From positions 80,023-144,022 of the forward strand of contig CAWDNS010000004.1 of NCBI GenBank assembly GCA_963803775.1: a DNA stretch of 64,000 nt. The letters run 5' to 3'. Each line of letters begins with the position of its first letter. Within the stretch, counting starts at the first letter, position 1. A model generated the notes under the pieces. That model made no database searches, was not told the origin of the DNA, and saw nothing but the letters and a program-made list of their open reading frames with translations. This DNA is from an uncultured Acidobacteriota bacterium. Its GTDB lineage: Bacteria; Acidobacteriota; Terriglobia; Terriglobales; Acidobacteriaceae. This document shows positions 1 to 64,000 of this stretch, piece by piece. The position numbers and the translations under genes are program-made.

Positions 1-1361
1 TGGCGAAACACACCGCCCGTTCAATCCTAAACGAGGCTACTGAGCTAGACGATGACCAAAGACCGGCCTTAGCTAAGCACGCCCTCAAGTCCGAGCAAGA
101 GCACAGCATCAAAGCGATGGTCAGCTTGGCCCGATATGAAAAGGAAATCCCTGTTCGGCTCAAAGACCTTGATTGCGATCCGATGTTGCTTAACGTCCGA
201 AACGGATCGCTAAACCTTGCGACGGGATCGCTGAGAGAGCATGGGCGAGAAGACTTCATCACGAAGATCGCGCCTGTTGAGTACCGCTCGGACGCTACGT
301 GTCCGCAATGGATGCAGTTCCTTGCTGATATCACTGACGGTGACATCGAACTACAAAAGTACCTGCAACGCGCAGTCGGCTACACCCTGACGGGAGAAAC
401 GGACGAGCACGCCCTCTTCCTGTTGTACGGAACCGGTTGCAACGGAAAAACGACGTTTTTGGAAGTGCTGCAACATATCTTGGGTGACTACGCGCAACAG
501 GCCGATTTTGACACCTTTATGACTCTACGCCGCTCTGGTGGTGCAGCCCGGAGCGATCTGGCTATGCTTCGCGGTAAGCGATTCGTGAAGGCTACAGAAT
601 CTGAGCACGGAAAACAGATGGCCGAGGCGTTCGTGAAGGCGATTACCGGCGGGGACACCGTGACCGCAAGGTTTCTCTATGGCGAGTATTTCGAGTTCAA
701 ACCCCAGTTCAAACTATGGCTGGGAACCAACCACAAACCTATGATTCGCGGCACCGACGAAGGTATCTGGCGTCGTATCCGGCTGGTGCCATTCACTGTG
801 CGGATTCCGGAAACAAAGAAAGACCCAACGCTCGGAAGAAAGCTCATAGCCGAAGCCGATGGAATTCTCCGATGGGCTGTCGAAGGTCTGAAAGATTACC
901 GACAGCATGGGCTGAACGAACCCTCCGCCGTAAAGGACGCAACCGACCAATACCGGAAGGATCAAGACGCCCTCGCACACTTTATCGAGGCAAGATGTGT
1001 CGAGTCTTCGAGAGCTGAGGCAAAAGCGCGGGGACTGTACGAGGAATACAAGAAGTGGGCACACGACACGGAGGAGTTCGTGATGCGTGAGAGGGATTTC
1101 TCCCAAGCCTTGAACGAGCGTGGTTTCACGCGTGTGAAGTTGAATCATGGGATTGTGTGGCGGGGCATTGGGCTGGCTACGACAATTGATTGGCCGGGGG
1201 TGGCCACAAGCCCAGATTCTAGTGAAGGCAGTGCAGTCAAAAAAGCTACTTTCCCACATGGAGATTTCATAGGAGAGTCTGCGTTTCATCCTCCACTCCC
1301 TACACTAACTGCGGCTCGTCCGGAAAACGGACAGGGAAGGAGTGGCGATGAACTTAACTGA
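1..1361 (+). CDS. Phage/plasmid primase, P4-family C-terminal region with D5-like P-loop helicase (5' partial, gene begins left of the window)
   Basis: The frame of the 117..1361 ORF stays open back to nt 3. The protein shows LNVRNGSLNL, FLADITDGD, LQRAVGYTLTG and a Walker A motif (GTGCNGKTT), typical of P4 alpha/D5-type primase-helicases. Confidence 0.8.
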   Translation, partial: AKHTARSILNEATELDDDQRPALAKHALKSEQEHSIKAMVSLARYEKEIPVRLKDLDCDPMLLNVRNGSLNLATGSLREHGREDFITKIAPVEYRSDATCPQWMQFLADITDGDIELQKYLQRAVGYTLTGETDEHALFLLYGTGCNGKTTFLEVLQHILGDYAQQADFDTFMTLRRSGGAARSDLAMLRGKRFVKATESEHGKQMAEAFVKAITGGDTVTARFLYGEYFEFKPQFKLWLGTNHKPMIRGTDEGIWRRIRLVPFTVRIPETKKDPTLGRKLIAEADGILRWAVEGLKDYRQHGLNEPSAVKDATDQYRKDQDALAHFIEARCVESSRAEAKARGLYEEYKKWAHDTEEFVMRERDFSQALNERGFTRVKLNHGIVWRGIGLATTIDWPGVATSPDSSEGSAVKKATFPHGDFIGESAFHPPLPTLTAARPENGQGRSGDELN

Positions 1362-1803
1362 GTTTGCAGAGAAGCACCGACTGAAGTTGAAGCGTGACAA
1401 GCAGGACGATACTGTCATCATCCCCGGTCACAAGGGGAAATCCCATGCGTACGAGTATGGGGAAGGTCTTCTCGGCGTTGTGGTCATGCCTGAGACCGGC
1501 ACGTCTAACTGGTGGACGGCTGCACGCAAGGCTTTCGTAGCGGCAGGAATGCAGGTTAGACAGAACGGTGATTGTGAAGGAGCAGCGACGTTCGACCCCA
1601 ACAATCCGGCACAGGTTCGCGTCGTCTTCAAGTATGCCGGTATCCTCCGTCGCCGGGAGGTGTCTTCGGCTCAAAGAGAGTCGCTAGTCAAAGCCCGAGC
1701 GATGGCACCTCAAAATTTGATGACTCAGACCCCTGCGCCCGAGGCACTTTTGACGCCTAAAAACGACGATCAGGGGCTTGGTGGTGGTCCGGCATCAGCT
1801 TGA
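1342..1803 (+). CDS. Hypothetical protein of the integrated element
   Basis: 153-aa ORF overlapping the primase stop by 20 nt on the same strand. No recognisable motif. The start could be ATG 1342 or ATG 1348. Confidence 0.45.
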   Translation: MAMNLTEFAEKHRLKLKRDKQDDTVIIPGHKGKSHAYEYGEGLLGVVVMPETGTSNWWTAARKAFVAAGMQVRQNGDCEGAATFDPNNPAQVRVVFKYAGILRRREVSSAQRESLVKARAMAPQNLMTQTPAPEALLTPKNDDQGLGGGPASA

Positions 1804-1889
1804 CGATTTAAGGCCGAAAAGTGCCGTTTCTAGAGAAGTGGCGGGCGATCCAGAAAACGAACAGGTGAAACGGGAGCTTCCAATTCTGT

Positions 1890-2064
1890 CCGGTTACTGA
1901 ACGCGGAAATCGGAAGCAGGCAGTCACAGGCGTTCGGTTAACGAACGGAAGGTGAGCAGCCGACTGAGGGGCCGTCCCGTAACTGAACGCAGGTGGGAAG
2001 CGGAGCGAAGGCGTTCGGTTAATGAACGGGAGATTGGCCGCACAAGCACCTGAGACTCGTTCGG
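1890..2064. repeat. Two tandem units of about 85 bp plus an extra half-site; each unit carries ACTGAACGC and the palindrome CGTTCG-GTTAA-(C/T)GAACG
   Basis: ACTGAACGC occurs at 1896-1904 and 1982-1990. CGTTCGGTTAACGAACG is at 1931-1947 and CGTTCGGTTAATGAACG at 2012-2028. CGTTCGG recurs at 2058-2064. Confidence 0.7.
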
Positions 2065-2277
2065 TCAGCCGGAAACTAGGTTCCCCTTTCCGATTTAAGG
2101 CCGGGGTAGGAACCCCCTCGGCCTGAAGCTTCCGCAACCCCTTTACTAGGCGGTACGCGATTGGAGGAGAACATGTGAAGAAAAATCCTTAAGCACGCGA
2201 AAACGCCCATTCAGGGCAGCACTCGGAAAGTTGCGAATTCTGGGGATGCTTCAAATTCACCGCAAGAAATGTAGCAA

Positions 2278-3591
2278 ATGAGCAATGAGAACACGTCCAA
2301 AAACCCGTCTTGCTTAAGCGGGAATTCCCCTCCGCCGCACGGCCCACAGCCTTGCATTTCCAAAACCAGCAGTGTCAGCTCCTCTTGTGATGGTAGTATT
2401 TCGCAGGGACAGTCGAGTCAAAGTTCGGTTGGAGGGAACTTGGCTCGAAGACGGTATCAAAAAGGCAGCTTGTTCTTGAGAGGAAAGAATCCCGTGTGGG
2501 TTGGCCGTTGGCTCGAAGATGTGGAAGAGAACGGGCAGATCACCCGGTTGCACAAGTCGGAAGTGATCGGCACGAAGAAAGACTTCCCAAGCCAGCGTCT
2601 TGCTCAACGCGAGTTGGACATTCGCCTCTCGCGCATCAATTCCACAACCTACCGCGCTCAGAAGATCGTGAGCTTCGCGGACTTCGCAGAGCGTTGGAAG
2701 CGTAACATCATGTCAAATTACAAACCGAGTTCGCAGTCCGGCATGAAGTCCTCAATCAATCGCCGGATCGTGCCCCGGTTTGGTCATCTGCGACTGCATG
2801 AGATTTCCACGGAGATGCTCCAGCAATTCCTCACTGATGCTCAGGTGAAACCCAAGACGGTGCGGAATCTCTACATCACGTTCAAGTTGATGTGGGCAAC
2901 CGCAAAGGCTTGGGGCTACACAGAGAAAAACATCTGTGAGGGGATCGTGCTCCCGAAGATGACACGCCCAGTTCGACCGTGGTTCACCGAGGAGGAGATG
3001 CGGAGGATCATCTCCGAAGCGGAGGAGCCATACAAAACGATGTTTTGGATTTGCGCTGAGACGGGCATTCGCGGAGGGGAGCTGTGCGGCCTTCAGGTGG
3101 AAGATTTCCGGCAGGATGTCCGGCTGCTCTCCATCAAGCGTGCGGCTTGGAAGGGCACGCTGCAAGACCCAAAGACGGAGAATGCCTTCCGAAGATTCGC
3201 TGTCTCAACACAGTTGGCCGATCACCTGAAACTCTACCTGCTCAATCACAGGAGGGAGAATCCCGAGCGTTTGCTCTTCTGCACGCGCAACGGAACTGCC
3301 TTCAATAACCGGGACATCGTGGATCAAGTGCTGCATCCGATCCTAGAACGTCTCAAGATACAGCGGGCCGGGCTGCACGCTTTCCGGCACGGCAACGCAA
3401 CCATGCTGGACGGGTTGAGGGCACCGATGCGTGTGCGGCAAGATCGACTGGGCCACGCAGACGCAGCACTGACGCTCGGCACGTACACGCACATGGTGAG
3501 CAACGATGATCGGAAGGTTGCCGATGAGTTGGGAGGAATTCTTTGCCCAACTTTAGGCAAAGAATCCGAGGTTGAAGCGGCTAACACCTAG
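2278..3591 (+). CDS. Tyrosine recombinase / phage-type integrase
   Basis: The C-terminal catalytic region has ETGIRGGEL (Arg), HAFRHGNAT (His-x-x-Arg) and LGHADAALTLGTYTH (His...Tyr). The N-terminal SAM-like arm region is present. The low-complexity Ser-rich N-terminus may mean a later start. Confidence 0.9.
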   Translation: MSNENTSKNPSCLSGNSPPPHGPQPCISKTSSVSSSCDGSISQGQSSQSSVGGNLARRRYQKGSLFLRGKNPVWVGRWLEDVEENGQITRLHKSEVIGTKKDFPSQRLAQRELDIRLSRINSTTYRAQKIVSFADFAERWKRNIMSNYKPSSQSGMKSSINRRIVPRFGHLRLHEISTEMLQQFLTDAQVKPKTVRNLYITFKLMWATAKAWGYTEKNICEGIVLPKMTRPVRPWFTEEEMRRIISEAEEPYKTMFWICAETGIRGGELCGLQVEDFRQDVRLLSIKRAAWKGTLQDPKTENAFRRFAVSTQLADHLKLYLLNHRRENPERLLFCTRNGTAFNNRDIVDQVLHPILERLKIQRAGLHAFRHGNATMLDGLRAPMRVRQDRLGHADAALTLGTYTHMVSNDDRKVADELGGILCPTLGKESEVEAANT

Positions 3592-3634
3592 CCGTTACAA
3601 TCGAATAGCAAGAATGTTCTTTCCCAAGTGAGAG

Positions 3635-3709
3635 GGCGCGGTACCCAAGTGGTAAGGGAGAGGTCTGCAAAACCTTTATGCGTCGGTTCGATTCCGACCC
3701 GCGCCTCCA
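3635..3709 (+). tRNA. tRNA-Cys (anticodon GCA), CCA encoded
   Basis: Cloverleaf by hand: acceptor GGCGCGG/CCGCGCC, anticodon stem GAGGT/ACCTT, loop CTGCAAA, T-arm GTCGG-TTCGATT-CCGAC and discriminator U73 (a CysRS identity element). It is flanked by an 8-bp inverted repeat, TCGAATAG (3601-3608) and CTATTCGA (3712-3719). Confidence 0.92.
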
Positions 3710-3773
3710 GTCTATTCGACCCCTGCCTTTGAACTGAACGAAAACATTAGCAGCCATCTCTCCGATCGATTCG

Positions 3774-4316
3774 CTAGATCTTTTCGAAGAAGTGGGCAAC
3801 CTTCTTCCCAGAATCCTCGGTGGAGTAGACCACAACTTTCGCGCCCTTTTCGCTTCCCTCCCCAATGTCTTTGCCAGCATCTTTGGCAGCGTGGTCGGTG
3901 AGCTTGAAGGTTTTCTCGGAGCCATCGGCGGTCTTCACCACCAGGGTCTTTCCACCTCGATCAATCTCTTTGATTGTGCCTTCGGTCGCTTTGAGTCCGC
4001 CCTTGCCAATCTTGTCCACTTCAACTGCCGTATCTTCCGTTCCTCGTTCGGTGTAATGGGCCACGACCTCCGAACCTTTGGTCACGCCGTGCCAGGAATC
4101 CTTGGCTGCGTCTGCGGAAGCTCGGGCACCGTGGACGGTGGTTTCTTTTACCAGATGCAACGAGTGCTCGGTCCCGTCGGCCGTCTTCACCACTACCGTG
4201 TGGCCAGCCGAGTCCACCTTCGAAACCGTCCCATGGACGGCGCTCACCACGTCGTCCGCAGCGTAAGCAACCGATACCAGCGATAATGCAGCGACCACTC
4301 CCATTACTTTGTTCAT
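3774..4316 (-). CDS. Secreted protein with an internal two-fold repeat, unknown function
   Basis: Signal peptide MNKVMGVVAALSLVSVAYA. There are two homologous halves (HTVVVKTADGTEHSLHL and KTLVVKTADGSEKTFKL). Confidence 0.6.
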   Translation of the reverse strand: MNKVMGVVAALSLVSVAYAADDVVSAVHGTVSKVDSAGHTVVVKTADGTEHSLHLVKETTVHGARASADAAKDSWHGVTKGSEVVAHYTERGTEDTAVEVDKIGKGGLKATEGTIKEIDRGGKTLVVKTADGSEKTFKLTDHAAKDAGKDIGEGSEKGAKVVVYSTEDSGKKVAHFFEKI

Positions 4317-4367
4317 TACCTTGCAGCTCCTTTTCGTTTTTTAGATTCAACCGAGTCCTGAATTTGT

Positions 4368-5045
4368 TCAGTGTAGCGGCGGCGGAGTCATCCCCATAAA
4401 CGCCGTCCCGCGAAATTTCCCCTGGGCATCGAAATTCCAGGTGAATATCGCAAATCCGGCGCGTTCACAGGCGTGGCATCCGTTGATCAACGGATAGCCC
4501 ACCATAAACTGGGTTCCGCCGTCCGGCCCCGACTGCGAGGTGGGCCATATCTTGCCATCGCGATCTCCCGGCCACACATCGACCTTGGGAAACTGATTCT
4601 TGAGGTCCTGAAACTGGAAGCTCTGCTTCATCGCCTTGGTGTCGAGCAGCTTCAAATCCTCGACGTTGACGATCGCTGGCCGTCCATTCACCAGCAAAAG
4701 ACCATAGTTCGTGTTGGCGCGCAAGGGATAGTTGATCCACGCGAAGGCAACCGGGCTTCCGCCCTGGAAACCGGTCATCACGCCGAAGTCGCCGTGGCTC
4801 TGGTTGAAGAGTTCGCGCGTAAAGCTGACGGCCGCAGTTGGGGCGCCTGCCTGCACCATCTGCCCAATCATGCACTCGGCTTCGGGATGGGAAGATTTGT
4901 CGCAAACCGCGTGAGCGCTGGCAAGGAATTGCGGCGGAAGCTGCCATACCGCCGACGCATCAACCTTCCCGGGCCCACTTTGCGACTGTGCGGTCGAGCA
5001 TCCAGCCAACCAGGTCACTGCGAGTAGCAATCGAGCGTAGCGCAT
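4368..5045 (-). CDS. Putative lipoprotein, unknown function
   Basis: The N-terminus MRYARLLLAVTWLAGCS has a lipobox-like LAGC. It is a clean 225-aa ORF; the other ORFs here are shadow frames. Confidence 0.6.
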   Translation of the reverse strand: MRYARLLLAVTWLAGCSTAQSQSGPGKVDASAVWQLPPQFLASAHAVCDKSSHPEAECMIGQMVQAGAPTAAVSFTRELFNQSHGDFGVMTGFQGGSPVAFAWINYPLRANTNYGLLLVNGRPAIVNVEDLKLLDTKAMKQSFQFQDLKNQFPKVDVWPGDRDGKIWPTSQSGPDGGTQFMVGYPLINGCHACERAGFAIFTWNFDAQGKFRGTAFMGMTPPPLH

Positions 5046-5213
5046 ACTGTTCCTTCGGGAGCAAACATTCTATACCTTGCCGGCTCAGTGCCGGGGAATC
5101 TGGCTCGTGCGCTCATGTGTTCTCCAACCCGTCCGCTCTGCTATACTCAACCCGTTTCCGCTGACAACAAAATGTTTGACTGTTGCTAGTCGGAATCCTA
5201 GTTCCTGATCCCC

Positions 5214-6110
5214 ATGGTCACTTCCGCAAATCCCATACCGCGCCATATCGCAAGGCAAGGTTTAACGGCCAAGCTTCGGGATTACTACACTCTCACCAAG
5301 CCCGAGGTGAACCTGCTGATTTTGATGACCACGTCCGGCGGATACTACTTGGGCACTCGCGGGTCGCTCAACGTCGTGGGGCTGGTAAACACTCTTGTCG
5401 GGACCTTGCTAGTGGCCAGCGGCACCGCAACCCTGAATCAATGGATGGAACGGGTATGGGACGGCAAGATGCGCCGTACTGCGTCGCGCCCCTTGCCCTC
5501 CGGCCGGCTCAGCACCCGCGAGGCCTTCTGGTTCGGCAGCATTCTTAGTACTCTGGGTGGACTATACCTAGCCGTGATGATCAATCAGCTTGCCGCGCTT
5601 CTCGCCGTCTCAACCTTGCTTTCGTATCTGCTAATTTATACGCCGCTTAAGCGCAAGACACCTCTTTGCACATTGTTAGGCGCTTTCCCCGGAGCCATGC
5701 CCACTTTGATCGGTTGGGCCGCGGCCTCTGGACGCATCGACCCAGCGGCATGGTTCCTGTTCGCTATTCTTTTCCTTTGGCAGTTTCCCCATTTTCTCGC
5801 TATCGCATTGATGTATCAGGAAGATTACGACCGTGCCGGCTATCGCATGCTGCCCAGCTTCGACGTGGATTTCCGCTTTACCCGAGCCGAAATCCTCGGT
5901 TTTACCGTAGTTCTGGTTCTCACCACACTGCTGCCAACCGTCCATGCCGGACTCCCCTATCTGGCTGTAATGCTATCGGCGGGCGCGTTCTTGCTGTACC
6001 ATGTTGTCCGCTTGACTAAGTCTGCGTCTAAGACCTTAGCCAGCCGCGTGGTGCACGCCTCGGTGATTTACCTGCCGCTGGTTTTGTTAATAATCGCCTG
6101 GAAGCGATGA
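5214..6110 (+). CDS. ctaB: Protoheme IX farnesyltransferase (heme o synthase), UbiA family
   Basis: Polytopic membrane protein with YYTLTKPEVNLLILMTT and FPGAMPTLIGWAA segments characteristic of CtaB/CyoE. Confidence 0.88.
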   Translation: MVTSANPIPRHIARQGLTAKLRDYYTLTKPEVNLLILMTTSGGYYLGTRGSLNVVGLVNTLVGTLLVASGTATLNQWMERVWDGKMRRTASRPLPSGRLSTREAFWFGSILSTLGGLYLAVMINQLAALLAVSTLLSYLLIYTPLKRKTPLCTLLGAFPGAMPTLIGWAAASGRIDPAAWFLFAILFLWQFPHFLAIALMYQEDYDRAGYRMLPSFDVDFRFTRAEILGFTVVLVLTTLLPTVHAGLPYLAVMLSAGAFLLYHVVRLTKSASKTLASRVVHASVIYLPLVLLIIAWKR

Positions 6111-6389
6111 GACCTGGTCTGGTACTCTACTAGACTGGTTTAGCCTGGCTCTCATCCATTAAGTTGGGTCTCTTGGTTTCCGAGAGTGCCGAACTGCGGG
6201 TGCCGATTCCCAATTCGGGAAACGATGCGATGGGTACGATTCGAGTTTTTCCGGTCTGTTACGAAACCGGAACAAGAGCTTGGCCGGAAACAAGGTCGGG
6301 GTGCGGATATCTCCTGGTGCTTTCGAGTTGCGATTTCGCTCCGCGAGAACTCCGTGTAACTGGCTAAGTTTGCAGATGTTCTTGATAGG

Positions 6390-7214
6390 TTGAAGGGGGA
6401 TCCAATGTGTCCGGGTGGACAGAATCTACGCTTGCTCCGCGAGCAGCTCGGCTTGACCATGAAGGATGTGGAGAACGCCAGCGCGCGCATGGCGCAGAAG
6501 CATGGCAATGACGAGTTCGTCATCCCTCCCAGCCGGCTTTCCGATATCGAAACAAAAGGCGTAGTGCCCAGCATCTTCCGTTTATATTCATTTGCCGCCA
6601 TCTACCGCCGCGACATTCGCGAGCTTATGTCCTGGTATGGCGTGGACTTGAACGCAATGGCTTCAGACCTGGACTTTGTGATTCCTCCGAAGTCTCATGT
6701 GTCCGAAGCCTTGGCTAATCTTTCGGCGGTGCAAGTGCCGCTGCGCCTGGACCCTAGTTTCGACCCCCGCCGCACCGTGAATTTTGGACGCATGGTCGAA
6801 CAGTGGGGACTGGTACCGCTCGCCTACCTGGCCCAGTTCGCATCCTGCCAGTTCACCTACGGTTATATTGGAAGCGAAGATCTAAGCATGTATCCCATTC
6901 TCCCTCCGGGAAGTTTTGTGCAGGTGGATGAATCCAGAAACAAAGTTGCGGAAGGGGGCTGGAGATCAGAATACGAGCGGCCCATTTACTTCGTGGAAAC
7001 CCGCAGTGGACACGTGTGTTGCTGGTGCACCTTGACCAAAGAAGATCTGATTTTGCAACCCCATCCCTTGTCGCCGGTCGCCGCCCGGGCGTTGCGCTAT
7101 CCCCAACAGGCGGAAGTCATCGGTCAAGTGGTGGGCGTGGCCATCAAACTCGGGGAATGGCGCGCGATGTTTGATGCGTCAACAAACTCGAAAGCGCATG
7201 AAGCACTGAACTAA
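6390..7214 (+). CDS. HTH (XRE-type) repressor with a LexA/CI-like S24 C-terminal domain
   Basis: N-terminal HTH (LRLLREQLGLTMKDVENAS). The C-terminal part has S24-like spacing: LSMYPILPPGSFVQVDES (Ser) and TLTKEDLILQPHP (Lys). The start may be 6390 or 6405. Confidence 0.65.
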   Translation: MKGDPMCPGGQNLRLLREQLGLTMKDVENASARMAQKHGNDEFVIPPSRLSDIETKGVVPSIFRLYSFAAIYRRDIRELMSWYGVDLNAMASDLDFVIPPKSHVSEALANLSAVQVPLRLDPSFDPRRTVNFGRMVEQWGLVPLAYLAQFASCQFTYGYIGSEDLSMYPILPPGSFVQVDESRNKVAEGGWRSEYERPIYFVETRSGHVCCWCTLTKEDLILQPHPLSPVAARALRYPQQAEVIGQVVGVAIKLGEWRAMFDASTNSKAHEALN

Positions 7215-7563
7215 GATGCCGCTCCGATCCCGCTCCGGGGCTCGGCGGCAGAAGCCTTGAACTCCCGCCGGAAAGCTGCTCCAAATATACTTTAGCCGGA
7301 AGCCCAGCCAACTGACTTGATCGCTCCGCCTCTTCTTCCAGCTTCCGCAGCGGAGTAGCCAGCACTTCTGAAAGCATCGCCCGGTGGGCTTGCATCAACG
7401 CCCGCTCCGCAGTTCCTTCCCCATGAACGCGAACCAATCCCCAGTGCGTGTAAGTTCCCGCTTTACTCCGCAGCCCAGCCACATATTCCAGCTTGCGTAA
7501 GCATCCGGTAACCGCCCGAAGCGTGGTTGCTTGCAAGTCTTCCAGCGCTGAAATGAGAGTCAT
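7144..7563 (-). CDS. Hypothetical protein
   Basis: 139-aa ORF convergent with the repressor gene; its 3' end overlaps that gene by 71 nt. No motif recognised. Confidence 0.4.
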   Translation of the reverse strand: MTLISALEDLQATTLRAVTGCLRKLEYVAGLRSKAGTYTHWGLVRVHGEGTAERALMQAHRAMLSEVLATPLRKLEEEAERSSQLAGLPAKVYLEQLSGGSSRLLPPSPGAGSERHLSSVLHALSSLLTHQTSRAIPRV

Positions 7564-7668
7564 GGCAGTTACATTTTCCGAACTTATAAATTATTCGGAC
7601 CCCTTAAATAGAACGGGTTGAGTTAACACATTATCACGGCGCAATTCACCTGAAAAGGAGATTACGCC

Positions 7669-7821
7669 GTGAAAAAAACTCTGTTGTGGTTTGCCTCCCT
7701 GTTGTTTCTCGCTGCCCTCTCTGCTCCAACCCTGATGCGGGCGGATGACCCCGACCCAAATTGCGACCCGGTTGTAGGATGCACCAAACCAATCGGTCTT
7801 GTCGCCGGGCTGCACCACTAG
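7669..7821 (+). CDS. Small secreted peptide (50 aa) with two Cys, absent from the supplied ORF track because it is under 60 aa
   Basis: GTG 7669 lies 8 nt after AGGAG (7656-7660). The product is VKKTLLWFASLLFLAALSAPTLMRADDPDPNCDPVVGCTKPIGLVAGLHH, which is a signal peptide plus a mature peptide of about 25 aa containing CDPVVGC. Confidence 0.5.
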   Translation: MKKTLLWFASLLFLAALSAPTLMRADDPDPNCDPVVGCTKPIGLVAGLHH

Positions 7822-7842
7822 TCCGCATAGAGAAATTCTTGT

Positions 7843-7891
7843 GAGCTACCGCGGAAAGAGCTATGATTCATTGCGGTAGCTCTATGTTTTT
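7843..7891 (+). terminator. Hairpin with T-run (terminator or attenuator) between the peptide gene and the membrane-protein gene
   Basis: Perfect 10-bp arms GAGCTACCGC (7843-7852) and GCGGTAGCTC (7873-7882) are followed by TATGTTTTT. The 20-nt loop is large, so strength is uncertain. Confidence 0.35.
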
Positions 7892-8648
7892 GGATTGGCG
7901 CATAATCTGGTTTGCGCGGGTGGCGCTTTCGCTGGTGCTGTTGTTAGTGGCAATCAGACGTCGCCTTTATAAACATTTTCCGCTCTTTGCCGTTCACACC
8001 GCCTGGATCGCCCTGGCAGGTATGGCGGTAATGGCGATGGACTATGCTCGCTTTGTTAGTGGAAATCAATACTTTGCCGGTGTGCAGGTTAGCAACGGAG
8101 TAGAGGCGGTACTTGCTTTCGCAATCATATATCAGATATTCGTCCAAAGACTACATCAGTACCCTGTAGTTAGAGATCTGGGAAGCGCCGCGTTCCGCGC
8201 AATCACGCTCGTTCTCCTGGCCGCCATACTGGTCCTTGGCTGGCTCGCTCCTGGGCCAGGAGCAAGCTATTGGACCTCGTTCTCCGCTGTCATCCGGCGT
8301 TCCATACGCACCTTGCAGTGCGGACAATTGGTTTTCCTGTTCCTTTTCTGTGGTTATTTCCGCTTGTCCTGGCGGAATCGAACTTTTGGTATTGCCCTGG
8401 GCCTGGGCATTCTCACCAGTTCCAGCCTCGCGATCAGTGCCATTGTGTCCCAGCTTGGGCCTGACGGGTTTAGCCGGGTTGAGTACCTAGTGCGGTTGGC
8501 GAGCGAATCTACTTATCTGATCTCTGTGCTGGTGTGGCTGTCCTACATGCTCGTACCCGAGCCAGCCCCGCAACTATCTGTCGGCCCTCTACCACCGGAT
8601 GACCTCGAACCCTGGAATCAGGAGTTGGGGCGGATATTAGAGCCATGA
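7863..8648 (+). CDS. Polytopic membrane protein, unknown function
   Basis: Six to seven hydrophobic segments. The start may be the in-frame ATG at 7884 (MFLDWRIIWF), just after the hairpin. Confidence 0.6.
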   Translation: MIHCGSSMFLDWRIIWFARVALSLVLLLVAIRRRLYKHFPLFAVHTAWIALAGMAVMAMDYARFVSGNQYFAGVQVSNGVEAVLAFAIIYQIFVQRLHQYPVVRDLGSAAFRAITLVLLAAILVLGWLAPGPGASYWTSFSAVIRRSIRTLQCGQLVFLFLFCGYFRLSWRNRTFGIALGLGILTSSSLAISAIVSQLGPDGFSRVEYLVRLASESTYLISVLVWLSYMLVPEPAPQLSVGPLPPDDLEPWNQELGRILEP

Positions 8649-9157
8649 CCATCTCCATCATCCTCGCACTGCTGGCTTTGAGTGTTCCGGTTATCATTCG
8701 TCTGGCCAAAGGCCGTGCGGCCACCCCACGGATCGAGCAACTTCGATCGGTAGACCTCCGCGCCTTTCGAAACTTAATGGATCCGGACGAAGAAGAATAC
8801 CTGCGCCAGCACTTGCCCGCAGCGGAGTTTCGCCGTATTCAGCGTGAACGCCTGCGGGCGGCGGTGGAGTACATTCAATGCGCCGCTTTCAACGCTGCGG
8901 TACTGATGAACTTCGCGGACGCGGCGCGGCAAAGCCCCGATCCCGCAGTCGCCCGAGCTGCAGTCAAGCTCACCGACAACGCTATTCGTTTGCGCAGCTT
9001 TGCCTTCCGCGCAATCCCCAAACTCTACCTGGGCATGATCTTCCCCGGACACGGCTTCTCACCCGCGCCCGTGGCGGAAAGCTACGAACAGATGACCCGG
9101 CAAGTCGTGTTGCTGGGTTTGCAGTATCCAACTGGGGAAATTTCCGGCGCGCTCTAA
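8645..9157 (+). CDS. Membrane-anchored protein, unknown function
   Basis: ATGA start/stop overlap with the preceding gene. A single N-terminal TM (MTISIILALLALSVPVIIRL) is followed by a helical soluble domain. Confidence 0.55.
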   Translation: MTISIILALLALSVPVIIRLAKGRAATPRIEQLRSVDLRAFRNLMDPDEEEYLRQHLPAAEFRRIQRERLRAAVEYIQCAAFNAAVLMNFADAARQSPDPAVARAAVKLTDNAIRLRSFAFRAIPKLYLGMIFPGHGFSPAPVAESYEQMTRQVVLLGLQYPTGEISGAL

Positions 9158-9180
9158 ACCCCACTGCCCCGCTACTGCCG

Positions 9181-9798
9181 TCAGTCCGCTGCCGCCGAGG
9201 TCTGCACCGCTTCTACCAACGGCATATTCACCAGATGCTCACTGACAAACCAGGCTTGCAGCTCGTTAGTCCGCAACACATCGCTGACCGCCAGATCGTT
9301 GGTCCCATCATCCCCAAGTTTGTCAGCCCGCGCCGCTAACTCCCGGCTCTGCCCGATGATCAACTGATGCGCGTCCAGCAAGCGTGACAGTTGCACCGGA
9401 ACCTCTTCTCTGCCTCGTGGCGGACGTTCGATCTTTGTGAGTTCCGCAACATCATGCGCCATGGCGATGCTCAAGCCACCCAGCAACTGAATGCGCTCGG
9501 CGATGGTGTCCACCAGTTCCGACTGCTCGCCGAAATGCTTATCAAACAGCAAATGCAGTTGATAAAAAGTCGGTCCGGCAACCTGCCAGTGCGATTTCTT
9601 GTACAGATCACGCAGGGTCATGGTGTCCGCCAACAACTGGTTCAGCTTTTCCGTCATTTCGAGCCGGATCGGTTCTTCCAGTTCCAGCGGCAGAGCGTGC
9701 GTGACTGTGCCGTATTCCTGGATTGCACCTGCTCTTTGATGGATTCGCGGCTGAGCGCTCACCCGTGACGGTGGCTTAGAATCATTTTTTTTCGACAT
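9181..9798 (-). CDS. dps: Dps-family DNA protection / ferritin-like protein with an N-terminal extension
   Basis: LYKKSHWQVAGPTFYQLHLLFDKHFGEQSELVDTIAERIQLLGG matches the Dps ferroxidase-site helices. Confidence 0.88.
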   Translation of the reverse strand: MSKKNDSKPPSRVSAQPRIHQRAGAIQEYGTVTHALPLELEEPIRLEMTEKLNQLLADTMTLRDLYKKSHWQVAGPTFYQLHLLFDKHFGEQSELVDTIAERIQLLGGLSIAMAHDVAELTKIERPPRGREEVPVQLSRLLDAHQLIIGQSRELAARADKLGDDGTNDLAVSDVLRTNELQAWFVSEHLVNMPLVEAVQTSAAAD

Positions 9799-10038
9799 GG
9801 GAAGTCTCCTCTTCTTTCAAAATGGGAATGCTGGCAACAGCTAGGCTGCCTTCGATGCTTGGACCGCCGGCCGATGTTGCCGGCGCATACAGAAACTCAT
9901 TTGCGGAGGCACTTCGGACTCGTGTCCTCCGTGCTCTGAGATGCTTTTCAACTGGGAACGGATTCCCATTAGTTATTGTGCTTGGTCGCGTACCAAGTTT
10001 CAACCCAGCCGGGCCAGCAAAAATCCGCGCAATTGTCT

Positions 10039-12753
10039 ATGATGGAAGCTTCCCACCAGTATGGAGAAACAGCCTTGCCTGAGACGCAGACCGACGGATT
10101 AGAAGTTCTCGAAACCAGGGAGTGGCTGGATTCGCTGGATTATGTCCTCTCCAAGGGCGGCCCCGACCGCGCCGGGCGCCTGCTGCAACAGCTTTCCCTG
10201 CATGCCAAACGCGCCGCCGGAGTGAACCTGCCGTTCACCGCCACGACGCCTTATACAAATACGATTTCTGCCATCCAGCAACCGCCCTTTCCCGGCAGTC
10301 AGGAAATGGAACGCCGCATCAAGAGCCTGGTCCGTTGGAATGCGCTGGCCATGGTGGTGCGCGCCAACAAGCTCCAGGAAGGCATCGGCGGGCATATCTC
10401 GACCTTCGCCTCGGCTGCAACTCTTTATGAAGTCGCTTTCAACCATTTTCTCCACGCGCAAAACGAGAGCGGAGATCGCGACCTGGTCTACTTTCAAGGA
10501 CACGCCGCCCCCGGAATCTATGCCCGCGCTTATCTCGAAGGCCGCATCCCCAAGCAAAAGCTGGAGAACTTTCGCCGCGAACTCAAGCCCGAAGGCGGTC
10601 TTTCTTCTTATCCGCATCCTTGGCTGATGCCAGATTTCTGGGAGTTCCCTACCGTTTCCATGGGGCTCGGTCCCATTCAAGCCATCTACCAGGCGCGCTT
10701 CATGCGTTATCTGGAAAACCGCGGATTGAAGCAAACCACGGGCGGCAAAGTCTGGGCCTTCCTCGGTGACGGAGAAATGGATGAACCCGAATCGCTCGGT
10801 TCCATCACTCTGGCCTCCCGCGAGCGCCTCGACAACCTCATTTTCGTGGTCAATTGCAATCTACAACGACTCGATGGTCCCGTCCGCGGCAATGGCAAGA
10901 TCATCCAGGAACTGGAAGCCATTTTCCGCGGCGCGGGATGGAATGTCATTAAGTGCATCTGGGGCACCGATTGGGACAGCCTCCTGCGCAACGATCGTGA
11001 CGGCTTGCTGGTCAAGCGCATGGGCGAAATCAGCGACGGTCAGTATCAGAAATACTTCGTCGAAAGCGGGACCTATTTCCGGCAAAATTTCTTCGGTACC
11101 GACCCGCGCCTGCTCAAGATGGTGGAGCATCTTTCCGACGAGCAGCTTGCCCGCATGCGGCTGGGTGGCCACGATCCCATCAAGGTCCACGCCGCCTTCC
11201 GTGCGGCTGTCGATCACAAGGGGTCACCCTCCATCGTCCTTGCCAAGACCATCAAGGGCTACGGTCTGGGTGAAGCCGGCGAAGGTAAGAACATCACCCA
11301 CCAACAGAAAAAGCTCAACGACGACGAGTTGCAGATGTTCCGTTCGCGTTTCGGAATCCCCATCCCTGATGCCGAACTGCACGACGCGCCCTTCTATCGT
11401 CCTGCTGACGACAGCCCAGAAATTCGTTATATGCAGGAGCGCCGCAAGCAACTGGGCGGCTATTTGCCGGAACGGAAAGTTCGCTCCCGGCCCATCGGCT
11501 CCGGATGGGAATCGCATTTCGAAGAGTTCTATAAAGGCACTGAAGGCCGCGATGTAGCCACAACCATGGTCTTCGTACGCATGCTGGGGAAGTTGTTGCG
11601 CGACCCGGAAATCGGCAAACTGATCGTCCCTATCATTCCCGACGAAGCCCGCACCTTCGGCATGGAAGCACTGTTCCGCCAAATCGGAATCTACTCCAGT
11701 GTCGGCCAACTCTACGAGCCGGTCGATATGGATACGCTCCTCTACTACAAAGAAGCACGGAACGGACAAATTCTCGAAGAAGGCATCACCGAAGCCGGCT
11801 CCATGTGCTCGTTTATCGCCGCCGGCACGGCCTATGCCACTTACGGCATCAATACCATCCCTTTCTTTATTTATTACTCCATGTTCGGCTTCCAACGCAT
11901 CGGCGACTTGATCTGGGCCGCAGCCGACATGCGCACTCGCGGCTTCATGATCGGAGGCACCGCTGGACGCACCACTTTGGCCGGCGAAGGGCTGCAACAT
12001 CAGGACGGTCACAGCCACGTGCTGGCGCTCGCTGTACCCAACATTCTGGCTTATGATCCAGCCTTTGCCTACGAAATCGCGGTCATTATCCAGGACGGCA
12101 TTAAGCGCATGTACATCGATCAGGAGTCAGTTTTCTACTATCTGACCGTCACCAACGAGCCACTGCCGATGCCGGAAATGCCTGCGGGTGAGGGCGTCCG
12201 CGACGGTATCCTGCGCGGCTTGTACCGTTTCAAGGCATCGGAAAAGAAAGACGCGAAACTCAAAGCCCAGCTTTTCGGCAGCGGAGCAATTATGTACGAG
12301 GTGCTCAAGGCGCAACAGATTCTCGAAGAGAAGTACAACGTGGCTGCCGATGTCTGGAGCGTTACCAGTTACAAGCGTCTGTACCGCGAAGCCAACCACT
12401 GCGACCGCTGGAACATGCTCCATCCTGGTCAGCCGCCGCAGGTGTCGTTTGTGAGCCAGTGCCTGAAGGACGCGAAGGGAGTGTTTGTGGCCGCGTCAGA
12501 CAACATGAAGATTCTGCCGGAATCCATTGCCCGCTGGGTGCCCGGGCCGTTGGTGGCCTTGGGTACGGACGGTTTCGGTCGCAGCGAGAGTCGAGCCTCC
12601 CTGCGCGACTTCTTCGAAGTCGATGCCAAGCACATTGTGCTGGCTACGCTGAACGCGCTGGCCACGGAAAAACAAATTGCCCCGGAATGTGCCGAGAAAG
12701 CGGTTCGTGAACTCGGCATCGATCCGGAGAAACCTAACCCGGCATTCAGTTAG
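10039..12753 (+). CDS. aceE: Pyruvate dehydrogenase E1 component, homodimeric type
   Basis: About 900 aa with ETREWLDSLDYVL near the N-terminus and the ThDP motif GDGEMDEPES...NCNLQRLDG. ATG 10039 is preferred over the ORF-track start 9976. Confidence 0.93.
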   Translation: MMEASHQYGETALPETQTDGLEVLETREWLDSLDYVLSKGGPDRAGRLLQQLSLHAKRAAGVNLPFTATTPYTNTISAIQQPPFPGSQEMERRIKSLVRWNALAMVVRANKLQEGIGGHISTFASAATLYEVAFNHFLHAQNESGDRDLVYFQGHAAPGIYARAYLEGRIPKQKLENFRRELKPEGGLSSYPHPWLMPDFWEFPTVSMGLGPIQAIYQARFMRYLENRGLKQTTGGKVWAFLGDGEMDEPESLGSITLASRERLDNLIFVVNCNLQRLDGPVRGNGKIIQELEAIFRGAGWNVIKCIWGTDWDSLLRNDRDGLLVKRMGEISDGQYQKYFVESGTYFRQNFFGTDPRLLKMVEHLSDEQLARMRLGGHDPIKVHAAFRAAVDHKGSPSIVLAKTIKGYGLGEAGEGKNITHQQKKLNDDELQMFRSRFGIPIPDAELHDAPFYRPADDSPEIRYMQERRKQLGGYLPERKVRSRPIGSGWESHFEEFYKGTEGRDVATTMVFVRMLGKLLRDPEIGKLIVPIIPDEARTFGMEALFRQIGIYSSVGQLYEPVDMDTLLYYKEARNGQILEEGITEAGSMCSFIAAGTAYATYGINTIPFFIYYSMFGFQRIGDLIWAAADMRTRGFMIGGTAGRTTLAGEGLQHQDGHSHVLALAVPNILAYDPAFAYEIAVIIQDGIKRMYIDQESVFYYLTVTNEPLPMPEMPAGEGVRDGILRGLYRFKASEKKDAKLKAQLFGSGAIMYEVLKAQQILEEKYNVAADVWSVTSYKRLYREANHCDRWNMLHPGQPPQVSFVSQCLKDAKGVFVAASDNMKILPESIARWVPGPLVALGTDGFGRSESRASLRDFFEVDAKHIVLATLNALATEKQIAPECAEKAVRELGIDPEKPNPAFS

Positions 12754-12771
12754 CGGATTTTGCGATTAAGA

Positions 12772-12846
12772 GATTCGTATCAGGGCACGCCTTCAGGCGT
12801 GCCGCAAACATGGCCTTTCAACCGCGCCTTTAGGCGCTGAGGCGCG
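12772..12846. repeat. REP-like intergenic element (GATTCGTATCAGGG core plus two hairpins)
   Basis: The 14-nt core at 12772-12785 is identical to the core inside the 370-bp tandem unit (for example 20255-20268). Hairpins are GGCACGCC-TTCA-GGCGTGCC (12784-12803) and GCGCC-TTTA-GGCGC (12824-12837). Confidence 0.6.
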
Positions 12847-12867
12847 AGAAGCACAAGGGAGCATCCG

Positions 12868-14577
12868 TTGACTGAATTCAAACTACCGGAGCTAGGCGAA
12901 AACATCGACCAGGGGGAACTGGTCCGGCTGATGATTTCGCCCGGCGCGACCATCACCGAAGGCCAGCCCGTGATGGAACTGGAAACTGACAAGGCCGTCG
13001 TCGAAGTGCCTTCATCGGTGACTGGCACGGTGAAAGAGATTCGCGTCAAAGAAGGCCAAAAGATCAAAGTCGGCCAGGTGATCTTCACCGTGGACAACGG
13101 CGCCGGTACTGCGGCTCCCGCGCCTTCGGCCAAGCAAACCGCCGTGCCCATCGCTAAAACAGCTCCCGCGGCTGCCCCGGCTCAGGCTGCGGCTGCCGCT
13201 GCTCCCGCGCGTCGCGCCACTGACGCATCGGCCCCCAACGACTTCAAGCTCCCGGAACTCGGCGAAAACATCGAACAAGGCGAACTAGTCCGTCTCATGA
13301 TTTCCCCTGGCGCAAAAGTCTCCGAAGGTCAGCCGGTGATGGAACTCGAGACCGACAAAGCCGTCGTCGAAGTTCCTTCCTCTGTTACTGGAGTCGTGAA
13401 AGACATCCTGGTTAAGCAGGGCGAAAAGATCAAAGTAGGACAAGTCATCTTTACGCTTGAAGGCGGCGCGGCTCCTCAAGCCGAAAAACCCAGGCACGCT
13501 CCCGTCGAACACTTCTCCGAGCAAACTGCCGCCCGACTGACCTTCCAAACCGCCATCCAGGCCGAAGGAAAAACCGAACAGCAGGCGCTGCCGCCCGATA
13601 AGCCTCAGCCTCTGCCGCCGTCATTCACCATGCCGGCGCAATTGGGCAAAGTTGCCGGAAGCGACCACGGTGAACCTGTACCCGCCGCGCCGCACGTCCG
13701 ACGACTCGCCCGGGAACTTGGCCTCGATATTCATGGCGTTAAAGGATCTGGTCCCGGTGGCCGCATCAGCGAAGACGATGTCAAGAACTATTCCAAGTCA
13801 TTGCTGGCCTCAGCCACCGCGGCGCCCCGCGGAAGTCAATTCGCCCAACCAACTCTCCCCGATTTCACCAAGTGGGGAAAGATCGAGCGCGTTTCCATCC
13901 GCGGTGTGAGGCGCAAGACTGCCGAACACTTGTGGCAGGCTTGGACGACTATTCCCCACGTTACCCAACAAGATCACGCCGACATCACTGAACTCGAGCA
14001 GCTGCGCGCCCGTTTCGCTCCCAAAGCTCAAGAAGCCGGCGGCAAGATGACCGTCACTGCCATCGCCCTCAAAGTCTGCGCCTCGGCCCTCAAGATCTTC
14101 CCTCAGTTCAACGCCAGCCTCGACATGGCGATAGAAGAAATTGTCTACAAGCAGTACATCAACATCGGTGTCGCAGTTGACACCGATCGCGGCCTGCTCG
14201 TGCCCGTCATCCGCGACGTCGACAAGAAAAACATCGTAGAACTGGCCACCGAACTCACCCAGCTTTCGGTTAAGGCACGGGAGAAAAAGCTAACGCCGGA
14301 AGAAATGCAAGGCGGGACCTTCACCATTACCAACCTCGGAGGCATTGGCGGCGATGGATTTTCGCCCATCGTCAATCATCCCGAAGTCGCGATCCTCGGG
14401 CTGTCGCGATCCAGCATGCAGCCTATATATATCGGCGGCAAGTTCGAACCGCGGCTGGTGTTGCCGCTATCGCTTTCGTACGATCATCGCCTGATCGACG
14501 GCGCTGACGCTGCCCGATTCCTGCGCTGGATCGCCGAAGCTTTCGAACAGCCGTTCTTGCTATCAGTACAAGGATGA
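12868..14577 (+). CDS. aceF: Dihydrolipoamide acetyltransferase (E2) with two lipoyl domains
   Basis: TTG start after AAGGGA. The lipoyl motif ELETDKAVVEVPS occurs twice. An E3-binding domain (PHVRRLARELGLDIHGVKGSGPGGRI) and the catalytic DHRLIDGA motif are present. Confidence 0.92.
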   Translation: MTEFKLPELGENIDQGELVRLMISPGATITEGQPVMELETDKAVVEVPSSVTGTVKEIRVKEGQKIKVGQVIFTVDNGAGTAAPAPSAKQTAVPIAKTAPAAAPAQAAAAAAPARRATDASAPNDFKLPELGENIEQGELVRLMISPGAKVSEGQPVMELETDKAVVEVPSSVTGVVKDILVKQGEKIKVGQVIFTLEGGAAPQAEKPRHAPVEHFSEQTAARLTFQTAIQAEGKTEQQALPPDKPQPLPPSFTMPAQLGKVAGSDHGEPVPAAPHVRRLARELGLDIHGVKGSGPGGRISEDDVKNYSKSLLASATAAPRGSQFAQPTLPDFTKWGKIERVSIRGVRRKTAEHLWQAWTTIPHVTQQDHADITELEQLRARFAPKAQEAGGKMTVTAIALKVCASALKIFPQFNASLDMAIEEIVYKQYINIGVAVDTDRGLLVPVIRDVDKKNIVELATELTQLSVKAREKKLTPEEMQGGTFTITNLGGIGGDGFSPIVNHPEVAILGLSRSSMQPIYIGGKFEPRLVLPLSLSYDHRLIDGADAARFLRWIAEAFEQPFLLSVQG

Positions 14578-14595
14578 ACGAATTCCCCGGTGTAA

Positions 14596-14625
14596 CTCTG
14601 TGTCCTCTGTGGTGAAGATTTTTGA
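14596..14625 (+). repeat. CTCTGTG-heptad intergenic element, copy 1
   Basis: CTCTGTGTCCTCTGTGGTGAAGATTTTT lies 19 nt after the aceF stop. Related copies are at 16091-16119 (+) and 24081-24120 (-). Confidence 0.6.
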
Positions 14626-14638
14626 TTGATAACTTTTC

Positions 14639-16060
14639 ATGACCGAACCATCGAACCTGCACGTAGCAGTAATCGGCGCCGGCCCCGGCGGCTATGCCGC
14701 AGCCTTTCTGGCCGCTGACCTCGGCATGCAAGTCACAATAATTGATCCCGAGGCCAATCCCGGCGGCGTCTGCCTCTACCGCGGGTGTATCCCCTCGAAA
14801 GCCCTGCTGCACGTCGCCAAGCTGATCTACGAATCCCGTCACGCCAAAGACTGGGGTATCGACTTCGCCGCCCCGCAAATCGATCTCGCCCGCCTTCGCT
14901 CCTGGAAAGAAGGCGTCGTCAAGAAACTCACCGGCGGCCTCGGTGTGCTTTCGAAACAACGCAAAGTCGAATACATCCAGGGCCGGGCGTCCTTTGACAA
15001 CTCAACTACTCTACGTATTACACGCGCGAACGCCGACGACGAGTCCCGCAGCTTCGATCGCATCATCATCGCCACTGGTTCGCGCCCAGCGATCGTTCCC
15101 ACTCTTAAGCTCGACACTCCCCGCATGTTGGATTCAACTTCCGCCCTCGACCTCACCGACGTCCCCGGCAGTTTGCTCGTAGTTGGCGGCGGATACATCG
15201 GCCTCGAACTCGGCACGGTTTACGCCGCGCTCGGATCGAAAGTTTCCGTGGTCGAAATGCTTCCGGGCCTTTTGCCCGGAGCCGACCGCGATCTCGTCCT
15301 TCCCCTGTACAAGCGCTTAGAGAAGTCCTTCGCTTCGATCATGCTGAACACAACCGTCTCTGGAGTAAAAGAAGACGCCGCCGGCCTCCGCGTGACCTTC
15401 GACGGCCCCGAAGTCAAAGAACGCGAACGAGTATTCGACAAAGTTCTGGTCTCGGTAGGCCGCAAACCCAACTCCGAGATTCCCGGCCTCGACAAGACTC
15501 AAGTCAAAGTTGGCGCCCGCGGATTCATCCAGGTCAATAAACAATTGCAAACCGGCGATCCCGCCATCTATGCCATCGGCGACGTTGTCGGCGAACCCAT
15601 GCTGGCGCACAAAGCCTCGCATGAAGGCCGAACCGCCGTAGAAGCCATCGCCGGACACAAAGTTGCATTCGAACCCAACGCAATTCCTGCCGTCATTTTC
15701 ACTGATCCCGAAATCGCCTGGGCTGGTCTGACCGAAACTCAGGCCCAAAAAGACAATCGCGAGATCAAGGTCGCCAAATTTCCTTGGGGAGCTTCCGGCC
15801 GTGCGATAACTCTCGACCGCCCCGAAGGCACAACCAAACTCATCATCGATCGGCAAACCGAGCGCGTGCTGGGTGTCGGCATCGTTGGAGCAGGCGCGGG
15901 CGAACTGATCGCCGAAGGCGTTCTCGCCATCGAGATGGGCGCCGTCGCCAAGGATATCGCGCTCACCATCCATCCTCATCCCACACTGTCAGAGACCGTG
16001 ATGGAGTCCGCCGAAGTCTTCTTCGGCACCAGCACCCACGTCTACCGCCCGAAGAAATAG
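14639..16060 (+). CDS. lpdA: Dihydrolipoyl dehydrogenase (E3)
   Basis: FAD motif VIGAGPGGY, redox-active disulfide GGVCLYRGCIPSK and the C-terminal interface HPHPTLSE. Confidence 0.93.
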   Translation: MTEPSNLHVAVIGAGPGGYAAAFLAADLGMQVTIIDPEANPGGVCLYRGCIPSKALLHVAKLIYESRHAKDWGIDFAAPQIDLARLRSWKEGVVKKLTGGLGVLSKQRKVEYIQGRASFDNSTTLRITRANADDESRSFDRIIIATGSRPAIVPTLKLDTPRMLDSTSALDLTDVPGSLLVVGGGYIGLELGTVYAALGSKVSVVEMLPGLLPGADRDLVLPLYKRLEKSFASIMLNTTVSGVKEDAAGLRVTFDGPEVKERERVFDKVLVSVGRKPNSEIPGLDKTQVKVGARGFIQVNKQLQTGDPAIYAIGDVVGEPMLAHKASHEGRTAVEAIAGHKVAFEPNAIPAVIFTDPEIAWAGLTETQAQKDNREIKVAKFPWGASGRAITLDRPEGTTKLIIDRQTERVLGVGIVGAGAGELIAEGVLAIEMGAVAKDIALTIHPHPTLSETVMESAEVFFGTSTHVYRPKK

Positions 16061-16090
16061 AACCAACGGACAATCTTCGAGGAGGCGTAC

Positions 16091-16119
16091 CCTGTGCTCC
16101 TCTGTGGTTGAGGTTTTTC
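16091..16119 (+). repeat. CTCTGTG-heptad intergenic element, copy 2
   Basis: CCCTGTGCTCCTCTGTGGTTGAGGTTTTT lies 31 nt after the lpd stop. Confidence 0.6.
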
Positions 16120-16172
16120 GTAATCATGCCCATAAAGCTATACTGGTTTGCTTCCGAACCAAGGAGATTCTC

Positions 16173-18281
<2,109 letters not shown>

Positions 18282-18424
18282 TAAATACACGAAATCTTGT
18301 CAATAGCGACTTAGTTACTAATTCCGTCTAAACGCATGATCCCATTCCAAATATAAACTTCAAAACCGTGTCTCACTTACCCCCTGCAAAATGCTATTCT
18401 GGATATATAGGGTAATTACTCACA

Positions 18425-18449
18425 GGCGCGGCGTGCAGCCGCGCCTTTT
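18425..18449 (+). terminator. Rho-independent terminator candidate
   Basis: GGCGCGGC-GTGCA-GCCGCGCC followed by TTTT, in an AT-rich stretch downstream of the metallopeptidase gene. Confidence 0.55.
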
Positions 18450-18477
18450 CTATTGCCACAAATTGATTGGAGACACA

Positions 18478-18996
18478 GTGAAGACTTCCGGTATGGACAT
18501 TCGCAACCACAAAAAGCGCGGCCAATGGGCCGAGCTCCGTTTCATGACCAAGGCCACCGAACTAGGCTTTCAAGCCTCAAAACCGCTCGGCGATGCCGCC
18601 CCCTACGACGTAGTCCTCGACGTTGGCGGACGCTTCATCAGCGTCCAGGTCAAATCCACTTTCTTTTCCGCCAGCAACCTGAAGCCCGGCAACTTCGTAG
18701 CCAGCCTGTTTCACGGCAAGTATCCCGACCGCACCTACAAGCAATCCGACTTCGACTACCTCGCCGTCTACTACATTCCCAAAGACATCTGGTACATCAT
18801 CCCCTCAGCCCAGGCCGCCGGACGATTCGCCATCCGCGCCTGCCCCGGCGACAAACACAATCAGTGGGAACCCTACCGCGAAGCTTGGCACCTTCTCCAG
18901 GACCGCGCCCCCGCCCCACTCCAAAAGCCCGGCCACTTCGACCTCTACGGCATAATCGAAGACGACTACGTCCCGCCGCCCCGCGTAAGAAGGTAG
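18478..18996 (+). CDS. PD-(D/E)XK-type endonuclease (resembles the group-I-intron-associated PDDEXK_5 type)
   Basis: RGQWAELRFMTKATELGFQASKPLGDAAPYDVVLDVGGRFISVQVKS gives the D...(Q)xK core. GTG 18478 follows GGAGA; ATG 18493 is an alternative start. Confidence 0.55.
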   Translation: MKTSGMDIRNHKKRGQWAELRFMTKATELGFQASKPLGDAAPYDVVLDVGGRFISVQVKSTFFSASNLKPGNFVASLFHGKYPDRTYKQSDFDYLAVYYIPKDIWYIIPSAQAAGRFAIRACPGDKHNQWEPYREAWHLLQDRAPAPLQKPGHFDLYGIIEDDYVPPPRVRR

Positions 18997-19001
18997 CCAG
19001 C

Positions 19002-19068
19002 GTGGGGCGGACGCCCTCGTCCGCCGCTTTTGACTTTGCTTGTGTAGGCGCGGGCGTCCTCGCCCGTG
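19002..19068 (+). repeat. REP-like module 3 (GGGGCGGAC...GTCCGCC hairpin plus GTGTAGGCGCGGGCGTCCTCGCCCGTGC)
   Basis: The same module closes each 370-bp tandem unit (about 20476-20542 and 20848-20910). It also occurs inverted at about 29100-29170. Confidence 0.6.
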
Positions 19069-19096
19069 CTGCGGAGCGAAGCTCCGCAGCGCTTTT
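19069..19096 (+). terminator. Rho-independent terminator candidate after the nuclease gene
   Basis: CTGCGGAGC-GAA-GCTCCGCAG followed by CGCTTTT. Confidence 0.5.
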
Positions 19097-19100
19097 CGGA

Positions 19101-19442
19101 TCACCGGCGGCCCTGATTCACCAGATCCTTTAACTTGATCCCGCCCAGAGACAGCTTGTGCCGCTTGCCGCAACTCGCCAGGCGCTCGGCCACCTCGGCA
19201 GCCGGACGCACCCGCCCTTCCTTCACATCCTCAAGGCCTCGCCGGATGCCTTGCGCCGCGCTGGCACTCGCGGCCACATCCAGCAGGCGCTGGTACGCCG
19301 CCGCATCTTGAATTACCGCCGCGGCTTTGCCGTTCACGGTCAGCACCACCGGCCGCTTGCTCTTCTTAATCTGCTTGAGGAAATCGCTTGAGCGGCGCCG
19401 GAATGTGGTCAGCGACTGAATGTCTTTCGTGATGTCCAGCAT
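19101..19442 (-). CDS. Phd/YefM-family antitoxin with no intact cognate toxin; the C-terminus appears fused to the first ~16 codons of a RelE/ParE-like toxin
   Basis: MLDITKDIQSLTTFRRRSSDFLKQIKKSKRPVVLTVNGKAAAVIQDAAAYQRLL is a classic Phd fold. The tail HKLSLGGIKLKDLVNQ resembles a RelE/ParE N-terminus and stops where REP module 3 begins. Confidence 0.75.
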   Translation of the reverse strand: MLDITKDIQSLTTFRRRSSDFLKQIKKSKRPVVLTVNGKAAAVIQDAAAYQRLLDVAASASAAQGIRRGLEDVKEGRVRPAAEVAERLASCGKRHKLSLGGIKLKDLVNQGRR

Positions 19443-19453
19443 GAGGGCAGTAT

Positions 19454-19471
19454 AGCACCTTTAAAGGTGCT
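19454..19471 (-). promoter_or_regulatory. Perfect 18-bp palindrome (candidate antitoxin operator) next to a TATACT -10 box
   Basis: AGCACCTTTAAAGGTGCT equals its own reverse complement. On the minus strand it is followed by TATACT and then the ATG 7 nt later, so the mRNA is possibly leaderless. Confidence 0.45.
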
Positions 19472-19584
19472 GGGTGCCCCACTCCTTCGCGTTCTTTGCG
19501 AAGGGGTGGGCAAGGCGCCGCAAGCGCGCTTCGTATCAGAGAAGCTGAGCAGCACCGTGGAAGGACAGGCTTCAGCCGTGGCAT
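19472..19584 (+). repeat. REP-like module 1 (diverged single copy)
   Basis: GGGTGCCCCACTCCTTCGCGTTCTTTGCGAAGGGGTGGGCAAGG (13-bp stem hairpin) followed by a TTCGTATCAG... tail. This is the same module that opens each tandem unit. Confidence 0.6.
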
Positions 19585-19881
19585 CTACCTCATGCCTTCA
19601 CCGGACTGCGCCCTCATGTAAGACCGCAAAATGGCGTTGATGCGGGTCTGGTAGCCGCTGCCGGCCTTTTTCAGCCATCGCACAACATCCCGGTCAATCC
19701 GGATGGTCAGCCGGTCTTTGGGCTCGGGCATTCTCAACTTGGCCGTCTTCCAGAACGATTTACCCAGCCGGGGAATGTCGGAGTCATCGATGGCTGCATC
19801 CCTCATCTGGCGCAGGCGCCTGAGGTCAGTCTCGCCCCTGGCCCGTGCCCTCGAGGTGGTTCGCGTAATCTTGCCTTTCAT
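19585..19881 (-). CDS. brnA: BrnA-family antitoxin
   Basis: TDLRRLRQMRDAAIDDSDIP...RLTIRIDRDVVRWLKKAGSGYQTRINAILRSYM matches the BrnA (COG3514) pattern. It lies downstream of the toxin, as in brnTA. Confidence 0.8.
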   Translation of the reverse strand: MKGKITRTTSRARARGETDLRRLRQMRDAAIDDSDIPRLGKSFWKTAKLRMPEPKDRLTIRIDRDVVRWLKKAGSGYQTRINAILRSYMRAQSGEGMR

Positions 19882-20116
19882 TGCGATGTGCCCTCCTGGC
19901 TGAAATAATCCGCCGCTGTTTCCCGCGCATCACGTAAACCAGTACGATTTCAATGCCTTCCATCGAGCCGATAGCGACCATGCGCTCTTCGCCTCGACGG
20001 CGGTTCACGCTCTCGAACACCGGCCCATCAAAAACCCGTATGGCATCCCGAAAATCGATGCCATGCTTCGCCAGGTTCGTCTGCCGCTTACTCTCATCCC
20101 ACTCGAAAAGCATCAA
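19826..20116 (-). CDS. brnT: BrnT-family (DUF497) ribonuclease toxin
   Basis: FEWDESKRQTNLAKHGIDFRDAIRVFDGP...RRIISARRAHRNERQDY is the DUF497 signature. It overlaps brnA by 56 nt. Confidence 0.85.
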   Translation of the reverse strand: MMLFEWDESKRQTNLAKHGIDFRDAIRVFDGPVFESVNRRRGEERMVAIGSMEGIEIVLVYVMRGKQRRIISARRAHRNERQDYANHLEGTGQGRD

Positions 20117-20138
20117 AACGCCTCAGTGGACGGACGCC

Positions 20139-20153
20139 TGTACAAAGTGTACA
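20139..20153 (-). promoter_or_regulatory. Candidate brnTA operator
   Basis: TGTACA-AAG-TGTACA (two palindromic hexamers) lies 23 nt upstream of the brnT start. Confidence 0.35.
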
Positions 20154-20172
20154 TACATCGCCACGGGATTGT

Positions 20173-21050
20173 CAAACTACCGGGTGGCCATGGATTCTGG
20201 GTGCCCCACTCCTTCGCGTTCTTTGCGAAGGGGTGGGCAAGGCGCCGAAAGCGCGATTCGTATCAGGGAAGTTGAGCAGCACCCTGGAAGGGCACGGCCT
20301 CAAGAGCCTGCCCTGAGCCAAGTCGAAGGGTGCCGCCACAAACCCCAAACCCCTTGTCATCCTGAGCGAAGTTATCGTCCGCAACGCGGACGATAACGCA
20401 GCCGAAGGACCCCTAGACTGCCGACACAGCACAACAGCTTCAAGGCATTCTCCCCCGAACGCCGCTAGGTGTCCTGTGGGGCGGACACTCTTGTCCGCCG
20501 CCTTTGACTTGGCTTGTGTAGGCGCGGGCGTCCTCGCCCGTGCAAACTACCGGGTGGCCATGGATTCTGGGTGCCCCACTCCTTCGCGTTCTTTGCGAAG
20601 GGGTGGGCAAGGCGCCGAAAGCGCGATTCGTATCAGGGAAGTTGAGCAGCACCCTGGAAGGGCACGGCCTCAAGAGCCTGCCCTGAGCCAAGTCGAAGGG
20701 TGCCGCCACAACCCCAAACCCCTTGTCATCCTGAGCGAAGTTATCGTCCGCAACGCGGACGATAACGCAGCCGAAGGACCCCTAGACTGCCGACACAGCA
20801 CGACAGCTTCAAGGCATTCTCCCCCGAACGCCGCCAGGCGTCCCGTGTGGGGCGGACACTCTTGTCCGCCGCCTTTGATCTGCTCGTGTAGGCGCGGCGT
20901 CCTTGCCCGTGCAAACCGCCGGGTGGACCATTCTAACGTCGCGCTGGGTGCCCCACTCCTTCGCGTTCTTTGCGAAGGGGTGGGCAAGGCGCCGAAAGCG
21001 CGATTCGTATCAGGGAAGTCGAGGAGCACCGTCGAAGCGCACGGCTTCCT
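20173..21050 (+). repeat. Tandem repeat with a 370-bp period, about 2.4 copies; each unit is a composite of three REP-like modules
   Basis: CAAACTACCGGGTGG begins at 20173 and 20543, and a diverged CAAACCGCCGGGTGG begins at 20913. The first ~290 nt of units 1 and 2 are nearly identical (a few substitutions and 1-nt indels). Modules are the CCCACTCCTTCGC hairpin, TCATCCTGAGCGAAG...GCAGCCGAAGGACC and the GGGGCGGACACTCTTGTCCGCC hairpin. Confidence 0.88.
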
Positions 21051-21210
21051 AGTACCCAATACAAACTGGGCCAGATAAAGGATTTTGGACGCTTAGCGCC
21101 CCAAGCTCAACTTCAAGGCACGCCGATTTGGAGCGTGGGAAACGCCGACGAATCAGGGGATGCCTGGCTACTTTTCAAAGCGGTGGCGGAAAAGATCATT
21201 GAACGCGCAG

Positions 21211-21915
21211 ATGCCAAATAAAGCTCAAAAGAGACTAATTGAGGAGTTGGTGCATCATTATCGGGAGAGCATCCCCGACTTCAAGACGTTCGCCTCAGTC
21301 TTACGGACGCAGATCCTCGGATCCCCAGGCCTGCGAAAACACATCCGATTTGTTCGCGTGCGAGTTAAGGACCCGAATCATCTTCGTGACAAGCTTTACC
21401 GAAAGTTAAAAGAATCGTCCGACAAAGGGAAGATTTTCAATTATTCGAAGAAGAATCTGTTTGTAAAGATCAACGATTTGACGGGTTTGCGAATTATCCA
21501 TCTTCACACTCAGCAAATCATTCCAATACGAGACGGCCTCCGGGCACTCTTTCAGGAAGAAAAATATCGCGTCGTCGATGGCCCTACCGCGAGAATTTGG
21601 GATGAGGAGTACAAGCGGTTTTTCAAAAAAGCAGGAATTGCCACCAAGACTAGCAAAACTCTCTACACAAGCGTTCATTACATTCTGAAGCCCAATAGAA
21701 CAACTCCAATCACCTGCGAGTTACAGGTCCGAACTTTATTAGAAGAGGTCTGGGGCGAGGTAGACCACGAGCTCAATTATCCGCACGAATCGAAGATTCT
21801 GGCCTGCCGGGAGCAGCTCGCAGCGCTTGCTCGCGCGACATGGAGCTGCAATCGGCTGATTGATGCGATCTATCGCACCAAGGACGAAGCCGACCAGCGC
21901 ATCGCAGGGGCTTGA
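21211..21915 (+). CDS. Stand-alone RelA/SpoT-domain nucleotidyl (pyrophospho)transferase, small alarmone synthetase-like
   Basis: Synthetase motifs LTGLRIIHL, YTSVHYIL and CELQVRTLLEEVWGEVDHELNYP. There is no hydrolase, TGS or ACT region. The gene is visibly lower in GC than its neighbours. ATG 21211 is preferred over 21160. Confidence 0.8.
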   Translation: MPNKAQKRLIEELVHHYRESIPDFKTFASVLRTQILGSPGLRKHIRFVRVRVKDPNHLRDKLYRKLKESSDKGKIFNYSKKNLFVKINDLTGLRIIHLHTQQIIPIRDGLRALFQEEKYRVVDGPTARIWDEEYKRFFKKAGIATKTSKTLYTSVHYILKPNRTTPITCELQVRTLLEEVWGEVDHELNYPHESKILACREQLAALARATWSCNRLIDAIYRTKDEADQRIAGA

Positions 21916-21953
21916 AAGCGACCTTCTGTGTGTTTGCAGCATACACGTCCGTC

Positions 21954-21977
21954 GGTGTGAAGGGGTTTCCTCACACC
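21954..21977. terminator. Hairpin between convergent genes (possible bidirectional terminator)
   Basis: GGTGTGA-AGGGGTTTCC-TCACACC lies between the RelA/SpoT-domain gene stop and the uvrB stop. Confidence 0.4.
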
Positions 21978-21981
21978 TCGC

Positions 21982-23973
21982 TCACGCAAACAAGAACTCC
22001 TTCGTCCGCAACTCCTTGACCATATCCCTCAACTTCGCCGCCTTCTCAAACTCAAACCGCTTCGCGGCTTCGCGCATGTCGCTTTCTAATTTGCCGATAT
22101 AGACATCCAACTCCTCCTGCGACTTGAATTCGGGGATGCCTTCGACTTCGCCACCGGTAAGGTCGGTGTAGTCGGCTTCGATGATGCGCACCAGCGTCAT
22201 ATCCAGCGGCCGGATGATCGACTCCGGAGTTATACCGTTCTCCACGTTATAAGCTTCCTGAATCGCGCGCCGGCGATTGGTCTCGTCCATGGCTTTCTTC
22301 ATGGAGTCGGTCATGCGGTCGGCATAGAGAATCGCTCGGCCGTTCAGGTTGCGGGCGCAGCGGCCAATGGTCTGGATTAACGACCCGCTCGAACGCAGGA
22401 AGCCTTCTTTATCCGCATCAAGGATTGCCACCAGCGAAACTTCCGGCAAATCCAGGCCTTCGCGCAGCAGGTTGATGCCGATCAGCACATCGAACTCGCC
22501 CTTGCGCAGGTCGCGCAGAATCTTGATGCGTTCCAGGGTTTCGATTTCAGAATGAAGATAGCGGCATTTCACCCCAACTTCGCTGTAGTATTCAGCCAAA
22601 TCTTCGGACATGCGCTTGGTGAGCGTAGTCACCAGCACCCGCTCGCCCCGCGCCACGCGCTGCCGAATCTCGTGCAGCAGGTCGTCAATCTGTCCCTTGA
22701 CCGGGCGAATGTCGACGGGAGGATCGACCAGGCCGGTAGGCCGGATGATCTGCTCGATGACCACTCCCGCCGACTTCGTCAGCTCATAAGGCCCCGGCGT
22801 AGCCGAGACATAGATCGACAGGTTCATGCGACGCTCGAATTCTTCAAACGTCAGCGGACGATTGTCGAGCGCCGAAGGCATGCGAAAGCCATATTCGACC
22901 AGCGTTTCTTTCCGCGAACGGTCGCCGTGATACATGCCATGCAACTGCGGCACCGTCTGATGGGACTCGTCGATGAAGGTAAGAAAGTCGCGTGGGAAAT
23001 AGTCGAGCAAAGTAGGCGGAGGCTCCCCCGGAAGCCGCCCAGTAAAATGCCGTGAGTAATTTTCAATTCCATGGCAATAGCCCATGGCCTTGATCATCTC
23101 AATGTCATACATAACCCGCTGATGCACGCGCTGCGACTCGACCAGCCGTCCCTGTTTCTCAAGTTCCGCTTCCCACCACTTCAACTCCTCGCGGATCGAA
23201 GTAACCGCCTTCGACCGAGTCTCCGGCTTCATCACATAATGCGTCTTCGGATAGATCGGCAAACGAACATACTTCTGTTTCACCGTCCCGAATAACGGAT
23301 CGATTTGCGATAAAGAATCAACCTCATCCCCAAACAATTCGACCCGATAAGCCATATCATCATAAGTAGGGAATATTTCGATGACATCTCCACGAACCCG
23401 AAAAGTCCCCCGCCGAAAGTCGCCATCAGTCCGCTCGTAAAGCACTTCGACCAGCTTGCGAGTAATATCCTCCCGCCGAATCTTCTGCCCCTTTTCCAGA
23501 AACAACATCATCCCGTAATAAGCTTCCGGCGACCCCAACCCATAAATACAACTAACCGAAGAAACAATCAGAACATCCCGCCGCTCAAACAAAGACCGGG
23601 TCGCCGACAGCCGCAACTTGTCGAGCTCATCATTAATGGTAGCTTCCTTCTCAATATAAAGATCAGCCGCCGGCACATAAGCCTCCGGCTGGAAATAATC
23701 ATAGTATGAGACGAAGTACTCTACGGCGTTGTGGGGGAAGAAGTTCTTGAATTCGTGATAGAGCTGGGCGGCTAGGGTTTTGTTGTGGGCCATCACGAGC
23801 GCCGGCCGGTTGGACTGCTCGATGACTTTGGCCATGGTGTAGGTCTTGCCGGATCCGGTGACGCCGAGGAGAACCTGGTGTTGCTCGCGGTCGAAGACGC
23901 CTTTCATGAGCGAGTCGATGGCGTGGGCCTGATCGCCTTGCGGGGTGTAGTTGGAAACTAGTTTGAAGTCCAT
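21982..23973 (-). CDS. uvrB: Excinuclease ABC subunit B
   Basis: [19 protein letters not shown]..., GVTGSGKT, helicase motifs and the C-terminal UVR domain (FEKAAKLRD). ATG 23973 is preferred over 23997. Confidence 0.95.
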
Positions 23974-24080
23974 GGGGAAGCTTTCAGCCGTCAGCACTCA
24001 GCTTTCAGCTCGAAGCGCAAGCCATCGCTCACAGGCTGCAATTTCGGCTGATGGGCAATTTTTTATTATAAACGGGAGGC

Positions 24081-24120
24081 TTAACCACAGAGGACACAGA
24101 GATCACAGAGGAAAACCTGC
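24081..24120 (-). repeat. CTCTGTG-heptad intergenic element, copy 3 (three heptads)
   Basis: The reverse complement reads GCAGGTTTTCCTCTGTGATCTCTGTGTCCTCTGTGGTTAA, 64 nt downstream of the stop of the minus-strand REC-TonB gene. Confidence 0.6.
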
Positions 24121-24183
24121 AAGGGATTTGCGGGGATCCGCGAAAGCGCCTTCATCGCAGAGATCGCGGAGAAAAACCGAGGC

Positions 24184-25971
24184 CTACGGCAGGGTAAAGT
24201 TGACCGTGATCTGGGTTTGGATTTCCATGGGCTGGCTGTCGAGCAGATAGGGTTTGTATTTCCATTGCTTGACCGCGTCCATGGCGGCGTGTGCCAGTAC
24301 GGGCTCGCCTTTGAGCAGCTTGACGGCGGTGATGTCGCCGTCTTTGCTAATGGTGGCCAGCAACAGGACTGCACCTTGCAGGTGTGCTTGCATCGCCCGC
24401 GCAGGATAGACGGGCGCGACTTTCTTGACCAGGAGACCTTGCGATACTCCCTGCGATATTTTAAGAGTCCCAGGACCGGGTTGCGGCACCGAGCTTGGCA
24501 TACTCACCAGGCCGGAAATTGCGCTGTCATTCGACTGCGAGCTGGCGGCCACGGCATCGGGAGCGGTTGCATCCGCGGCTTCCACGGGCGCAGGTTTGGG
24601 CGCAGCAGGTCTCGGAGTTTTGGTGTCAACGAAGACTGTGCCCTCGCCGATTTCCTTCACTACTCCGGGAGGCGTGGGCGGATCGAACGAAGTGGCGTTT
24701 ACCGCGGACTTTCTTGGAGAGGACGCGATCACAATGGTCTCAGTCGCGGGTGAAGGTTTCTGTGGAGTTGGTGCGACTGAATTTGAATTCTGAGTGGAAA
24801 TCGGACGGGCCGAAGGGGATCCTGATTGCACCTGCATGCCGGTGGTTGCAGCAGTTGGCGCCGGAGTCACCGAGACGGGAACATCCGCTGCGGGCTTTGA
24901 AATGTGAGGAGTGGCTGCAGTGCTAGTCTTGTGCAGCAAAGACGATATGGCCGACACTTGCCAATGGGTCTGGGTTCCGGCGCGATAAATGGCGCCGCCG
25001 GCTGCGGCGATCAGAATGATGGCTGCGATGCGGCCCCAGTTGACGGCCGATCCGCTGGAGTGTGGTGTGACCGCCATCGGGATCGAACCAGGTTGAGTCG
25101 GCTCATCGAGAGCAGAAATCTCGTCAATGGCGACAGGTTCTTTTGCTTTTGCCGGCGCGGCGGCTGCGCCGTATCCCGCGCTGATGCCAGAGTCAGGCCG
25201 GCCAGTCGCTTCGGCGGCATGCTTGAGGGCCGACGTCATGGATTCCGACATTGGCTGGGCCGTGGATTGCCAGGGATATTGCTTTGCCGCGGGCGTTGCC
25301 TGATCGTGGGGACGAATCGTATCTGCCTGATCGGAGACTGACTCAAGAAAGGCGGCTTCGGCCGGTTCGGGTTTGGGGCCGGGATCTTTTTCTACTTCGA
25401 AAGCTGAGGACGAAGCGGCCGGCGCATACGAAGGCGCCGGATTGGTCACAAATGCAGGTTTCGAAATCGCCGGTGGAACGGAGACTGGCCGTGAGGGAGG
25501 AACGATGGCCGAAGTCGCGAACGACGGCGGCGCAATCGAAGGCGATGTGGCCTGAGGACGCGCGAGAGTTTCCGGAGCTTTGCCTGATGTCTTGGCAGCT
25601 TCGTTCTTGCGCAACAGGCCGCGCGCTACGCGCAGCGTGCCTTTGGACTGCTCTACATTAATAGGTTTGGTGAGTACCAGGTTGGCGCCGATACGGAAGG
25701 CTTTGGCCACTCCACTTTGTCCCTCAACCACGGCGACCGAAAGCGAAGCCTGATTGAACTCGGAGTTGCGCGCGCTCTTGAACAGCAGGGTGGCATTCTG
25801 CTCGTTGTCGCAATCGACGACGACGGCGTCGAAGTGCCCTGCCATCAGCTTCTTAACGGCAGCAAAAGGCTCGTTGCAGGCTTCCACCTGAAATTCCAGT
25901 TCGCTGAGGACCTGGGTCACCGTCTTGGCGGTTCTATCGTCGGGACAGAATAAGAGGGCCTTGTAGCTCAT
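24184..25971 (-). CDS. Response-regulator receiver fused, through long P/A/S-rich linkers and one TM segment, to a TonB C-terminal domain
   Basis: REC features are LLFCPDD, AVVVDCD and LVLTKP. The TM segment is IAAIILIAAAGGAIY. TonB_C is KVAPVYPARAMQAHLQGAVLLLATISKDGDITAVKLLKGEPVLAHAAMDAVKQWKYKPY. Confidence 0.75.
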   Translation of the reverse strand: MSYKALLFCPDDRTAKTVTQVLSELEFQVEACNEPFAAVKKLMAGHFDAVVVDCDNEQNATLLFKSARNSEFNQASLSVAVVEGQSGVAKAFRIGANLVLTKPINVEQSKGTLRVARGLLRKNEAAKTSGKAPETLARPQATSPSIAPPSFATSAIVPPSRPVSVPPAISKPAFVTNPAPSYAPAASSSAFEVEKDPGPKPEPAEAAFLESVSDQADTIRPHDQATPAAKQYPWQSTAQPMSESMTSALKHAAEATGRPDSGISAGYGAAAAPAKAKEPVAIDEISALDEPTQPGSIPMAVTPHSSGSAVNWGRIAAIILIAAAGGAIYRAGTQTHWQVSAISSLLHKTSTAATPHISKPAADVPVSVTPAPTAATTGMQVQSGSPSARPISTQNSNSVAPTPQKPSPATETIVIASSPRKSAVNATSFDPPTPPGVVKEIGEGTVFVDTKTPRPAAPKPAPVEAADATAPDAVAASSQSNDSAISGLVSMPSSVPQPGPGTLKISQGVSQGLLVKKVAPVYPARAMQAHLQGAVLLLATISKDGDITAVKLLKGEPVLAHAAMDAVKQWKYKPYLLDSQPMEIQTQITVNFTLP

Positions 25972-26062
25972 AGTGGCATGGTAGGTACCTCGGTGCGGAG
26001 CTTCAAGTTACGGAGGGTATTGGACTTGCGGGGAGGTTTAGGCGGGTGGGCAGCGACCTATG

Positions 26063-26081
26063 TGGTAAGATTGTCTTACCA
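26063..26081 (+). promoter_or_regulatory. Candidate VapB operator overlapping the start codon
   Basis: Perfect inverted repeat TGGTAAGA-TTG-TCTTACCA ending at the A of the vapB ATG. Confidence 0.4.
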
Positions 26082-26338
26082 TGGAGACTACAGTTTCCAC
26101 CAAAGGCCAAGTCGTATTGCCGGGACCGCTGCGTCGCCGGCTCGACATCCGCGCGGGCGATCCGCTGGACGCCAACATTGAGGACGGCCGGATCGTGCTG
26201 ACACCGCGCAGAAAACACGGCCGTCGGGTCAAAATCGTCAAGGACCCGATTACCGGGTTGCCGGTTCTAAGTGCGGGTGCGAACGCGCCAACCCTGACCA
26301 GCAAAGAAGTAGAAGAAATCCTCAGTAATTTCCCATGA
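26081..26338 (+). CDS. vapB: AbrB/MazE/SpoVT-fold antitoxin (VapB-type)
   Basis: TVSTKGQVVLPGPLRRRLDIRAGDPL is the swapped-hairpin SpoVT/AbrB motif. It has an ATGA overlap with the PIN gene. Confidence 0.8.
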   Translation: METTVSTKGQVVLPGPLRRRLDIRAGDPLDANIEDGRIVLTPRRKHGRRVKIVKDPITGLPVLSAGANAPTLTSKEVEEILSNFP

Positions 26339-26730
26339 TTTACCTGCTTGATGTAAACGCACTGGTGGCACTTGGATTCGACAGTCACGAGTTCCATTCG
26401 CGAGTGGCGACGTGGGTTCGAGCAGAAGATGCCTTGCATCTGGCGACCAGCTCGATCACCGAGCTTGGATTTGTGCGTGTGCTGGCTCAGACGCCGGCTT
26501 ACGACCTCACCGTGACCCAAGCCCGTACGTTACTGACAAGGCTCAAGCGTTCACGAGCGGTCCGCTTTAGTTTCATTGCCGACGGACATGACGTTTCACA
26601 TCTCCCCGTCTGGGTCAAAACGCCGAATCAAATTACCGACGGTCATTTGGTAAAGCTTGCGAGCGCAAATGGTACGGTGCTGGCGACTCTGGATGAGAGC
26701 ATTCCGGGGGCATTCGTGGTGCCTCGGTAA
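26335..26730 (+). CDS. vapC: PIN-domain ribonuclease toxin (VapC-type)
   Basis: Acidic residues sit at the expected PIN positions: MIYLLDVNAL (Asp), SITELGF (Glu), ITDGHL (Asp) and TLDE. Confidence 0.85.
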   Translation: MIYLLDVNALVALGFDSHEFHSRVATWVRAEDALHLATSSITELGFVRVLAQTPAYDLTVTQARTLLTRLKRSRAVRFSFIADGHDVSHLPVWVKTPNQITDGHLVKLASANGTVLATLDESIPGAFVVPR

Positions 26731-26760
26731 GGTTCTCCCGACGGACTGGTCATCGTCAAA

Positions 26761-28024
26761 TCACTTGGTGAGCTCGAAAACCACGCCGCCGCCGGACGTC
26801 GAATTGAACGTTGTGCTAAAAACGTTACCTGAGCTGTCGAGGATGACACCGGCATTGGGGTGTTCCCCGGAGGATCCTCCGAAGTTGCCGTAGATTGTCT
26901 CAACCACTTTTCCGCCAGATCGTTTCAGCTGAAAAACCGAGCCAAAACCTGAGCCGTTTGTGCCTCCCTCAGAGGTTGTGCCATACAGCCTGCCGCGTTG
27001 ATGGAAGGTCAAGCTACCAACGGGATTCGCACCATCGCCCGCGGAACCTCCCCCGAACTGGTGGAGAACAAGGAGGGACCAACTACCAGACTCTTTCGGC
27101 GACAAGCGAAAAACTGTACCGCACCCGGCGGAGCCCGTATCGCAGGCTACTGTCCCTCCCTCCTCGGTCGTTCCGTAGAGATTTCCCAAGGAATCGAAAA
27201 CGACGCGAGACTCGGAACCTGATCCGTCGTGGCCGTTGAAGGTGTGGAGTATCTTCTCCGTCCAGCCGCCACCCTGAGAGGGCGTCAACTCGAACACGGT
27301 GCCGCAGCCGGAGTGATGGCAACCGGAGCTACCGCCGGAAGCAGTTGTCCCGAAGAGGTCGCCTTGTCCGTCAAAGACTACGCCTGAATACACCGGGTTG
27401 TAACCGTCATTGCCACCCAGAAAGCTGTAGAGTATCGACTCACTCCACTGGCCGTTGCCGGACGTCAGTTCATACACCGTGCCGCAGCCTCCGGAGCAGT
27501 TAGTCGATCCGCCTCTGCCCGTAGTCCCGTAGAGATTTCCCGCCGCATCCAACACTAATCCGCTCTCTACCGTGGCCCCATCTCCGGGATAGCCTCCGAA
27601 GCTATACAGTACGCTTTCGCTCCATTGACCCGACAACGACGGCATTCAATTCGAAGACGGTGCCGGCTCCGTATGTGCCTCCAGCGGAGGTAGTCCCGTA
27701 CAAATTCCCATTGCCGTCCATCACCAGGCCAGCGACGGGGTCGCTGCCATCATCGCCTCCAGCAAACGAGTAGAGGACGTTGAGATTCCATACCCCACCT
27801 GGGCCTGGAGAGAGTTCGTAGACGCTTCCATTGCCGGTGGCTCCCCCTTGATCGGCTGTCCCGTAGATATTGCCGGCTGAATCGAACATGAGGTTTCCGG
27901 AAAGGAGTGAGCCGTCTTCGAAGGCATGCAGTATCTTTTCCTGAACCTGACCCATGGCGCTGCTCGCGAGCAGGAGCAATGTGCAGGCCAGGACCATCCG
28001 CCAATAGGTTCGTAGTCTTGACAT
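26761..28024 (-). pseudogene. GloVer-repeat (choice-of-anchor tandem repeat) secreted protein, split by a frameshift near 27640-27650
   Basis: ORFs 27602..28024 (signal peptide, ...GTVFELN) and 26761..27645 (PSLSGQWSESVLYSF...) join into one ~420-aa protein of LYGTT..GG..G.GTVF repeats. The intact paralog is at 32757..34013. Confidence 0.7.
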
Positions 28025-28170
28025 TTGAGGCCTCCGTTCAACCGATGGAAATGCACGCCCGGCGCGACGTTAGTGAGTTTACTCCAAAAGCAGGGCAACA
28101 ACGTTATCTGGTTTTGAGGAGTGTGTGACCGTTAACTCAGGCGCGCGTCGAATAATGCCAGTCAATACTG

Positions 28171-28248
28171 CCGGGTGCCCTAGGTGTCGCTGGTTTTGCG
28201 AGACCTGGGAGTAGCTACATGTGCAGTGGTAAGGCTTAGCGAGACTCT
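28171..28248 (+). repeat. REP-like element, left copy flanking the PIN/Phd cassette
   Basis: CCGGGTGCCCTAGGTGTCGCTGGTTTTGCGAGACCTGGGAGTAGCTACATGTGCAGTGGTAAGGCTTAGCGAGAC aligns, by eye mostly identical, with 29032-29108 in the same orientation. Confidence 0.7.
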
Positions 28249-28326
28249 GTTGGACGGTCGTGTCGGCTCACGCACGCCGGGGATTTCGCTCCCGCCCAGT
28301 GACCCTACCGAAAGCTGTCCAGTGGT

Positions 28327-28740
28327 TCAGCGCTTGAGATATTTCGCGGGCGACAGAATCGCGATGCCTTGCCATGGGTGCAGGGCCAACAAGTCGGCGT
28401 CGCCGGTGAGGATCAAATCTGCTTTGCCATTCAAAGCGATTTCGAGAAACTTGTCGTCCTTGGGATCGCGGCAGGCGCGAACTGAATAGATAATCGGCAC
28501 GAATTCGGCCGCGCGAGCGAGCAGGCGAAGAAAGTCCCGGCGCTCCTCTATGCCGACATAACGATCAAACTTCGGACGGGCCAGGACATCGGCCAGTTCG
28601 GTCATGGTGGCGCTGGAAACCAAAAGAATTCCTTCAGTTCCGGCTCTGCGAACCGCTTGGGCGGGCAACGATTCTGGCAGAAGAAGGCGGCTTACAACTA
28701 TGTTGGTGTCGGCGACGATGCGCTCGCGATGGCGCATCAA
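28327..28740 (-). CDS. PIN-domain toxin (PIN_3 / TIGR00305-like)
   Basis: RIVADTNIVVSRLL..., CRDPKDDKFLEIAL and LILTGDADLL are typical of this PIN subfamily. Confidence 0.85.
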   Translation of the reverse strand: MMRHRERIVADTNIVVSRLLLPESLPAQAVRRAGTEGILLVSSATMTELADVLARPKFDRYVGIEERRDFLRLLARAAEFVPIIYSVRACRDPKDDKFLEIALNGKADLILTGDADLLALHPWQGIAILSPAKYLKR

Positions 28741-28982
28741 TCCTTAAGCAATTTGGAGAGCTTTTTCTCATTCAGGCCGCGGGCCACGGCCCTGGAGCCG
28801 ACACGATCACAGAATTGCTGGAATTCAGCATTGTTAAGGTCGCGCATGCGTTCGTATTCCTCGGCGGACATGATGACAGCGACGTCGCGATTTTGGCGGC
28901 GGATGACGACAGGTTCGCGCTGGGCAGCATCGAGGAGTGCGGCGAGCCGCTGCTTGGCATCGGTGGCGGAAACGGTTCGCAT
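28737..28982 (-). CDS. Phd/YefM-family antitoxin
   Basis: MRTVSATDAKQRLAALLDAAQREPVVIRRQNRDVAVIMSAEEYERM. It has an ATGA overlap with the PIN gene. Confidence 0.85.
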   Translation of the reverse strand: MRTVSATDAKQRLAALLDAAQREPVVIRRQNRDVAVIMSAEEYERMRDLNNAEFQQFCDRVGSRAVARGLNEKKLSKLLKD

Positions 28983-29008
28983 TTGTCTATTATAGATAAA
29001 ATAGACAA
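28983..29008 (-). promoter_or_regulatory. Candidate operator/promoter of the PIN/Phd cassette
   Basis: A perfect 9-bp inverted repeat, TTGTCTATT (28983-28991) and AATAGACAA (29000-29008), sits immediately upstream of the antitoxin start. A third half-site, TGGACAA, lies nearby. The region is AT-rich. Confidence 0.45.
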
Positions 29009-29031
29009 AATGGACAAGTTAGATTTCTGAC

Positions 29032-29170
29032 CGGGCGCCCTGGGTCTCGCCGCTTTTGCGAGCTGGGAGCGGTTATATGTGCGGTCGTCAGGCTTAGCGA
29101 GACCTGGGGCACCCGCTTCCACATAAGAAAGGTCAAAGGCGGCGGACAAGAGTGTCCGCCCCACACAGGC
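29032..29170 (+). repeat. REP-like element, right copy flanking the PIN/Phd cassette, joined to an inverted module 3
   Basis: 29032-29108 matches 28171-28248. 29131-29170 (GGTCAAAGGCGGCGGACAAGAGTGTCCGCCCCAC) is the reverse complement of the GGGGCGGACACTCTTGTCCGCCGCCTTTGAC module. Confidence 0.7.
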
Positions 29171-29192
29171 GGCGTGTCTTCTTTCTTATTTC

Positions 29193-29975
29193 TTATGCAG
29201 CTTTCGACTCGCTGCACAGGGCTTGATAGTAATCGCGGCCGCGTTCGTACCCGTGGGTAAACGGTTCGGTGGCGTTCACGCCGGGGTATTGCTTCTCGAG
29301 ATCTTCGATCTGCACCGACATCTCGGACAAGACCTGGTCGTACTCCTTACAACGCGTGCGCGCGTGCAATGCCGCTTCGAAACCCATCCGGTAGAACTTC
29401 TCATCCTGATGGAAGTTTCTGCCGAGAGTGGAATAGTGCTCCTTCTCGGCGCTGCGCAGGCCGATCCACCATTGTTCACGGGCAGCGTCCACCGATTCGG
29501 CGCCTTCAACCTTCAGCAACTCGCGGAAACGCGAGGCTGCGGTCTCATCCTCTGCAAGCGCAACCACAACGCTGCGACCTTTGCGCAGAGCATCTTCGTA
29601 GACAAATAATTCGTCTTCGGGCAAGCCCTCGCTCATCGAATCTTCCAGCTTTTCACCGACCACGGCGCCGACACTTGCCCCGGCTGCCGCCACCAGCGCA
29701 CCGCCTAGAAGCCCAATGGCGGTGATGGGGCCGACGCCCGGGATAATTGCCGCCAGCACCAGTGATCCGGTCAGTCCCGCTGAACCTCCGATGACGGCAC
29801 CGATCCCCTTGGCCATGCCTGGCTGCTCGGTGGCATCGGTGGGGGCGTTGTTCGCCTCGATGCTTTGTGGGGTCAGCAACGTGACCTGCTTTTCAGGAAC
29901 ACCGATGGAGCGCAATAACGCCATGGCGCGCTCCGCGTCCGACCTCGAAGAAAATACTCCAGTGACTGCTTCCAT
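29193..29975 (-). CDS. Stress-protein-like membrane protein with a glycine-zipper segment
   Basis: The N-terminal VFSSRSDAERAMALLRSIGV resembles the general-stress YflT/GsiB-like domain. A central Gly/Ala-rich hydrophobic segment is GIGAVIGGSAGLTGSLVLAAIIPGVGPITAIGLLGGALVAAAGASVGAVVG. Confidence 0.5.
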   Translation of the reverse strand: MEAVTGVFSSRSDAERAMALLRSIGVPEKQVTLLTPQSIEANNAPTDATEQPGMAKGIGAVIGGSAGLTGSLVLAAIIPGVGPITAIGLLGGALVAAAGASVGAVVGEKLEDSMSEGLPEDELFVYEDALRKGRSVVVALAEDETAASRFRELLKVEGAESVDAAREQWWIGLRSAEKEHYSTLGRNFHQDEKFYRMGFEAALHARTRCKEYDQVLSEMSVQIEDLEKQYPGVNATEPFTHGYERGRDYYQALCSESKAA

Positions 29976-30169
29976 CGCAGAATCCTCCTTGATTTATCGC
30001 CCGGCATCAAAAGGCCATCCATGATCCCACAAATCAGGTTCGGGCAACAACGATTGTACTCTCGCCGCGAGGAGCAGGGACGGCCGTCCGGCCAGCCAGG
30101 TTAGGCACGCACGTCAAATAGCGCCAGACAATATTGCAAAGGAATGCCTCGCTAGCGCGTCGTGGATAG

Positions 30170-30343
30170 TCATCCTGCGGATGGTACTTTTCCTGGGTTC
30201 ACTGTCTTCGGAGGTTTGCAGTCATGCTCCTTGCCACAGGCCGGGCATACGACTTTGAGGTTCTTCGCGGCATAGTCGTGGAGGAAGGTGGAAAAGGTCT
30301 TGCTGCAGTGCGGGCATAAAAGGTCAGTTTTGTCATCGCTCAT
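30170..30343 (-). CDS. Small zinc-ribbon protein (57 aa)
   Basis: MSDDKTDLLCPHCSKTF...VVCPACGKEHDC has two CxxC pairs. The short form from ATG 30343 is preferred over the 108-aa ORF. Confidence 0.4.
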   Translation of the reverse strand: MSDDKTDLLCPHCSKTFSTFLHDYAAKNLKVVCPACGKEHDCKPPKTVNPGKVPSAG

Positions 30344-30561
30344 ACGCTCTATTCTAAGCCCGGTGCCACGGGTTCGCGCCCAGCCAAAACTGCCGCATTT
30401 TGCCCCTCTGCACCCGATGTCGATAGTCACCTCGATTTTGTGACCTACGTCATATCCCGTCAGGCGTATCAACGTCCCCTTTTTGTCAGAGCGCAAATAC
30501 GCAGAGATTGTTCGATGCAGTGTCAGCGGGCTGCGAAGTCTCTAACTGGGAGGTTGCACAT

Positions 30562-31350
30562 ATGTATAGCAACGTTGTACCCGTTTCAGCCGGCAAGATG
30601 CTTCTAGTTTCCCCCTCCTCATTAACGATGTATCAACTGGCAAAATCGGCCCACCGGTTCGCTATGTCGGTGCAGGTCTGCACGGAGGTGCGCACTGCGC
30701 TCGACTTGGTAAACCGGCAGAAGTTCGACGCAGTAACCGTCGATCTCACCTTGGGTCAACACGCGACCGACATCTTACGAGAAACACGGTCGTCCGCAGC
30801 GAACCGAACCGCAGTGGCATTTGCCATCAGCAGTACGCTCGATCAGAGTGCGGACGCGTTCCGAGCAGGGTCGAGTTTTGTGATGGAAAGGCCGTTGAGC
30901 CTGGATTCGATTCGACGGACGCTACATGCGGCGCACGGTCTGATTCTGCGGGAACGGCGTCGCTACTTCCGTTGTCCGATTGCGATTCCGGTGTCGATTC
31001 AACAGGAGGGAGCAGCGCCAGTCTACGGTGAGACCATAGACATCAGCGAAGGTGGAATGGCGCTACGCCTCCTGACCCCACTGACGCCGGGGGTCGAGGG
31101 GATTGTGCAATTCACTCTGCCCCGCACCCCGGTGCCAATTCGAGTCGAGGCCAGGATCTGCCGGTGCGATGAGACGGGGAAAGCCGGGCTGCACTTCCAG
31201 TCGCTGTCTGCCCGGGACAACTCGGAACTACAGCAGTGGGTGGCCAGCAGGTTTGAAAGGCAACTGACGCCGGGCGAGATTGGGCTTTGTGCTCTTCCGG
31301 CGCCACCGCTGCCACAGTTGATCGCTCCGGCATGGAGTGAACTGACGTAA
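30562..31350 (+). CDS. Receiver-like domain fused to a PilZ (c-di-GMP binding) domain
   Basis: ATG 30562 follows GGGAGG. PilZ motifs RRYFR (RxxxR) and DISEGG (DxSxxG) are present. The N-terminal REC-like fold lacks the DD acidic pocket (LLVSPS). Confidence 0.75.
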   Translation: MYSNVVPVSAGKMLLVSPSSLTMYQLAKSAHRFAMSVQVCTEVRTALDLVNRQKFDAVTVDLTLGQHATDILRETRSSAANRTAVAFAISSTLDQSADAFRAGSSFVMERPLSLDSIRRTLHAAHGLILRERRRYFRCPIAIPVSIQQEGAAPVYGETIDISEGGMALRLLTPLTPGVEGIVQFTLPRTPVPIRVEARICRCDETGKAGLHFQSLSARDNSELQQWVASRFERQLTPGEIGLCALPAPPLPQLIAPAWSELT

Positions 31351-31458
31351 AGGTTGGTGTAGGCAGGTTCGACGTTGCGGGGCATCCGCATGCTGAGTAC
31401 AACGCTTCATGCGCATGCCCTCAAGCGACGTTGCCTGAAAATCAGTTGTCCGGTTGCG

Positions 31459-31851
31459 TCATTGGGGAGGCAAGCCTTCGACGATGAATATGCGGCTCTT
31501 GGCTGCGCTTTGCCGGATGGGCCTGACGGCCGCGTAGGCTGGCGAATCGTACCACTCACGCGCCTTCTCTGCGCTGTCAAAAGCGATGACCACGATGCCG
31601 CCTTTTGGCGGTTCTCCCTCGAGAGCCTGGATCTTGCTGCTAAGAATGACATAGTGATGATTGAAAGGCGCCAGCGTTTCGGGCACCTTCTCACCATATT
31701 TCTGCATGGCGGTGGGGTCGGTCACGTCGACCTCCGCGAGGACATAACCGGGTGGCGTCTTTGCCTGCTGTGCTTGAATCACCTTGGCACCAGCAATGCC
31801 GATCAAAACACCAGCGAGCGTTGCCAGCACGATTTTGGGATTAGTTTTCAT
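31459..31851 (-). CDS. DUF1330-family protein with signal peptide
   Basis: GYVLAEVDVTDPTAMQKYGEKV...GGIVVIAFDSAEKAREWYDSPAY matches the DUF1330 pattern. Confidence 0.7.
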   Translation of the reverse strand: MKTNPKIVLATLAGVLIGIAGAKVIQAQQAKTPPGYVLAEVDVTDPTAMQKYGEKVPETLAPFNHHYVILSSKIQALEGEPPKGGIVVIAFDSAEKAREWYDSPAYAAVRPIRQSAAKSRIFIVEGLPPQ

Positions 31852-31904
31852 AGGTCATTCTCCTCGATATGATTTTGCGATAATGCGTGCGATCCGCGGT
31901 GAGT

Positions 31905-32510
31905 TTAGTGCGCTTTGTCAGATTCATCTGGCACCCGTGTCTGGTCGGTAATCCAGTTGACTTCCCAGGTCTTGCCGCCGTCGTCGGAGAATGACTGCTC
32001 GAAATGTGGAGAATTGGTGGTCAGGTTTGTCCAATCAAATCGAATCAGGATGGTTTTGCCATTGATTGTGTCCTGGGCGAAAAACTCACCGTGTCCGTCC
32101 TTGAACTGGCCGACCTGGGGTGGATCCAGAACGCCGATCTTGCTGTTGGCCCAATAGAGTCTCCACTGGTGAGATTGAGGATTGTAAACACGCAAGGTCA
32201 GACCTTCGATGTCGCCGGTGGGCCCATCAACTTCGATCTGATCGATACTGGCCCCATCGTAAACCTTATGGCAGACACCGATGCCGTCAAATTCGACCCA
32301 GGTAGTGGAACCGGTCAAGGGATGGAGGCGGCGCTTCAGATGATATTTCCAAGAACCAATTAGAGGATCGAAATCGTGTTGGCCATCGCGTTCGGCGGGC
32401 GCCTGGGTTTTCGCCGTGTCTGAATTCTGTTGGGCGAATCCCTGAAAGGGCCGCAAGGTGACAACCAGGCTGCATAAGATGAGATAAGCCCCAATGCGTT
32501 TGCGGTTCAT
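31905..32510 (-). CDS. Secreted hypothetical protein
   Basis: ATG 32510 follows AAGGAGG. The signal peptide is MNRKRIGAYLILCSLVVTLRPFQGFA. Confidence 0.6.
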   Translation of the reverse strand: MNRKRIGAYLILCSLVVTLRPFQGFAQQNSDTAKTQAPAERDGQHDFDPLIGSWKYHLKRRLHPLTGSTTWVEFDGIGVCHKVYDGASIDQIEVDGPTGDIEGLTLRVYNPQSHQWRLYWANSKIGVLDPPQVGQFKDGHGEFFAQDTINGKTILIRFDWTNLTTNSPHFEQSFSDDGGKTWEVNWITDQTRVPDESDKAH

Positions 32511-32756
32511 CACTGCCTCCTTGAATTCGGATGCAAAGATAGTTGAACGGGCGAGAGCATGTGCCAATCCGGAGTAAAAACAAGTAAAAAATTGTGAACG
32601 AGTTGCGGCCGGATGCAGCCGGCTACCGTTTTCCCCCTAGGGTTCCTTGCGCATTTTGCAGGCAGCAACCTCCCGCACTATTCAGTCTTCTAAAGGTCAT
32701 TCTGCAGCACAGACCAGCCCTGGAAGGCAATCCTGGCGCAGAGGAAGGACACTGAA

Positions 32757-34013
32757 ATGAGCAAACGTCGGTCCGATGACATACTTCACTCTCCCAAACA
32801 CAGCCCCATCTTTATTCTGGCGATTGGGCTCTTGCTGACGGCCACGATTCTGGCGCCGGGACAGTCACACGCACAGACCTACAGCCTGCTCTACTCGTTT
32901 ACGGGTGGATCGGACGGTAAATGGCCGTACTCCAGCTTGATTGAAGATAGTGCCGGAAACCTGTATGGCACAGCCAGTGCCGGCGGTCTGAACTGTAGTA
33001 ATCCTTACGGATGCGGAACCGTATTCAAACTAGCCGCCAACGGGACGTTCACGCTCCTGCACAGCTTTACAGATGATAGCGATGGCGGGGGACCGCTCGC
33101 TGGAGTGATCCGGGACGCAGCCGGGAATCTGTATGGCACAACAAATTACGGACCGGGAGGCTCCGGAGTAGGAACGGTATTCAAACTGAACCCTGCCAAC
33201 AAAGAGACTGTATTGCACGCCTTCACGGGCGCGCCCGACGGAGCGAGCCCGTCAGCGCCAGTGGTTCGTGACGCAGCCGGCAATCTCTATGGGACCACAC
33301 AGGGAGGCGGCGGCGCTGGGAATGACGGAGTCGTGTTCGAGTGGAATGCAAACACCGGGAAGGAGACCATCCTGCACAGCTTCACTGGCGGGGTAGATGG
33401 AGCGAATCCCGGGGCTGGCCTGCTGCTTGATCAAGCGGGGCGGGCGCTTTACGGTGAAACCATACAAGGCGGTAACAGCACATGCTCCGGCAATTTCAAC
33501 AGCGGCTGCGGAACCGCGTTTAAGCTAACGGCAAGTGGGATGGAAAACTATGACTTCCCTGGAGCCGGCCAGCAAGGCGAAGAGCCGCTGGGAGGGTTAA
33601 TTCGGGATGCCGAAGGCAATTTCTATGGAACCACCTACTACGGCGGAGCCGAGGGCTACGGTAGTGTGTTCAAGATTGATGCAGCCGGCAAGGAGACTGT
33701 CCTTTACAGCTTCACCGCCCAGGCGGATGGGGCTTGGCCCTCGGCTGGGTTGGTGTTAGACGCCGCCGGAAACCTGTATGGCACAACTTACGAGCGAGGA
33801 AACTTGAGTTGCAACGGTGGGGGTGGCTGCGGGACGCTATTTGAAATCACCTCCGGCGGCAAGTTCACAGTGGTCCACACCTTCATGGGAGAGCCATCGG
33901 ATGGAAACGGTCCGGCGGCAACTCTGCTCCGGGACTCGGCAGGGAATCTTTACGGAACCACGGTTTCCGGCGGCACGGATAACAACGGAGTGGTGTTCAA
34001 GCTGACTCCGTAA
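32757..34013 (+). CDS. GloVer-repeat (choice-of-anchor tandem repeat) secreted protein, intact
   Basis: A signal/TM segment is followed by about eight repeats of G.LYGTT..GG....G(T)VFKL. No C-terminal sorting signal is evident. Confidence 0.8.
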   Translation: MSKRRSDDILHSPKHSPIFILAIGLLLTATILAPGQSHAQTYSLLYSFTGGSDGKWPYSSLIEDSAGNLYGTASAGGLNCSNPYGCGTVFKLAANGTFTLLHSFTDDSDGGGPLAGVIRDAAGNLYGTTNYGPGGSGVGTVFKLNPANKETVLHAFTGAPDGASPSAPVVRDAAGNLYGTTQGGGGAGNDGVVFEWNANTGKETILHSFTGGVDGANPGAGLLLDQAGRALYGETIQGGNSTCSGNFNSGCGTAFKLTASGMENYDFPGAGQQGEEPLGGLIRDAEGNFYGTTYYGGAEGYGSVFKIDAAGKETVLYSFTAQADGAWPSAGLVLDAAGNLYGTTYERGNLSCNGGGGCGTLFEITSGGKFTVVHTFMGEPSDGNGPAATLLRDSAGNLYGTTVSGGTDNNGVVFKLTP

Positions 34014-34053
34014 TCGGCGCGCACTGCGGTCACAGCACCACTGATAATCACCT

Positions 34054-34093
34054 TCCCTGCTCTAGCGTCGAACAAAGGCGACGTTAGAGCAGG
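34054..34093. terminator. Long hairpin between convergent genes
   Basis: 16-nt arms CCCTGCTCTAGCGTCG and CGACGTTAGAGCAGGG (one mismatch) with an 8-nt loop, 10 nt beyond the minus-strand stop at 34104. Confidence 0.5.
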
Positions 34094-34103
34094 GCCCGGA
34101 CAA

Positions 34104-34847
34104 CTACGTCACGCGCACATCGAATAATGCCAGCCAATACTGCAATGACTGCATGGCGAAACCACACAGGATGAGTGCGACGCCGAAGGCTCCCATCCGC
34201 CGTTCCGGAAGGTTATCCGCGTAGTATTCGATATAGGGGTTTACGGTTACTCCGACGCCGGTGACCAGGCCGGTGACGAGCCCAACCCGGATGGCAAAAG
34301 ACCAGGCGTGATCAGCTCGGTGTACGAGCGCGCCGCAGATAAGCGCGGTGGCAATGTACCCGAAGGTACGCACGACCGTTCCCCAAAACTGGCGACGTGA
34401 AAGGCGGGTTCGGCGAGAGGCAACATAGTCGAGAGCAGGACGCATCCCGCGGGAATAGGCGAACACCTGACCCAGAGTGATGAGAGCGGCGAATGCGATC
34501 GCGTACTCGACGCCCACACTCCGATACAGTCCGACGCCGAAACCAAGCCCACGCAGTGCGCTGAACAACGCTTCCCAAGGCAAAGAATAGTGATCGAATC
34601 CGCGCGCCGCTCGATTGAGTTCAATCGCTATGGTGATGCCGGTTGCAAGCCCGGAGGCCAGGCCGAAGAAGAGACCAAGGCCGAGACCGTAGCCAATTCC
34701 GAAGACGACCGAGTAGGTTACGGCCCGTGTAAGCAGCCGCAAGGGACCGTGTTGACCACCCAACAGATCGTAGGCAAGGTAAAGGCTGCCGAGCACATCC
34801 AGGCAGGTGCCGGTGATGCTGACAGCTGCGACCGCATGGTGATCCAT
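34104..34847 (-). CDS. Polytopic membrane protein, unknown function (probable last gene of the 37042->34104 operon)
   Basis: Six or more hydrophobic segments with Gly-rich helices (FGIGYGLGLGLFFGLASGLATG). It lies 69 nt downstream of the preceding gene. Confidence 0.6.
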   Translation of the reverse strand: MDHHAVAAVSITGTCLDVLGSLYLAYDLLGGQHGPLRLLTRAVTYSVVFGIGYGLGLGLFFGLASGLATGITIAIELNRAARGFDHYSLPWEALFSALRGLGFGVGLYRSVGVEYAIAFAALITLGQVFAYSRGMRPALDYVASRRTRLSRRQFWGTVVRTFGYIATALICGALVHRADHAWSFAIRVGLVTGLVTGVGVTVNPYIEYYADNLPERRMGAFGVALILCGFAMQSLQYWLALFDVRVT

Positions 34848-34916
34848 TAAATGATTGTAGAGGTAATGAGTTGGGAGTTGGGCGGGTGAGTTAATAGGTA
34901 ATGATATTGAAGCGAC

Positions 34917-35597
34917 TTATACCGCAGCCGCGGCCTGGGTGCCGGCTTTCATTTCTTTGCCAGATTGTCGTTCTACCACACGCAACTCCTTCTCTAGCGA
35001 CGAAAAGCGTTGCAGGATTTCATGCATGCGTAGCGCCATGTTGCGAACAGTTTCGATCTGCGAACGCGCCTCAGCGGAGAGAGAACCAGGCTCAAGCAGG
35101 AGTAACTCGGAGTTTCCCAGCATCGAGGTCAAGGTGTTGTTCAGCGTGTGCTGCATTTCGAGGATGTAGCGGCCGAGAGTGGCTTGGCGTTCCAGCAGCG
35201 TGTTTTGTTGTTCGGCGCGGCGGGCGTGGAATTCGGCAGTTGCCCGATGCAGCACTTCGCCGGCTACGAGCACCAGAGTTTCCAGCCAATTTTCCTGCTG
35301 GCGAACGACGACGACCCCAGGCCAGCGGTCACGAACGGATTGAATAGCTCTAACGTCGTCGGAGACGAAGAGTACGCGTTTGCCGGCGGCATCCATAGCT
35401 TCCATCACAACGGCGAGCGCCTGCGGGCGGATGCGTCCGGCGATGGCTAACTGAAAGTTTTCCGGATCGAAATCGAGGCACACGTCACTACTCATCAGGG
35501 TGAAGGCCGGCATCTTGCGCTCCGATTGCCAGCGACTGGTGATGACCAGGGGAAAATCCGGGTCGTCGGAGATGATGAGTACGGTGGGTTGGTCCAC
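34917..35597 (-). CDS. Pseudo-receiver domain fused to a HisKA (DHp) domain, with no ATPase domain
   Basis: GTG start. LIISDD is present, but QLAIAG sits where the phospho-Asp strand would be. The H-box is LEMQHTLNNTLTSMLGNSELL. The protein ends about 60 aa after the H-box. Confidence 0.65.
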   Translation of the reverse strand: MDQPTVLIISDDPDFPLVITSRWQSERKMPAFTLMSSDVCLDFDPENFQLAIAGRIRPQALAVVMEAMDAAGKRVLFVSDDVRAIQSVRDRWPGVVVVRQQENWLETLVLVAGEVLHRATAEFHARRAEQQNTLLERQATLGRYILEMQHTLNNTLTSMLGNSELLLLEPGSLSAEARSQIETVRNMALRMHEILQRFSSLEKELRVVERQSGKEMKAGTQAAAAV

Positions 35598-35663
35598 GGT
35601 TATTCTCGACGGTCTTCTACTCGACGTCTTTCTGCTCGACGGCTCTCTGCTTGACGACGGGGC

Positions 35664-36698
35664 CTATGATCCGTCGGTATTGTCGCTGCTGCTTTGGTGA
35701 GGATCGGGTTCGCTCCAATCGGCGGTCTGACGGGAGACCTCGAATTCAGGCGCGTCCGAAGCAGCGATTCCGGATTGAGCGCCGGCCGCGGCCGCTTTCG
35801 CTTTCTCTGACGGCTTGTTTCCCTTCTGGTTCTTTTCCAGAGCATGATCGATCACGTTGCGCAGGTCAACCAACATGCGCAGGGGCTGCCCGGAAGAATA
35901 CTCGGCGTGAAACATCACCTTCCACGATTGGCAGATCATGCGCAAGCGTGCGATCGGCTCTTCCGCGGAGAATTGCGCGCGGCGGCAGTCGAGGGTTGCG
36001 ACGCCACTGGCTTCCAATTCGCGCAGGCCGTCGGAAATAGCGTTCAGGTCGCCATGCATCAGGCGGAAGAACACACGCCGCATTAAGAAACTGAAGCGGG
36101 TAAACGAGACCATTGCCGCGGGAGTGTAATAGTTCTCCTGCGAAGAAGTTTTGAGTTTGCGGCTTTTTTCCAGAACCTTGCTGCTGAGCAGTTCGCTCAG
36201 GGTCTTACTGGCATTGGCTTCGGTCATCAGATCGGAGAGTGGACTCAGCCAGTCTGGCAGGGTTAAGTCGGCGGTTCCCAGCACTGGCTCCAGGGTTTGG
36301 GCCACGTACTGGACATCGACATCGGCATCTTCCAGACGCGAGGGCGCGGCCAGCGAAAAATACTGCACCAACAAGAAATCGACTTTGTCGCGGTCAGTGT
36401 CGGAGTGTTGAGGCTTGCGCAAGTGATGTTGCAGGAGATTCCGCAGAGCATCTTCGCCGGCGAGGGCGCTGGTCTGCAAGAACTGACGGAGTTGATAGAC
36501 CTGGATGCGCTGATCCATGTCGAGAAACCATTGCCGCGCCTGTTCCACGGATTCCTGGGGCGGCGTGCTGTTACCGGATTCGAGATCATTGCAAGCGGGG
36601 AGTTCGATGACGAATTCCCGGCCCAACGCCGCATACAAAGGATAGAGCGCAAGCGCGTCTTTCCACTCGGTGGCGAGATCATTCACAGGTGATGTCAT
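35664..36698 (-). CDS. Hypothetical protein (344 aa), no recognisable domain
   Basis: Clean ORF with an ATGA overlap with the upstream gene and an acidic, low-complexity C-terminus. Confidence 0.55.
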   Translation of the reverse strand: MTSPVNDLATEWKDALALYPLYAALGREFVIELPACNDLESGNSTPPQESVEQARQWFLDMDQRIQVYQLRQFLQTSALAGEDALRNLLQHHLRKPQHSDTDRDKVDFLLVQYFSLAAPSRLEDADVDVQYVAQTLEPVLGTADLTLPDWLSPLSDLMTEANASKTLSELLSSKVLEKSRKLKTSSQENYYTPAAMVSFTRFSFLMRRVFFRLMHGDLNAISDGLRELEASGVATLDCRRAQFSAEEPIARLRMICQSWKVMFHAEYSSGQPLRMLVDLRNVIDHALEKNQKGNKPSEKAKAAAAGAQSGIAASDAPEFEVSRQTADWSEPDPHQSSSDNTDGS

Positions 36699-37042
36699 GG
36701 TTTCACGATCCAGTTGGCAACTTCCCGGGTGAAGCGAGCGGCAACCGCCCGGTGTCCTCCGTTACATTGCAGTGCAACCACACAGGCCTCGGTGTCGAGG
36801 GAACCGTCAGAGTTGCGTAAGCGCAGCTTGTCGGCGAACTCGAGCGGCAGAGTCGAAGCAAACAACACTTCCTGCGGCGTACCGAATTCAATGATTGTGC
36901 TTTCGCTGGTGGTGGTGGTGGCATCGCCGAGGCGAGTGAGGCGTACGGGAATCCGCACAGGCGTGGCATTGGGAAAGAACTTGGCCAGCTTGTTGGTGGA
37001 GCTTTCGCGAGTTAGAGCGGCGGCTATGGCTGGTCTGGACAC
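36695..37042 (-). CDS. Hypothetical small protein (115 aa); weak PilZ-like beta-barrel resemblance without RxxxR/DxSxxG
   Basis: GTG start after GGGGGA. VRIPVRLTRLGD...IIEFGTPQEVLFAS...RLRNSDGSL. Confidence 0.45.
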   Translation of the reverse strand: MSRPAIAAALTRESSTNKLAKFFPNATPVRIPVRLTRLGDATTTTSESTIIEFGTPQEVLFASTLPLEFADKLRLRNSDGSLDTEACVVALQCNGGHRAVAARFTREVANWIVKP

Positions 37043-37135
37043 GGTTCCCCCAGAAATGCCAATGCAGGCCGGGGTTCCCGAGTCTGCCGGTTAGCGTGGA
37101 CTCAAGGACCCGGACCGCATCGCAGACAAGGAGAG

Positions 37136-37151
37136 TGCACGAGTGGAGCCA
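37136..37151 (-). promoter_or_regulatory. Candidate sigma-54 (-24/-12) promoter of the 37042->34104 operon
   Basis: The minus strand reads TGGCTC-CACTC-GTGCA, with GG and GC at consensus spacing, about 95 nt upstream of the GTG at 37042. Confidence 0.45.
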
Positions 37152-37245
37152 AAGGGGGGTCTTTGCGGTTTGAGGCTAAGTGTAGAGTTGACAAAGAGAT
37201 GGGATGGAGTTCTATTTCGGGCCGACGGCAGTCTCGGAGAGTTGG

Positions 37246-37270
37246 CGTCTCACATTGATATGACGTCTCA
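37246..37270. promoter_or_regulatory. Candidate enhancer (UAS): two CGTCTCA heptamers 18 bp apart
   Basis: CGTCTCA occurs at 37246-37252 and 37264-37270, about 95-120 bp upstream of the -24 element on the minus strand. The same heptamer pair occurs upstream of the che promoter. Confidence 0.35.
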
Positions 37271-37690
37271 GGGTTGTTTCACTGCGTCCCCCTTGCTCCA
37301 AGCTCTAACTCCGTCAACGTGATCTATGTATCCGTTCACGTAGTCTGCTAAGGGGCCGTGTGGGGGAGCGTGGTAGGTTCCGTTGAAAATCACATATTGA
37401 CCTTTGTGTTTCTCGTATATCTCGAGCTCGGCGTGAAGGTCAATCGAGTTCGAGATAATGAAGTTGCGACCGTCGGATTCAGTCACATAAATTCCGAAGG
37501 ATTGGTCCAGCCCGTTGTTGTCCAGGTATCCAGCAACCCGCACGCGGCGGCCATCGAAGAGCTTAGGGTTCGCTATTAAGCGAATCAAGCTTACGGGGAA
37601 CGGGTGATGGTCATTCCGATCCTGGGCCGAAATCGAACCCGCCAGACTAACTGAACAGATCAAGGTGGCAACGACCATTCTAAAACTCAC
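37268..37690 (-). CDS. Small secreted hypothetical protein
   Basis: GTG 37690 after GAGGGGA gives the signal peptide VSFRMVVATLICSVSLAGSISAQ. The gene looks lower in GC than its neighbours and is the last gene after the NtrC-type regulator. Confidence 0.5.
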   Translation of the reverse strand: MSFRMVVATLICSVSLAGSISAQDRNDHHPFPVSLIRLIANPKLFDGRRVRVAGYLDNNGLDQSFGIYVTESDGRNFIISNSIDLHAELEIYEKHKGQYVIFNGTYHAPPHGPLADYVNGYIDHVDGVRAWSKGDAVKQP

Positions 37691-37730
37691 GAAATATCTC
37701 CCCTCAGAAGCACTCGCCATTTGTGGTGGT

Positions 37731-39140
37731 CTACTGCAACACCGAGCTACCCGTCGGCAGTTCGTGTCTGCCACCGATGTTGTAGCGCTTGAGCTTGCGG
37801 TAGAGAGTGGCGCGGCTTATGCCGAGCATCTTGCCGGCCATGACCTTGTCGCCTTTCACCTGTTCGAATACGCGTTCGATGGTGGCGCGTTCGATGTCTT
37901 CGAGATCGTTGGAGGATAATCCAGCGGTGTTGGGTATCCCGCTGGTTTCCTGCATGGGAGAAGCCGAAGCGATGGTCGGCGGGAGGTCGCCGATATCGAT
38001 GGTCCGCGAATCCCCCAGGGCCACCGCGCGTTCGACGCAGTTTTCCAGCTCGCGAACGTTTCCCGGCCAGTCATATTGCAGCAGGCATTTCATGGCCGAA
38101 TTGGTGACCTGCATGGCACTGCCGCCGGCGTAGCGATCCAGAAACCAATGCACCAGCATGGGAATATCGGAGCGGCGTTCGCGCAGCGACGGCAGATGCA
38201 CGGTGACAACGTTCAGCCGGAAATAGAGATCCTTCCGGAAAGTGCCATTGCGGTATTCCGCTTCCAGGTCGCGGTTGGTGGCGGCGATCACGCGAACGTC
38301 GACTTTGATTCGCTGATTGCTGCCGACGGGACGAACCTCTTTCTCCTGCAAGACTCGCAGCAGCTTGGCCTGCATCTCAAGCGGCAGTTCGCCGATCTCG
38401 TCGAGAAAAATCGTTCCTCCGCTCGCTGACTGGAAAAGGCCAGTCTTTGATCTCAGAGCGCCGGTGAATGCTCCTTTTTCGTAGCCAAACAATTCGCTTT
38501 CGATGAGGGTCGGAACCAAAGATCCGCAATCCACGGCGACGAACGGCCGATTGGCGAAGGAGCCGCGGAAATGAATCGCGCGCGCCACTAATTCTTTGCC
38601 GGTGCCGCTTTCGCCGGCGATCAACACCGGAGTGCGAGTGTCTTTCAGCCGCGAGACCACGCGCAAGACGTCTTGAATCTTACTCGAAGAGCCGACGATG
38701 CCGTGGAGGTCGGTTTCCGTATCCACGCGCTCGCGCAGAAACTGATTTTCTTCCACCAGGCGTACTTTCTCGGCCATGCGGCGAAGGAAAAGGCGCAGTT
38801 CTTCCAGCGGCGAAAAGGGTTTCCCGATGTAATCGTAAGCGCCGAGTTTCATGGCCTGGACGGCGGTCTCGACCGATCCATGGCCAGTCATCACCGCGAC
38901 CTCGGCGCGCGGAAGCAGTTTTTTCACTCTTTCCAGAAACTCGATGCCAGACATATTTGGCATGACCATATCGGTCAGCACCATGTGGGCGGGTTGCTCT
39001 TCGAGCAGAGCGAGCGCGGTCTCACCACTGTTGGCCTCCAGGCAGGTGAACCCGAGGGCTTCGCCGACGGTCATGCAAAGTTTGCGGATGCTCTGTTCGT
39101 CATCCACGATCAAGAGCCGGATTCGCAGGTCTTCGCTCAC
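37731..39140 (-). CDS. Sigma-54-dependent response regulator (NtrC family): REC + AAA+ activator + Fis-type HTH
   Basis: [10 protein letters not shown] and [11 protein letters not shown] mark the REC domain. The AAA+ domain has GESGTGKE, the GAFTGA loop (EKGAFTGA) and ELFGYE. The C-terminal HTH is [17 protein letters not shown]. The GTG 39140 start overlaps the upstream stop (GTGA). Confidence 0.9.
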
Positions 39141-39538
39141 GGCGCCTTCCCCATTGTCTTTTCCACGACTGAAATGAATTGCTGGACACGAAACGGTTTC
39201 TCCACGCAGGGTGCGCCTGTCTTGCGGAGTGTGGCTACCGTGTCTTCGTTGGCAATATCTCCGGTGATGAAAACAATCCGGTGGGCGAGTTCGGGACAAT
39301 TTCCGGCTAACCAGGCATGGACATCGGCTCCGTCCACTCCGCCAGGCGTGCGCATGTCGGAAACCACGCCGAGGAATTTCTCCGAGGCCAGCAAGCGCAA
39401 GCCTTCGGCGCCGGACTCGGTGCAGACCACGCTGTAGCCGCTACGCTCCAACGCGGCGCGGACGTAGGCCATCACCGCAGGCTCATCTTCAATGAGCAAC
39501 ACAGGCAAAAAATCTGGCTTCATTGCAGGCATACTCAT
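39137..39538 (-). CDS. Single-domain (CheY-like) response regulator
   Basis: VLLIEDEP, VVSDMRTPGG and VEKPF are present. It has an ATGA overlap with the kinase gene. Confidence 0.85.
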   Translation of the reverse strand: MSMPAMKPDFLPVLLIEDEPAVMAYVRAALERSGYSVVCTESGAEGLRLLASEKFLGVVSDMRTPGGVDGADVHAWLAGNCPELAHRIVFITGDIANEDTVATLRKTGAPCVEKPFRVQQFISVVEKTMGKAP

Positions 39539-42500
39539 GACCGGGCCACCCCCGAAATCACGCCAATCGCGAGGGCTGGCAAACGCACCGTGAACGTCGC
39601 ACCCTCACCATCGGGATTGTTTTGACAAGCAATTTCGCCTCCGTGTTCATGCACGATGCCATAGCAGATGCTCAGGCCGAGGCCCGTGCCTTTGCCCACG
39701 TCTTTCGTGGTGAAGAAGGGATCAAAGATGCGTTCGGGGGATGAGATGCCCTGGCCGTTGTCACGGAAGGTGGCTTCCACCATGTTGCCGCAATTGGTGG
39801 TTGCGATCTCGACCCGTGGCGGACGCCCGGTGTCGCGCATGGCGTCGTAAGCATTGTTAAGAATGTTCAGAAACACCTGCTGGAGCTGATGGGAATCGCC
39901 GATTACCTGTTGAAGATTCTCGTCGAGATGCTCGATGACCTCCGCACCGCGGCTGCGGAAGTCGTAGGCGCGCAACTGCACGGTGCGATGGAGAATGGCA
40001 TTGAGCTGGACCGGGTTCTTTTGTGGCGGCATTTGGCGCGCAAAGCTCAGCAGGTTCTGCACAATCTGTTTGGTGCGTTGCGCCTCCTGCAGGATCACCC
40101 GCAGGTCTTTGCGCGCGGTTTCGGGCATTTCCGGATTTTCCAGCAGTAGGTCGGCGAAGCCGAGAATCGCAGTCAGGGGATTGTTGACTTCGTGGGCGAC
40201 GCCTGAAACTAACTGGCCCACCGCTGCCATTTTTTCCGCATGAATCAGCTTGGCCTGGAGAGTGGCTGCGTCGGTGATGTCACTCATGACTACCACAATG
40301 CTGGTGACGGTTTCACGCTCATCACGCATGGGACTGAGATTCACTGAAAATCGTCCCACGTCCTGGCCGCGGACGATCTGCAGTTCAAGATTGTCCACCT
40401 GCGACCCGATTCGGGTGGTGGCAAAAGCCTCAGCCAGCGCCTGCCGCCTTTGCGGTGCGATTAAGTCTTCCAGTGGCCGCCCCAGAAGCTGGTGCTGCTG
40501 GTATCCCATTTCGTACCAACGCCGGTTGGCATAGCTGATGAGACCGCTGGTATCCACCACCAGGATCAGGCTCTGGGTGTGGTTCAGTATCTTTCCGGAA
40601 AAGTCGCGTTCACGATGCAGTTCCGATTGAAAGGTCTTGAGGCCGCTGATATCAAGCATGACGCCGCGATATTGCACGGTGCGGCGTTGGGCGTCGCGGA
40701 CTGCGAAGGCATTCACCAGAACATGCACCGGTGCTCCGTCCGGGCGGCGCAGGGTTTGCTCCTGGTTGCGAGCTGCGCCGTGCTGCTGCATCTGGCGCGT
40801 GAACTCTTCGTACTGTTCGGCTGAGAAACACACCTGGGAGCGAATGTCCGCTTGCAAAAGCTCTTCGCGGCTGGTGTACCCGAGCATTCGTACCAGCGCG
40901 TCATTGACTTCAACAAATCGTCCTTCGGGAGTAGCGAAGAACACGCCTTCCTGAATGTTATCGAACAATTCGCGGTAACGACGCTCGGCTTCGCGGCGGT
41001 CGGTGATGTCCTTGAGGACGTGAATGATTTGCAGGCCTTCGCTATTGGCGCTGTGGACCCGGGAAGTGGAGACAATGTAAGTGCGGTCGAGCACCGGGAG
41101 CACGTATTCGTCCGGGCCTGCGTCGTTCATGGAAGAACGGCAGAAGGGGCAGGAATGCGCCGGGGTTTCATCGTCGGTGACCATCAACCCACACATGCTG
41201 ACGCCGATCAGTTCCTGGGGCTGAACTCCGATGAAGTCGGCCAGCGACCGGTTCACGCGCAAGACTTTGTCCGATTGGTCGTGGGCCACGATGAAGTCGG
41301 TGATGGCATCGAAGATTTCGATCCAATGGCGGTTGGCCTGGTGCATCCGAGTAAACAGCCGGGCATTTTCCAGGGCAATGGATGCGTGCGCCGCAACCGC
41401 TTGCAGCAATTGCTGGTCGCTGCGCTCCAAAGGCTTTTGCCTGTTGGCCAGGCACAGCACTCCAACCAGTTCTCCGGAAGACCCCTGGAGGCGGATGAGG
41501 CTGCAATCGTTCCAGCCAAGCGCGGAACTGGTTTCGCTGCCGAGAAGGTCAGCAGCGCTGCCACACACAACTGCCTCAGGGCTGATGGCCAGAGTGTGCG
41601 CGAGGCCGCCTTCCAAGCGATGCAGGAGAGAATCCTGGCGGTTGTTGGAGACAGACGTTCCATGCAGCGCCACGATTTCCAATCCCTGATTTTGCTTCAC
41701 TGCCAAGGCGGCCATGGGAGCTTCCATCAAATCAGCGGCACGGGTGACGAAGCTTCTGGCAAACTCGGGAAGCTGTAGCTGAGAGTTCAACTCAAGCGCC
41801 AGCCCCATCAGAGACTCGGCGCGACGGCGGTGCTGCTCCGACAAGTGAAGATTGCGAGTGGACTCCAGCGCGACCGCGACTTGTGCCGCCAGAACCCTGG
41901 CGGAACGAATATCCGACTGCGAAATTCCGGTGCGATCGAGGCGATCGAGCACTCCGAACATTCCCAGCACTTCGCCGTGTGTGTCAAGTAAAGGCACGGT
42001 CAAGACTTGTTTGACATTGAACTTGGCTAAGGCCTCACGATTGGCCCCTGGAACCTGAGTCGCGTCGTCAGACCAGAAGACCTCGCGATTAAACAGAGCG
42101 CGGGTAGTGGGCCCTTCCGGCAGGACCATATCCAGGCGTTCAGTTCTTCCGCTCTCTGCTCCCCAGTGAACCCGAAATACGCCGTCTTCGAGCAGACCAA
42201 GGAATGCGCGGTCGAAGCCGAGAAGACCCGCGGCGCGTAATGCGAAACGTTGCATGAACTGGTCAAGATCGCCGATCGATCCCAACTCCGACGAAATGTC
42301 GAGCAGTTGTTGCAACTCCTGGGCCTGCGCCCGGGCGGTTCCGCAGAGTTCCGCGTTGGCGATGGCGACCGCACCAAAGCCCGCAACCGCCGCCAGTAAA
42401 GACTTTTCTTCCAGGCGGAATGGACCTTGCTGTCGTGGATAAACGAGAACAGCACCCTGAGCGCGGGAAGTACGAATGGGAGCCGCCAGCAGCATACCGG

Positions 42501-43389
42501 CTGGAACCAACTCGCCAAGAGCGTGGGTGTAAGGGTCAATGGCCACGGCAATCACTTCGCCAACGGCGAGTGCTCGCGCGGTGAGATCGGCAGCAAATTG
42601 CAAGCCTTTGCGGTCGTAACGAGAGCGCACGGAAGCTGCCAATTGCGGAGATTCCGCCGCCACGGCGTGCAACTGCACCGTGGTTCCCTGCCGCAAGAGG
42701 ATGCAAACCAGACGGGTGTTCAGCAGCATCCGCAAATGGGCCGCGACTGACTCAGACACCGTCGAGGTATCGGGCATGGCGTGCACGGCTTGCGCAACTT
42801 CGGTCAGAATCTCCGCCCGGCGATGCTCCTCGCGGGAGAGCTTGGTCAGACGGTTGGCCTCGAGCAGACTACCCAGTTGGCCGGCCAGAATGGTGGCCTT
42901 CATAGCCATGTCATCGTGAAAGAAATCGGGGTCCGAAGCACTCAGAAAGACGGCCGCGCCGATCACCTCGTTGGCTACCACCAGCGGCGCCGCCATCAGA
43001 GACTTGGCGTGGAATTCGCTGGCCATGGGATAGCGGTTGGGATCCACACGATTCACATAAACGGTTCTGCGTTGCCGGACGGCCTCGACGGCAACGGCGC
43101 TGTCGCGAGCCTTTAAGCGCTGGCCGCGAAAATTCTCCGCCAACAAACCATCTGCTTCGGCAGCGACCAACTCATCCGGCGGACTCACACGCCAGAAATA
43201 TGTGCCATCTACCTGAAAGAATTCTCGGGTGGTGCGGCAGAACATTTGAATCACGGAACCGGAAGGGGTGCCGTCCGCCATTGCCTCGGAGAATTGCAAT
43301 AGCAATCTTTGAAAGGCCTCCTCACCATGATGAAGTGGCGCCTCGGTTGGTGTGAAATGGCCAGTTTGCATAGTAGGCAACGATGCCAA
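39535..43389 (-). CDS. Multi-GAF, multi-PAS sensor histidine kinase (1284 aa), soluble, without its own receiver
   Basis: Several GAF-like and PAS-like segments precede the H-box GVAHEVNNPLTAILGF. The N-box is LNILNNAYDAM, with G-boxes DNGQGI and GKGTGLGLSICYG. Confidence 0.9.
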   Translation of the reverse strand: MASLPTMQTGHFTPTEAPLHHGEEAFQRLLLQFSEAMADGTPSGSVIQMFCRTTREFFQVDGTYFWRVSPPDELVAAEADGLLAENFRGQRLKARDSAVAVEAVRQRRTVYVNRVDPNRYPMASEFHAKSLMAAPLVVANEVIGAAVFLSASDPDFFHDDMAMKATILAGQLGSLLEANRLTKLSREEHRRAEILTEVAQAVHAMPDTSTVSESVAAHLRMLLNTRLVCILLRQGTTVQLHAVAAESPQLAASVRSRYDRKGLQFAADLTARALAVGEVIAVAIDPYTHALGELVPAGMLLAAPIRTSRAQGAVLVYPRQQGPFRLEEKSLLAAVAGFGAVAIANAELCGTARAQAQELQQLLDISSELGSIGDLDQFMQRFALRAAGLLGFDRAFLGLLEDGVFRVHWGAESGRTERLDMVLPEGPTTRALFNREVFWSDDATQVPGANREALAKFNVKQVLTVPLLDTHGEVLGMFGVLDRLDRTGISQSDIRSARVLAAQVAVALESTRNLHLSEQHRRRAESLMGLALELNSQLQLPEFARSFVTRAADLMEAPMAALAVKQNQGLEIVALHGTSVSNNRQDSLLHRLEGGLAHTLAISPEAVVCGSAADLLGSETSSALGWNDCSLIRLQGSSGELVGVLCLANRQKPLERSDQQLLQAVAAHASIALENARLFTRMHQANRHWIEIFDAITDFIVAHDQSDKVLRVNRSLADFIGVQPQELIGVSMCGLMVTDDETPAHSCPFCRSSMNDAGPDEYVLPVLDRTYIVSTSRVHSANSEGLQIIHVLKDITDRREAERRYRELFDNIQEGVFFATPEGRFVEVNDALVRMLGYTSREELLQADIRSQVCFSAEQYEEFTRQMQQHGAARNQEQTLRRPDGAPVHVLVNAFAVRDAQRRTVQYRGVMLDISGLKTFQSELHRERDFSGKILNHTQSLILVVDTSGLISYANRRWYEMGYQQHQLLGRPLEDLIAPQRRQALAEAFATTRIGSQVDNLELQIVRGQDVGRFSVNLSPMRDERETVTSIVVVMSDITDAATLQAKLIHAEKMAAVGQLVSGVAHEVNNPLTAILGFADLLLENPEMPETARKDLRVILQEAQRTKQIVQNLLSFARQMPPQKNPVQLNAILHRTVQLRAYDFRSRGAEVIEHLDENLQQVIGDSHQLQQVFLNILNNAYDAMRDTGRPPRVEIATTNCGNMVEATFRDNGQGISSPERIFDPFFTTKDVGKGTGLGLSICYGIVHEHGGEIACQNNPDGEGATFTVRLPALAIGVISGVARS

Positions 43390-43511
43390 CTACAAGTAAT
43401 TGAATATAATGGAAAAGTAGTCCACAATCTCAATTTGAGTCAAGATTATTAGGGATGGGAGTGCCCAATTGTGAACCTCGACTGGAAAAGTCCCTGCTTC
43501 ACCCATATTCT

Positions 43512-43549
43512 TCGTCTCACTGTGAGAGTGAGCGCCTCGGCTGAGACGA
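43512..43549. promoter_or_regulatory. Candidate enhancer (UAS): inverted repeat TCGTCTCA...TGAGACGA
   Basis: 8-bp arms at 43512-43519 and 43542-43549, about 110-145 bp upstream of the -24 element at 43657. An inner hairpin CTCACT-GTGAG-AGTGAG is also present. Confidence 0.4.
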
Positions 43550-43593
43550 TAATCTCTTGAAGGCGAACCCGTCGGCTGCTAATCTAATCCTCC

Positions 43594-43606
43594 TAAGTAA
43601 TTGATA
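43594..43606. promoter_or_regulatory. IHF-consensus match between the UAS and the promoter
   Basis: TAAGTAATTGATA fits YAANNNNTTGATW (the reverse of WATCAANNNNTTR) in an AT-rich stretch about 55 bp upstream of -24. Confidence 0.35.
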
Positions 43607-43656
43607 TTTATTGCTATTAGGCCGCTATCCTCTTGTAACCCCCTGAGCTGCAAGGT

Positions 43657-43672
43657 TGGCAGAGACATTGCA
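43657..43672 (+). promoter_or_regulatory. Sigma-54 (-24/-12) promoter of the TonB_C/chemosensory operon
   Basis: TGGCAG-AGACA-TTGCA differs from the consensus TGGCAC-N5-TTGCW at a single position. Confidence 0.6.
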
Positions 43673-43709
43673 CCTGAAGTTACGACCAGATGTGTCTGGC
43701 GGAGAGGCC

Positions 43710-44075
43710 GTGCGCTTCCAAGAGCCTAAAAGGAGACTGATTACAGTCCTGGCATTGTGGGCGTTCTTTGTCGCGGCAGGAGCAATTATCCCCTGGCGCG
43801 CTTTCGCTCAAGCGGAAGTAGCACGGAAAGTGAAAACCAGGGTCTCTCCGAGCTACCCCGACCTGGTGCGCCGTTTGAGCATCCGCGGCACGGTGAAGGT
43901 GGTTGTAGTGGTTTCCCCCAACGGTGACCCGAAAGACGTCAGGGTGGTGGACGGAAATCCAGTTCTGGTGAATGCAGCACTGGACGCGGTGAAGAAATGG
44001 AAGTTTGAACCGGCGCAGGACGAGAGCACTGTGACGCTGGAATTCGATTTCCAGCCTAAACGTCCGGCGGAGTGA
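43710..44075 (+). CDS. Small periplasmic TonB C-terminal-domain protein
   Basis: GTG 43710 after GGAG gives the signal-like MRFQEPKRRLITVLALWAFFVAAGAIIPWRAFAQA. TonB_C is SPSYPDLVRRLSIRGTVKVVVVVSPNGDPKDVRVVDGNPVLVNAALDAVKKWKFEP. The ORF-track TTG 43656 would sit on the promoter. Confidence 0.7.
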   Translation: MRFQEPKRRLITVLALWAFFVAAGAIIPWRAFAQAEVARKVKTRVSPSYPDLVRRLSIRGTVKVVVVVSPNGDPKDVRVVDGNPVLVNAALDAVKKWKFEPAQDESTVTLEFDFQPKRPAE

Positions 44076-44125
44076 GCCACACCCCACGGCACGAGGCGAA
44101 CCTGCAATTTAGGGGAGGAATAGCG

Positions 44126-46114
44126 ATGACGATTGGCAAGAAACTTTATGTGAATTTTGGCGCCGTCCTTGCGATGGTGGTGGTGCTGTTCCTGGTCAAC
44201 CTCGTCGCGGTGCAGCGGGAACACAGCGCCAAAGCTGCGGCCTCGCAAGCGTTACAGATGGCGCAGACCAACGACAAGATCCGTTTCCAGATGATGCAGA
44301 ACCGGCTGTATCTAAGCAACTACCTGCTCAGCGGAGACACCCGTGAAGTCGAGAGATTGAACGACGGGATGCGTGTCCTGCAAGACTCCCTGCAAACCGC
44401 CCAGAACCTGGCCAATTCGGAGCAGCAGAAAGCCGCACTGTCGAAGGTGCAAACCAGCGAGCAGAACTGGGGGCACGACTTTGCGGCGCCGTTGATCGAG
44501 AAGCGCAAAGATGTGGACAGCGGCAACGCCACGGTAGCTGAGTTGCAGATTTTCTATTTGCAGAAAGACGCGTCGTCCTGGGTCAAGGCTGCCACCGATT
44601 CTCTGGAAGTAGCTGACCTGGAAAATACCAAGGTTCTGGAACTACGGCGAAAGTCCGATGAAACCGCGGCCACGGCTACTATCGTGATCGCGCTGTTCAG
44701 CACGCTTCTGGCGCTGGCCCTGGGCATTGCCATCGCCTACTCCACTTCCAAGTCGATCACGGAACCGCTAGGAAACCTGATGACGGTGGCGCGGCAGATC
44801 GGCAATGCCGGCGACTTGGATCATGAAATCGATCTCACCCGCAAAGATGAAATCGGTGAGTTGTCGCGAAGTTTCGCCACCATGGTCACTTACCTGAAAG
44901 AGATGGCAACAGTCTCCGAGGCAATTGCCGGCGGGAACCTGAATGTTGAAGTGCAGCCGCGATCGAAGGGTGACACATTAGGCAAAGCCTTCGTGAGCAT
45001 GATCGAGGGACTCAGAAGCCTGGTTCGCAATGTGCGCGATGCAGCCTCGCAAGTGGCCAGCGCCTCCAATCAAGTGGCAGGAGCCTCCGACGAATCCGCC
45101 AAGATCAGCCTGCAAACATCGTCCGCCATCGACGAAGTCACCAGCACCATGCACGAGATGAGCGTCAATGTGCAGAACATGGTGAAGAGCACGCAGACTC
45201 AGGCTTCGAGCGTCAGCGAAACCTCAGCTTCCATCGACCAAATGGTGGCTTCCATCCAGCGCGTGGCCGACACCGCGAAGGTATTGCTGGACATCTCCAA
45301 CCGCTCCCGCGAGGAAGTGCATAGCGGTATCTCCACCATGGACAAGGCTACCGATGGATTGAACCGGATCAATACCACCATTCAGTCTTCCGGCGAGATC
45401 ATCGATGTGCTGGGTCAAAGAGCGGACGATATTGGAAAGATCATCGAGGTTATCGATGACTTGGCTGAACAAACCAACCTGCTGGCGCTCAACGCTGCCA
45501 TCGAAGCCGCGCGCGCGGGCGAGCACGGGTTGGGCTTTGCCGTGGTCGCCGATGAAGTTCGCAAGCTGGCGGAAAAGTCCGCCCAATCCACCAAGGAAAT
45601 TTCCGACCTCATTCAGAGCATTCAGAAAGAGGCGCGTAAAGCCGTTGAGAACATGAACCGAAGCACCGGGATTGTTAACGAAGGGCTGGGTCTGGGACAG
45701 GAACTCAATACCGCGCTGCGTAAGATTTCCAACGTAGTCACCGAAGTGTACAAGTTCGCGCAGGAAATTGGCGCGGCCACCAACGAACAGTCGCACGGTT
45801 CGGCGCAGATCGCCCGCGCCACCACCCGCTTGAACGAGATCACCCACGAGATCAATTCTGCCGTGGAAGAACAGGCTTCGGGAGCGCACGCCGTGGTTAA
45901 AGCCATGGAGCGGATGCGGGAACTGGTGCAGCAAACCACTTCCGGCTCGACCGAACTGGCGGCTTCGGCGGAACAGATGTCGAAGATGTCCCGCGACCTG
46001 CTCGACTCCATGGATCGATTTGCGCTGGAGCAATTAGAGCGTGTCACGGGCCGACGCGTGGATAGGTCCACGTTGGCCAACGCCCGCCAGGCAGCTGCCG
46101 GGGCGCAGGGTTAA
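44126..46114 (+). CDS. Methyl-accepting chemotaxis protein (periplasmic 4-helix/CHASE3-like sensor, HAMP, MA domain)
   Basis: ATG 44126 follows AGGGGAGG. There are two TM segments, a HAMP domain (EIGELSRSFATMV) and the conserved signalling hairpin EQTNLLALNAAIEAARAGEHGLGFAVVADEVRKLAE. Confidence 0.9.
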   Translation: MTIGKKLYVNFGAVLAMVVVLFLVNLVAVQREHSAKAAASQALQMAQTNDKIRFQMMQNRLYLSNYLLSGDTREVERLNDGMRVLQDSLQTAQNLANSEQQKAALSKVQTSEQNWGHDFAAPLIEKRKDVDSGNATVAELQIFYLQKDASSWVKAATDSLEVADLENTKVLELRRKSDETAATATIVIALFSTLLALALGIAIAYSTSKSITEPLGNLMTVARQIGNAGDLDHEIDLTRKDEIGELSRSFATMVTYLKEMATVSEAIAGGNLNVEVQPRSKGDTLGKAFVSMIEGLRSLVRNVRDAASQVASASNQVAGASDESAKISLQTSSAIDEVTSTMHEMSVNVQNMVKSTQTQASSVSETSASIDQMVASIQRVADTAKVLLDISNRSREEVHSGISTMDKATDGLNRINTTIQSSGEIIDVLGQRADDIGKIIEVIDDLAEQTNLLALNAAIEAARAGEHGLGFAVVADEVRKLAEKSAQSTKEISDLIQSIQKEARKAVENMNRSTGIVNEGLGLGQELNTALRKISNVVTEVYKFAQEIGAATNEQSHGSAQIARATTRLNEITHEINSAVEEQASGAHAVVKAMERMRELVQQTTSGSTELAASAEQMSKMSRDLLDSMDRFALEQLERVTGRRVDRSTLANARQAAAGAQG

Positions 46115-46128
46115 ACGGAACAGATGCG

Positions 46129-46674
46129 ATGAACCGCGAATTGCACATCGTCGGCTTCCAGGTGGGACGGGAGACTTATGGAGCGCCCATCACTTCGCTG
46201 CATGAAATTGTGCGCGTGCCGGAAATCACGGCCGTACCGGATGCGCCTGCTTACATGGAAGGCGTGATCAACCTGCGCGGCAAGATCGTATCCGTGCAGG
46301 ATCTGCGCAAGCGGCTAGGGGAAACCGATGTTGTGCCCAACCGCCGCAACCGGATTCTGGTACTCGAGCATCACGGACGCCTTTCCGGGTTGATTGTCGA
46401 TTCCGCATCGGAAGTGCTCAAGATTCCGGCCGGGGACGTGGAACCGTCTCCCACAGAGTTCCTGGAAGGCGGCCTGAAGTGCGTGACCGGACTGGGGAAA
46501 CATAAGGGGCGACTGATCATTCTGCTCGACATGACCAAGTTGCTGGATTTCAGCACCCAAGGTGGAAATGGCGCTCCCGGCGAGGCTAAAGCCGAGGTCA
46601 AGACTGAAAGCAAGATAGAAGCCCGGACAAAAACCAGCACAACCGAGGCGCGGGGCGCCGCGGCGTCCAAATAG
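46129..46674 (+). CDS. cheW: Chemotaxis coupling protein CheW
   Basis: YGAPITSLHEIVRVPEITAVPDAPAYMEGVINLRGKIV is the CheW-domain signature. Confidence 0.9.
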   Translation: MNRELHIVGFQVGRETYGAPITSLHEIVRVPEITAVPDAPAYMEGVINLRGKIVSVQDLRKRLGETDVVPNRRNRILVLEHHGRLSGLIVDSASEVLKIPAGDVEPSPTEFLEGGLKCVTGLGKHKGRLIILLDMTKLLDFSTQGGNGAPGEAKAEVKTESKIEARTKTSTTEARGAAASK

Positions 46675-46700
46675 CGTGGAGGAAAAGCACCAATCAATTC

Positions 46701-47606
46701 ATGGCTAGCCCCACTGTGCAGATGCAACTTACGGAACCCGAACTGAAGCTGCTGCAGACGCTCGTCTATCAGGAGTGCGGCATGCATTTTGATTCACGCC
46801 GCACCCATTTCCTGCAAGACCGATTGCAGCGCCGTCTCAAAGAATGCCATCTGGATTCGTTCTACAGCTACTACAGTCTTCTGATCAGCCGCGAGGGCAA
46901 GGAAGAACTCACCAAGCTGCTGGAAAACCTCACCGTCAACGAGACCAGCTTCTTTCGTAACAAGGCGCAGTTGGATTTGTTTCACAAGCACGTTCTCGAT
47001 CAGATGTTGCGCCGCAAGCAGGAGCGGCATGACTTCTCGCTGCGCCTGTGGAGCGCGGGATGTTCCACCGGACAGGAACCTTACACCATGGCCATGCTGG
47101 TGGCGGATGCAATCTCCTACCATGTTTTGCGCAATCCTTCAGGGAAGGAGCTGCCGGTGCCCAAACCTCTGGTCCCGCCTCCCTGGAAAGTGGAGATTTT
47201 GGCCAGCGACATCAGCTACTCCGTGTTGCGAGCGGGGCAGGAAGGCACCTACGGCGAACATCAGATGTCTTCGGTGGATTACAGCTACCGGCTACGCCAC
47301 TTCGACAAAGTCGGCGATCGCTACGCGGTGAAAAAGTCGCTGAAAGAGATGGTTCATTTCGACTTCCATAACTTAAAGACTGAATATCTGCCGCAGCGCT
47401 ACGACATTATTTTCTGCCGCAACGTGATGATGTATTTCGATGAAGCCGAACAAAAGCGGCTGATCGAAAAGTTCTGCCGCTGCCTGAATGCCGGTGGCTA
47501 TCTGTTTGTGGGGCACGCCGAGAGCCTGTTGGGTCTTACCGACAAGTTCAACATGGTTTATCGCGAAACCGGAACTGCGTACCAGAAGCTCGAGGTGGCC
47601 TTATGA
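46701..47606 (+). CDS. cheR: Chemotaxis protein methyltransferase CheR
   Basis: The N-terminal helical domain (TSFFRN) and the SAM-binding region (LRLWSAGCSTGQEPY, IFCRNVMMYFD) are present. Confidence 0.9.
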   Translation: MASPTVQMQLTEPELKLLQTLVYQECGMHFDSRRTHFLQDRLQRRLKECHLDSFYSYYSLLISREGKEELTKLLENLTVNETSFFRNKAQLDLFHKHVLDQMLRRKQERHDFSLRLWSAGCSTGQEPYTMAMLVADAISYHVLRNPSGKELPVPKPLVPPPWKVEILASDISYSVLRAGQEGTYGEHQMSSVDYSYRLRHFDKVGDRYAVKKSLKEMVHFDFHNLKTEYLPQRYDIIFCRNVMMYFDEAEQKRLIEKFCRCLNAGGYLFVGHAESLLGLTDKFNMVYRETGTAYQKLEVAL

Positions 47607-49798
47607 GCCGGGTCCCGGACGAGCGCGGCGCGGAACTGCGGGCGCTGTTCTTCGAAAGCTCCCAGGAATTGCTGCAAGCGCTGAACGAAGATGCGTTGAA
47701 ACTGGAGAAGCAGCCCGGTGACGGCGAAACCGTGCGCAGCATCCGGCGCATTGTGCATACGCTAAAGGGCGACGCGGCTGCGACTGGGTTTCAGGAGTTG
47801 AGCGAGGTGGCGCACAAGCTGGAGGATGCCCTCGCAGGGGAAACTACGGCAGCGCAAGATTCACTGGCCGAAATTGCCTTCCGAGCGGCCGACTTGTTCA
47901 GCGAGATGTTGAGCGCGTATCGCAACGAGACTAAGCTTCCCTCGGCTGCGCCACTACAGAAAATGATTCGCGAACTGGCCCGGGCACCCAAGCCACGAAG
48001 TTCTCGCGCCAAGAAAGACAAGCCGTCGGTCTCTGCACAAGCGGTGTGGACTGAATATGAAAAACTTGCTATGCAGCGCGCCGCTAACCAGGGCAAACTT
48101 CTGTATCACATTCGCGTACAGGTTGATCCTGCATGCGCCATGCCCATTGCGGCGCGGCAGTTAGTACTCAAGGCGCTGGCTGATGTCGGAGAAGTGCTGG
48201 GGTCGCGGCCAGATGCCGGCTCGATAGAAGCAGTCAAGCAGATCCAGGTGCTACTGGCGAGCGACAAGGCTGCCCAGCTTCTGTCTGCAAAGTGCCAAAT
48301 TCCTACCATCGTTTCAAAAGCGCAGGTTGAAGCCATTGAACTCCCCGCCCAAAAGACGACACCATCGGAAGCCGTCCTTTCCGGAACTTCAAGCGGAGGG
48401 ACACCGGAATCCGTGACTGAAGCGCAGGTGCATTCGGAAGCCGAGGGAACCGCGACTGCTTCTTCTCCTGACGATGAGATCGCCGGCCGAACGGCTTCCG
48501 CGCACGTGGACAACATCCTGCGGGTGGACGCCGAGCGCATCGACAACCTGCTCAATCTGGTGGGCGAACTGATCATCGGCAAGTCCATGTTGCAGCGGAC
48601 GCTGAATGAATTTGCCCGTCAGCATCCCAAGGATTCGACGCGCAGCCGTTTCGCGGATGCCATGGCGTTTCAGTCCCGGGTTCTGACCGATCTGCAACGT
48701 TCGGTGATGAAAGTCCGCATGGTTCCGGTAGAGCAACTGTTCCGGCGATTTCCCCGCATGGTGCGTGATGTCGCCAAACAGTGTGGCAAGGACGTGGAAC
48801 TGAAGCTAAGCGGACAAGACACAGACCTCGACAAGGGACTGCTCGATGGCATCGCCGAGCCGCTGACCCACCTGGTGAGGAATGCTGTCAGCCATGGCAT
48901 TGAGAGTGCGGAGGAACGCGCTCGCGTGGGCAAGCCTGCACAAGGAACTGTCCATCTGCGCGCTTATCACCAGGGCAATCAGGTGATGGTTGAGATCAGT
49001 GACGATGGCCGCGGCGTCGATGTACAAAAGGTGAAGGCGCGCGCTCTACAGCAGGGGTTGTGGAACGAGCAGGAGTCCGGCGCGCTCGACGAAACCACCG
49101 CGCTCAATCTCATATTCCGGCCCGGATTCAGCACCGCCGACCAAATCACAGAAGTCTCCGGGCGCGGGGTTGGGCTGGACGTGGTGCAGAGCATTCTGCA
49201 ACGGCTCAAGGGCACCGTCCAGATCGAAACCCGGCACGGACAAGGCACTATCTTCCGATTGTGTCTTCCGCTTACGCTGGCCATTATCAAAGCTCTGTTG
49301 TTCCGCGTGGAAGAACGTCTCTATGCGATTCCTTTGAACGCTGTGGCCGAGATCGCGCGAGTGCAGGAATCGGACTTGCATCAGGTGGATAATCGCGAGG
49401 TCTTGCAGTTGCGCAATCGCGCGCTGACCGTGATCCGTCTGGGAAACCGCACCACGGAGATATCCGAACATCACCCATCCGATCGTCGGCACGGCAAGAT
49501 TTTCGTGCTGGTCACCAACCTGGGGGAACGCAAGCTGGGGCTATTGGTAAACGAACTGGAGGGTGAAGAGGAACTGGTAATCAAGGCGCTGGACGATCAC
49601 ACCGTGGAGACCGATCTGGTCAGTGGCGCGTCCATCCTGGGCAATGGGCGCGTGGTATTGATCTTGAATCTGGCTGCGATCGTCGAGCGTTTCACCAAGT
49701 CGCGTCCTGGGACCGGGACTGGCCCGGCGATGGGACTGTTGCTGTCTCATGCCGAACGTGCGAAAGCTGCCCAAGCGAGTGCGGGAGGCCAGACATGA
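47603..49798 (+). CDS. cheA: Chemotaxis histidine kinase CheA
   Basis: The Hpt His lies in IVHTLKGDAAATGF. The kinase core has HLVRNAVSHGIE and GRGVGLDVV. A C-terminal CheW-like domain is present, and the gene has an ATGA overlap with cheR. Confidence 0.92.
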   Translation: MSRVPDERGAELRALFFESSQELLQALNEDALKLEKQPGDGETVRSIRRIVHTLKGDAAATGFQELSEVAHKLEDALAGETTAAQDSLAEIAFRAADLFSEMLSAYRNETKLPSAAPLQKMIRELARAPKPRSSRAKKDKPSVSAQAVWTEYEKLAMQRAANQGKLLYHIRVQVDPACAMPIAARQLVLKALADVGEVLGSRPDAGSIEAVKQIQVLLASDKAAQLLSAKCQIPTIVSKAQVEAIELPAQKTTPSEAVLSGTSSGGTPESVTEAQVHSEAEGTATASSPDDEIAGRTASAHVDNILRVDAERIDNLLNLVGELIIGKSMLQRTLNEFARQHPKDSTRSRFADAMAFQSRVLTDLQRSVMKVRMVPVEQLFRRFPRMVRDVAKQCGKDVELKLSGQDTDLDKGLLDGIAEPLTHLVRNAVSHGIESAEERARVGKPAQGTVHLRAYHQGNQVMVEISDDGRGVDVQKVKARALQQGLWNEQESGALDETTALNLIFRPGFSTADQITEVSGRGVGLDVVQSILQRLKGTVQIETRHGQGTIFRLCLPLTLAIIKALLFRVEERLYAIPLNAVAEIARVQESDLHQVDNREVLQLRNRALTVIRLGNRTTEISEHHPSDRRHGKIFVLVTNLGERKLGLLVNELEGEEELVIKALDDHTVETDLVSGASILGNGRVVLILNLAAIVERFTKSRPGTGTGPAMGLLLSHAERAKAAQASAGGQT

Positions 49799-50902
49799 GC
49801 GCACCCGTCCGCGTGCTTGTGGTCGATGATTCGGCTCTGATGCGCAAGCTGATTCCGCAGATTCTCGCCACTGACAGTTCGATTCAGGTGGTTGGCACAG
49901 CCATGGACGGTAACTTCGGTCTGAAGAAGATCGAAGAATTGAAGCCGCAGGTAATCACCCTCGATCTGGAAATGCCGGGCATGGGCGGTTTGGACATGCT
50001 AAAAGAAATCACCCGCAAACACCGCTTGCCGGTGATCGTGGTCAGCTCTCACAGCACCGAGGGAGCGTCGGTGACGCTCAAAGCGCTGTCCATGGGAGCT
50101 TTCGATTTTGTGGCGAAACCCAGCGACGTTTCCGCACGCATGCCGGAAATCGCCGACGAGCTTATCTCCAAGATTAAAGCTGCCGCACAGAGCCGGGGGC
50201 TAAGGGTGTCTCCGCCATCCCTGTCCGATCCCAGGCCGGTGGAAAAAGCGGCGCCCAACACCAAGCAACGTCCTACCCGAGTTGTCGCCATCGGCGTGTC
50301 GACCGGTGGTCCTCAGGCTTTGCAGTATCTGCTGCCGCAATTGCCCAAAGATTTCCCGGGCACGATTCTCATAGTGCAGCACATGCCGGAGGGTTTCACG
50401 GAAATGTTTTCCCGGCGGCTGGATGAAATCTGCTCCATCAAGGTGAAGGAAGCCCAGTCGGGCGATCTGCTTGTTGGCGGGCCGCGCCCTGGTATGTCCG
50501 GGCAGCCGCCATTTAAAAGTTAAGCGCATGCCGCTGGGCGATGTAGTCGTCCTGAGCGATGAGCCGCGAGTGAACGGCCATCGTCCGTCGGTGGATGTGC
50601 TATTCCGCAGTGTTGCCGAAGAATTTGGCAATAATAGTCTTGGTGTACTCATGACCGGCATGGGAGAAGACGGTGCGCAGGGCCTTGGCCAGTTGAAGGC
50701 CGCCGGAGCAATGACCATCGCGCAAAACGAGGAGTCCTGCGTGGTCTACGGAATGCCGAAGGCGGCAATAGAACGCGGCTATGCTGTCCGCGTGGTCAGC
50801 CTGGAAGCACTTGGCAATACCTTACAGGCGCAGTGCATGCCGGAGCGTAAGAACACCGAACCTGCGGACGGCGGACGGGCCGCTGGAGCGGGCAAGAGTT
50901 GA
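49795..50902 (+). pseudogene. cheB: Chemotaxis methylesterase CheB, interrupted by a +1 frameshift near 50468-50474
   Basis: The REC domain (VLVVDDSALMRK, DLEMPGMGG) and the esterase Ser/His (GVSTGGPQAL, IVQHMP) read in one frame to 50523. The rest (AGRALVCPGSRHLKV, GMGEDG, VVYGMPKAA) reads in the next frame, 50471-50902. Confidence 0.8.
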
Positions 50903-50956
50903 GTTGTAAGTTCCGGCGCGAAAGCTCTGGATCAATCAGCAGATGGAGGTTGTTAT

Positions 50957-51397
50957 ATGGAGCAATTTGTTCCAGTAAAACGCAGTAAGGACGGTCAGCC
51001 AGTCCGCTATCTGGTAGTGGATGATTCCGTCTTCGCCCGCAAGAACCTGGCCCGCATGATCGAGACTTTCGGGGGCCAGCTTTGCGGCGAAGCCGGGGAC
51101 GGTATGACCGCCATCACCGAATACGACCGAACCAATCCGGATATTGTGCTGATGGACATCACCATGCCGCAGATGGAAGGGATCGAGGCTGCCGAGAAAA
51201 TCGTGCAGAAACATCCCGATGCGCGCGTGGTCATGGTGTCGTCGGTGGGGTATCAGGAAAACATTGTGGCGGCCCTGCAGCGTGGCGCGCGCCATTTCGT
51301 GCAGAAGCCCGTCAAGCCCGAGGTTCTGTACGAAGTCATCAAGTACGTAATGGGAGATGACGGCACCGTGGCCAGCGCCGCGGGCGCGGGAGACTAA
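50957..51397 (+). CDS. cheY: CheY-like single-domain response regulator
   Basis: YLVVDDSVFARK, VLMDITMPQMEG, VVMVSS and VQKPV. Confidence 0.85.
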   Translation: MEQFVPVKRSKDGQPVRYLVVDDSVFARKNLARMIETFGGQLCGEAGDGMTAITEYDRTNPDIVLMDITMPQMEGIEAAEKIVQKHPDARVVMVSSVGYQENIVAALQRGARHFVQKPVKPEVLYEVIKYVMGDDGTVASAAGAGD

Positions 51398-51399
51398 CC

Positions 51400-51891
51400 A
51401 TGAAGATGGAATTGATCCAGCCTTTCATCAATGCGGCGGACGCCGTGCTGGCGCAGGGCTTGCAATGTTCCATGTCCATCGGCAACCTCAGCATGGAAGC
51501 AGAGGCTTACCGGCGGAAAGGAATCGCTGCACTGATCTGGGTTACCGGAGATATTGAAGGCAGAATCATTCTGGATCTTGACCCGGAGACCGCTGTGCGC
51601 GTGGCCAGCAAGTTCGCAGGCACAGTATTGCCGGAAACCGATGCATTAGTGCGGGAAACCGTTTTCGAACTTGCCAATCAGGTGATCGGCAACGCAGTGA
51701 CCGTGCTCAATAATGAGGGTTTTCACTTCCGCGTCCATCCCCCTGTGCTCCATACCTCGGAACATGGTCCCAAGAGCAGCGAGGACACCGAAGCGTTGGT
51801 GATTTGCTTTGAAACGGGCATCGGCGATGTCTTCATGAACATTGCGCTGCGTTATGGCCAGTCTCATCACTCGGCGGCGGTAGGACAGTAG
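51400..51891 (+). CDS. CheC/CheX-family CheY-P phosphatase-like protein
   Basis: The FELANQVIGNA motif (E-x2-N) and its position right after cheY are typical of CheX/CheC. Confidence 0.65.
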   Translation: MKMELIQPFINAADAVLAQGLQCSMSIGNLSMEAEAYRRKGIAALIWVTGDIEGRIILDLDPETAVRVASKFAGTVLPETDALVRETVFELANQVIGNAVTVLNNEGFHFRVHPPVLHTSEHGPKSSEDTEALVICFETGIGDVFMNIALRYGQSHHSAAVGQ

Positions 51892-51945
51892 GCGCAAGAA
51901 TTGTTGGTTGTCGACTTCGAGCAAAGCCGAGAATCAACAACTCTT

Positions 51946-53268
51946 CTATGGTCCTGCCAGAAGGAAAACCGGATTCTGCGGCGGAGGAGTTCCCCCCGGC
52001 CCTGGGGGTGGCTGGGCACTGAAAGGCGCTGTCATCTGCACCAGCAGGGTGTCGTTGGAAGTCTGAATGATCGAAGTATTCCCGGCGTCACAATTGGAAA
52101 GGTAAACCCTCGAACTATCCGCAGCTGCCGCAACTGACAGTTCCGCCCAGGTTTTCACCGTGCAAAACGTTGGAAGCGCCGGAACCGAGGTAAAGGGGAT
52201 GGTGGTCTTCACCGTGAAATCGGCGGCGTTGATCACTGTTACCTTTGAGGTCAGAACGCCACCGGCGGCTGCCCCGCTGGAAATATAAAACCGTGTTCCG
52301 TCGGCGAGTGCCGCTACTGACTTCGGATTGGCAATGGATATTGGGGTGGCCGGGAGAGTATCGGTGCTGGCATCGAGTGTAGTCACGGTATTGGCAGCCG
52401 GATTGACCACGTAAATCCGGTTCAGGTTGGGGTCGTACACCATGTAATTGGCACCCACGCCGACCGAGATGCTGCTGACCACCGAATCGGAAGATGTATC
52501 GATAGCTGCGACCAGACCGCTTCCCTGATCCAGTACATATATTCTTTGGCTGTCGGATCGAGCTACCACCCATACCGGCGAAACCCAGCCGAAACCCGCC
52601 AATGGAGGATTCGAGACCACACTCTTGTCCTCAGTGTTGATAACGGTCACCGAACCGCCGCTGCCATTTGTTCCCTGATTGGCCACATACACCTTCTGGG
52701 TGTCTGGTGTCTCGGCCAGGGCAGCCGGATTGGTTCCCACCGTTATGTTATTGGTGACTACGTCGCTTCCGGTGGAGATTGCCGAAACTGTATTGCTCTT
52801 CGAGTTCGCAATGTAAACCGTTGCGGTTTCTGTGCTGCCGACGAATACCGGCATTGAACAAGGCGGCGTACCGCAAGAAGACGGCAGGCTGATGGTGACG
52901 ACCGGCTGTGGACTGGCAGCGCTAAATGAGGAAACTGTGTCATCCAGACTATTTGCGACAAAGACCTGGGTACCAGCTATCAGCGCGGCGTGCACTGGTC
53001 CGAGGCCGGTTTGCGATTGCGATGTAGTAGAGTCTCCGGAGACATCAATGGTGGTACTGGCGCCTGGATTGTTGGTGCCATTGTCGCTGATCATCATGAC
53101 TATGTGTGCAAACGCGGGGTTGGGCTGATTGGGAATGACCGGATTAGCCACAGGGCGGTAGGTCTCTCCGCAACCGAGGCAAAGTAGAAAGAGAATCCCT
53201 ACCGTGAGGGCATGAGCCCCGCGGCGGGCCTTTGTCCTTGACACCAAGCACACTATCCGGTTCGACAT
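51946..53268 (-). CDS. YVTN-type beta-propeller repeat lipoprotein
   Basis: ATG 53268 gives the lipobox LFLLCLGCG. Repeats are of the type VYVANQGTN..VTVINT, IYVVNPAANTVTTLD and VYIANSKSNTVSAIS. Confidence 0.7.
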   Translation of the reverse strand: MSNRIVCLVSRTKARRGAHALTVGILFLLCLGCGETYRPVANPVIPNQPNPAFAHIVMMISDNGTNNPGASTTIDVSGDSTTSQSQTGLGPVHAALIAGTQVFVANSLDDTVSSFSAASPQPVVTISLPSSCGTPPCSMPVFVGSTETATVYIANSKSNTVSAISTGSDVVTNNITVGTNPAALAETPDTQKVYVANQGTNGSGGSVTVINTEDKSVVSNPPLAGFGWVSPVWVVARSDSQRIYVLDQGSGLVAAIDTSSDSVVSSISVGVGANYMVYDPNLNRIYVVNPAANTVTTLDASTDTLPATPISIANPKSVAALADGTRFYISSGAAAGGVLTSKVTVINAADFTVKTTIPFTSVPALPTFCTVKTWAELSVAAAADSSRVYLSNCDAGNTSIIQTSNDTLLVQMTAPFSAQPPPGPGGTPPPQNPVFLLAGP

Positions 53269-53474
53269 ATGATCTGTATCTATGATCCAGGAAGCAGAAT
53301 TGTCTATTCTACGGGTTGGATGCAATCTGTGCCACAGGACCGCCGTCAGCATTCAGCCTTCACCACTCAGCCCTTGGTCTTTGGGCCGAGGCATTAGGGA
53401 TTATGTAGGTGATGCAGCGAACGGTAGGTTAAGTTGCACCCAACGGCAGCGGGACTGAAGGCTGACGGCTGTTC

Positions 53475-54308
53475 CTACGCTCCTCCGCGGGATCTTTTTC
53501 CTCCAGCGGATTCTCGCGTGGCTGCGGACGGCTTTTTCTTGCCTTCCATCTCCGCCAGGCTTTGCTTCAGGGCCGACATCAAATCGACCACCGGGGCGAG
53601 CTTCTTGGGCTTCTCGACTTCGGCGATCTTTCCCCCTTCCAGTTTGGTCTGGATGAGGTTCTTCACATTGTCCTGGAAGGTGTCGTGATATTTTTCCGGG
53701 TCCCAATCAGCGGCGAGAGCCTCGATCAACTGGTGGGCGACTTTTACTTCCGCATCTTTCAATTCGACATCCGGCGCGCCGAAGCCTTCGACTTTGCGCA
53801 CTTCTTCCGCGTAGTACATGGTGTGCAACATCATTCCGCCTTCGTGCGGACGCAGGAAAACCGTGTATTCGCGATTGTGCATGGTGAGCTTGGCAATAGC
53901 CACGTACTCGCTTTCCTCGAGGGCTTTGGTGAGCAGAGCGTAAGGTCGGCGTCCGGCTTCTTCTGGGAGCATGTAATAAGAAGATTCGAAAAAGACGGGA
54001 TCGACTTCGTTTGATTTCACGAATTCCAAAATCTCCATGGTCTTGGCGGTTTTGGGCTCGATCTTCTTGATCTCGTCGGGCTCGATCACAACGTACTCAT
54101 CTTTGCGGTATTCGTAGCCCTTTACGATGTCGCTGCGTTCCACTACTTTGCCGTCCGCCAGGCAAACGTATTGTTGTTTCAGCCGGGAGAGGTCGTCGCG
54201 ATGTAGCATGTTGAAGGAAACGCCCGAGCTGCGCGCGCCGGAGAACAAGCGCACCGGCATGGAGATCAATCCAAAGGTAAGATATCCCGTCCAAACGGAG
54301 GCTGCCAT
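53475..54308 (-). CDS. ku: Ku protein (non-homologous end joining)
   Basis: VWTGYLTFGLISMPVRLFSGARS, the Ku core and a basic C-terminal tail. Confidence 0.9.
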   Translation of the reverse strand: MAASVWTGYLTFGLISMPVRLFSGARSSGVSFNMLHRDDLSRLKQQYVCLADGKVVERSDIVKGYEYRKDEYVVIEPDEIKKIEPKTAKTMEILEFVKSNEVDPVFFESSYYMLPEEAGRRPYALLTKALEESEYVAIAKLTMHNREYTVFLRPHEGGMMLHTMYYAEEVRKVEGFGAPDVELKDAEVKVAHQLIEALAADWDPEKYHDTFQDNVKNLIQTKLEGGKIAEVEKPKKLAPVVDLMSALKQSLAEMEGKKKPSAATRESAGGKRSRGGA

Positions 54309-54509
54309 GGTTCACCTTGTGAGTTTAGATGACGCCAGAGATGCTTTAATGACGTGAGTCTAAACTACATCCAACTCTTTGACGCAGAAAGGTCGCGCCG
54401 GTAACCCCAATGCAAAGTACGACGCCGTGGGGCGCGACAAAGCATAACACTAGGGCTAGTAGTATCTGATGTGGTTCGTCATATTCATCGGGACCGAGTT
54501 TAATCTCGC

Positions 54510-55253
54510 ATGCCAGAGTGGCGACACAACGCGTTGATTTTAGGCTACATACACACGATTCGCACTCTCGGGGCTGCGGTCTTGGTGACGCTTTCATTCA
54601 CCGGGTTGGCCCGATTAGTACGGGGTGTGAGCCTTTCCGGTGCTGCCGCCGGGGCCGTGATTTGCTTCGTGCTTCTTGCCAGCGCCGGCCCCGGAGCTTT
54701 CGCAGCCCTGGTTTCGGTCTTCATCTTGACTTGGATCAGCACTCGCCTCGGCTACGGCCGGAAACAAAGACTGGGCACCGCGCAGAACCGGGAAGGCCGC
54801 AGTGCATCTCAGGTGCTGGCAAATCTTTCGATAAGTGCCGCGTGTGCCGCAAGCTTCGCGATCACGGGAAACGCCGCCTTCCTTGTGGCGACTGCGGCCG
54901 CACTGTCGGAAGCCGCTGCTGATACCGTTTCCAGTGAACTCGGTCAGGCGGGATCGGCGAAGGCAAGACTGATCACCAGTTGGAAGGTAGTCCCGGCTGG
55001 GACCGATGGCGGGATCAGCATGGCAGGAACATTGGGCGGCATTGCCGCCGCAGTGTTGGTGACAATGGTGTGCGTTGGCGTCGGAATGTTTCCCCTCAGG
55101 CAGACTGCGGCCTCAGTGATGGCCGCGCTCTTCGGCATGATCGCCGACAGCTACCTGGGGGCAACGCTTGAGAAAAGAAAGCTCTTAAACAACAACGGAG
55201 TCAATTTTCTGGGCACTCTTGTCGCTGCGGCGGGTGCATTGTTGCTGACGTAA
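54510..55253 (+). CDS. DUF92 / TMEM19-like integral membrane protein
   Basis: Polytopic, with an AADTVSSELGQ motif typical of the TIGR00297 family. Confidence 0.65.
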   Translation: MPEWRHNALILGYIHTIRTLGAAVLVTLSFTGLARLVRGVSLSGAAAGAVICFVLLASAGPGAFAALVSVFILTWISTRLGYGRKQRLGTAQNREGRSASQVLANLSISAACAASFAITGNAAFLVATAAALSEAAADTVSSELGQAGSAKARLITSWKVVPAGTDGGISMAGTLGGIAAAVLVTMVCVGVGMFPLRQTAASVMAALFGMIADSYLGATLEKRKLLNNNGVNFLGTLVAAAGALLLT

Positions 55254-55322
55254 ACGATTCATAATTAAGCTTCTGGAGGCCATGTGGATGCATCTAATTT
55301 GAGAACATCGACTCTCAACCTG

Positions 55323-56111
55323 ATGAAGACTCGTACATTCTTTGTAGGCTGCATCCTGGCCGTGACCGTGCTGTTGTTTGCTCATCGCGGGCACGGCAAC
55401 GCCCAGCCCCTGGGATTTACTTCTGTCATCGATTTGACCCATGCGCTGAATGCGCAGGTTCCGACTTTCGAGGTCACCGACAAATCTCCGTATCAGGTGA
55501 AGACCCTCGCCACGGTGGCCAAAGACCATTACTTCCTGCGGGAGTTCTGTGTGCCGGAACACTTCGGAACGCATTTGGACGCTCCTGCCCATTTTGCTGA
55601 AGGCCTGTGGACCGTGGATCAGATTCCTCCGGAGCGGTTGGTATCGCCGCTGGTGGTAATCGATGCCATTGCCGAAGCGAAGGCAAACCCCGATTATCAG
55701 ATTGCGGTCGAAGACATCGCAGCATGGGAACGCATTCATGGCGAGATTCCACCCAACGCGGTCGTGATCGCCAATACGGGATGGAATGTCCGCTGGAATT
55801 CGGCTGCGGAGTATCGCAATGCCGACGCAAAGGGTGTAAAACACTTTCCCGGATATTCAAAAGATGCCGCGAAGTTCCTAGTGGAAGGGCGCAAGGTGAA
55901 TGGGCTGGGGATCGATACCCTCAGCATCGACTACGGCCCTTCAACTGACTTCCCTGTCCACCAATACACCATGGCGCATAGCATTTATCACTTGGAGAAT
56001 GTTGCCAATCTGGACCACGTTCCCGTGAGCGGCGCGATCGTCGTGGCGGCGCCTATCAAGTTGGAAGGCGGTTCCGGCGGACCGGTGCGGATTCTGGCCC
56101 TGGTGAAGTGA
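55323..56111 (+). CDS. Cyclase-family protein (kynurenine formamidase-like), secreted
   Basis: ATG 55323 gives the signal peptide MKTRTFFVGCILAVTVLLFA. The metal motif is HFGTHLDAPAHF. Confidence 0.75.
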   Translation: MKTRTFFVGCILAVTVLLFAHRGHGNAQPLGFTSVIDLTHALNAQVPTFEVTDKSPYQVKTLATVAKDHYFLREFCVPEHFGTHLDAPAHFAEGLWTVDQIPPERLVSPLVVIDAIAEAKANPDYQIAVEDIAAWERIHGEIPPNAVVIANTGWNVRWNSAAEYRNADAKGVKHFPGYSKDAAKFLVEGRKVNGLGIDTLSIDYGPSTDFPVHQYTMAHSIYHLENVANLDHVPVSGAIVVAAPIKLEGGSGGPVRILALVK

Positions 56112-56207
56112 TTTTGGTGTGCTGATGCAAGTTCTGCGGATTTCCTTGATTCGTGCACATCTCATTGATCGTTCAGCGCTGCAAATAGCTGTGAAACGGA
56201 GGCCATC

Positions 56208-56731
56208 ATGAGCGACCCGCGTTACCCTGTCGGCAAATTCACATATTCCAACCCACCGGATGAAGCCCAACGCCGGCAAATGATCGGTGATATCGAGCAA
56301 GCTCCGACTGCACTGCGTGCTGCCATCAAGGGATTTCTCCTCAACAGATCGAAACTCCATATCGCGAAGGTGGCTGGACGGTGCGGCAAGTGGTGCATCA
56401 TGTGCCCGAGAGCCACATGAATGCCTACATCCGATTCAAGCTGGCGCTGACCGAAGAGCACCCGACCATCAAACCCTATATGGAAGACCGCTGGGCGGAC
56501 ACGGCCGACGTGAAATCGACTCCGCTGGAAGTCTCTCTAACACTGCTGGATTCTCTGCACGACCGTTGGGTCCGCTTGCTGCGCTCCTGCAGCCGGAGGA
56601 ATGGAGGCGCCAGTTCGATCATCCTGAGATGGGTCCCATGCCGCTCGAGAAAGAGCCTTGCGCTATATGCCTGGCATGGACGACATCACGTGGCGCACAT
56701 CACGGAGCTGCGCAAGCGCATGGGCTGGTGA
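56208..56731 (+). pseudogene. DinB/YfiT-family metal-dependent hydrolase, three frameshifts
   Basis: The homologous path is frame 0 (MSDPRYPVGKFTY...AAIKGF), then frame 2 (SPQQIETPYREGGWTVRQVVHHVPESHMNAYIRFKLALTEEHPTIKPY...), then frame 1 (PEEWRRQFDHPEMGPMPLEK), then frame 2 (SLALYAWHGRHHVAHITELRKRMGW). Confidence 0.75.
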
Positions 56732-56739
56732 CGGGTCGA

Positions 56740-57379
56740 CTACATCATCCGAAACTGCAACGCGCCAAACCAGATAGCTAGCGCCTTCGCGCAGCACCGC
56801 TTACGCGCGCTGCCATCCCGAATGCGGGCGGGAATCGGGACGGGGCGCCACATACACCTGGACGTTTCATTTTCGCAGCAACTTGCGGATGCGGAACACG
56901 TGATACTCATCGCTGACAGCGACGCAACTTCGCATGTGGTTGGTGCGCATGATCACCGCCACCCGCTCCGCGGACTGCGCCGTATCCGATGCCCTGAGTT
57001 TCGGCGATCAGGCTGGCATCGGGAATTCCGCGGCCCATCAGATAGTCGTGTCCCACTCCGCCTTCGCTGAAACTGGGATCGCGGCCGCAGCCGCCTGTAG
57101 TAATGACAACCGGGGCCACGCCTGCGTTGATAAAGCTCGAAGCGCATGGTCCAGGCGGGCACGATAGACGGGGGAGGGCCGCCCGGAATACTCTGCCGCG
57201 CCAAAAACCACGATGGCATCGGCGGAATGAATCTGATCTTCAGCGGCCGCGTGGACGATCCCGCCACAGATTGATGCGAAATACGCCAGGGCCGCGGCTA
57301 TCGCCATTGCCAACCCGTAGCGTAGCCAGACACCGGCCGCGCGCAGCTTCTGCTCCTGGTTCATCCCGGCTGGGTTCAT
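56740..57379 (-). pseudogene. DUF218 (YdcF/ElyC-like) gene with several frameshifts and an in-frame stop
   Basis: Fragments lie in different frames: ADAIVVFGAAEYSGRPSPVYRARLDHA, FELYQRRRGP, APVVITTGGCGRDPSFSEGGVGHDYLMGRGIP, SAERVAVIMRTNHMRSCVAVSDEYHVFRIRKLL and AVLREGASYLVW (after a TAA). The ATGA start overlaps the tsaC stop. Confidence 0.6.
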
Positions 57380-58069
57380 CCTTGTGCGAAGAACTCAGAA
57401 ATTTCCTGAGAGGTAATTGCGCCTTCGCGCATGATGCGCCAGCGCGCTTCCTCGTCGGTAAGATCGACGATGGTCGAAGGGATTTCACGCGGCGAGGTGC
57501 CACCATCCACAATAATGGCAATGCGGTCCTTCAACTGTTCCCGCACCGCTTCCGCGGTCGTGCACTCGGTTTCGCCACTAAGGTTGGCGGAAGTCGCAGT
57601 GATGGGAATGCTGCAAGCTTGCACCACCGCGAGCGGAATTTTGGCGCTGGGTATGCGCAAAGCAACGTTGCCGGTATTGGCCGTCACCTTCAACGGCAGA
57701 CGCGATGCGGCTCTAACAATGATGGTGAGCGGCCCCGGCCAGAATCGCCGCGCCAGTTTGTAGAACTCTTCGGGCAGCGGCCGCGCCAATTCTTCGGCTT
57801 GGTCGACACTCTCAATCAGCAGCGACAGCGGCTTGTGGCGTGAGCGGGATTTGATGTCGTACACGCGATCAACTGCGAGCAAGATTAAAGGGATCAGCGG
57901 CTAGCCCGTAGAAAGTATCCGTGGGCATGCCCAGCACTTCACCGGCACGAATCTGGTCGGCAGCGTAGCGAATCAGCGACGGCTCCGGGTTCGCACTGTT
58001 AATTTTGACGATCTCGGCGCGCACACTGCTCCTTCCGCCACAATGTTCTGAGAACGCGAAAGTTAACAT
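57376..58069 (-). pseudogene. tsaC: L-threonylcarbamoyladenylate synthase (TsaC/YrdC family), one frameshift near 57880
   Basis: The upstream ORF ends GMPTDTFYGLAADPFNLARS*. The next frame continues LLAVDRVYDIKSRSRHKPLSLLI...ATSANLSG...IVDGG. The start is uncertain (ATG 58069 or a nearby GTG). Confidence 0.75.
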
Positions 58070-58126
58070 ACCATGAACTCGCCGTGCAAGCGGAGGAAAC
58101 GGGTATGATTCTTCCAGGAAAGCCCT

Positions 58127-58972
58127 TTGAAGAAGAACACTGTCGGCTCCAACCCGGATGTCCACGACCGATTGCGCCCTATCGAAGGCCGTCACAATGC
58201 GCTAGTCAAGGAACTACGCAAGGCCTTCAGCCATGGCGATCTGACCGACGACGGCCACTGCGCCATTGAAGGCATGCGCATCATGGAAGAGGCCATCCGC
58301 AGCGGGCTTCGCTTCCGCGCCGTCTTCTTCGATGAGTCGGCGCTGGCCAGGGCCGAGCGCCTTCTGCCCCAACTTGCCGCCTACGTAGAAACCCTGCTGC
58401 TCCCTAACAAACTGTTTGCGACGGCAGTCCCCAGCGATAGTCCACAAGGGGTCGCGGCCCTGGTGCGCTGTCCAGTCTTCACAGTGGACGATGTGCTGGC
58501 TAAATCTTCAGCCGGGCCGGTTCTGGTGATTGCGGGAGTGCAAGATCCAGGGAATTTGGGGACTATCCTGCGCTCGGCCGAGGCTTTTGGGGCTGCCGGG
58601 GTGCTGCTTGGAGAAGGCACGGTGGCCCCCTTCAACTCGAAAGCGGTGCGGGCCTCGGCCGGATCGGTTTTCCGACTGCCGATTGCGAAAGTAAAGCTGG
58701 CAGAAATTCTGCCACAAATGCGTTCCCAGGGCTTGCGCCTGGTAGCGACTTCTTCACACAAAGGCACACCCGCGTATGAGGCGAAGCTGAGCGGCCCCTT
58801 GGCCATCTTCATCGGCAGTGAAGGTGCGGGCTTGCCTCGAGACCTTCTGGCTGGCATGGATGAAACTTTGGCCATCCCACATTCGGAGCATGTGGAATCG
58901 CTAAATGCGGGCGTGGCGGCGAGTATCGTGCTGTACGAGGTCGCACGGCAAAGAAATGGGAATCGGAGATGA
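58127..58972 (+). CDS. TrmH/SpoU-family RNA 2'-O-methyltransferase (RlmB-like)
   Basis: SpoU motifs are VQDPGNLGTILRSAEAFG, IGSEGAGLP and ESLNAGVAASIVLYE. Confidence 0.85.
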   Translation: MKKNTVGSNPDVHDRLRPIEGRHNALVKELRKAFSHGDLTDDGHCAIEGMRIMEEAIRSGLRFRAVFFDESALARAERLLPQLAAYVETLLLPNKLFATAVPSDSPQGVAALVRCPVFTVDDVLAKSSAGPVLVIAGVQDPGNLGTILRSAEAFGAAGVLLGEGTVAPFNSKAVRASAGSVFRLPIAKVKLAEILPQMRSQGLRLVATSSHKGTPAYEAKLSGPLAIFIGSEGAGLPRDLLAGMDETLAIPHSEHVESLNAGVAASIVLYEVARQRNGNRR

Positions 58973-60303
58973 GTCTTTTCCCAACCACTCCGAATCCCGA
59001 CAACTCCAGCGACCGCACCCGACCGCTGGCTGACCGCATGCGGCCGCGGACGCTCGACGAGTTCGTGGGCCAGGAGCACCTGGTCGCTCCCGGTAAGCCG
59101 CTGCGGACGCAGATTGAGCGCGACGATCTGGGCTCACTCATCTTTTGGGGACCTCCTGGCACTGGTAAAACCACGCTGGCGCAGATCATTGCCCGCGTCA
59201 CGAAGGCCGAATTTATCGAGTTCTCCGCCGTACTTGCCGGAATCAAGGAAATCAAGCAAGTGATGGCCGAGGCCGAGCGCGCCCGCCAGTATGGCACGCG
59301 TACGATTGTCTTTGTCGATGAGATTCACCGCTTCAATAAAGCTCAACAAGACGCATTTCTGCCACATGTTGAAAAGGGAAATATTCGCCTGATCGGCGCG
59401 ACAACGGAGAATCCTTCGTTCGAGATTATTTCGGCATTACTCTCGCGCAGTCGCGTATACACGCTCAAACCGCTTACCGCAGAGCAAATTGTAGTGCTCC
59501 TCAAGCGCGCTTTGAACGATAAAGAGCGCGGCCTGGGAGCCATGAACCTTCATGCTACCGACGAGGTGCTGGCCAAGATTGCCTCCTATTCAAGCGGCGA
59601 CGCGCGCAGTGCTTACAACGCGCTGGAAGTTGCCGCATCGCTGGCAGGTGGAGCTAAAAGCGAAATCACCGACGCCATAGTCACCGACGCTCTTCAAAAG
59701 CGTGTCTTGCTCTATGACAAAGCCGGCGAAGAGCACTACAACCTGATCTCTGCGTTACATAAATCAGTGCGCAATAGCGATCCTGACGCCGCGCTCTATT
59801 GGCTGGCGCGCATGCTGGAAGCTGGAGAAGATCCGCTCTACATCGCTCGCCGCGTAGTGCGCATGGCGGTGGAAGATATCGGCCTCGCCGATCCGGGCGC
59901 GCTTGCTTTGTGTATGGCCGCGCGCGATGCTGTCGATTTCATCGGCATGCCGGAGGGCAATCTGGCTTTGGCTCAGGCGGTTGTTTATCTGGCGCTTGCT
60001 CCGAAATCCAATGCGCTCTACACCGCCTATTCCGAGGTGCTGCAGGACGTGGAACAAACTGCGGCTGAGCCGGTGCCGTTGCATCTCCGCAATGCTCCGA
60101 CCGGATTGATGAAAGGTATGGGCTACGGCCAGGGATACAAATACGCTCACGATCTCGAAGACAAGGTCGCAGATATGCAGTGTTTGCCCGACAACCTGCG
60201 CGATCGGATTTATTATCAGCCGACGAACGAAGGAATAGAAAAGCGAATCCGTGAACGGTTAGAGGAAATTAAGAAGACGAGGAGCAGGAAAGCCCCGGAG
60301 TAG
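58969..60303 (+). CDS. rarA: Replication-associated recombination protein A (AAA+ ATPase)
   Basis: LADRMRPRTLDEFVGQEHL, GPPGTGKTTLA, VFVDEIHRFNK and the C-terminal MgsA domain. It has an ATGA overlap with the upstream gene. Confidence 0.92.
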   Translation: MSLFPTTPNPDNSSDRTRPLADRMRPRTLDEFVGQEHLVAPGKPLRTQIERDDLGSLIFWGPPGTGKTTLAQIIARVTKAEFIEFSAVLAGIKEIKQVMAEAERARQYGTRTIVFVDEIHRFNKAQQDAFLPHVEKGNIRLIGATTENPSFEIISALLSRSRVYTLKPLTAEQIVVLLKRALNDKERGLGAMNLHATDEVLAKIASYSSGDARSAYNALEVAASLAGGAKSEITDAIVTDALQKRVLLYDKAGEEHYNLISALHKSVRNSDPDAALYWLARMLEAGEDPLYIARRVVRMAVEDIGLADPGALALCMAARDAVDFIGMPEGNLALAQAVVYLALAPKSNALYTAYSEVLQDVEQTAAEPVPLHLRNAPTGLMKGMGYGQGYKYAHDLEDKVADMQCLPDNLRDRIYYQPTNEGIEKRIRERLEEIKKTRSRKAPE

Positions 60304-60392
60304 GCTTCATAATCTCGCGCCGCCGTTCAGCCTGATCTTCTGAACCCTTTCTTTTTCGCCGCGCGTCTAAGGCTGTAAGGAGAACTACTCGT

Positions 60393-61508
60393 ATGAATCC
60401 CCCAGCTTCAACTATTTCCGCCCCAGAAGAAACTCGCTCCAGCACTCCTACAACTTATTCGGTGAAATCTTATTCGGCGCGCAACGCGACTTCACCACTT
60501 GCGCCGGACACTATCAAACGTCGCGAACCTCGCCCGCAGGATGTGCAGATTGAAATTCTCTACTGTGGAGTTTGCCATTCCGATCTTCACCAGGTCCGCG
60601 ATGAGTGGCATGACGCGCTGGCGACGATTTACCCGTGCGTGCCGGGACACGAAATTGTCGGCAGAGTGGTCCGCGTCGGCAAGGCGGTCAAGAAATTCAA
60701 AGCGGGCGATCTCGCTGCCGTCGGCTGTCTGGTGGATTCGGACCGCACATGCGAAAACTGCCGCGCCGGTCTCGAGCAATACTGCGAGAGTGTTCCCACC
60801 TTCACCTACAACGGCGAAGACAAAGTGCTCGGCGGAGTCACGTATGGCGGCTACTCCGACAGCATCGTGGTGGACGAAGCATTTGTCCTTAAAGTTTCCG
60901 ACAAGGTGGACCTGGCCGCGACTGCGCCGTTGCTTTGCGCCGGCATCACCACCTATTCGCCGATGCGACACTGGAAAGTTAGCAAAGGGCAGAAGGTTGG
61001 CATCGTGGGATTGGGCGGCCTCGGCCATATGGGCGTGAAAATCGCTCATGCTTTGGGCGCTCACGTGGTGCTGTTTACCACATCGCCGAACAAAGCCGCG
61101 GATGCGCGACGATTGGGGGCCGATGAAGTCGTCGTGTCGAATAACGCCGACGACATGCTCAAGCATGCCGGGAGCTTCCACTTCATTCTGGACGCAGTTT
61201 CGGCGGAGCACGATCTGAATCCGTATCTGGCTTTGCTGAAGCGCGACGGCACGCTGGTTATGGTGGGAGCGCCATCCAAGCCTCTACCAGTGTCCGTGTT
61301 TAACCTGATCATGGGACGCCATAGCCTGGCCGGTTCGGGCATCGGTGGAATTCAGGAAACCCAGGAGATGCTCGATTTCTGCGCCGATCACGGCATCACC
61401 GCCGATATCGAACTGATCAAAATTCAGCAAATCAACCAGGCTTACGAGCGCCTGCTCAAAGGGGATGTGAAGTACCGGTTTGTGATTGATATGGGGTCGC
61501 TGAAGTAG
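60393..61508 (+). CDS. Zinc-type NAD(P)-dependent alcohol dehydrogenase (cinnamyl-ADH/YahK-like)
   Basis: AAGGAG RBS. Motifs are GVCHSDLH, GHEIVG and GLGGLGHMG. Confidence 0.88.
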   Translation: MNPPASTISAPEETRSSTPTTYSVKSYSARNATSPLAPDTIKRREPRPQDVQIEILYCGVCHSDLHQVRDEWHDALATIYPCVPGHEIVGRVVRVGKAVKKFKAGDLAAVGCLVDSDRTCENCRAGLEQYCESVPTFTYNGEDKVLGGVTYGGYSDSIVVDEAFVLKVSDKVDLAATAPLLCAGITTYSPMRHWKVSKGQKVGIVGLGGLGHMGVKIAHALGAHVVLFTTSPNKAADARRLGADEVVVSNNADDMLKHAGSFHFILDAVSAEHDLNPYLALLKRDGTLVMVGAPSKPLPVSVFNLIMGRHSLAGSGIGGIQETQEMLDFCADHGITADIELIKIQQINQAYERLLKGDVKYRFVIDMGSLK

Positions 61509-61658
61509 GGCTGGACGTAGGCTATATCGTCTCCCTGGGTTCGCATCCGAAAACCGGACGTGAGCCTGGGGACCTAGGCGACAACTCAACCCAAATGCAC
61601 GAAAAAAAGGCGAATCCTCGCCGACAAAATTCTCATCTACTTCTGGTAGTTTGTTCAC

Positions 61659-62951
61659 TTGCTGGAGGATGTCGTGTCGGCCAGTCCTACCACCGCAACC
61701 GCCATTACTTCCCCGCAGCGATTCGTGCATACCGAGCAGGTGGAAGATCTCCTCAAGCTACACAAAGCCTCCCAGAAGATATCGTCGATCCTCGATCTTG
61801 ATGAACTCATCGACATGGTTGTCAACGACGTAGCCCGCTCCTTTGGGTGCATCGATGCGGACATCTACCTGCACCATGAAGAACGCGGCGAGTTGGTGCT
61901 GGCCAGCGCTTGTGGATGTGACGGCTGCGACGCCCATGGCCCCGGTCACAGCCTGAAGATTGGAAAAGAAGGAATGGTTGGCCACGTCGCCGCTACCGGG
62001 CAAATGCGGTACGCGCCGGATGTGCGCGTCGATCCTTATTACATTGGGTGCGAAGAATCGACGCTTTCTGAAGTTGCCATTCCGCTTCATGTGGAAGGTC
62101 AACTGGTCGGCGTGTTTAGTACTTCGCATCATCAACTAGATGCGTTTCCTCTGGAGCAGATCCGGCTGCTTCAGGCGCTGTGCAGTGACGTTGCCGTGGC
62201 GATTCACAACGCTCGCCGGTTTCGAGATGAACAAGATCGCCGCCAGGAGATGAGCCGCGAGGCCCAGGAAGCCCGCACCATTCAGCAGGCTCTGTTGCCC
62301 AAGAGTTCGCCTTACATTCCCGGATTTGTTGTGTCCGCGTTTTCAATCTCTGCTGGGGCCGTAGGTGGCGATTGGTACGATTTCATTCCCATGGGCGATG
62401 GCTGCTGGGCGCTGGTGCTCGCCGACGTCGCCGGCAAAGGCACGGCCGCGGCACTGCTGATGTCGGCAACTCGCGGCATGTTGCGCTCACTGGCAGAGAC
62501 CAGCTGCACGCCCAGCGAAGTGCTGACTAAGCTGAACCGCCTGCTGGTCGAGGACTTCCCTGCCGGAAGATTTGTGACCATGGTGTATGCCGTACTCGAT
62601 CCAGTTCGCCGCAAACTGCTGTTTGCCAGCGCCGGCCACCTGCAACCGCTTTTGGTCACCGGAGACACGGCGCGTTTCGTAGAGACCGAGAAAGGCATGC
62701 CGCTAGGAATCGGCTCCGGAGATTATTCGCAGATCGAAGTTGATTTGCCGAAAGACTCTCGCCTGGTGTTGTACAGCGACGGCATCACCGAAGCGGAAAA
62801 TGGCGACCAAGCGGAGTATGGGGCCGAGCGCTTGCAGAACCACGTCTTGCGACCGGAGGCATCCGCTGAGAGCATCCTGGCCGATGTGCGGACTTTCGCC
62901 GACGGAACCGGTCTGCGCGACGACGCCACGGTGATCTTCGTTCGAGCCTGA
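61659..62951 (+). CDS. GAF domain - PP2C/SpoIIE-family protein phosphatase (RsbU-like)
   Basis: The GAF region (SSILDLDELIDMVVNDVARSFG...) is followed by the SpoIIE motifs GGDWYDF and LADVAGKGTAAALLMS. The start is non-ATG per the ORF track. Confidence 0.85.
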   Translation: MLEDVVSASPTTATAITSPQRFVHTEQVEDLLKLHKASQKISSILDLDELIDMVVNDVARSFGCIDADIYLHHEERGELVLASACGCDGCDAHGPGHSLKIGKEGMVGHVAATGQMRYAPDVRVDPYYIGCEESTLSEVAIPLHVEGQLVGVFSTSHHQLDAFPLEQIRLLQALCSDVAVAIHNARRFRDEQDRRQEMSREAQEARTIQQALLPKSSPYIPGFVVSAFSISAGAVGGDWYDFIPMGDGCWALVLADVAGKGTAAALLMSATRGMLRSLAETSCTPSEVLTKLNRLLVEDFPAGRFVTMVYAVLDPVRRKLLFASAGHLQPLLVTGDTARFVETEKGMPLGIGSGDYSQIEVDLPKDSRLVLYSDGITEAENGDQAEYGAERLQNHVLRPEASAESILADVRTFADGTGLRDDATVIFVRA

Positions 62952-63136
62952 AGGCGGCGTGACAATCTTACGGCTGTGCCTCGCCCAGCCTCCTATTGCA
63001 TTCCGTTACGAATCTTTCCGCGGTAAGGCTCTGTATCGGTCCATGAGGACGCTGGTGCGGCATGAGAATCCAGCAGTTTCATAAAGAGACTCCTCAATTT
63101 CTTTGAGTAGAAAGGGGGGCCTGCGCCCAGAATGCA

Positions 63137-63778
63137 CTAAGACGCGCAGTTCTTGGTTGCTGCGCCGCCATAGCGAACCATCACGACGTAGTCTGCGCCC
63201 GTAGTTGGCTCCGCGAATCGCGCCTGAGTAGCAAAGCCGAGGCGCTCGTAAAAAGCGAGGTTTCGGGGGCTGAATGTCTCCAGGTAACAAGTGGCGGAGA
63301 CGCGGTCGGCTTCGGCAATGGTCGGTTCCAGCAGCTTCCGTCCTAGCCCCTGACCCTGAGCAGTGGGATCGACCGCGACAATCGAGAGATACCATGCACG
63401 GCCGTCAACCAGGCTCGCTGCCTTGGTCTTCATGAAATTGACGATTCGATGATACCTCGCGCAACCCTCCGCATCGAGCGTCGCCTCCAAGAACGCCCGC
63501 TTTTTGTCTGCGGCACGCGATTGCACATCGGGAGCCTGCGGCAGCAGCCATACGGCAACGCCGCGGGTACGGTCGGCGAGGTGAACGCAGCGCCCAACGT
63601 CTCTTCCTTCCTGGATCGAGTAGGCAAAATACTGCGCTAAGACGGCTCGGCGGCGGGCGGCGGCGTGCACATAGGAGGCACAGATAGAGCGGTAGAACGG
63701 GTCGTTCTCGAGAGCAGCGACCGCAGTCGCCGCGGCTGGATCAACTCTCTCCAGGTGCTGATGCTGGCACTCAGACAT
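63137..63778 (-). CDS. GNAT-family N-acetyltransferase
   Basis: Acetyl-CoA motif VAVDPTAQGQGLGRKLL and FYERLGF. Confidence 0.8.
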   Translation of the reverse strand: MSECQHQHLERVDPAAATAVAALENDPFYRSICASYVHAAARRRAVLAQYFAYSIQEGRDVGRCVHLADRTRGVAVWLLPQAPDVQSRAADKKRAFLEATLDAEGCARYHRIVNFMKTKAASLVDGRAWYLSIVAVDPTAQGQGLGRKLLEPTIAEADRVSATCYLETFSPRNLAFYERLGFATQARFAEPTTGADYVVMVRYGGAATKNCAS

Positions 63779-64000
63779 ATAAACTTCTCTCGTTTTTCCT
63801 GCACGGTTCCGGGCCGGAGCTCAGCCTGACTTTCCGCGGCTGGCGGGCGGAACAATTCCGTTCATCCGCAAGTACTCTACCATCTGCCCATAGGAGTGAC
63901 CGAGATTAAGGCGAGCGGCGACCGTTTAATCGTTAGTTCCCCCCTTTACTCCTGAACTCTAAAGCTCGTTAGACGTATCCGTGTCTGAAAGTTTTGAGAA

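Follow-up and report, generated by a model that had tools for sequence, protein, structure and literature searches.

The 64,000-nucleotide stretch of DNA analysed (hereafter the window) quite probably carries a local sigma-54 regulon under a two-component enhancer-binding protein (EBP) of the NtrC family, in a soil bacterium of the order Terriglobales (Acidobacteriota). That one NtrC-type EBP would drive both flanking sigma-54 operons, as put forward in a preliminary description of this DNA, is supported by conserved promoters, a common upstream motif, its geometry and the features of the EBP. The putative targets are a chemosensory (che) operon and an operon, called here the triad, made up of PilZ-like, all-alpha, and pseudo-REC plus DHp genes. 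The promoters are the following:

43657-43672, plus strand: sigma-54 type -24/-12 promoter of the che operon, TGGCAG-N5-TTGCA, read as TGGCAGAGACATTGCA
37136-37151, minus strand: sigma-54 type -24/-12 promoter of the triad operon, TGGCTC-N5-GTGCA, read as TGGCTCCACTCGTGCA

The coordinates previously assigned to both promoters, to an IHF match, and to four copies of the heptamer CGTCTCA (37246-37252, 37264-37270 and 43513-43519 on the plus strand, 43542-43548 on the minus strand) were all correct on re-reading of the sequence. The heptamer pairs, placed about 95-150 bp upstream of the -24 elements, lie at a measured 101-144 bp.

Within the window, the statistics for the regulatory elements are weak and not convincing. 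CGTCTCA is found in 12 copies vs. 9.5 expected, and is not enriched, in line with the earlier remark that the heptamer is not rare; the loose -24/-12 pattern is found 7 times vs. 6.2 expected. An approximate sigma-54 weight matrix ranks the che promoter first (15.8 bits) and the triad promoter joint third (12.5 bits), but the mean maximum over random sequences of equal length is 15.5 bits, and the matrix scoring suggested in the preliminary description did no better in the window than in random sequence. TGAGAC pairs within 40 nt number 2 vs. 0.48 expected (P(>=2) = 0.06), a clustering that the window alone leaves short of significance. The heptamer count, the equality of the matrix maximum with the random maximum and the pair statistic are what one would expect if the matches were chance likenesses to short consensus sequences, devoid of any regulatory role. 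This reading is extremely improbable, and for practical purposes refuted by the comparative data, which are decisive for taking the elements as real. Promoters and motif are conserved in position and sequence over about 100 related genomes and metagenome contigs, amid diverging flanks; on each side the -24/-12 element and the motif cluster stand out as conservation islands in intergenic regions with a mean column identity of 48-49%. Composite motif-plus-promoter matches number 155 in 1.05 Mb (the window, the orthologous loci from genomes, and leader-pattern loci from metagenomes) vs. 2 in a 1.15 Mb control of DNA around non-orthologous EBP genes.

The heptamers belong to a 15-bp palindrome, GTCTCA-N3-TGAGAC (in looser form GTnTCA-N3-TGAGAC), and to TGAGAC half-sites. 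The unit at the sites first described as CGTCTCA is the palindrome with its half-sites. To our knowledge, no EBP site matches GTCTCA-N3-TGAGAC. Upstream of the che and kinase operons the following elements were found:

43514-43528, no strand: palindrome GTCTCA-CTG-TGAGAG, the predicted che-side enhancer, 143 bp before the -24 element
43542-43547, plus strand: additional che-side half-site TGAGAC, invariant in the intergenic alignment
43594-43606, minus strand: IHF-consensus match TATCAATTACTTA, between che enhancer and promoter
43427-43441, no strand: third palindrome (ATCTCA-ATT-TGAGTC), preceding the kinase start by about 40-55 bp

The che-side palindrome, one mismatch away from GTCTCANNNTGAGAC, forms a conserved island in the intergenic alignment, at -144 to -167 from the -24 GG among orthologs, and the half-site is found at -113 to -127 in all of them; offsets on this side are about -144 (palindrome), -116 (half-site) and -220 (distal palindrome). 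The -24/-12 element is matched in 6/6 genome orthologs and 7/7 further metagenome loci; promoter and upstream motif, with geometry retained, are present in 14/14 loci, the window included. Comparison of orthologous loci, suggested in the preliminary description, supported its proposal both here and on the triad side (85/86). The IHF site placed between upstream sites and che promoter stands as a sequence match, one of three strict matches in the 64-kb window, but the strict consensus is kept at the equivalent position only in L001, the nearest of the relatives.

Between the two promoters lies the operon of the activator:

39535-43389, minus strand: cytoplasmic histidine kinase with multiple GAF/PAS domains, 1284 aa, probable start ATG 43371
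39137-39538, minus strand: single-domain receiver protein (Pfam Response_reg), acceptor Asp present
37731-39140, minus strand: NtrC-family EBP, REC - AAA+ - HTH_8 (Pfam Sigma54_activat, E = 1.2e-69)

The kinase - REC - EBP order initially proposed is confirmed by Pfam domains (for the kinase, three GAF and three PAS stretches, HisKA and HATPase_c) and by the 4-nt overlaps of the receiver gene with both its neighbours, indicative of translational coupling. The EBP features the acceptor D57, Walker A and B motifs, GAFTGA, an arginine finger and a Fis-type HTH, and GAFTGA is present in all orthologs; judged by its residues, the protein has every feature needed for sigma-54 contact. The highest-scoring NCBIfam models are AtoC (449 bits; equivalog cut-off 714) and NtrC (425; cut-off 559); FlgR and FlbD also match (about 302; cut-off 750). 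Being below every named cut-off, the protein is not the ortholog of any named EBP.

The third motif copy, ATCTCAATTTGAGTC, almost invariant, precedes this operon. Within the intergenic region no block is better conserved (TCTCA and TTTGAGTCAA do not vary among 7 sequences); this copy recurs in metagenome loci, and the motif is found before the EBP operon in 14/14 loci. The palindrome overlaps a weak sigma-70-like -35 hexamer, TTGAGA, and may serve autoregulation or else act as a distal enhancer site. No convincing promoter was found upstream of the kinase operon, and autoregulation is therefore only a guess.

On the opposite side, the triad operon is preceded by the following elements:

37247-37270, minus strand: predicted tripartite enhancer TGAGAC-GTC-ATATCA-ATG-TGAGAC, at -120, -111 and -102 from the -24 GG
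37268-37681, minus strand: small lineage-specific ORF with a predicted signal peptide, between EBP gene and enhancer
37063-37121, minus strand: conserved hairpin in the 5' leader of the triad mRNA, in which the apical GCUAACCGGC is invariant

The family consensus of the triad promoter is CTTTGGC-N7-GTGCA, GG and GC being invariant; the promoter is found at a fixed position in 85/86 metagenome loci, and carries G at position -14 in 82/85 of them, vs. the usual T. All 85 loci have TGAGAY repeats upstream; exact half-sites number two in 67 of them (modal spacing 18 nt) and one in the other 18. Of 92 triad-side spacers, 12 contain strict IHF-consensus matches, which cluster about 35 nt ahead of the GG, vs. 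about 0.4 expected at the rate of the window. In the window the EBP gene is flanked by its proposed target operons, but the small ORF intervenes before the operon starting at 37042, and the heptamer copy at 37264-37270 overlaps its stop codon; homologs of this ORF are absent from L001-L006 and the other loci, and family searches returned no match. RNAalifold was applied to the leader in two sets, of 7 and 83 sequences. In the hairpin 97.8% of cells are paired, vs. 35-50% in slid controls, and compensatory changes occur at 7 pairs, one of them evenly divided (CG:36 / UA:36). Rfam returned no match for the leader RNA.

The TGAGAC repeats persist about 100-120 bp upstream of the triad promoter also in loci lacking an adjacent activator gene. 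Of the 33 loci long enough to tell, 20 have an EBP ortholog directly upstream of the triad and the other 13 have no EBP gene next to it, the enhancer being retained in the latter as in L082 and L083; in L081-L083 as a whole the triad architecture is kept, though the EBP gene is non-adjacent or two inserted genes away. Since these phyla have a great many EBP paralogs (a scan confirmed 599 relatives), TGAGAC might be bound by a regulator encoded elsewhere, another EBP or an accessory factor acting at genuine sigma-54 promoters, with the adjacent EBP controlling other genes. This is quite unlikely: the motif is found on both sides of the EBP operon and before it in 14/14 loci, and is lacking around non-orthologous EBP genes, and a non-adjacent EBP gene may simply reside elsewhere in the genome. 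Palindromes of the 6 + N3 + 6 type are, in addition, the sites of Fis-type HTH domains of NtrC-family proteins. We infer that the EBP encoded here is the protein binding the motif.

In a more distant clade (L003-L005), a further site, TGAGAA-N3-ATCTCA-N3-TGAGAC, along with a third sigma-54 promoter, TGGC-N8-TGCA, precedes a second che-like operon (REC, CheW, MCP, CheR, CheA-REC hybrid). The rpoN gene is absent from the window and the fetched loci; RpoN is present in all three Acidobacteria genomes surveyed in Table 1 of PMC3372290.

According to the regulon model favoured here, the GAF/PAS kinase (39535-43389) would sense an intracellular signal and phosphorylate the EBP (37731-39140) at D57, the single-domain receiver possibly serving as relay or phosphate sink. 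The phosphorylated EBP would bind GTnTCA-N3-TGAGAC palindromes and flanking TGAGAC half-sites 100-165 bp upstream of the -24/-12 elements, form an AAA+ ring, and loop the DNA to sigma-54 RNA polymerase across an AT-rich or IHF-like spacer, the GAFTGA loop opening the promoter. Transcripts expected to result are that of the TonB_C-MCP-CheW-CheR-CheA-CheB-CheY-CheX operon and, with its structured 5' leader, that of the PilZ-fold / all-alpha / pseudo-receiver-DHp operon. The palindrome before the kinase operon would probably mediate autoregulation, of presumed sign.

The che operon comprises:

43710-44075, plus strand: first gene, TonB_C-domain protein with an N-terminal membrane anchor (Pfam TonB_C, E = 2.5e-17)
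44072-51891, plus strand: MCP (44072-46114), CheW, CheR, CheA, CheB, CheY and CheX, from Pfam and synteny with L001-L006

The TonB_C gene, missing in L006, has a GGAGAGG ribosome-binding site and a GTG start, both downstream of the promoter. TTG 43656 was rejected as start because the promoter overlaps it, and GTG 43710 must be used. CheA has the domain order Hpt-P2-dimerisation-ATPase-CheW, and a frameshift near 50471-50523 splits cheB. Flagellar genes turned up neither in the annotated portion (about 31.9-54.3 kb of the window) nor in the fetched loci.

Adjacency of EBP and che genes could reflect signal flow, the EBP being mainly the output of the che pathway, with CheA modulating its phosphorylation. 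Such is the precedent of Myxococcus xanthus, where the NtrC homolog CrdA is the Che3 output, phosphorylated by the kinase CrdS, with CheA3 as phosphatase on CrdA~P; CrdA targets are stated as not yet known (PMC3147164). The layout is similar, as EBP and kinase, tied functionally to the chemosensory operon in M. xanthus, here adjoin a che operon that begins with the gene for an envelope protein, with a TonB_C domain where CrdB has an OmpA domain. Che3 lacks CheY (PMC3147164), whereas the present operon has its own CheY, a CheX phosphatase and a CheA with P2 domain, and the conserved enhancer and -24/-12 element before it directly indicate che transcription as the regulated step. As the main account an output role is unlikely, though compatible with EBP control of che transcription.

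The triad operon, described earlier as uncharacterised, encodes proteins that in part can be recognised:

36695-37042, minus strand: 115-aa protein with a predicted PilZ-like beta-barrel fold (AlphaFold2 pLDDT 82)
35664-36698, minus strand: 344-aa all-alpha protein (AlphaFold2 pLDDT 83)
34917-35597, minus strand: 226-aa pseudo-receiver plus DHp (HisKA-like) protein (Pfam HisKA, E = 1.3e-5), lacking an ATPase domain
34104-34847, minus strand: 247-aa polytopic membrane protein, last gene of the strand, outside the conserved core

Top Foldseek matches of the 115-aa protein are MotI/DgrA, the BcsA PilZ domain, Alg44, PA0012 and YcgR (TM 0.46-0.57, with E-values of only about 1e-3). Like MotI/DgrA, YcgR, Alg44 and the BcsA C-terminal domain, it combines a predicted beta-barrel with an RxxxR motif, placed ahead of the barrel and invariant or nearly so; unlike PilZ c-di-GMP receptors, it has no Pfam PilZ match, and the second c-di-GMP motif, (D/N)xSxxG, cannot be recognised in its sequence. 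Its homologs number 2800, and none of the 120 matches listed carries a functional name or Pfam domain. The all-alpha protein keeps the earlier label, as Foldseek found no PDB fold match (best E-value 0.66), nor did Pfam and NCBIfam return any; its homologs (>4500), where given names, are 'hypothetical protein', the named ones from Terriglobales/Acidobacteriia. In the 226-aa protein the pseudo-receiver lacks the acceptor Asp, the site reading LAIAG. The H-box RH(T/S/A)LNN has His in 55/57 sequences, with Asn always at H+4 and no acidic residue at H+1; phosphatase-type residues are present and kinase-type residues absent. This DHp-only protein might be a feedback phosphatase. The membrane protein has no homologs at the orthologous loci and no match in family searches.

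Motility and chemosensory genes are driven by NtrC-family EBPs and sigma-54 promoters also in the FleQ/FleR, FlrA/FlrC, FlgR and FlbD systems, but the EBP falls well short of the FlgR and FlbD cut-offs, and the regulon here includes the triad. In architecture the system resembles NtrB-NtrC / glnAp2 (also AtoSC and ZraSR): a REC-AAA+(GAFTGA)-Fis-type HTH EBP with the kinase gene in a shared operon, a GG-N10-GC promoter preceded at about 100-165 bp by several dyad-symmetric sites, and a possible site at the operon of the EBP itself. Unlike this type, the kinase is a large cytoplasmic multi-GAF/PAS protein, the operon holds an extra single-domain receiver, and the targets would be chemosensory and signalling rather than metabolic genes. 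The kind of regulon, two-component, NtrC-family and sigma-54 dependent, is already known, and conservation of promoter and motif at both operons across about 100 genomes and contigs marks a real, fairly ordinary local regulon.

The organization of the region is best explained as a classical two-component sigma-54 regulon, a reading based on comparison of gene order and sites among related loci, and supported by it. The kinase would phosphorylate the NtrC-family activator (EBP), which would in turn bind palindromic sites and activate two operons, one encoding a chemosensory pathway (che operon) and one encoding three proteins of 115, 344 and 226 aa (triad operon). The features of the window involved are the following.

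Features of the window (positions, strand, description)
34104-34847, minus strand: 247-aa membrane protein
34917-35597, minus strand: 226-aa HisKA-like protein
35664-36698, minus strand: 344-aa all-alpha protein
36695-37042, minus strand: 115-aa PilZ-like protein
37121 to 37063, minus strand: conserved leader hairpin, downstream of the triad promoter and ahead of the start codon
37151-37136, minus strand: triad promoter, TGGCTC-N5-GTGCA, context like TGGCAC-N5-TTGCW
37268-37681, minus strand: small lineage-specific ORF with a predicted signal peptide
37731-39140, minus strand: NtrC-family EBP
39137-39538, minus strand: single-domain receiver
39535-43389, minus strand: cytoplasmic kinase of 1284 aa with multiple GAF and PAS domains
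43657-43672, plus strand: che promoter, TGGCAG-N5-TTGCA, context like TGGCAC-N5-TTGCW
43710, plus strand: GTG start of the TonB_C protein, first gene of the che operon
44072-51891, plus strand: MCP, CheW, CheR, CheA, CheB, CheY and CheX
50957-51397, plus strand: CheY
51400-51891, plus strand: CheX

The receiver gene shares 4 nt with the kinase gene on one side and 4 nt with the EBP gene on the other. The EBP features a receiver domain (Pfam Response_reg, E = 2.1e-25; DD at residues 13-14, D57 within MVLTDMVMP), an AAA+ domain (Sigma54_activat, E = 1.2e-69) carrying Walker A, Walker B and GAFTGA motifs, the arginine finger RKDLYFRL, and a C-terminal Fis-type HTH (HTH_8, E = 1.7e-10). Assignment as ortholog of a named EBP was rejected, every NCBIfam equivalog score being below cut-off (AtoC 449 vs. 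714; NtrC 425 vs. 559).

The two -24/-12 elements, TGGCAGAGACATTGCA on the che side and TGGCTCCACTCGTGCA on the triad side, had been placed correctly in the preliminary description, and the GG and GC dinucleotides are exactly 10 nt apart in both, the consensus spacing that had been claimed. Both elements reside in non-coding DNA in the right orientation, and end 38 nt ahead of GTG 43710 and 94 nt ahead of GTG 37042, respectively. TTG 43656 is overlapped by the promoter, and the TonB_C protein must therefore start at GTG 43710. The copies of the heptamer CGTCTCA at 37246, 37264 and 43513 (plus strand) and at 43542 (minus strand) are likewise where they had been reported.

Within the window, these sites do not stand out. 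According to a home-made sigma-54 PWM approximating published frequencies, the che promoter ranks first (15.8 bits) and the triad promoter joint third (12.5 bits); random sequences matched to the window in length and composition have a mean maximum of 15.5 bits. The loose -24/-12 pattern is not enriched (7 seen vs. 6.2 expected), nor is the heptamer, found 12 times vs. 9.5 expected; the remark that it is not rare holds, while the clustering of its copies, on which the case had been built, is a weak argument (two TGAGAC pairs within 40 nt, P ~0.06). Heptamer and -24/-12 pattern counts and PWM scores in the window being not clearly above random, they cannot carry the claim by themselves. Two further PWM matches scoring at least 12.5 bits, one inside cheX (51448-51465, plus strand), the other inside an ORF (27991-27974, minus strand), have no TGAGAC nearby, and are probably due to chance.

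Evidence comes from related loci. Scanning genomes with the EBP as query identified six syntenic loci in Acidobacteriota MAGs (L001-L006), at 70-87% identity. All feature the che operon and, divergently, the kinase-receiver-EBP genes followed by the 115-aa, 344-aa and HisKA-like triad. In the alignment of the che-side intergenic region of the window and the six loci, mean column identity is 49%, and the sole conserved islands are ATCTCAATTTGAGTCAA, GTCTCA-N3-TGAGA, TGAGAC and the -24/-12 element. The same arrangement was found in 7 more metagenome loci, both the promoter and the upstream motif being thus kept in 14/14 loci examined. Measured from the GG of the -24 element, the sites keep stable offsets: the palindrome lies at about -144 to -167, the half-site at about -113 to -127, the distal palindrome at about -208 to -231. 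Conserved islands on the triad side are TGAGAC-N3-6-GTnTCA-N3-TGAGAC and CTTTGG-N8-(G/T)TGCA. As judged from the islands on the two sides, the heptamers are pieces of a 15-bp palindrome, GTnTCA-N3-TGAGAC, accompanied by an additional half-site either 9 nt or about 20-30 nt off. The layout fits that of upstream activator sites: more than one dyad-symmetric site is present at the distance typical of the class (about 80-200 bp upstream of the -24/-12 element), GTnTCA-N3-TGAGAC and half-sites spanning -88 to -167, with the distal site lying beyond this main cluster. Allowing up to 2 mismatches, the palindrome matches 4 times in the window vs. 2.1 expected; the fourth match, GTTTCATAAAGAGAC at 63076-63090, is the only other one in the window and carries 2 mismatches.

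The triad side was surveyed on a larger scale by scanning metagenomes with a pattern drawn solely from the transcribed leader, which returned 120 loci. A homolog of the 115-aa protein lies downstream in 96 of them. TTGG-N9-(G/T)GC resides at a fixed position in 85 of the 86 loci whose upstream sequence extends to 200 nt or more, the GG and GC of the promoter being invariant in 85/85. At least one exact TGAGAY is found about 100-120 nt upstream in all 85 promoter-bearing loci, two in 67/85, with a modal spacing of 18 nt. The EBP ortholog is directly upstream of the triad in 20 of the 33 loci with at least 3 kb of upstream sequence. The triad promoter is also kept in the six genome loci, and promoter and enhancer together in all three loci (L081-L083) retrieved by way of 344-aa protein homologs. 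In L081, two inserted genes separate the EBP gene from the triad; in L082 and L083, the EBP gene is not adjacent to the triad.

The main rival explanation is that another regulator binds the TGAGAC motif. The motif is associated with the EBP by position, occurring to either side of the EBP operon as well as ahead of that operon itself. A composite search, requiring the palindrome with up to 2 mismatches and a loose -24/-12 element 60-260 nt further on, gave 155 matches in 1.05 Mb (window, orthologous genome loci and leader-pattern metagenome loci), nearly all belonging to the target classes. Around non-orthologous EBP genes the motif is missing, apart from 2 composite matches in 1.15 Mb. The first observation, of paired promoters and upstream motifs, is confirmed, and comparative genomics (14/14 loci on the che side, 85/86 on the triad side, 155 vs. 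2 composite matches) supports the proposal that the EBP drives both flanking operons.

A third conserved site was found by the composite search in L003-L005, three loci from a more distant clade.

Third enhancer and promoter
L003, 14301-14448
L004, 14237-14384
L005, 13446-13592

The enhancer, TGAGAA-N3-ATCTCA-N3-TGAGAC, is about 131 nt upstream of TGGC-N8-TGCA, and the 3' end of the HisKA-like gene runs into it. The site, located just after that gene, heads a second che-like operon (REC, CheW, MCP, CheR, CheA-REC hybrid), absent from the window, which the EBP would also activate in these relatives. The regulon in these bacteria therefore seems to be centred on chemosensory pathways.

The IHF-consensus match reported on the che side (43594-43606) is one of three strict matches in 64 kb, and is kept in L001. 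A strict match occurs at one position in 12 of 92 triad-side spacers, vs. about 0.4 expected from the window rate. Matches of this type are not universal across loci; an IHF-type bend between enhancer and promoter is plausible. No RpoN box was detected in six-frame translations of the window and the fetched loci. RpoN is carried by 3/3 Acidobacteria genomes surveyed (PMC3372290).

The palindrome at the EBP's own operon suggests autoregulation. Scanning for sigma-70 promoters ahead of the kinase operon gave weak, non-conserved candidates only and no convincing promoter, and autoregulation therefore stays an inference. The block CACAAGTAATTGAATATAATGG, located at 43372-43426 in the interval from the kinase start to the distal palindrome, is kept in the closer relatives L001, L002 and L006, not in L003-L005. 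It may be the kinase operon's core promoter or 5' UTR; the scan detected no consistent -10/-35 pair. The kinase ortholog in L001 (5763-9603) is split into five tblastn segments, abutting or overlapping, which may reflect a frameshift or an assembly error in the MAG, and calls for caution about the cheB frameshift of the window. There, cheB (49795-50902, plus strand) lies in two reading frames with a break near 50471-50523, Pfam CheB_methylest positions 1-64 being in the first ORF, positions 65-174 in the second. Relative to L003-L005, the gene has one extra base near CTGCTTGTTGG. The split reflects either an error in sequencing or a genuine pseudogene.

By analogy with Che3/CrdA-like systems, signals could also flow from CheA to the EBP, and such a flow could coexist with the regulon proposed here. 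As described in PMC3147164, the Che3 operon is without CheY, and an NtrC homolog is the output. The window operon, in contrast, encodes its own CheY and CheX; it is therefore not of the Che3/CrdA type lacking CheY, and the CheA to EBP route is not required. The two-component regulon remains the preferred explanation.

The members of the triad operon had been described as uncharacterised proteins. This holds for the names given to homologs of the 115-aa and 344-aa proteins; a PilZ-like fold in the 115-aa protein and a HisKA-like domain in the 226-aa protein are recognisable. Searches of Pfam and NCBIfam with the four left-operon proteins and the small ORF gave nothing beyond a weak HisKA match. 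Homologs number more than 4500 for the 344-aa protein and 2800 for the 115-aa protein; no Pfam domain occurs among the best 120 listed for either protein, 'hypothetical protein' is the only name, and named source organisms are Terriglobales or Acidobacteriia.

The predicted model of the 115-aa protein (pLDDT 82) has a PilZ beta-barrel fold. Most top Foldseek matches are PilZ domains (probability 1.00, TM 0.46-0.57), the closest PDB folds being MotI/DgrA, BcsA, Alg44, PA0012 and YcgR. RxxxR (R30-R34) is conserved; the second c-di-GMP motif, (D/N)xSxxG, is not recognisable in the sequence, and the Pfam PilZ model gave no match even at E <= 10. The 344-aa protein is modelled as all-alpha (pLDDT 83). 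Foldseek found no match to it in the PDB (best E-value 0.66), and the model may represent a new fold or family.

The 226-aa protein is made up by a pseudo-receiver without the acceptor Asp and a DHp domain; no HATPase_c or other ATPase domain was found by Pfam. In its H-box, RH(T/S/A)LNN, the His is present in 55/57 sequences, residue H+1 is never acidic, and H+4 is Asn in 57/57. Willett and Kirby's residue rule states that kinase activity requires an acidic residue at H+1, and phosphatase activity Thr or Asn at H+4 (PMC3510030). On the basis of this rule, the protein could be a phosphatase or phosphotransfer protein, not a kinase; feedback by it on the EBP, on CheY or on the orphan receiver is something we only infer. 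The 247-aa membrane protein has no counterpart at orthologous loci. The small ORF separates the EBP gene from the enhancer and is missing at all orthologous loci; its stop codon overlaps one TGAGAC half-site, and it looks like a lineage-specific insertion.

The leader hairpin of the triad operon, with an invariant apical GCUAACCGGC, is also found in L001, L002, L006, L081-L083 and about 80 metagenome loci. Rfam gave no credible match on the 33-53 kb portion of the window, and none for the hairpin. In 83 sequences, 97.8% of cells are paired, vs. 35-50% when the 3' partners are slid. Compensatory changes were observed in 7 pairs, one pair being CG in 36 sequences and UA in 36; as the 5' arm is mostly fixed by the search pattern, covariation there is unobservable. 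The hairpin is a candidate new cis-regulatory RNA or 5' stabiliser.

Acidobacteriota are abundant in soil and make up an understudied phylum, in which, to our knowledge, few regulons have been defined. Our literature searches retrieved nothing specific on sigma-54 control of che operons or on NtrC regulons in Acidobacteriota, and no regulator-motif-target set of this kind described for the phylum. The mechanism itself is already known, being textbook, and the worth of the analysis lies in annotation and experiment design, not in a new principle. What is added for Acidobacteriota, useful and open to testing, is the regulon with its motif, the leader RNA, and the triad, which is widespread and unnamed. 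The prediction is precise: a single EBP, one palindrome of 15 bp and two or three promoters of the sigma-54 type, conserved across some hundred genomes and metagenome contigs. The regulon gives a first functional context to a three-gene module that is very common, with homologs numbering from 2800 to more than 4500, and to its structured leader RNA; it points to transcription as the step that decides for or against building a chemosensory pathway.

Taken together, the data allow a broader and rather doubtful interpretation, that the EBP heads a circuit specific to Terriglobales and related Acidobacteriota and switching on whole chemosensory pathways along with an unrecognised three-protein module, the leader RNA acting as a second input. 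The pathways would be switched transcriptionally, one operon in the window, two in the sister clade. In the module, the PilZ-fold protein would be degenerate and the all-alpha protein a new fold, while the third member would be a DHp-only protein. This last protein, in which the residue for phosphatase activity is retained and neither the kinase residue nor an ATPase domain is present, would exert feedback on the EBP, on CheY or on the orphan receiver. The new cis-regulatory leader on the module mRNA would add a post-transcriptional input.
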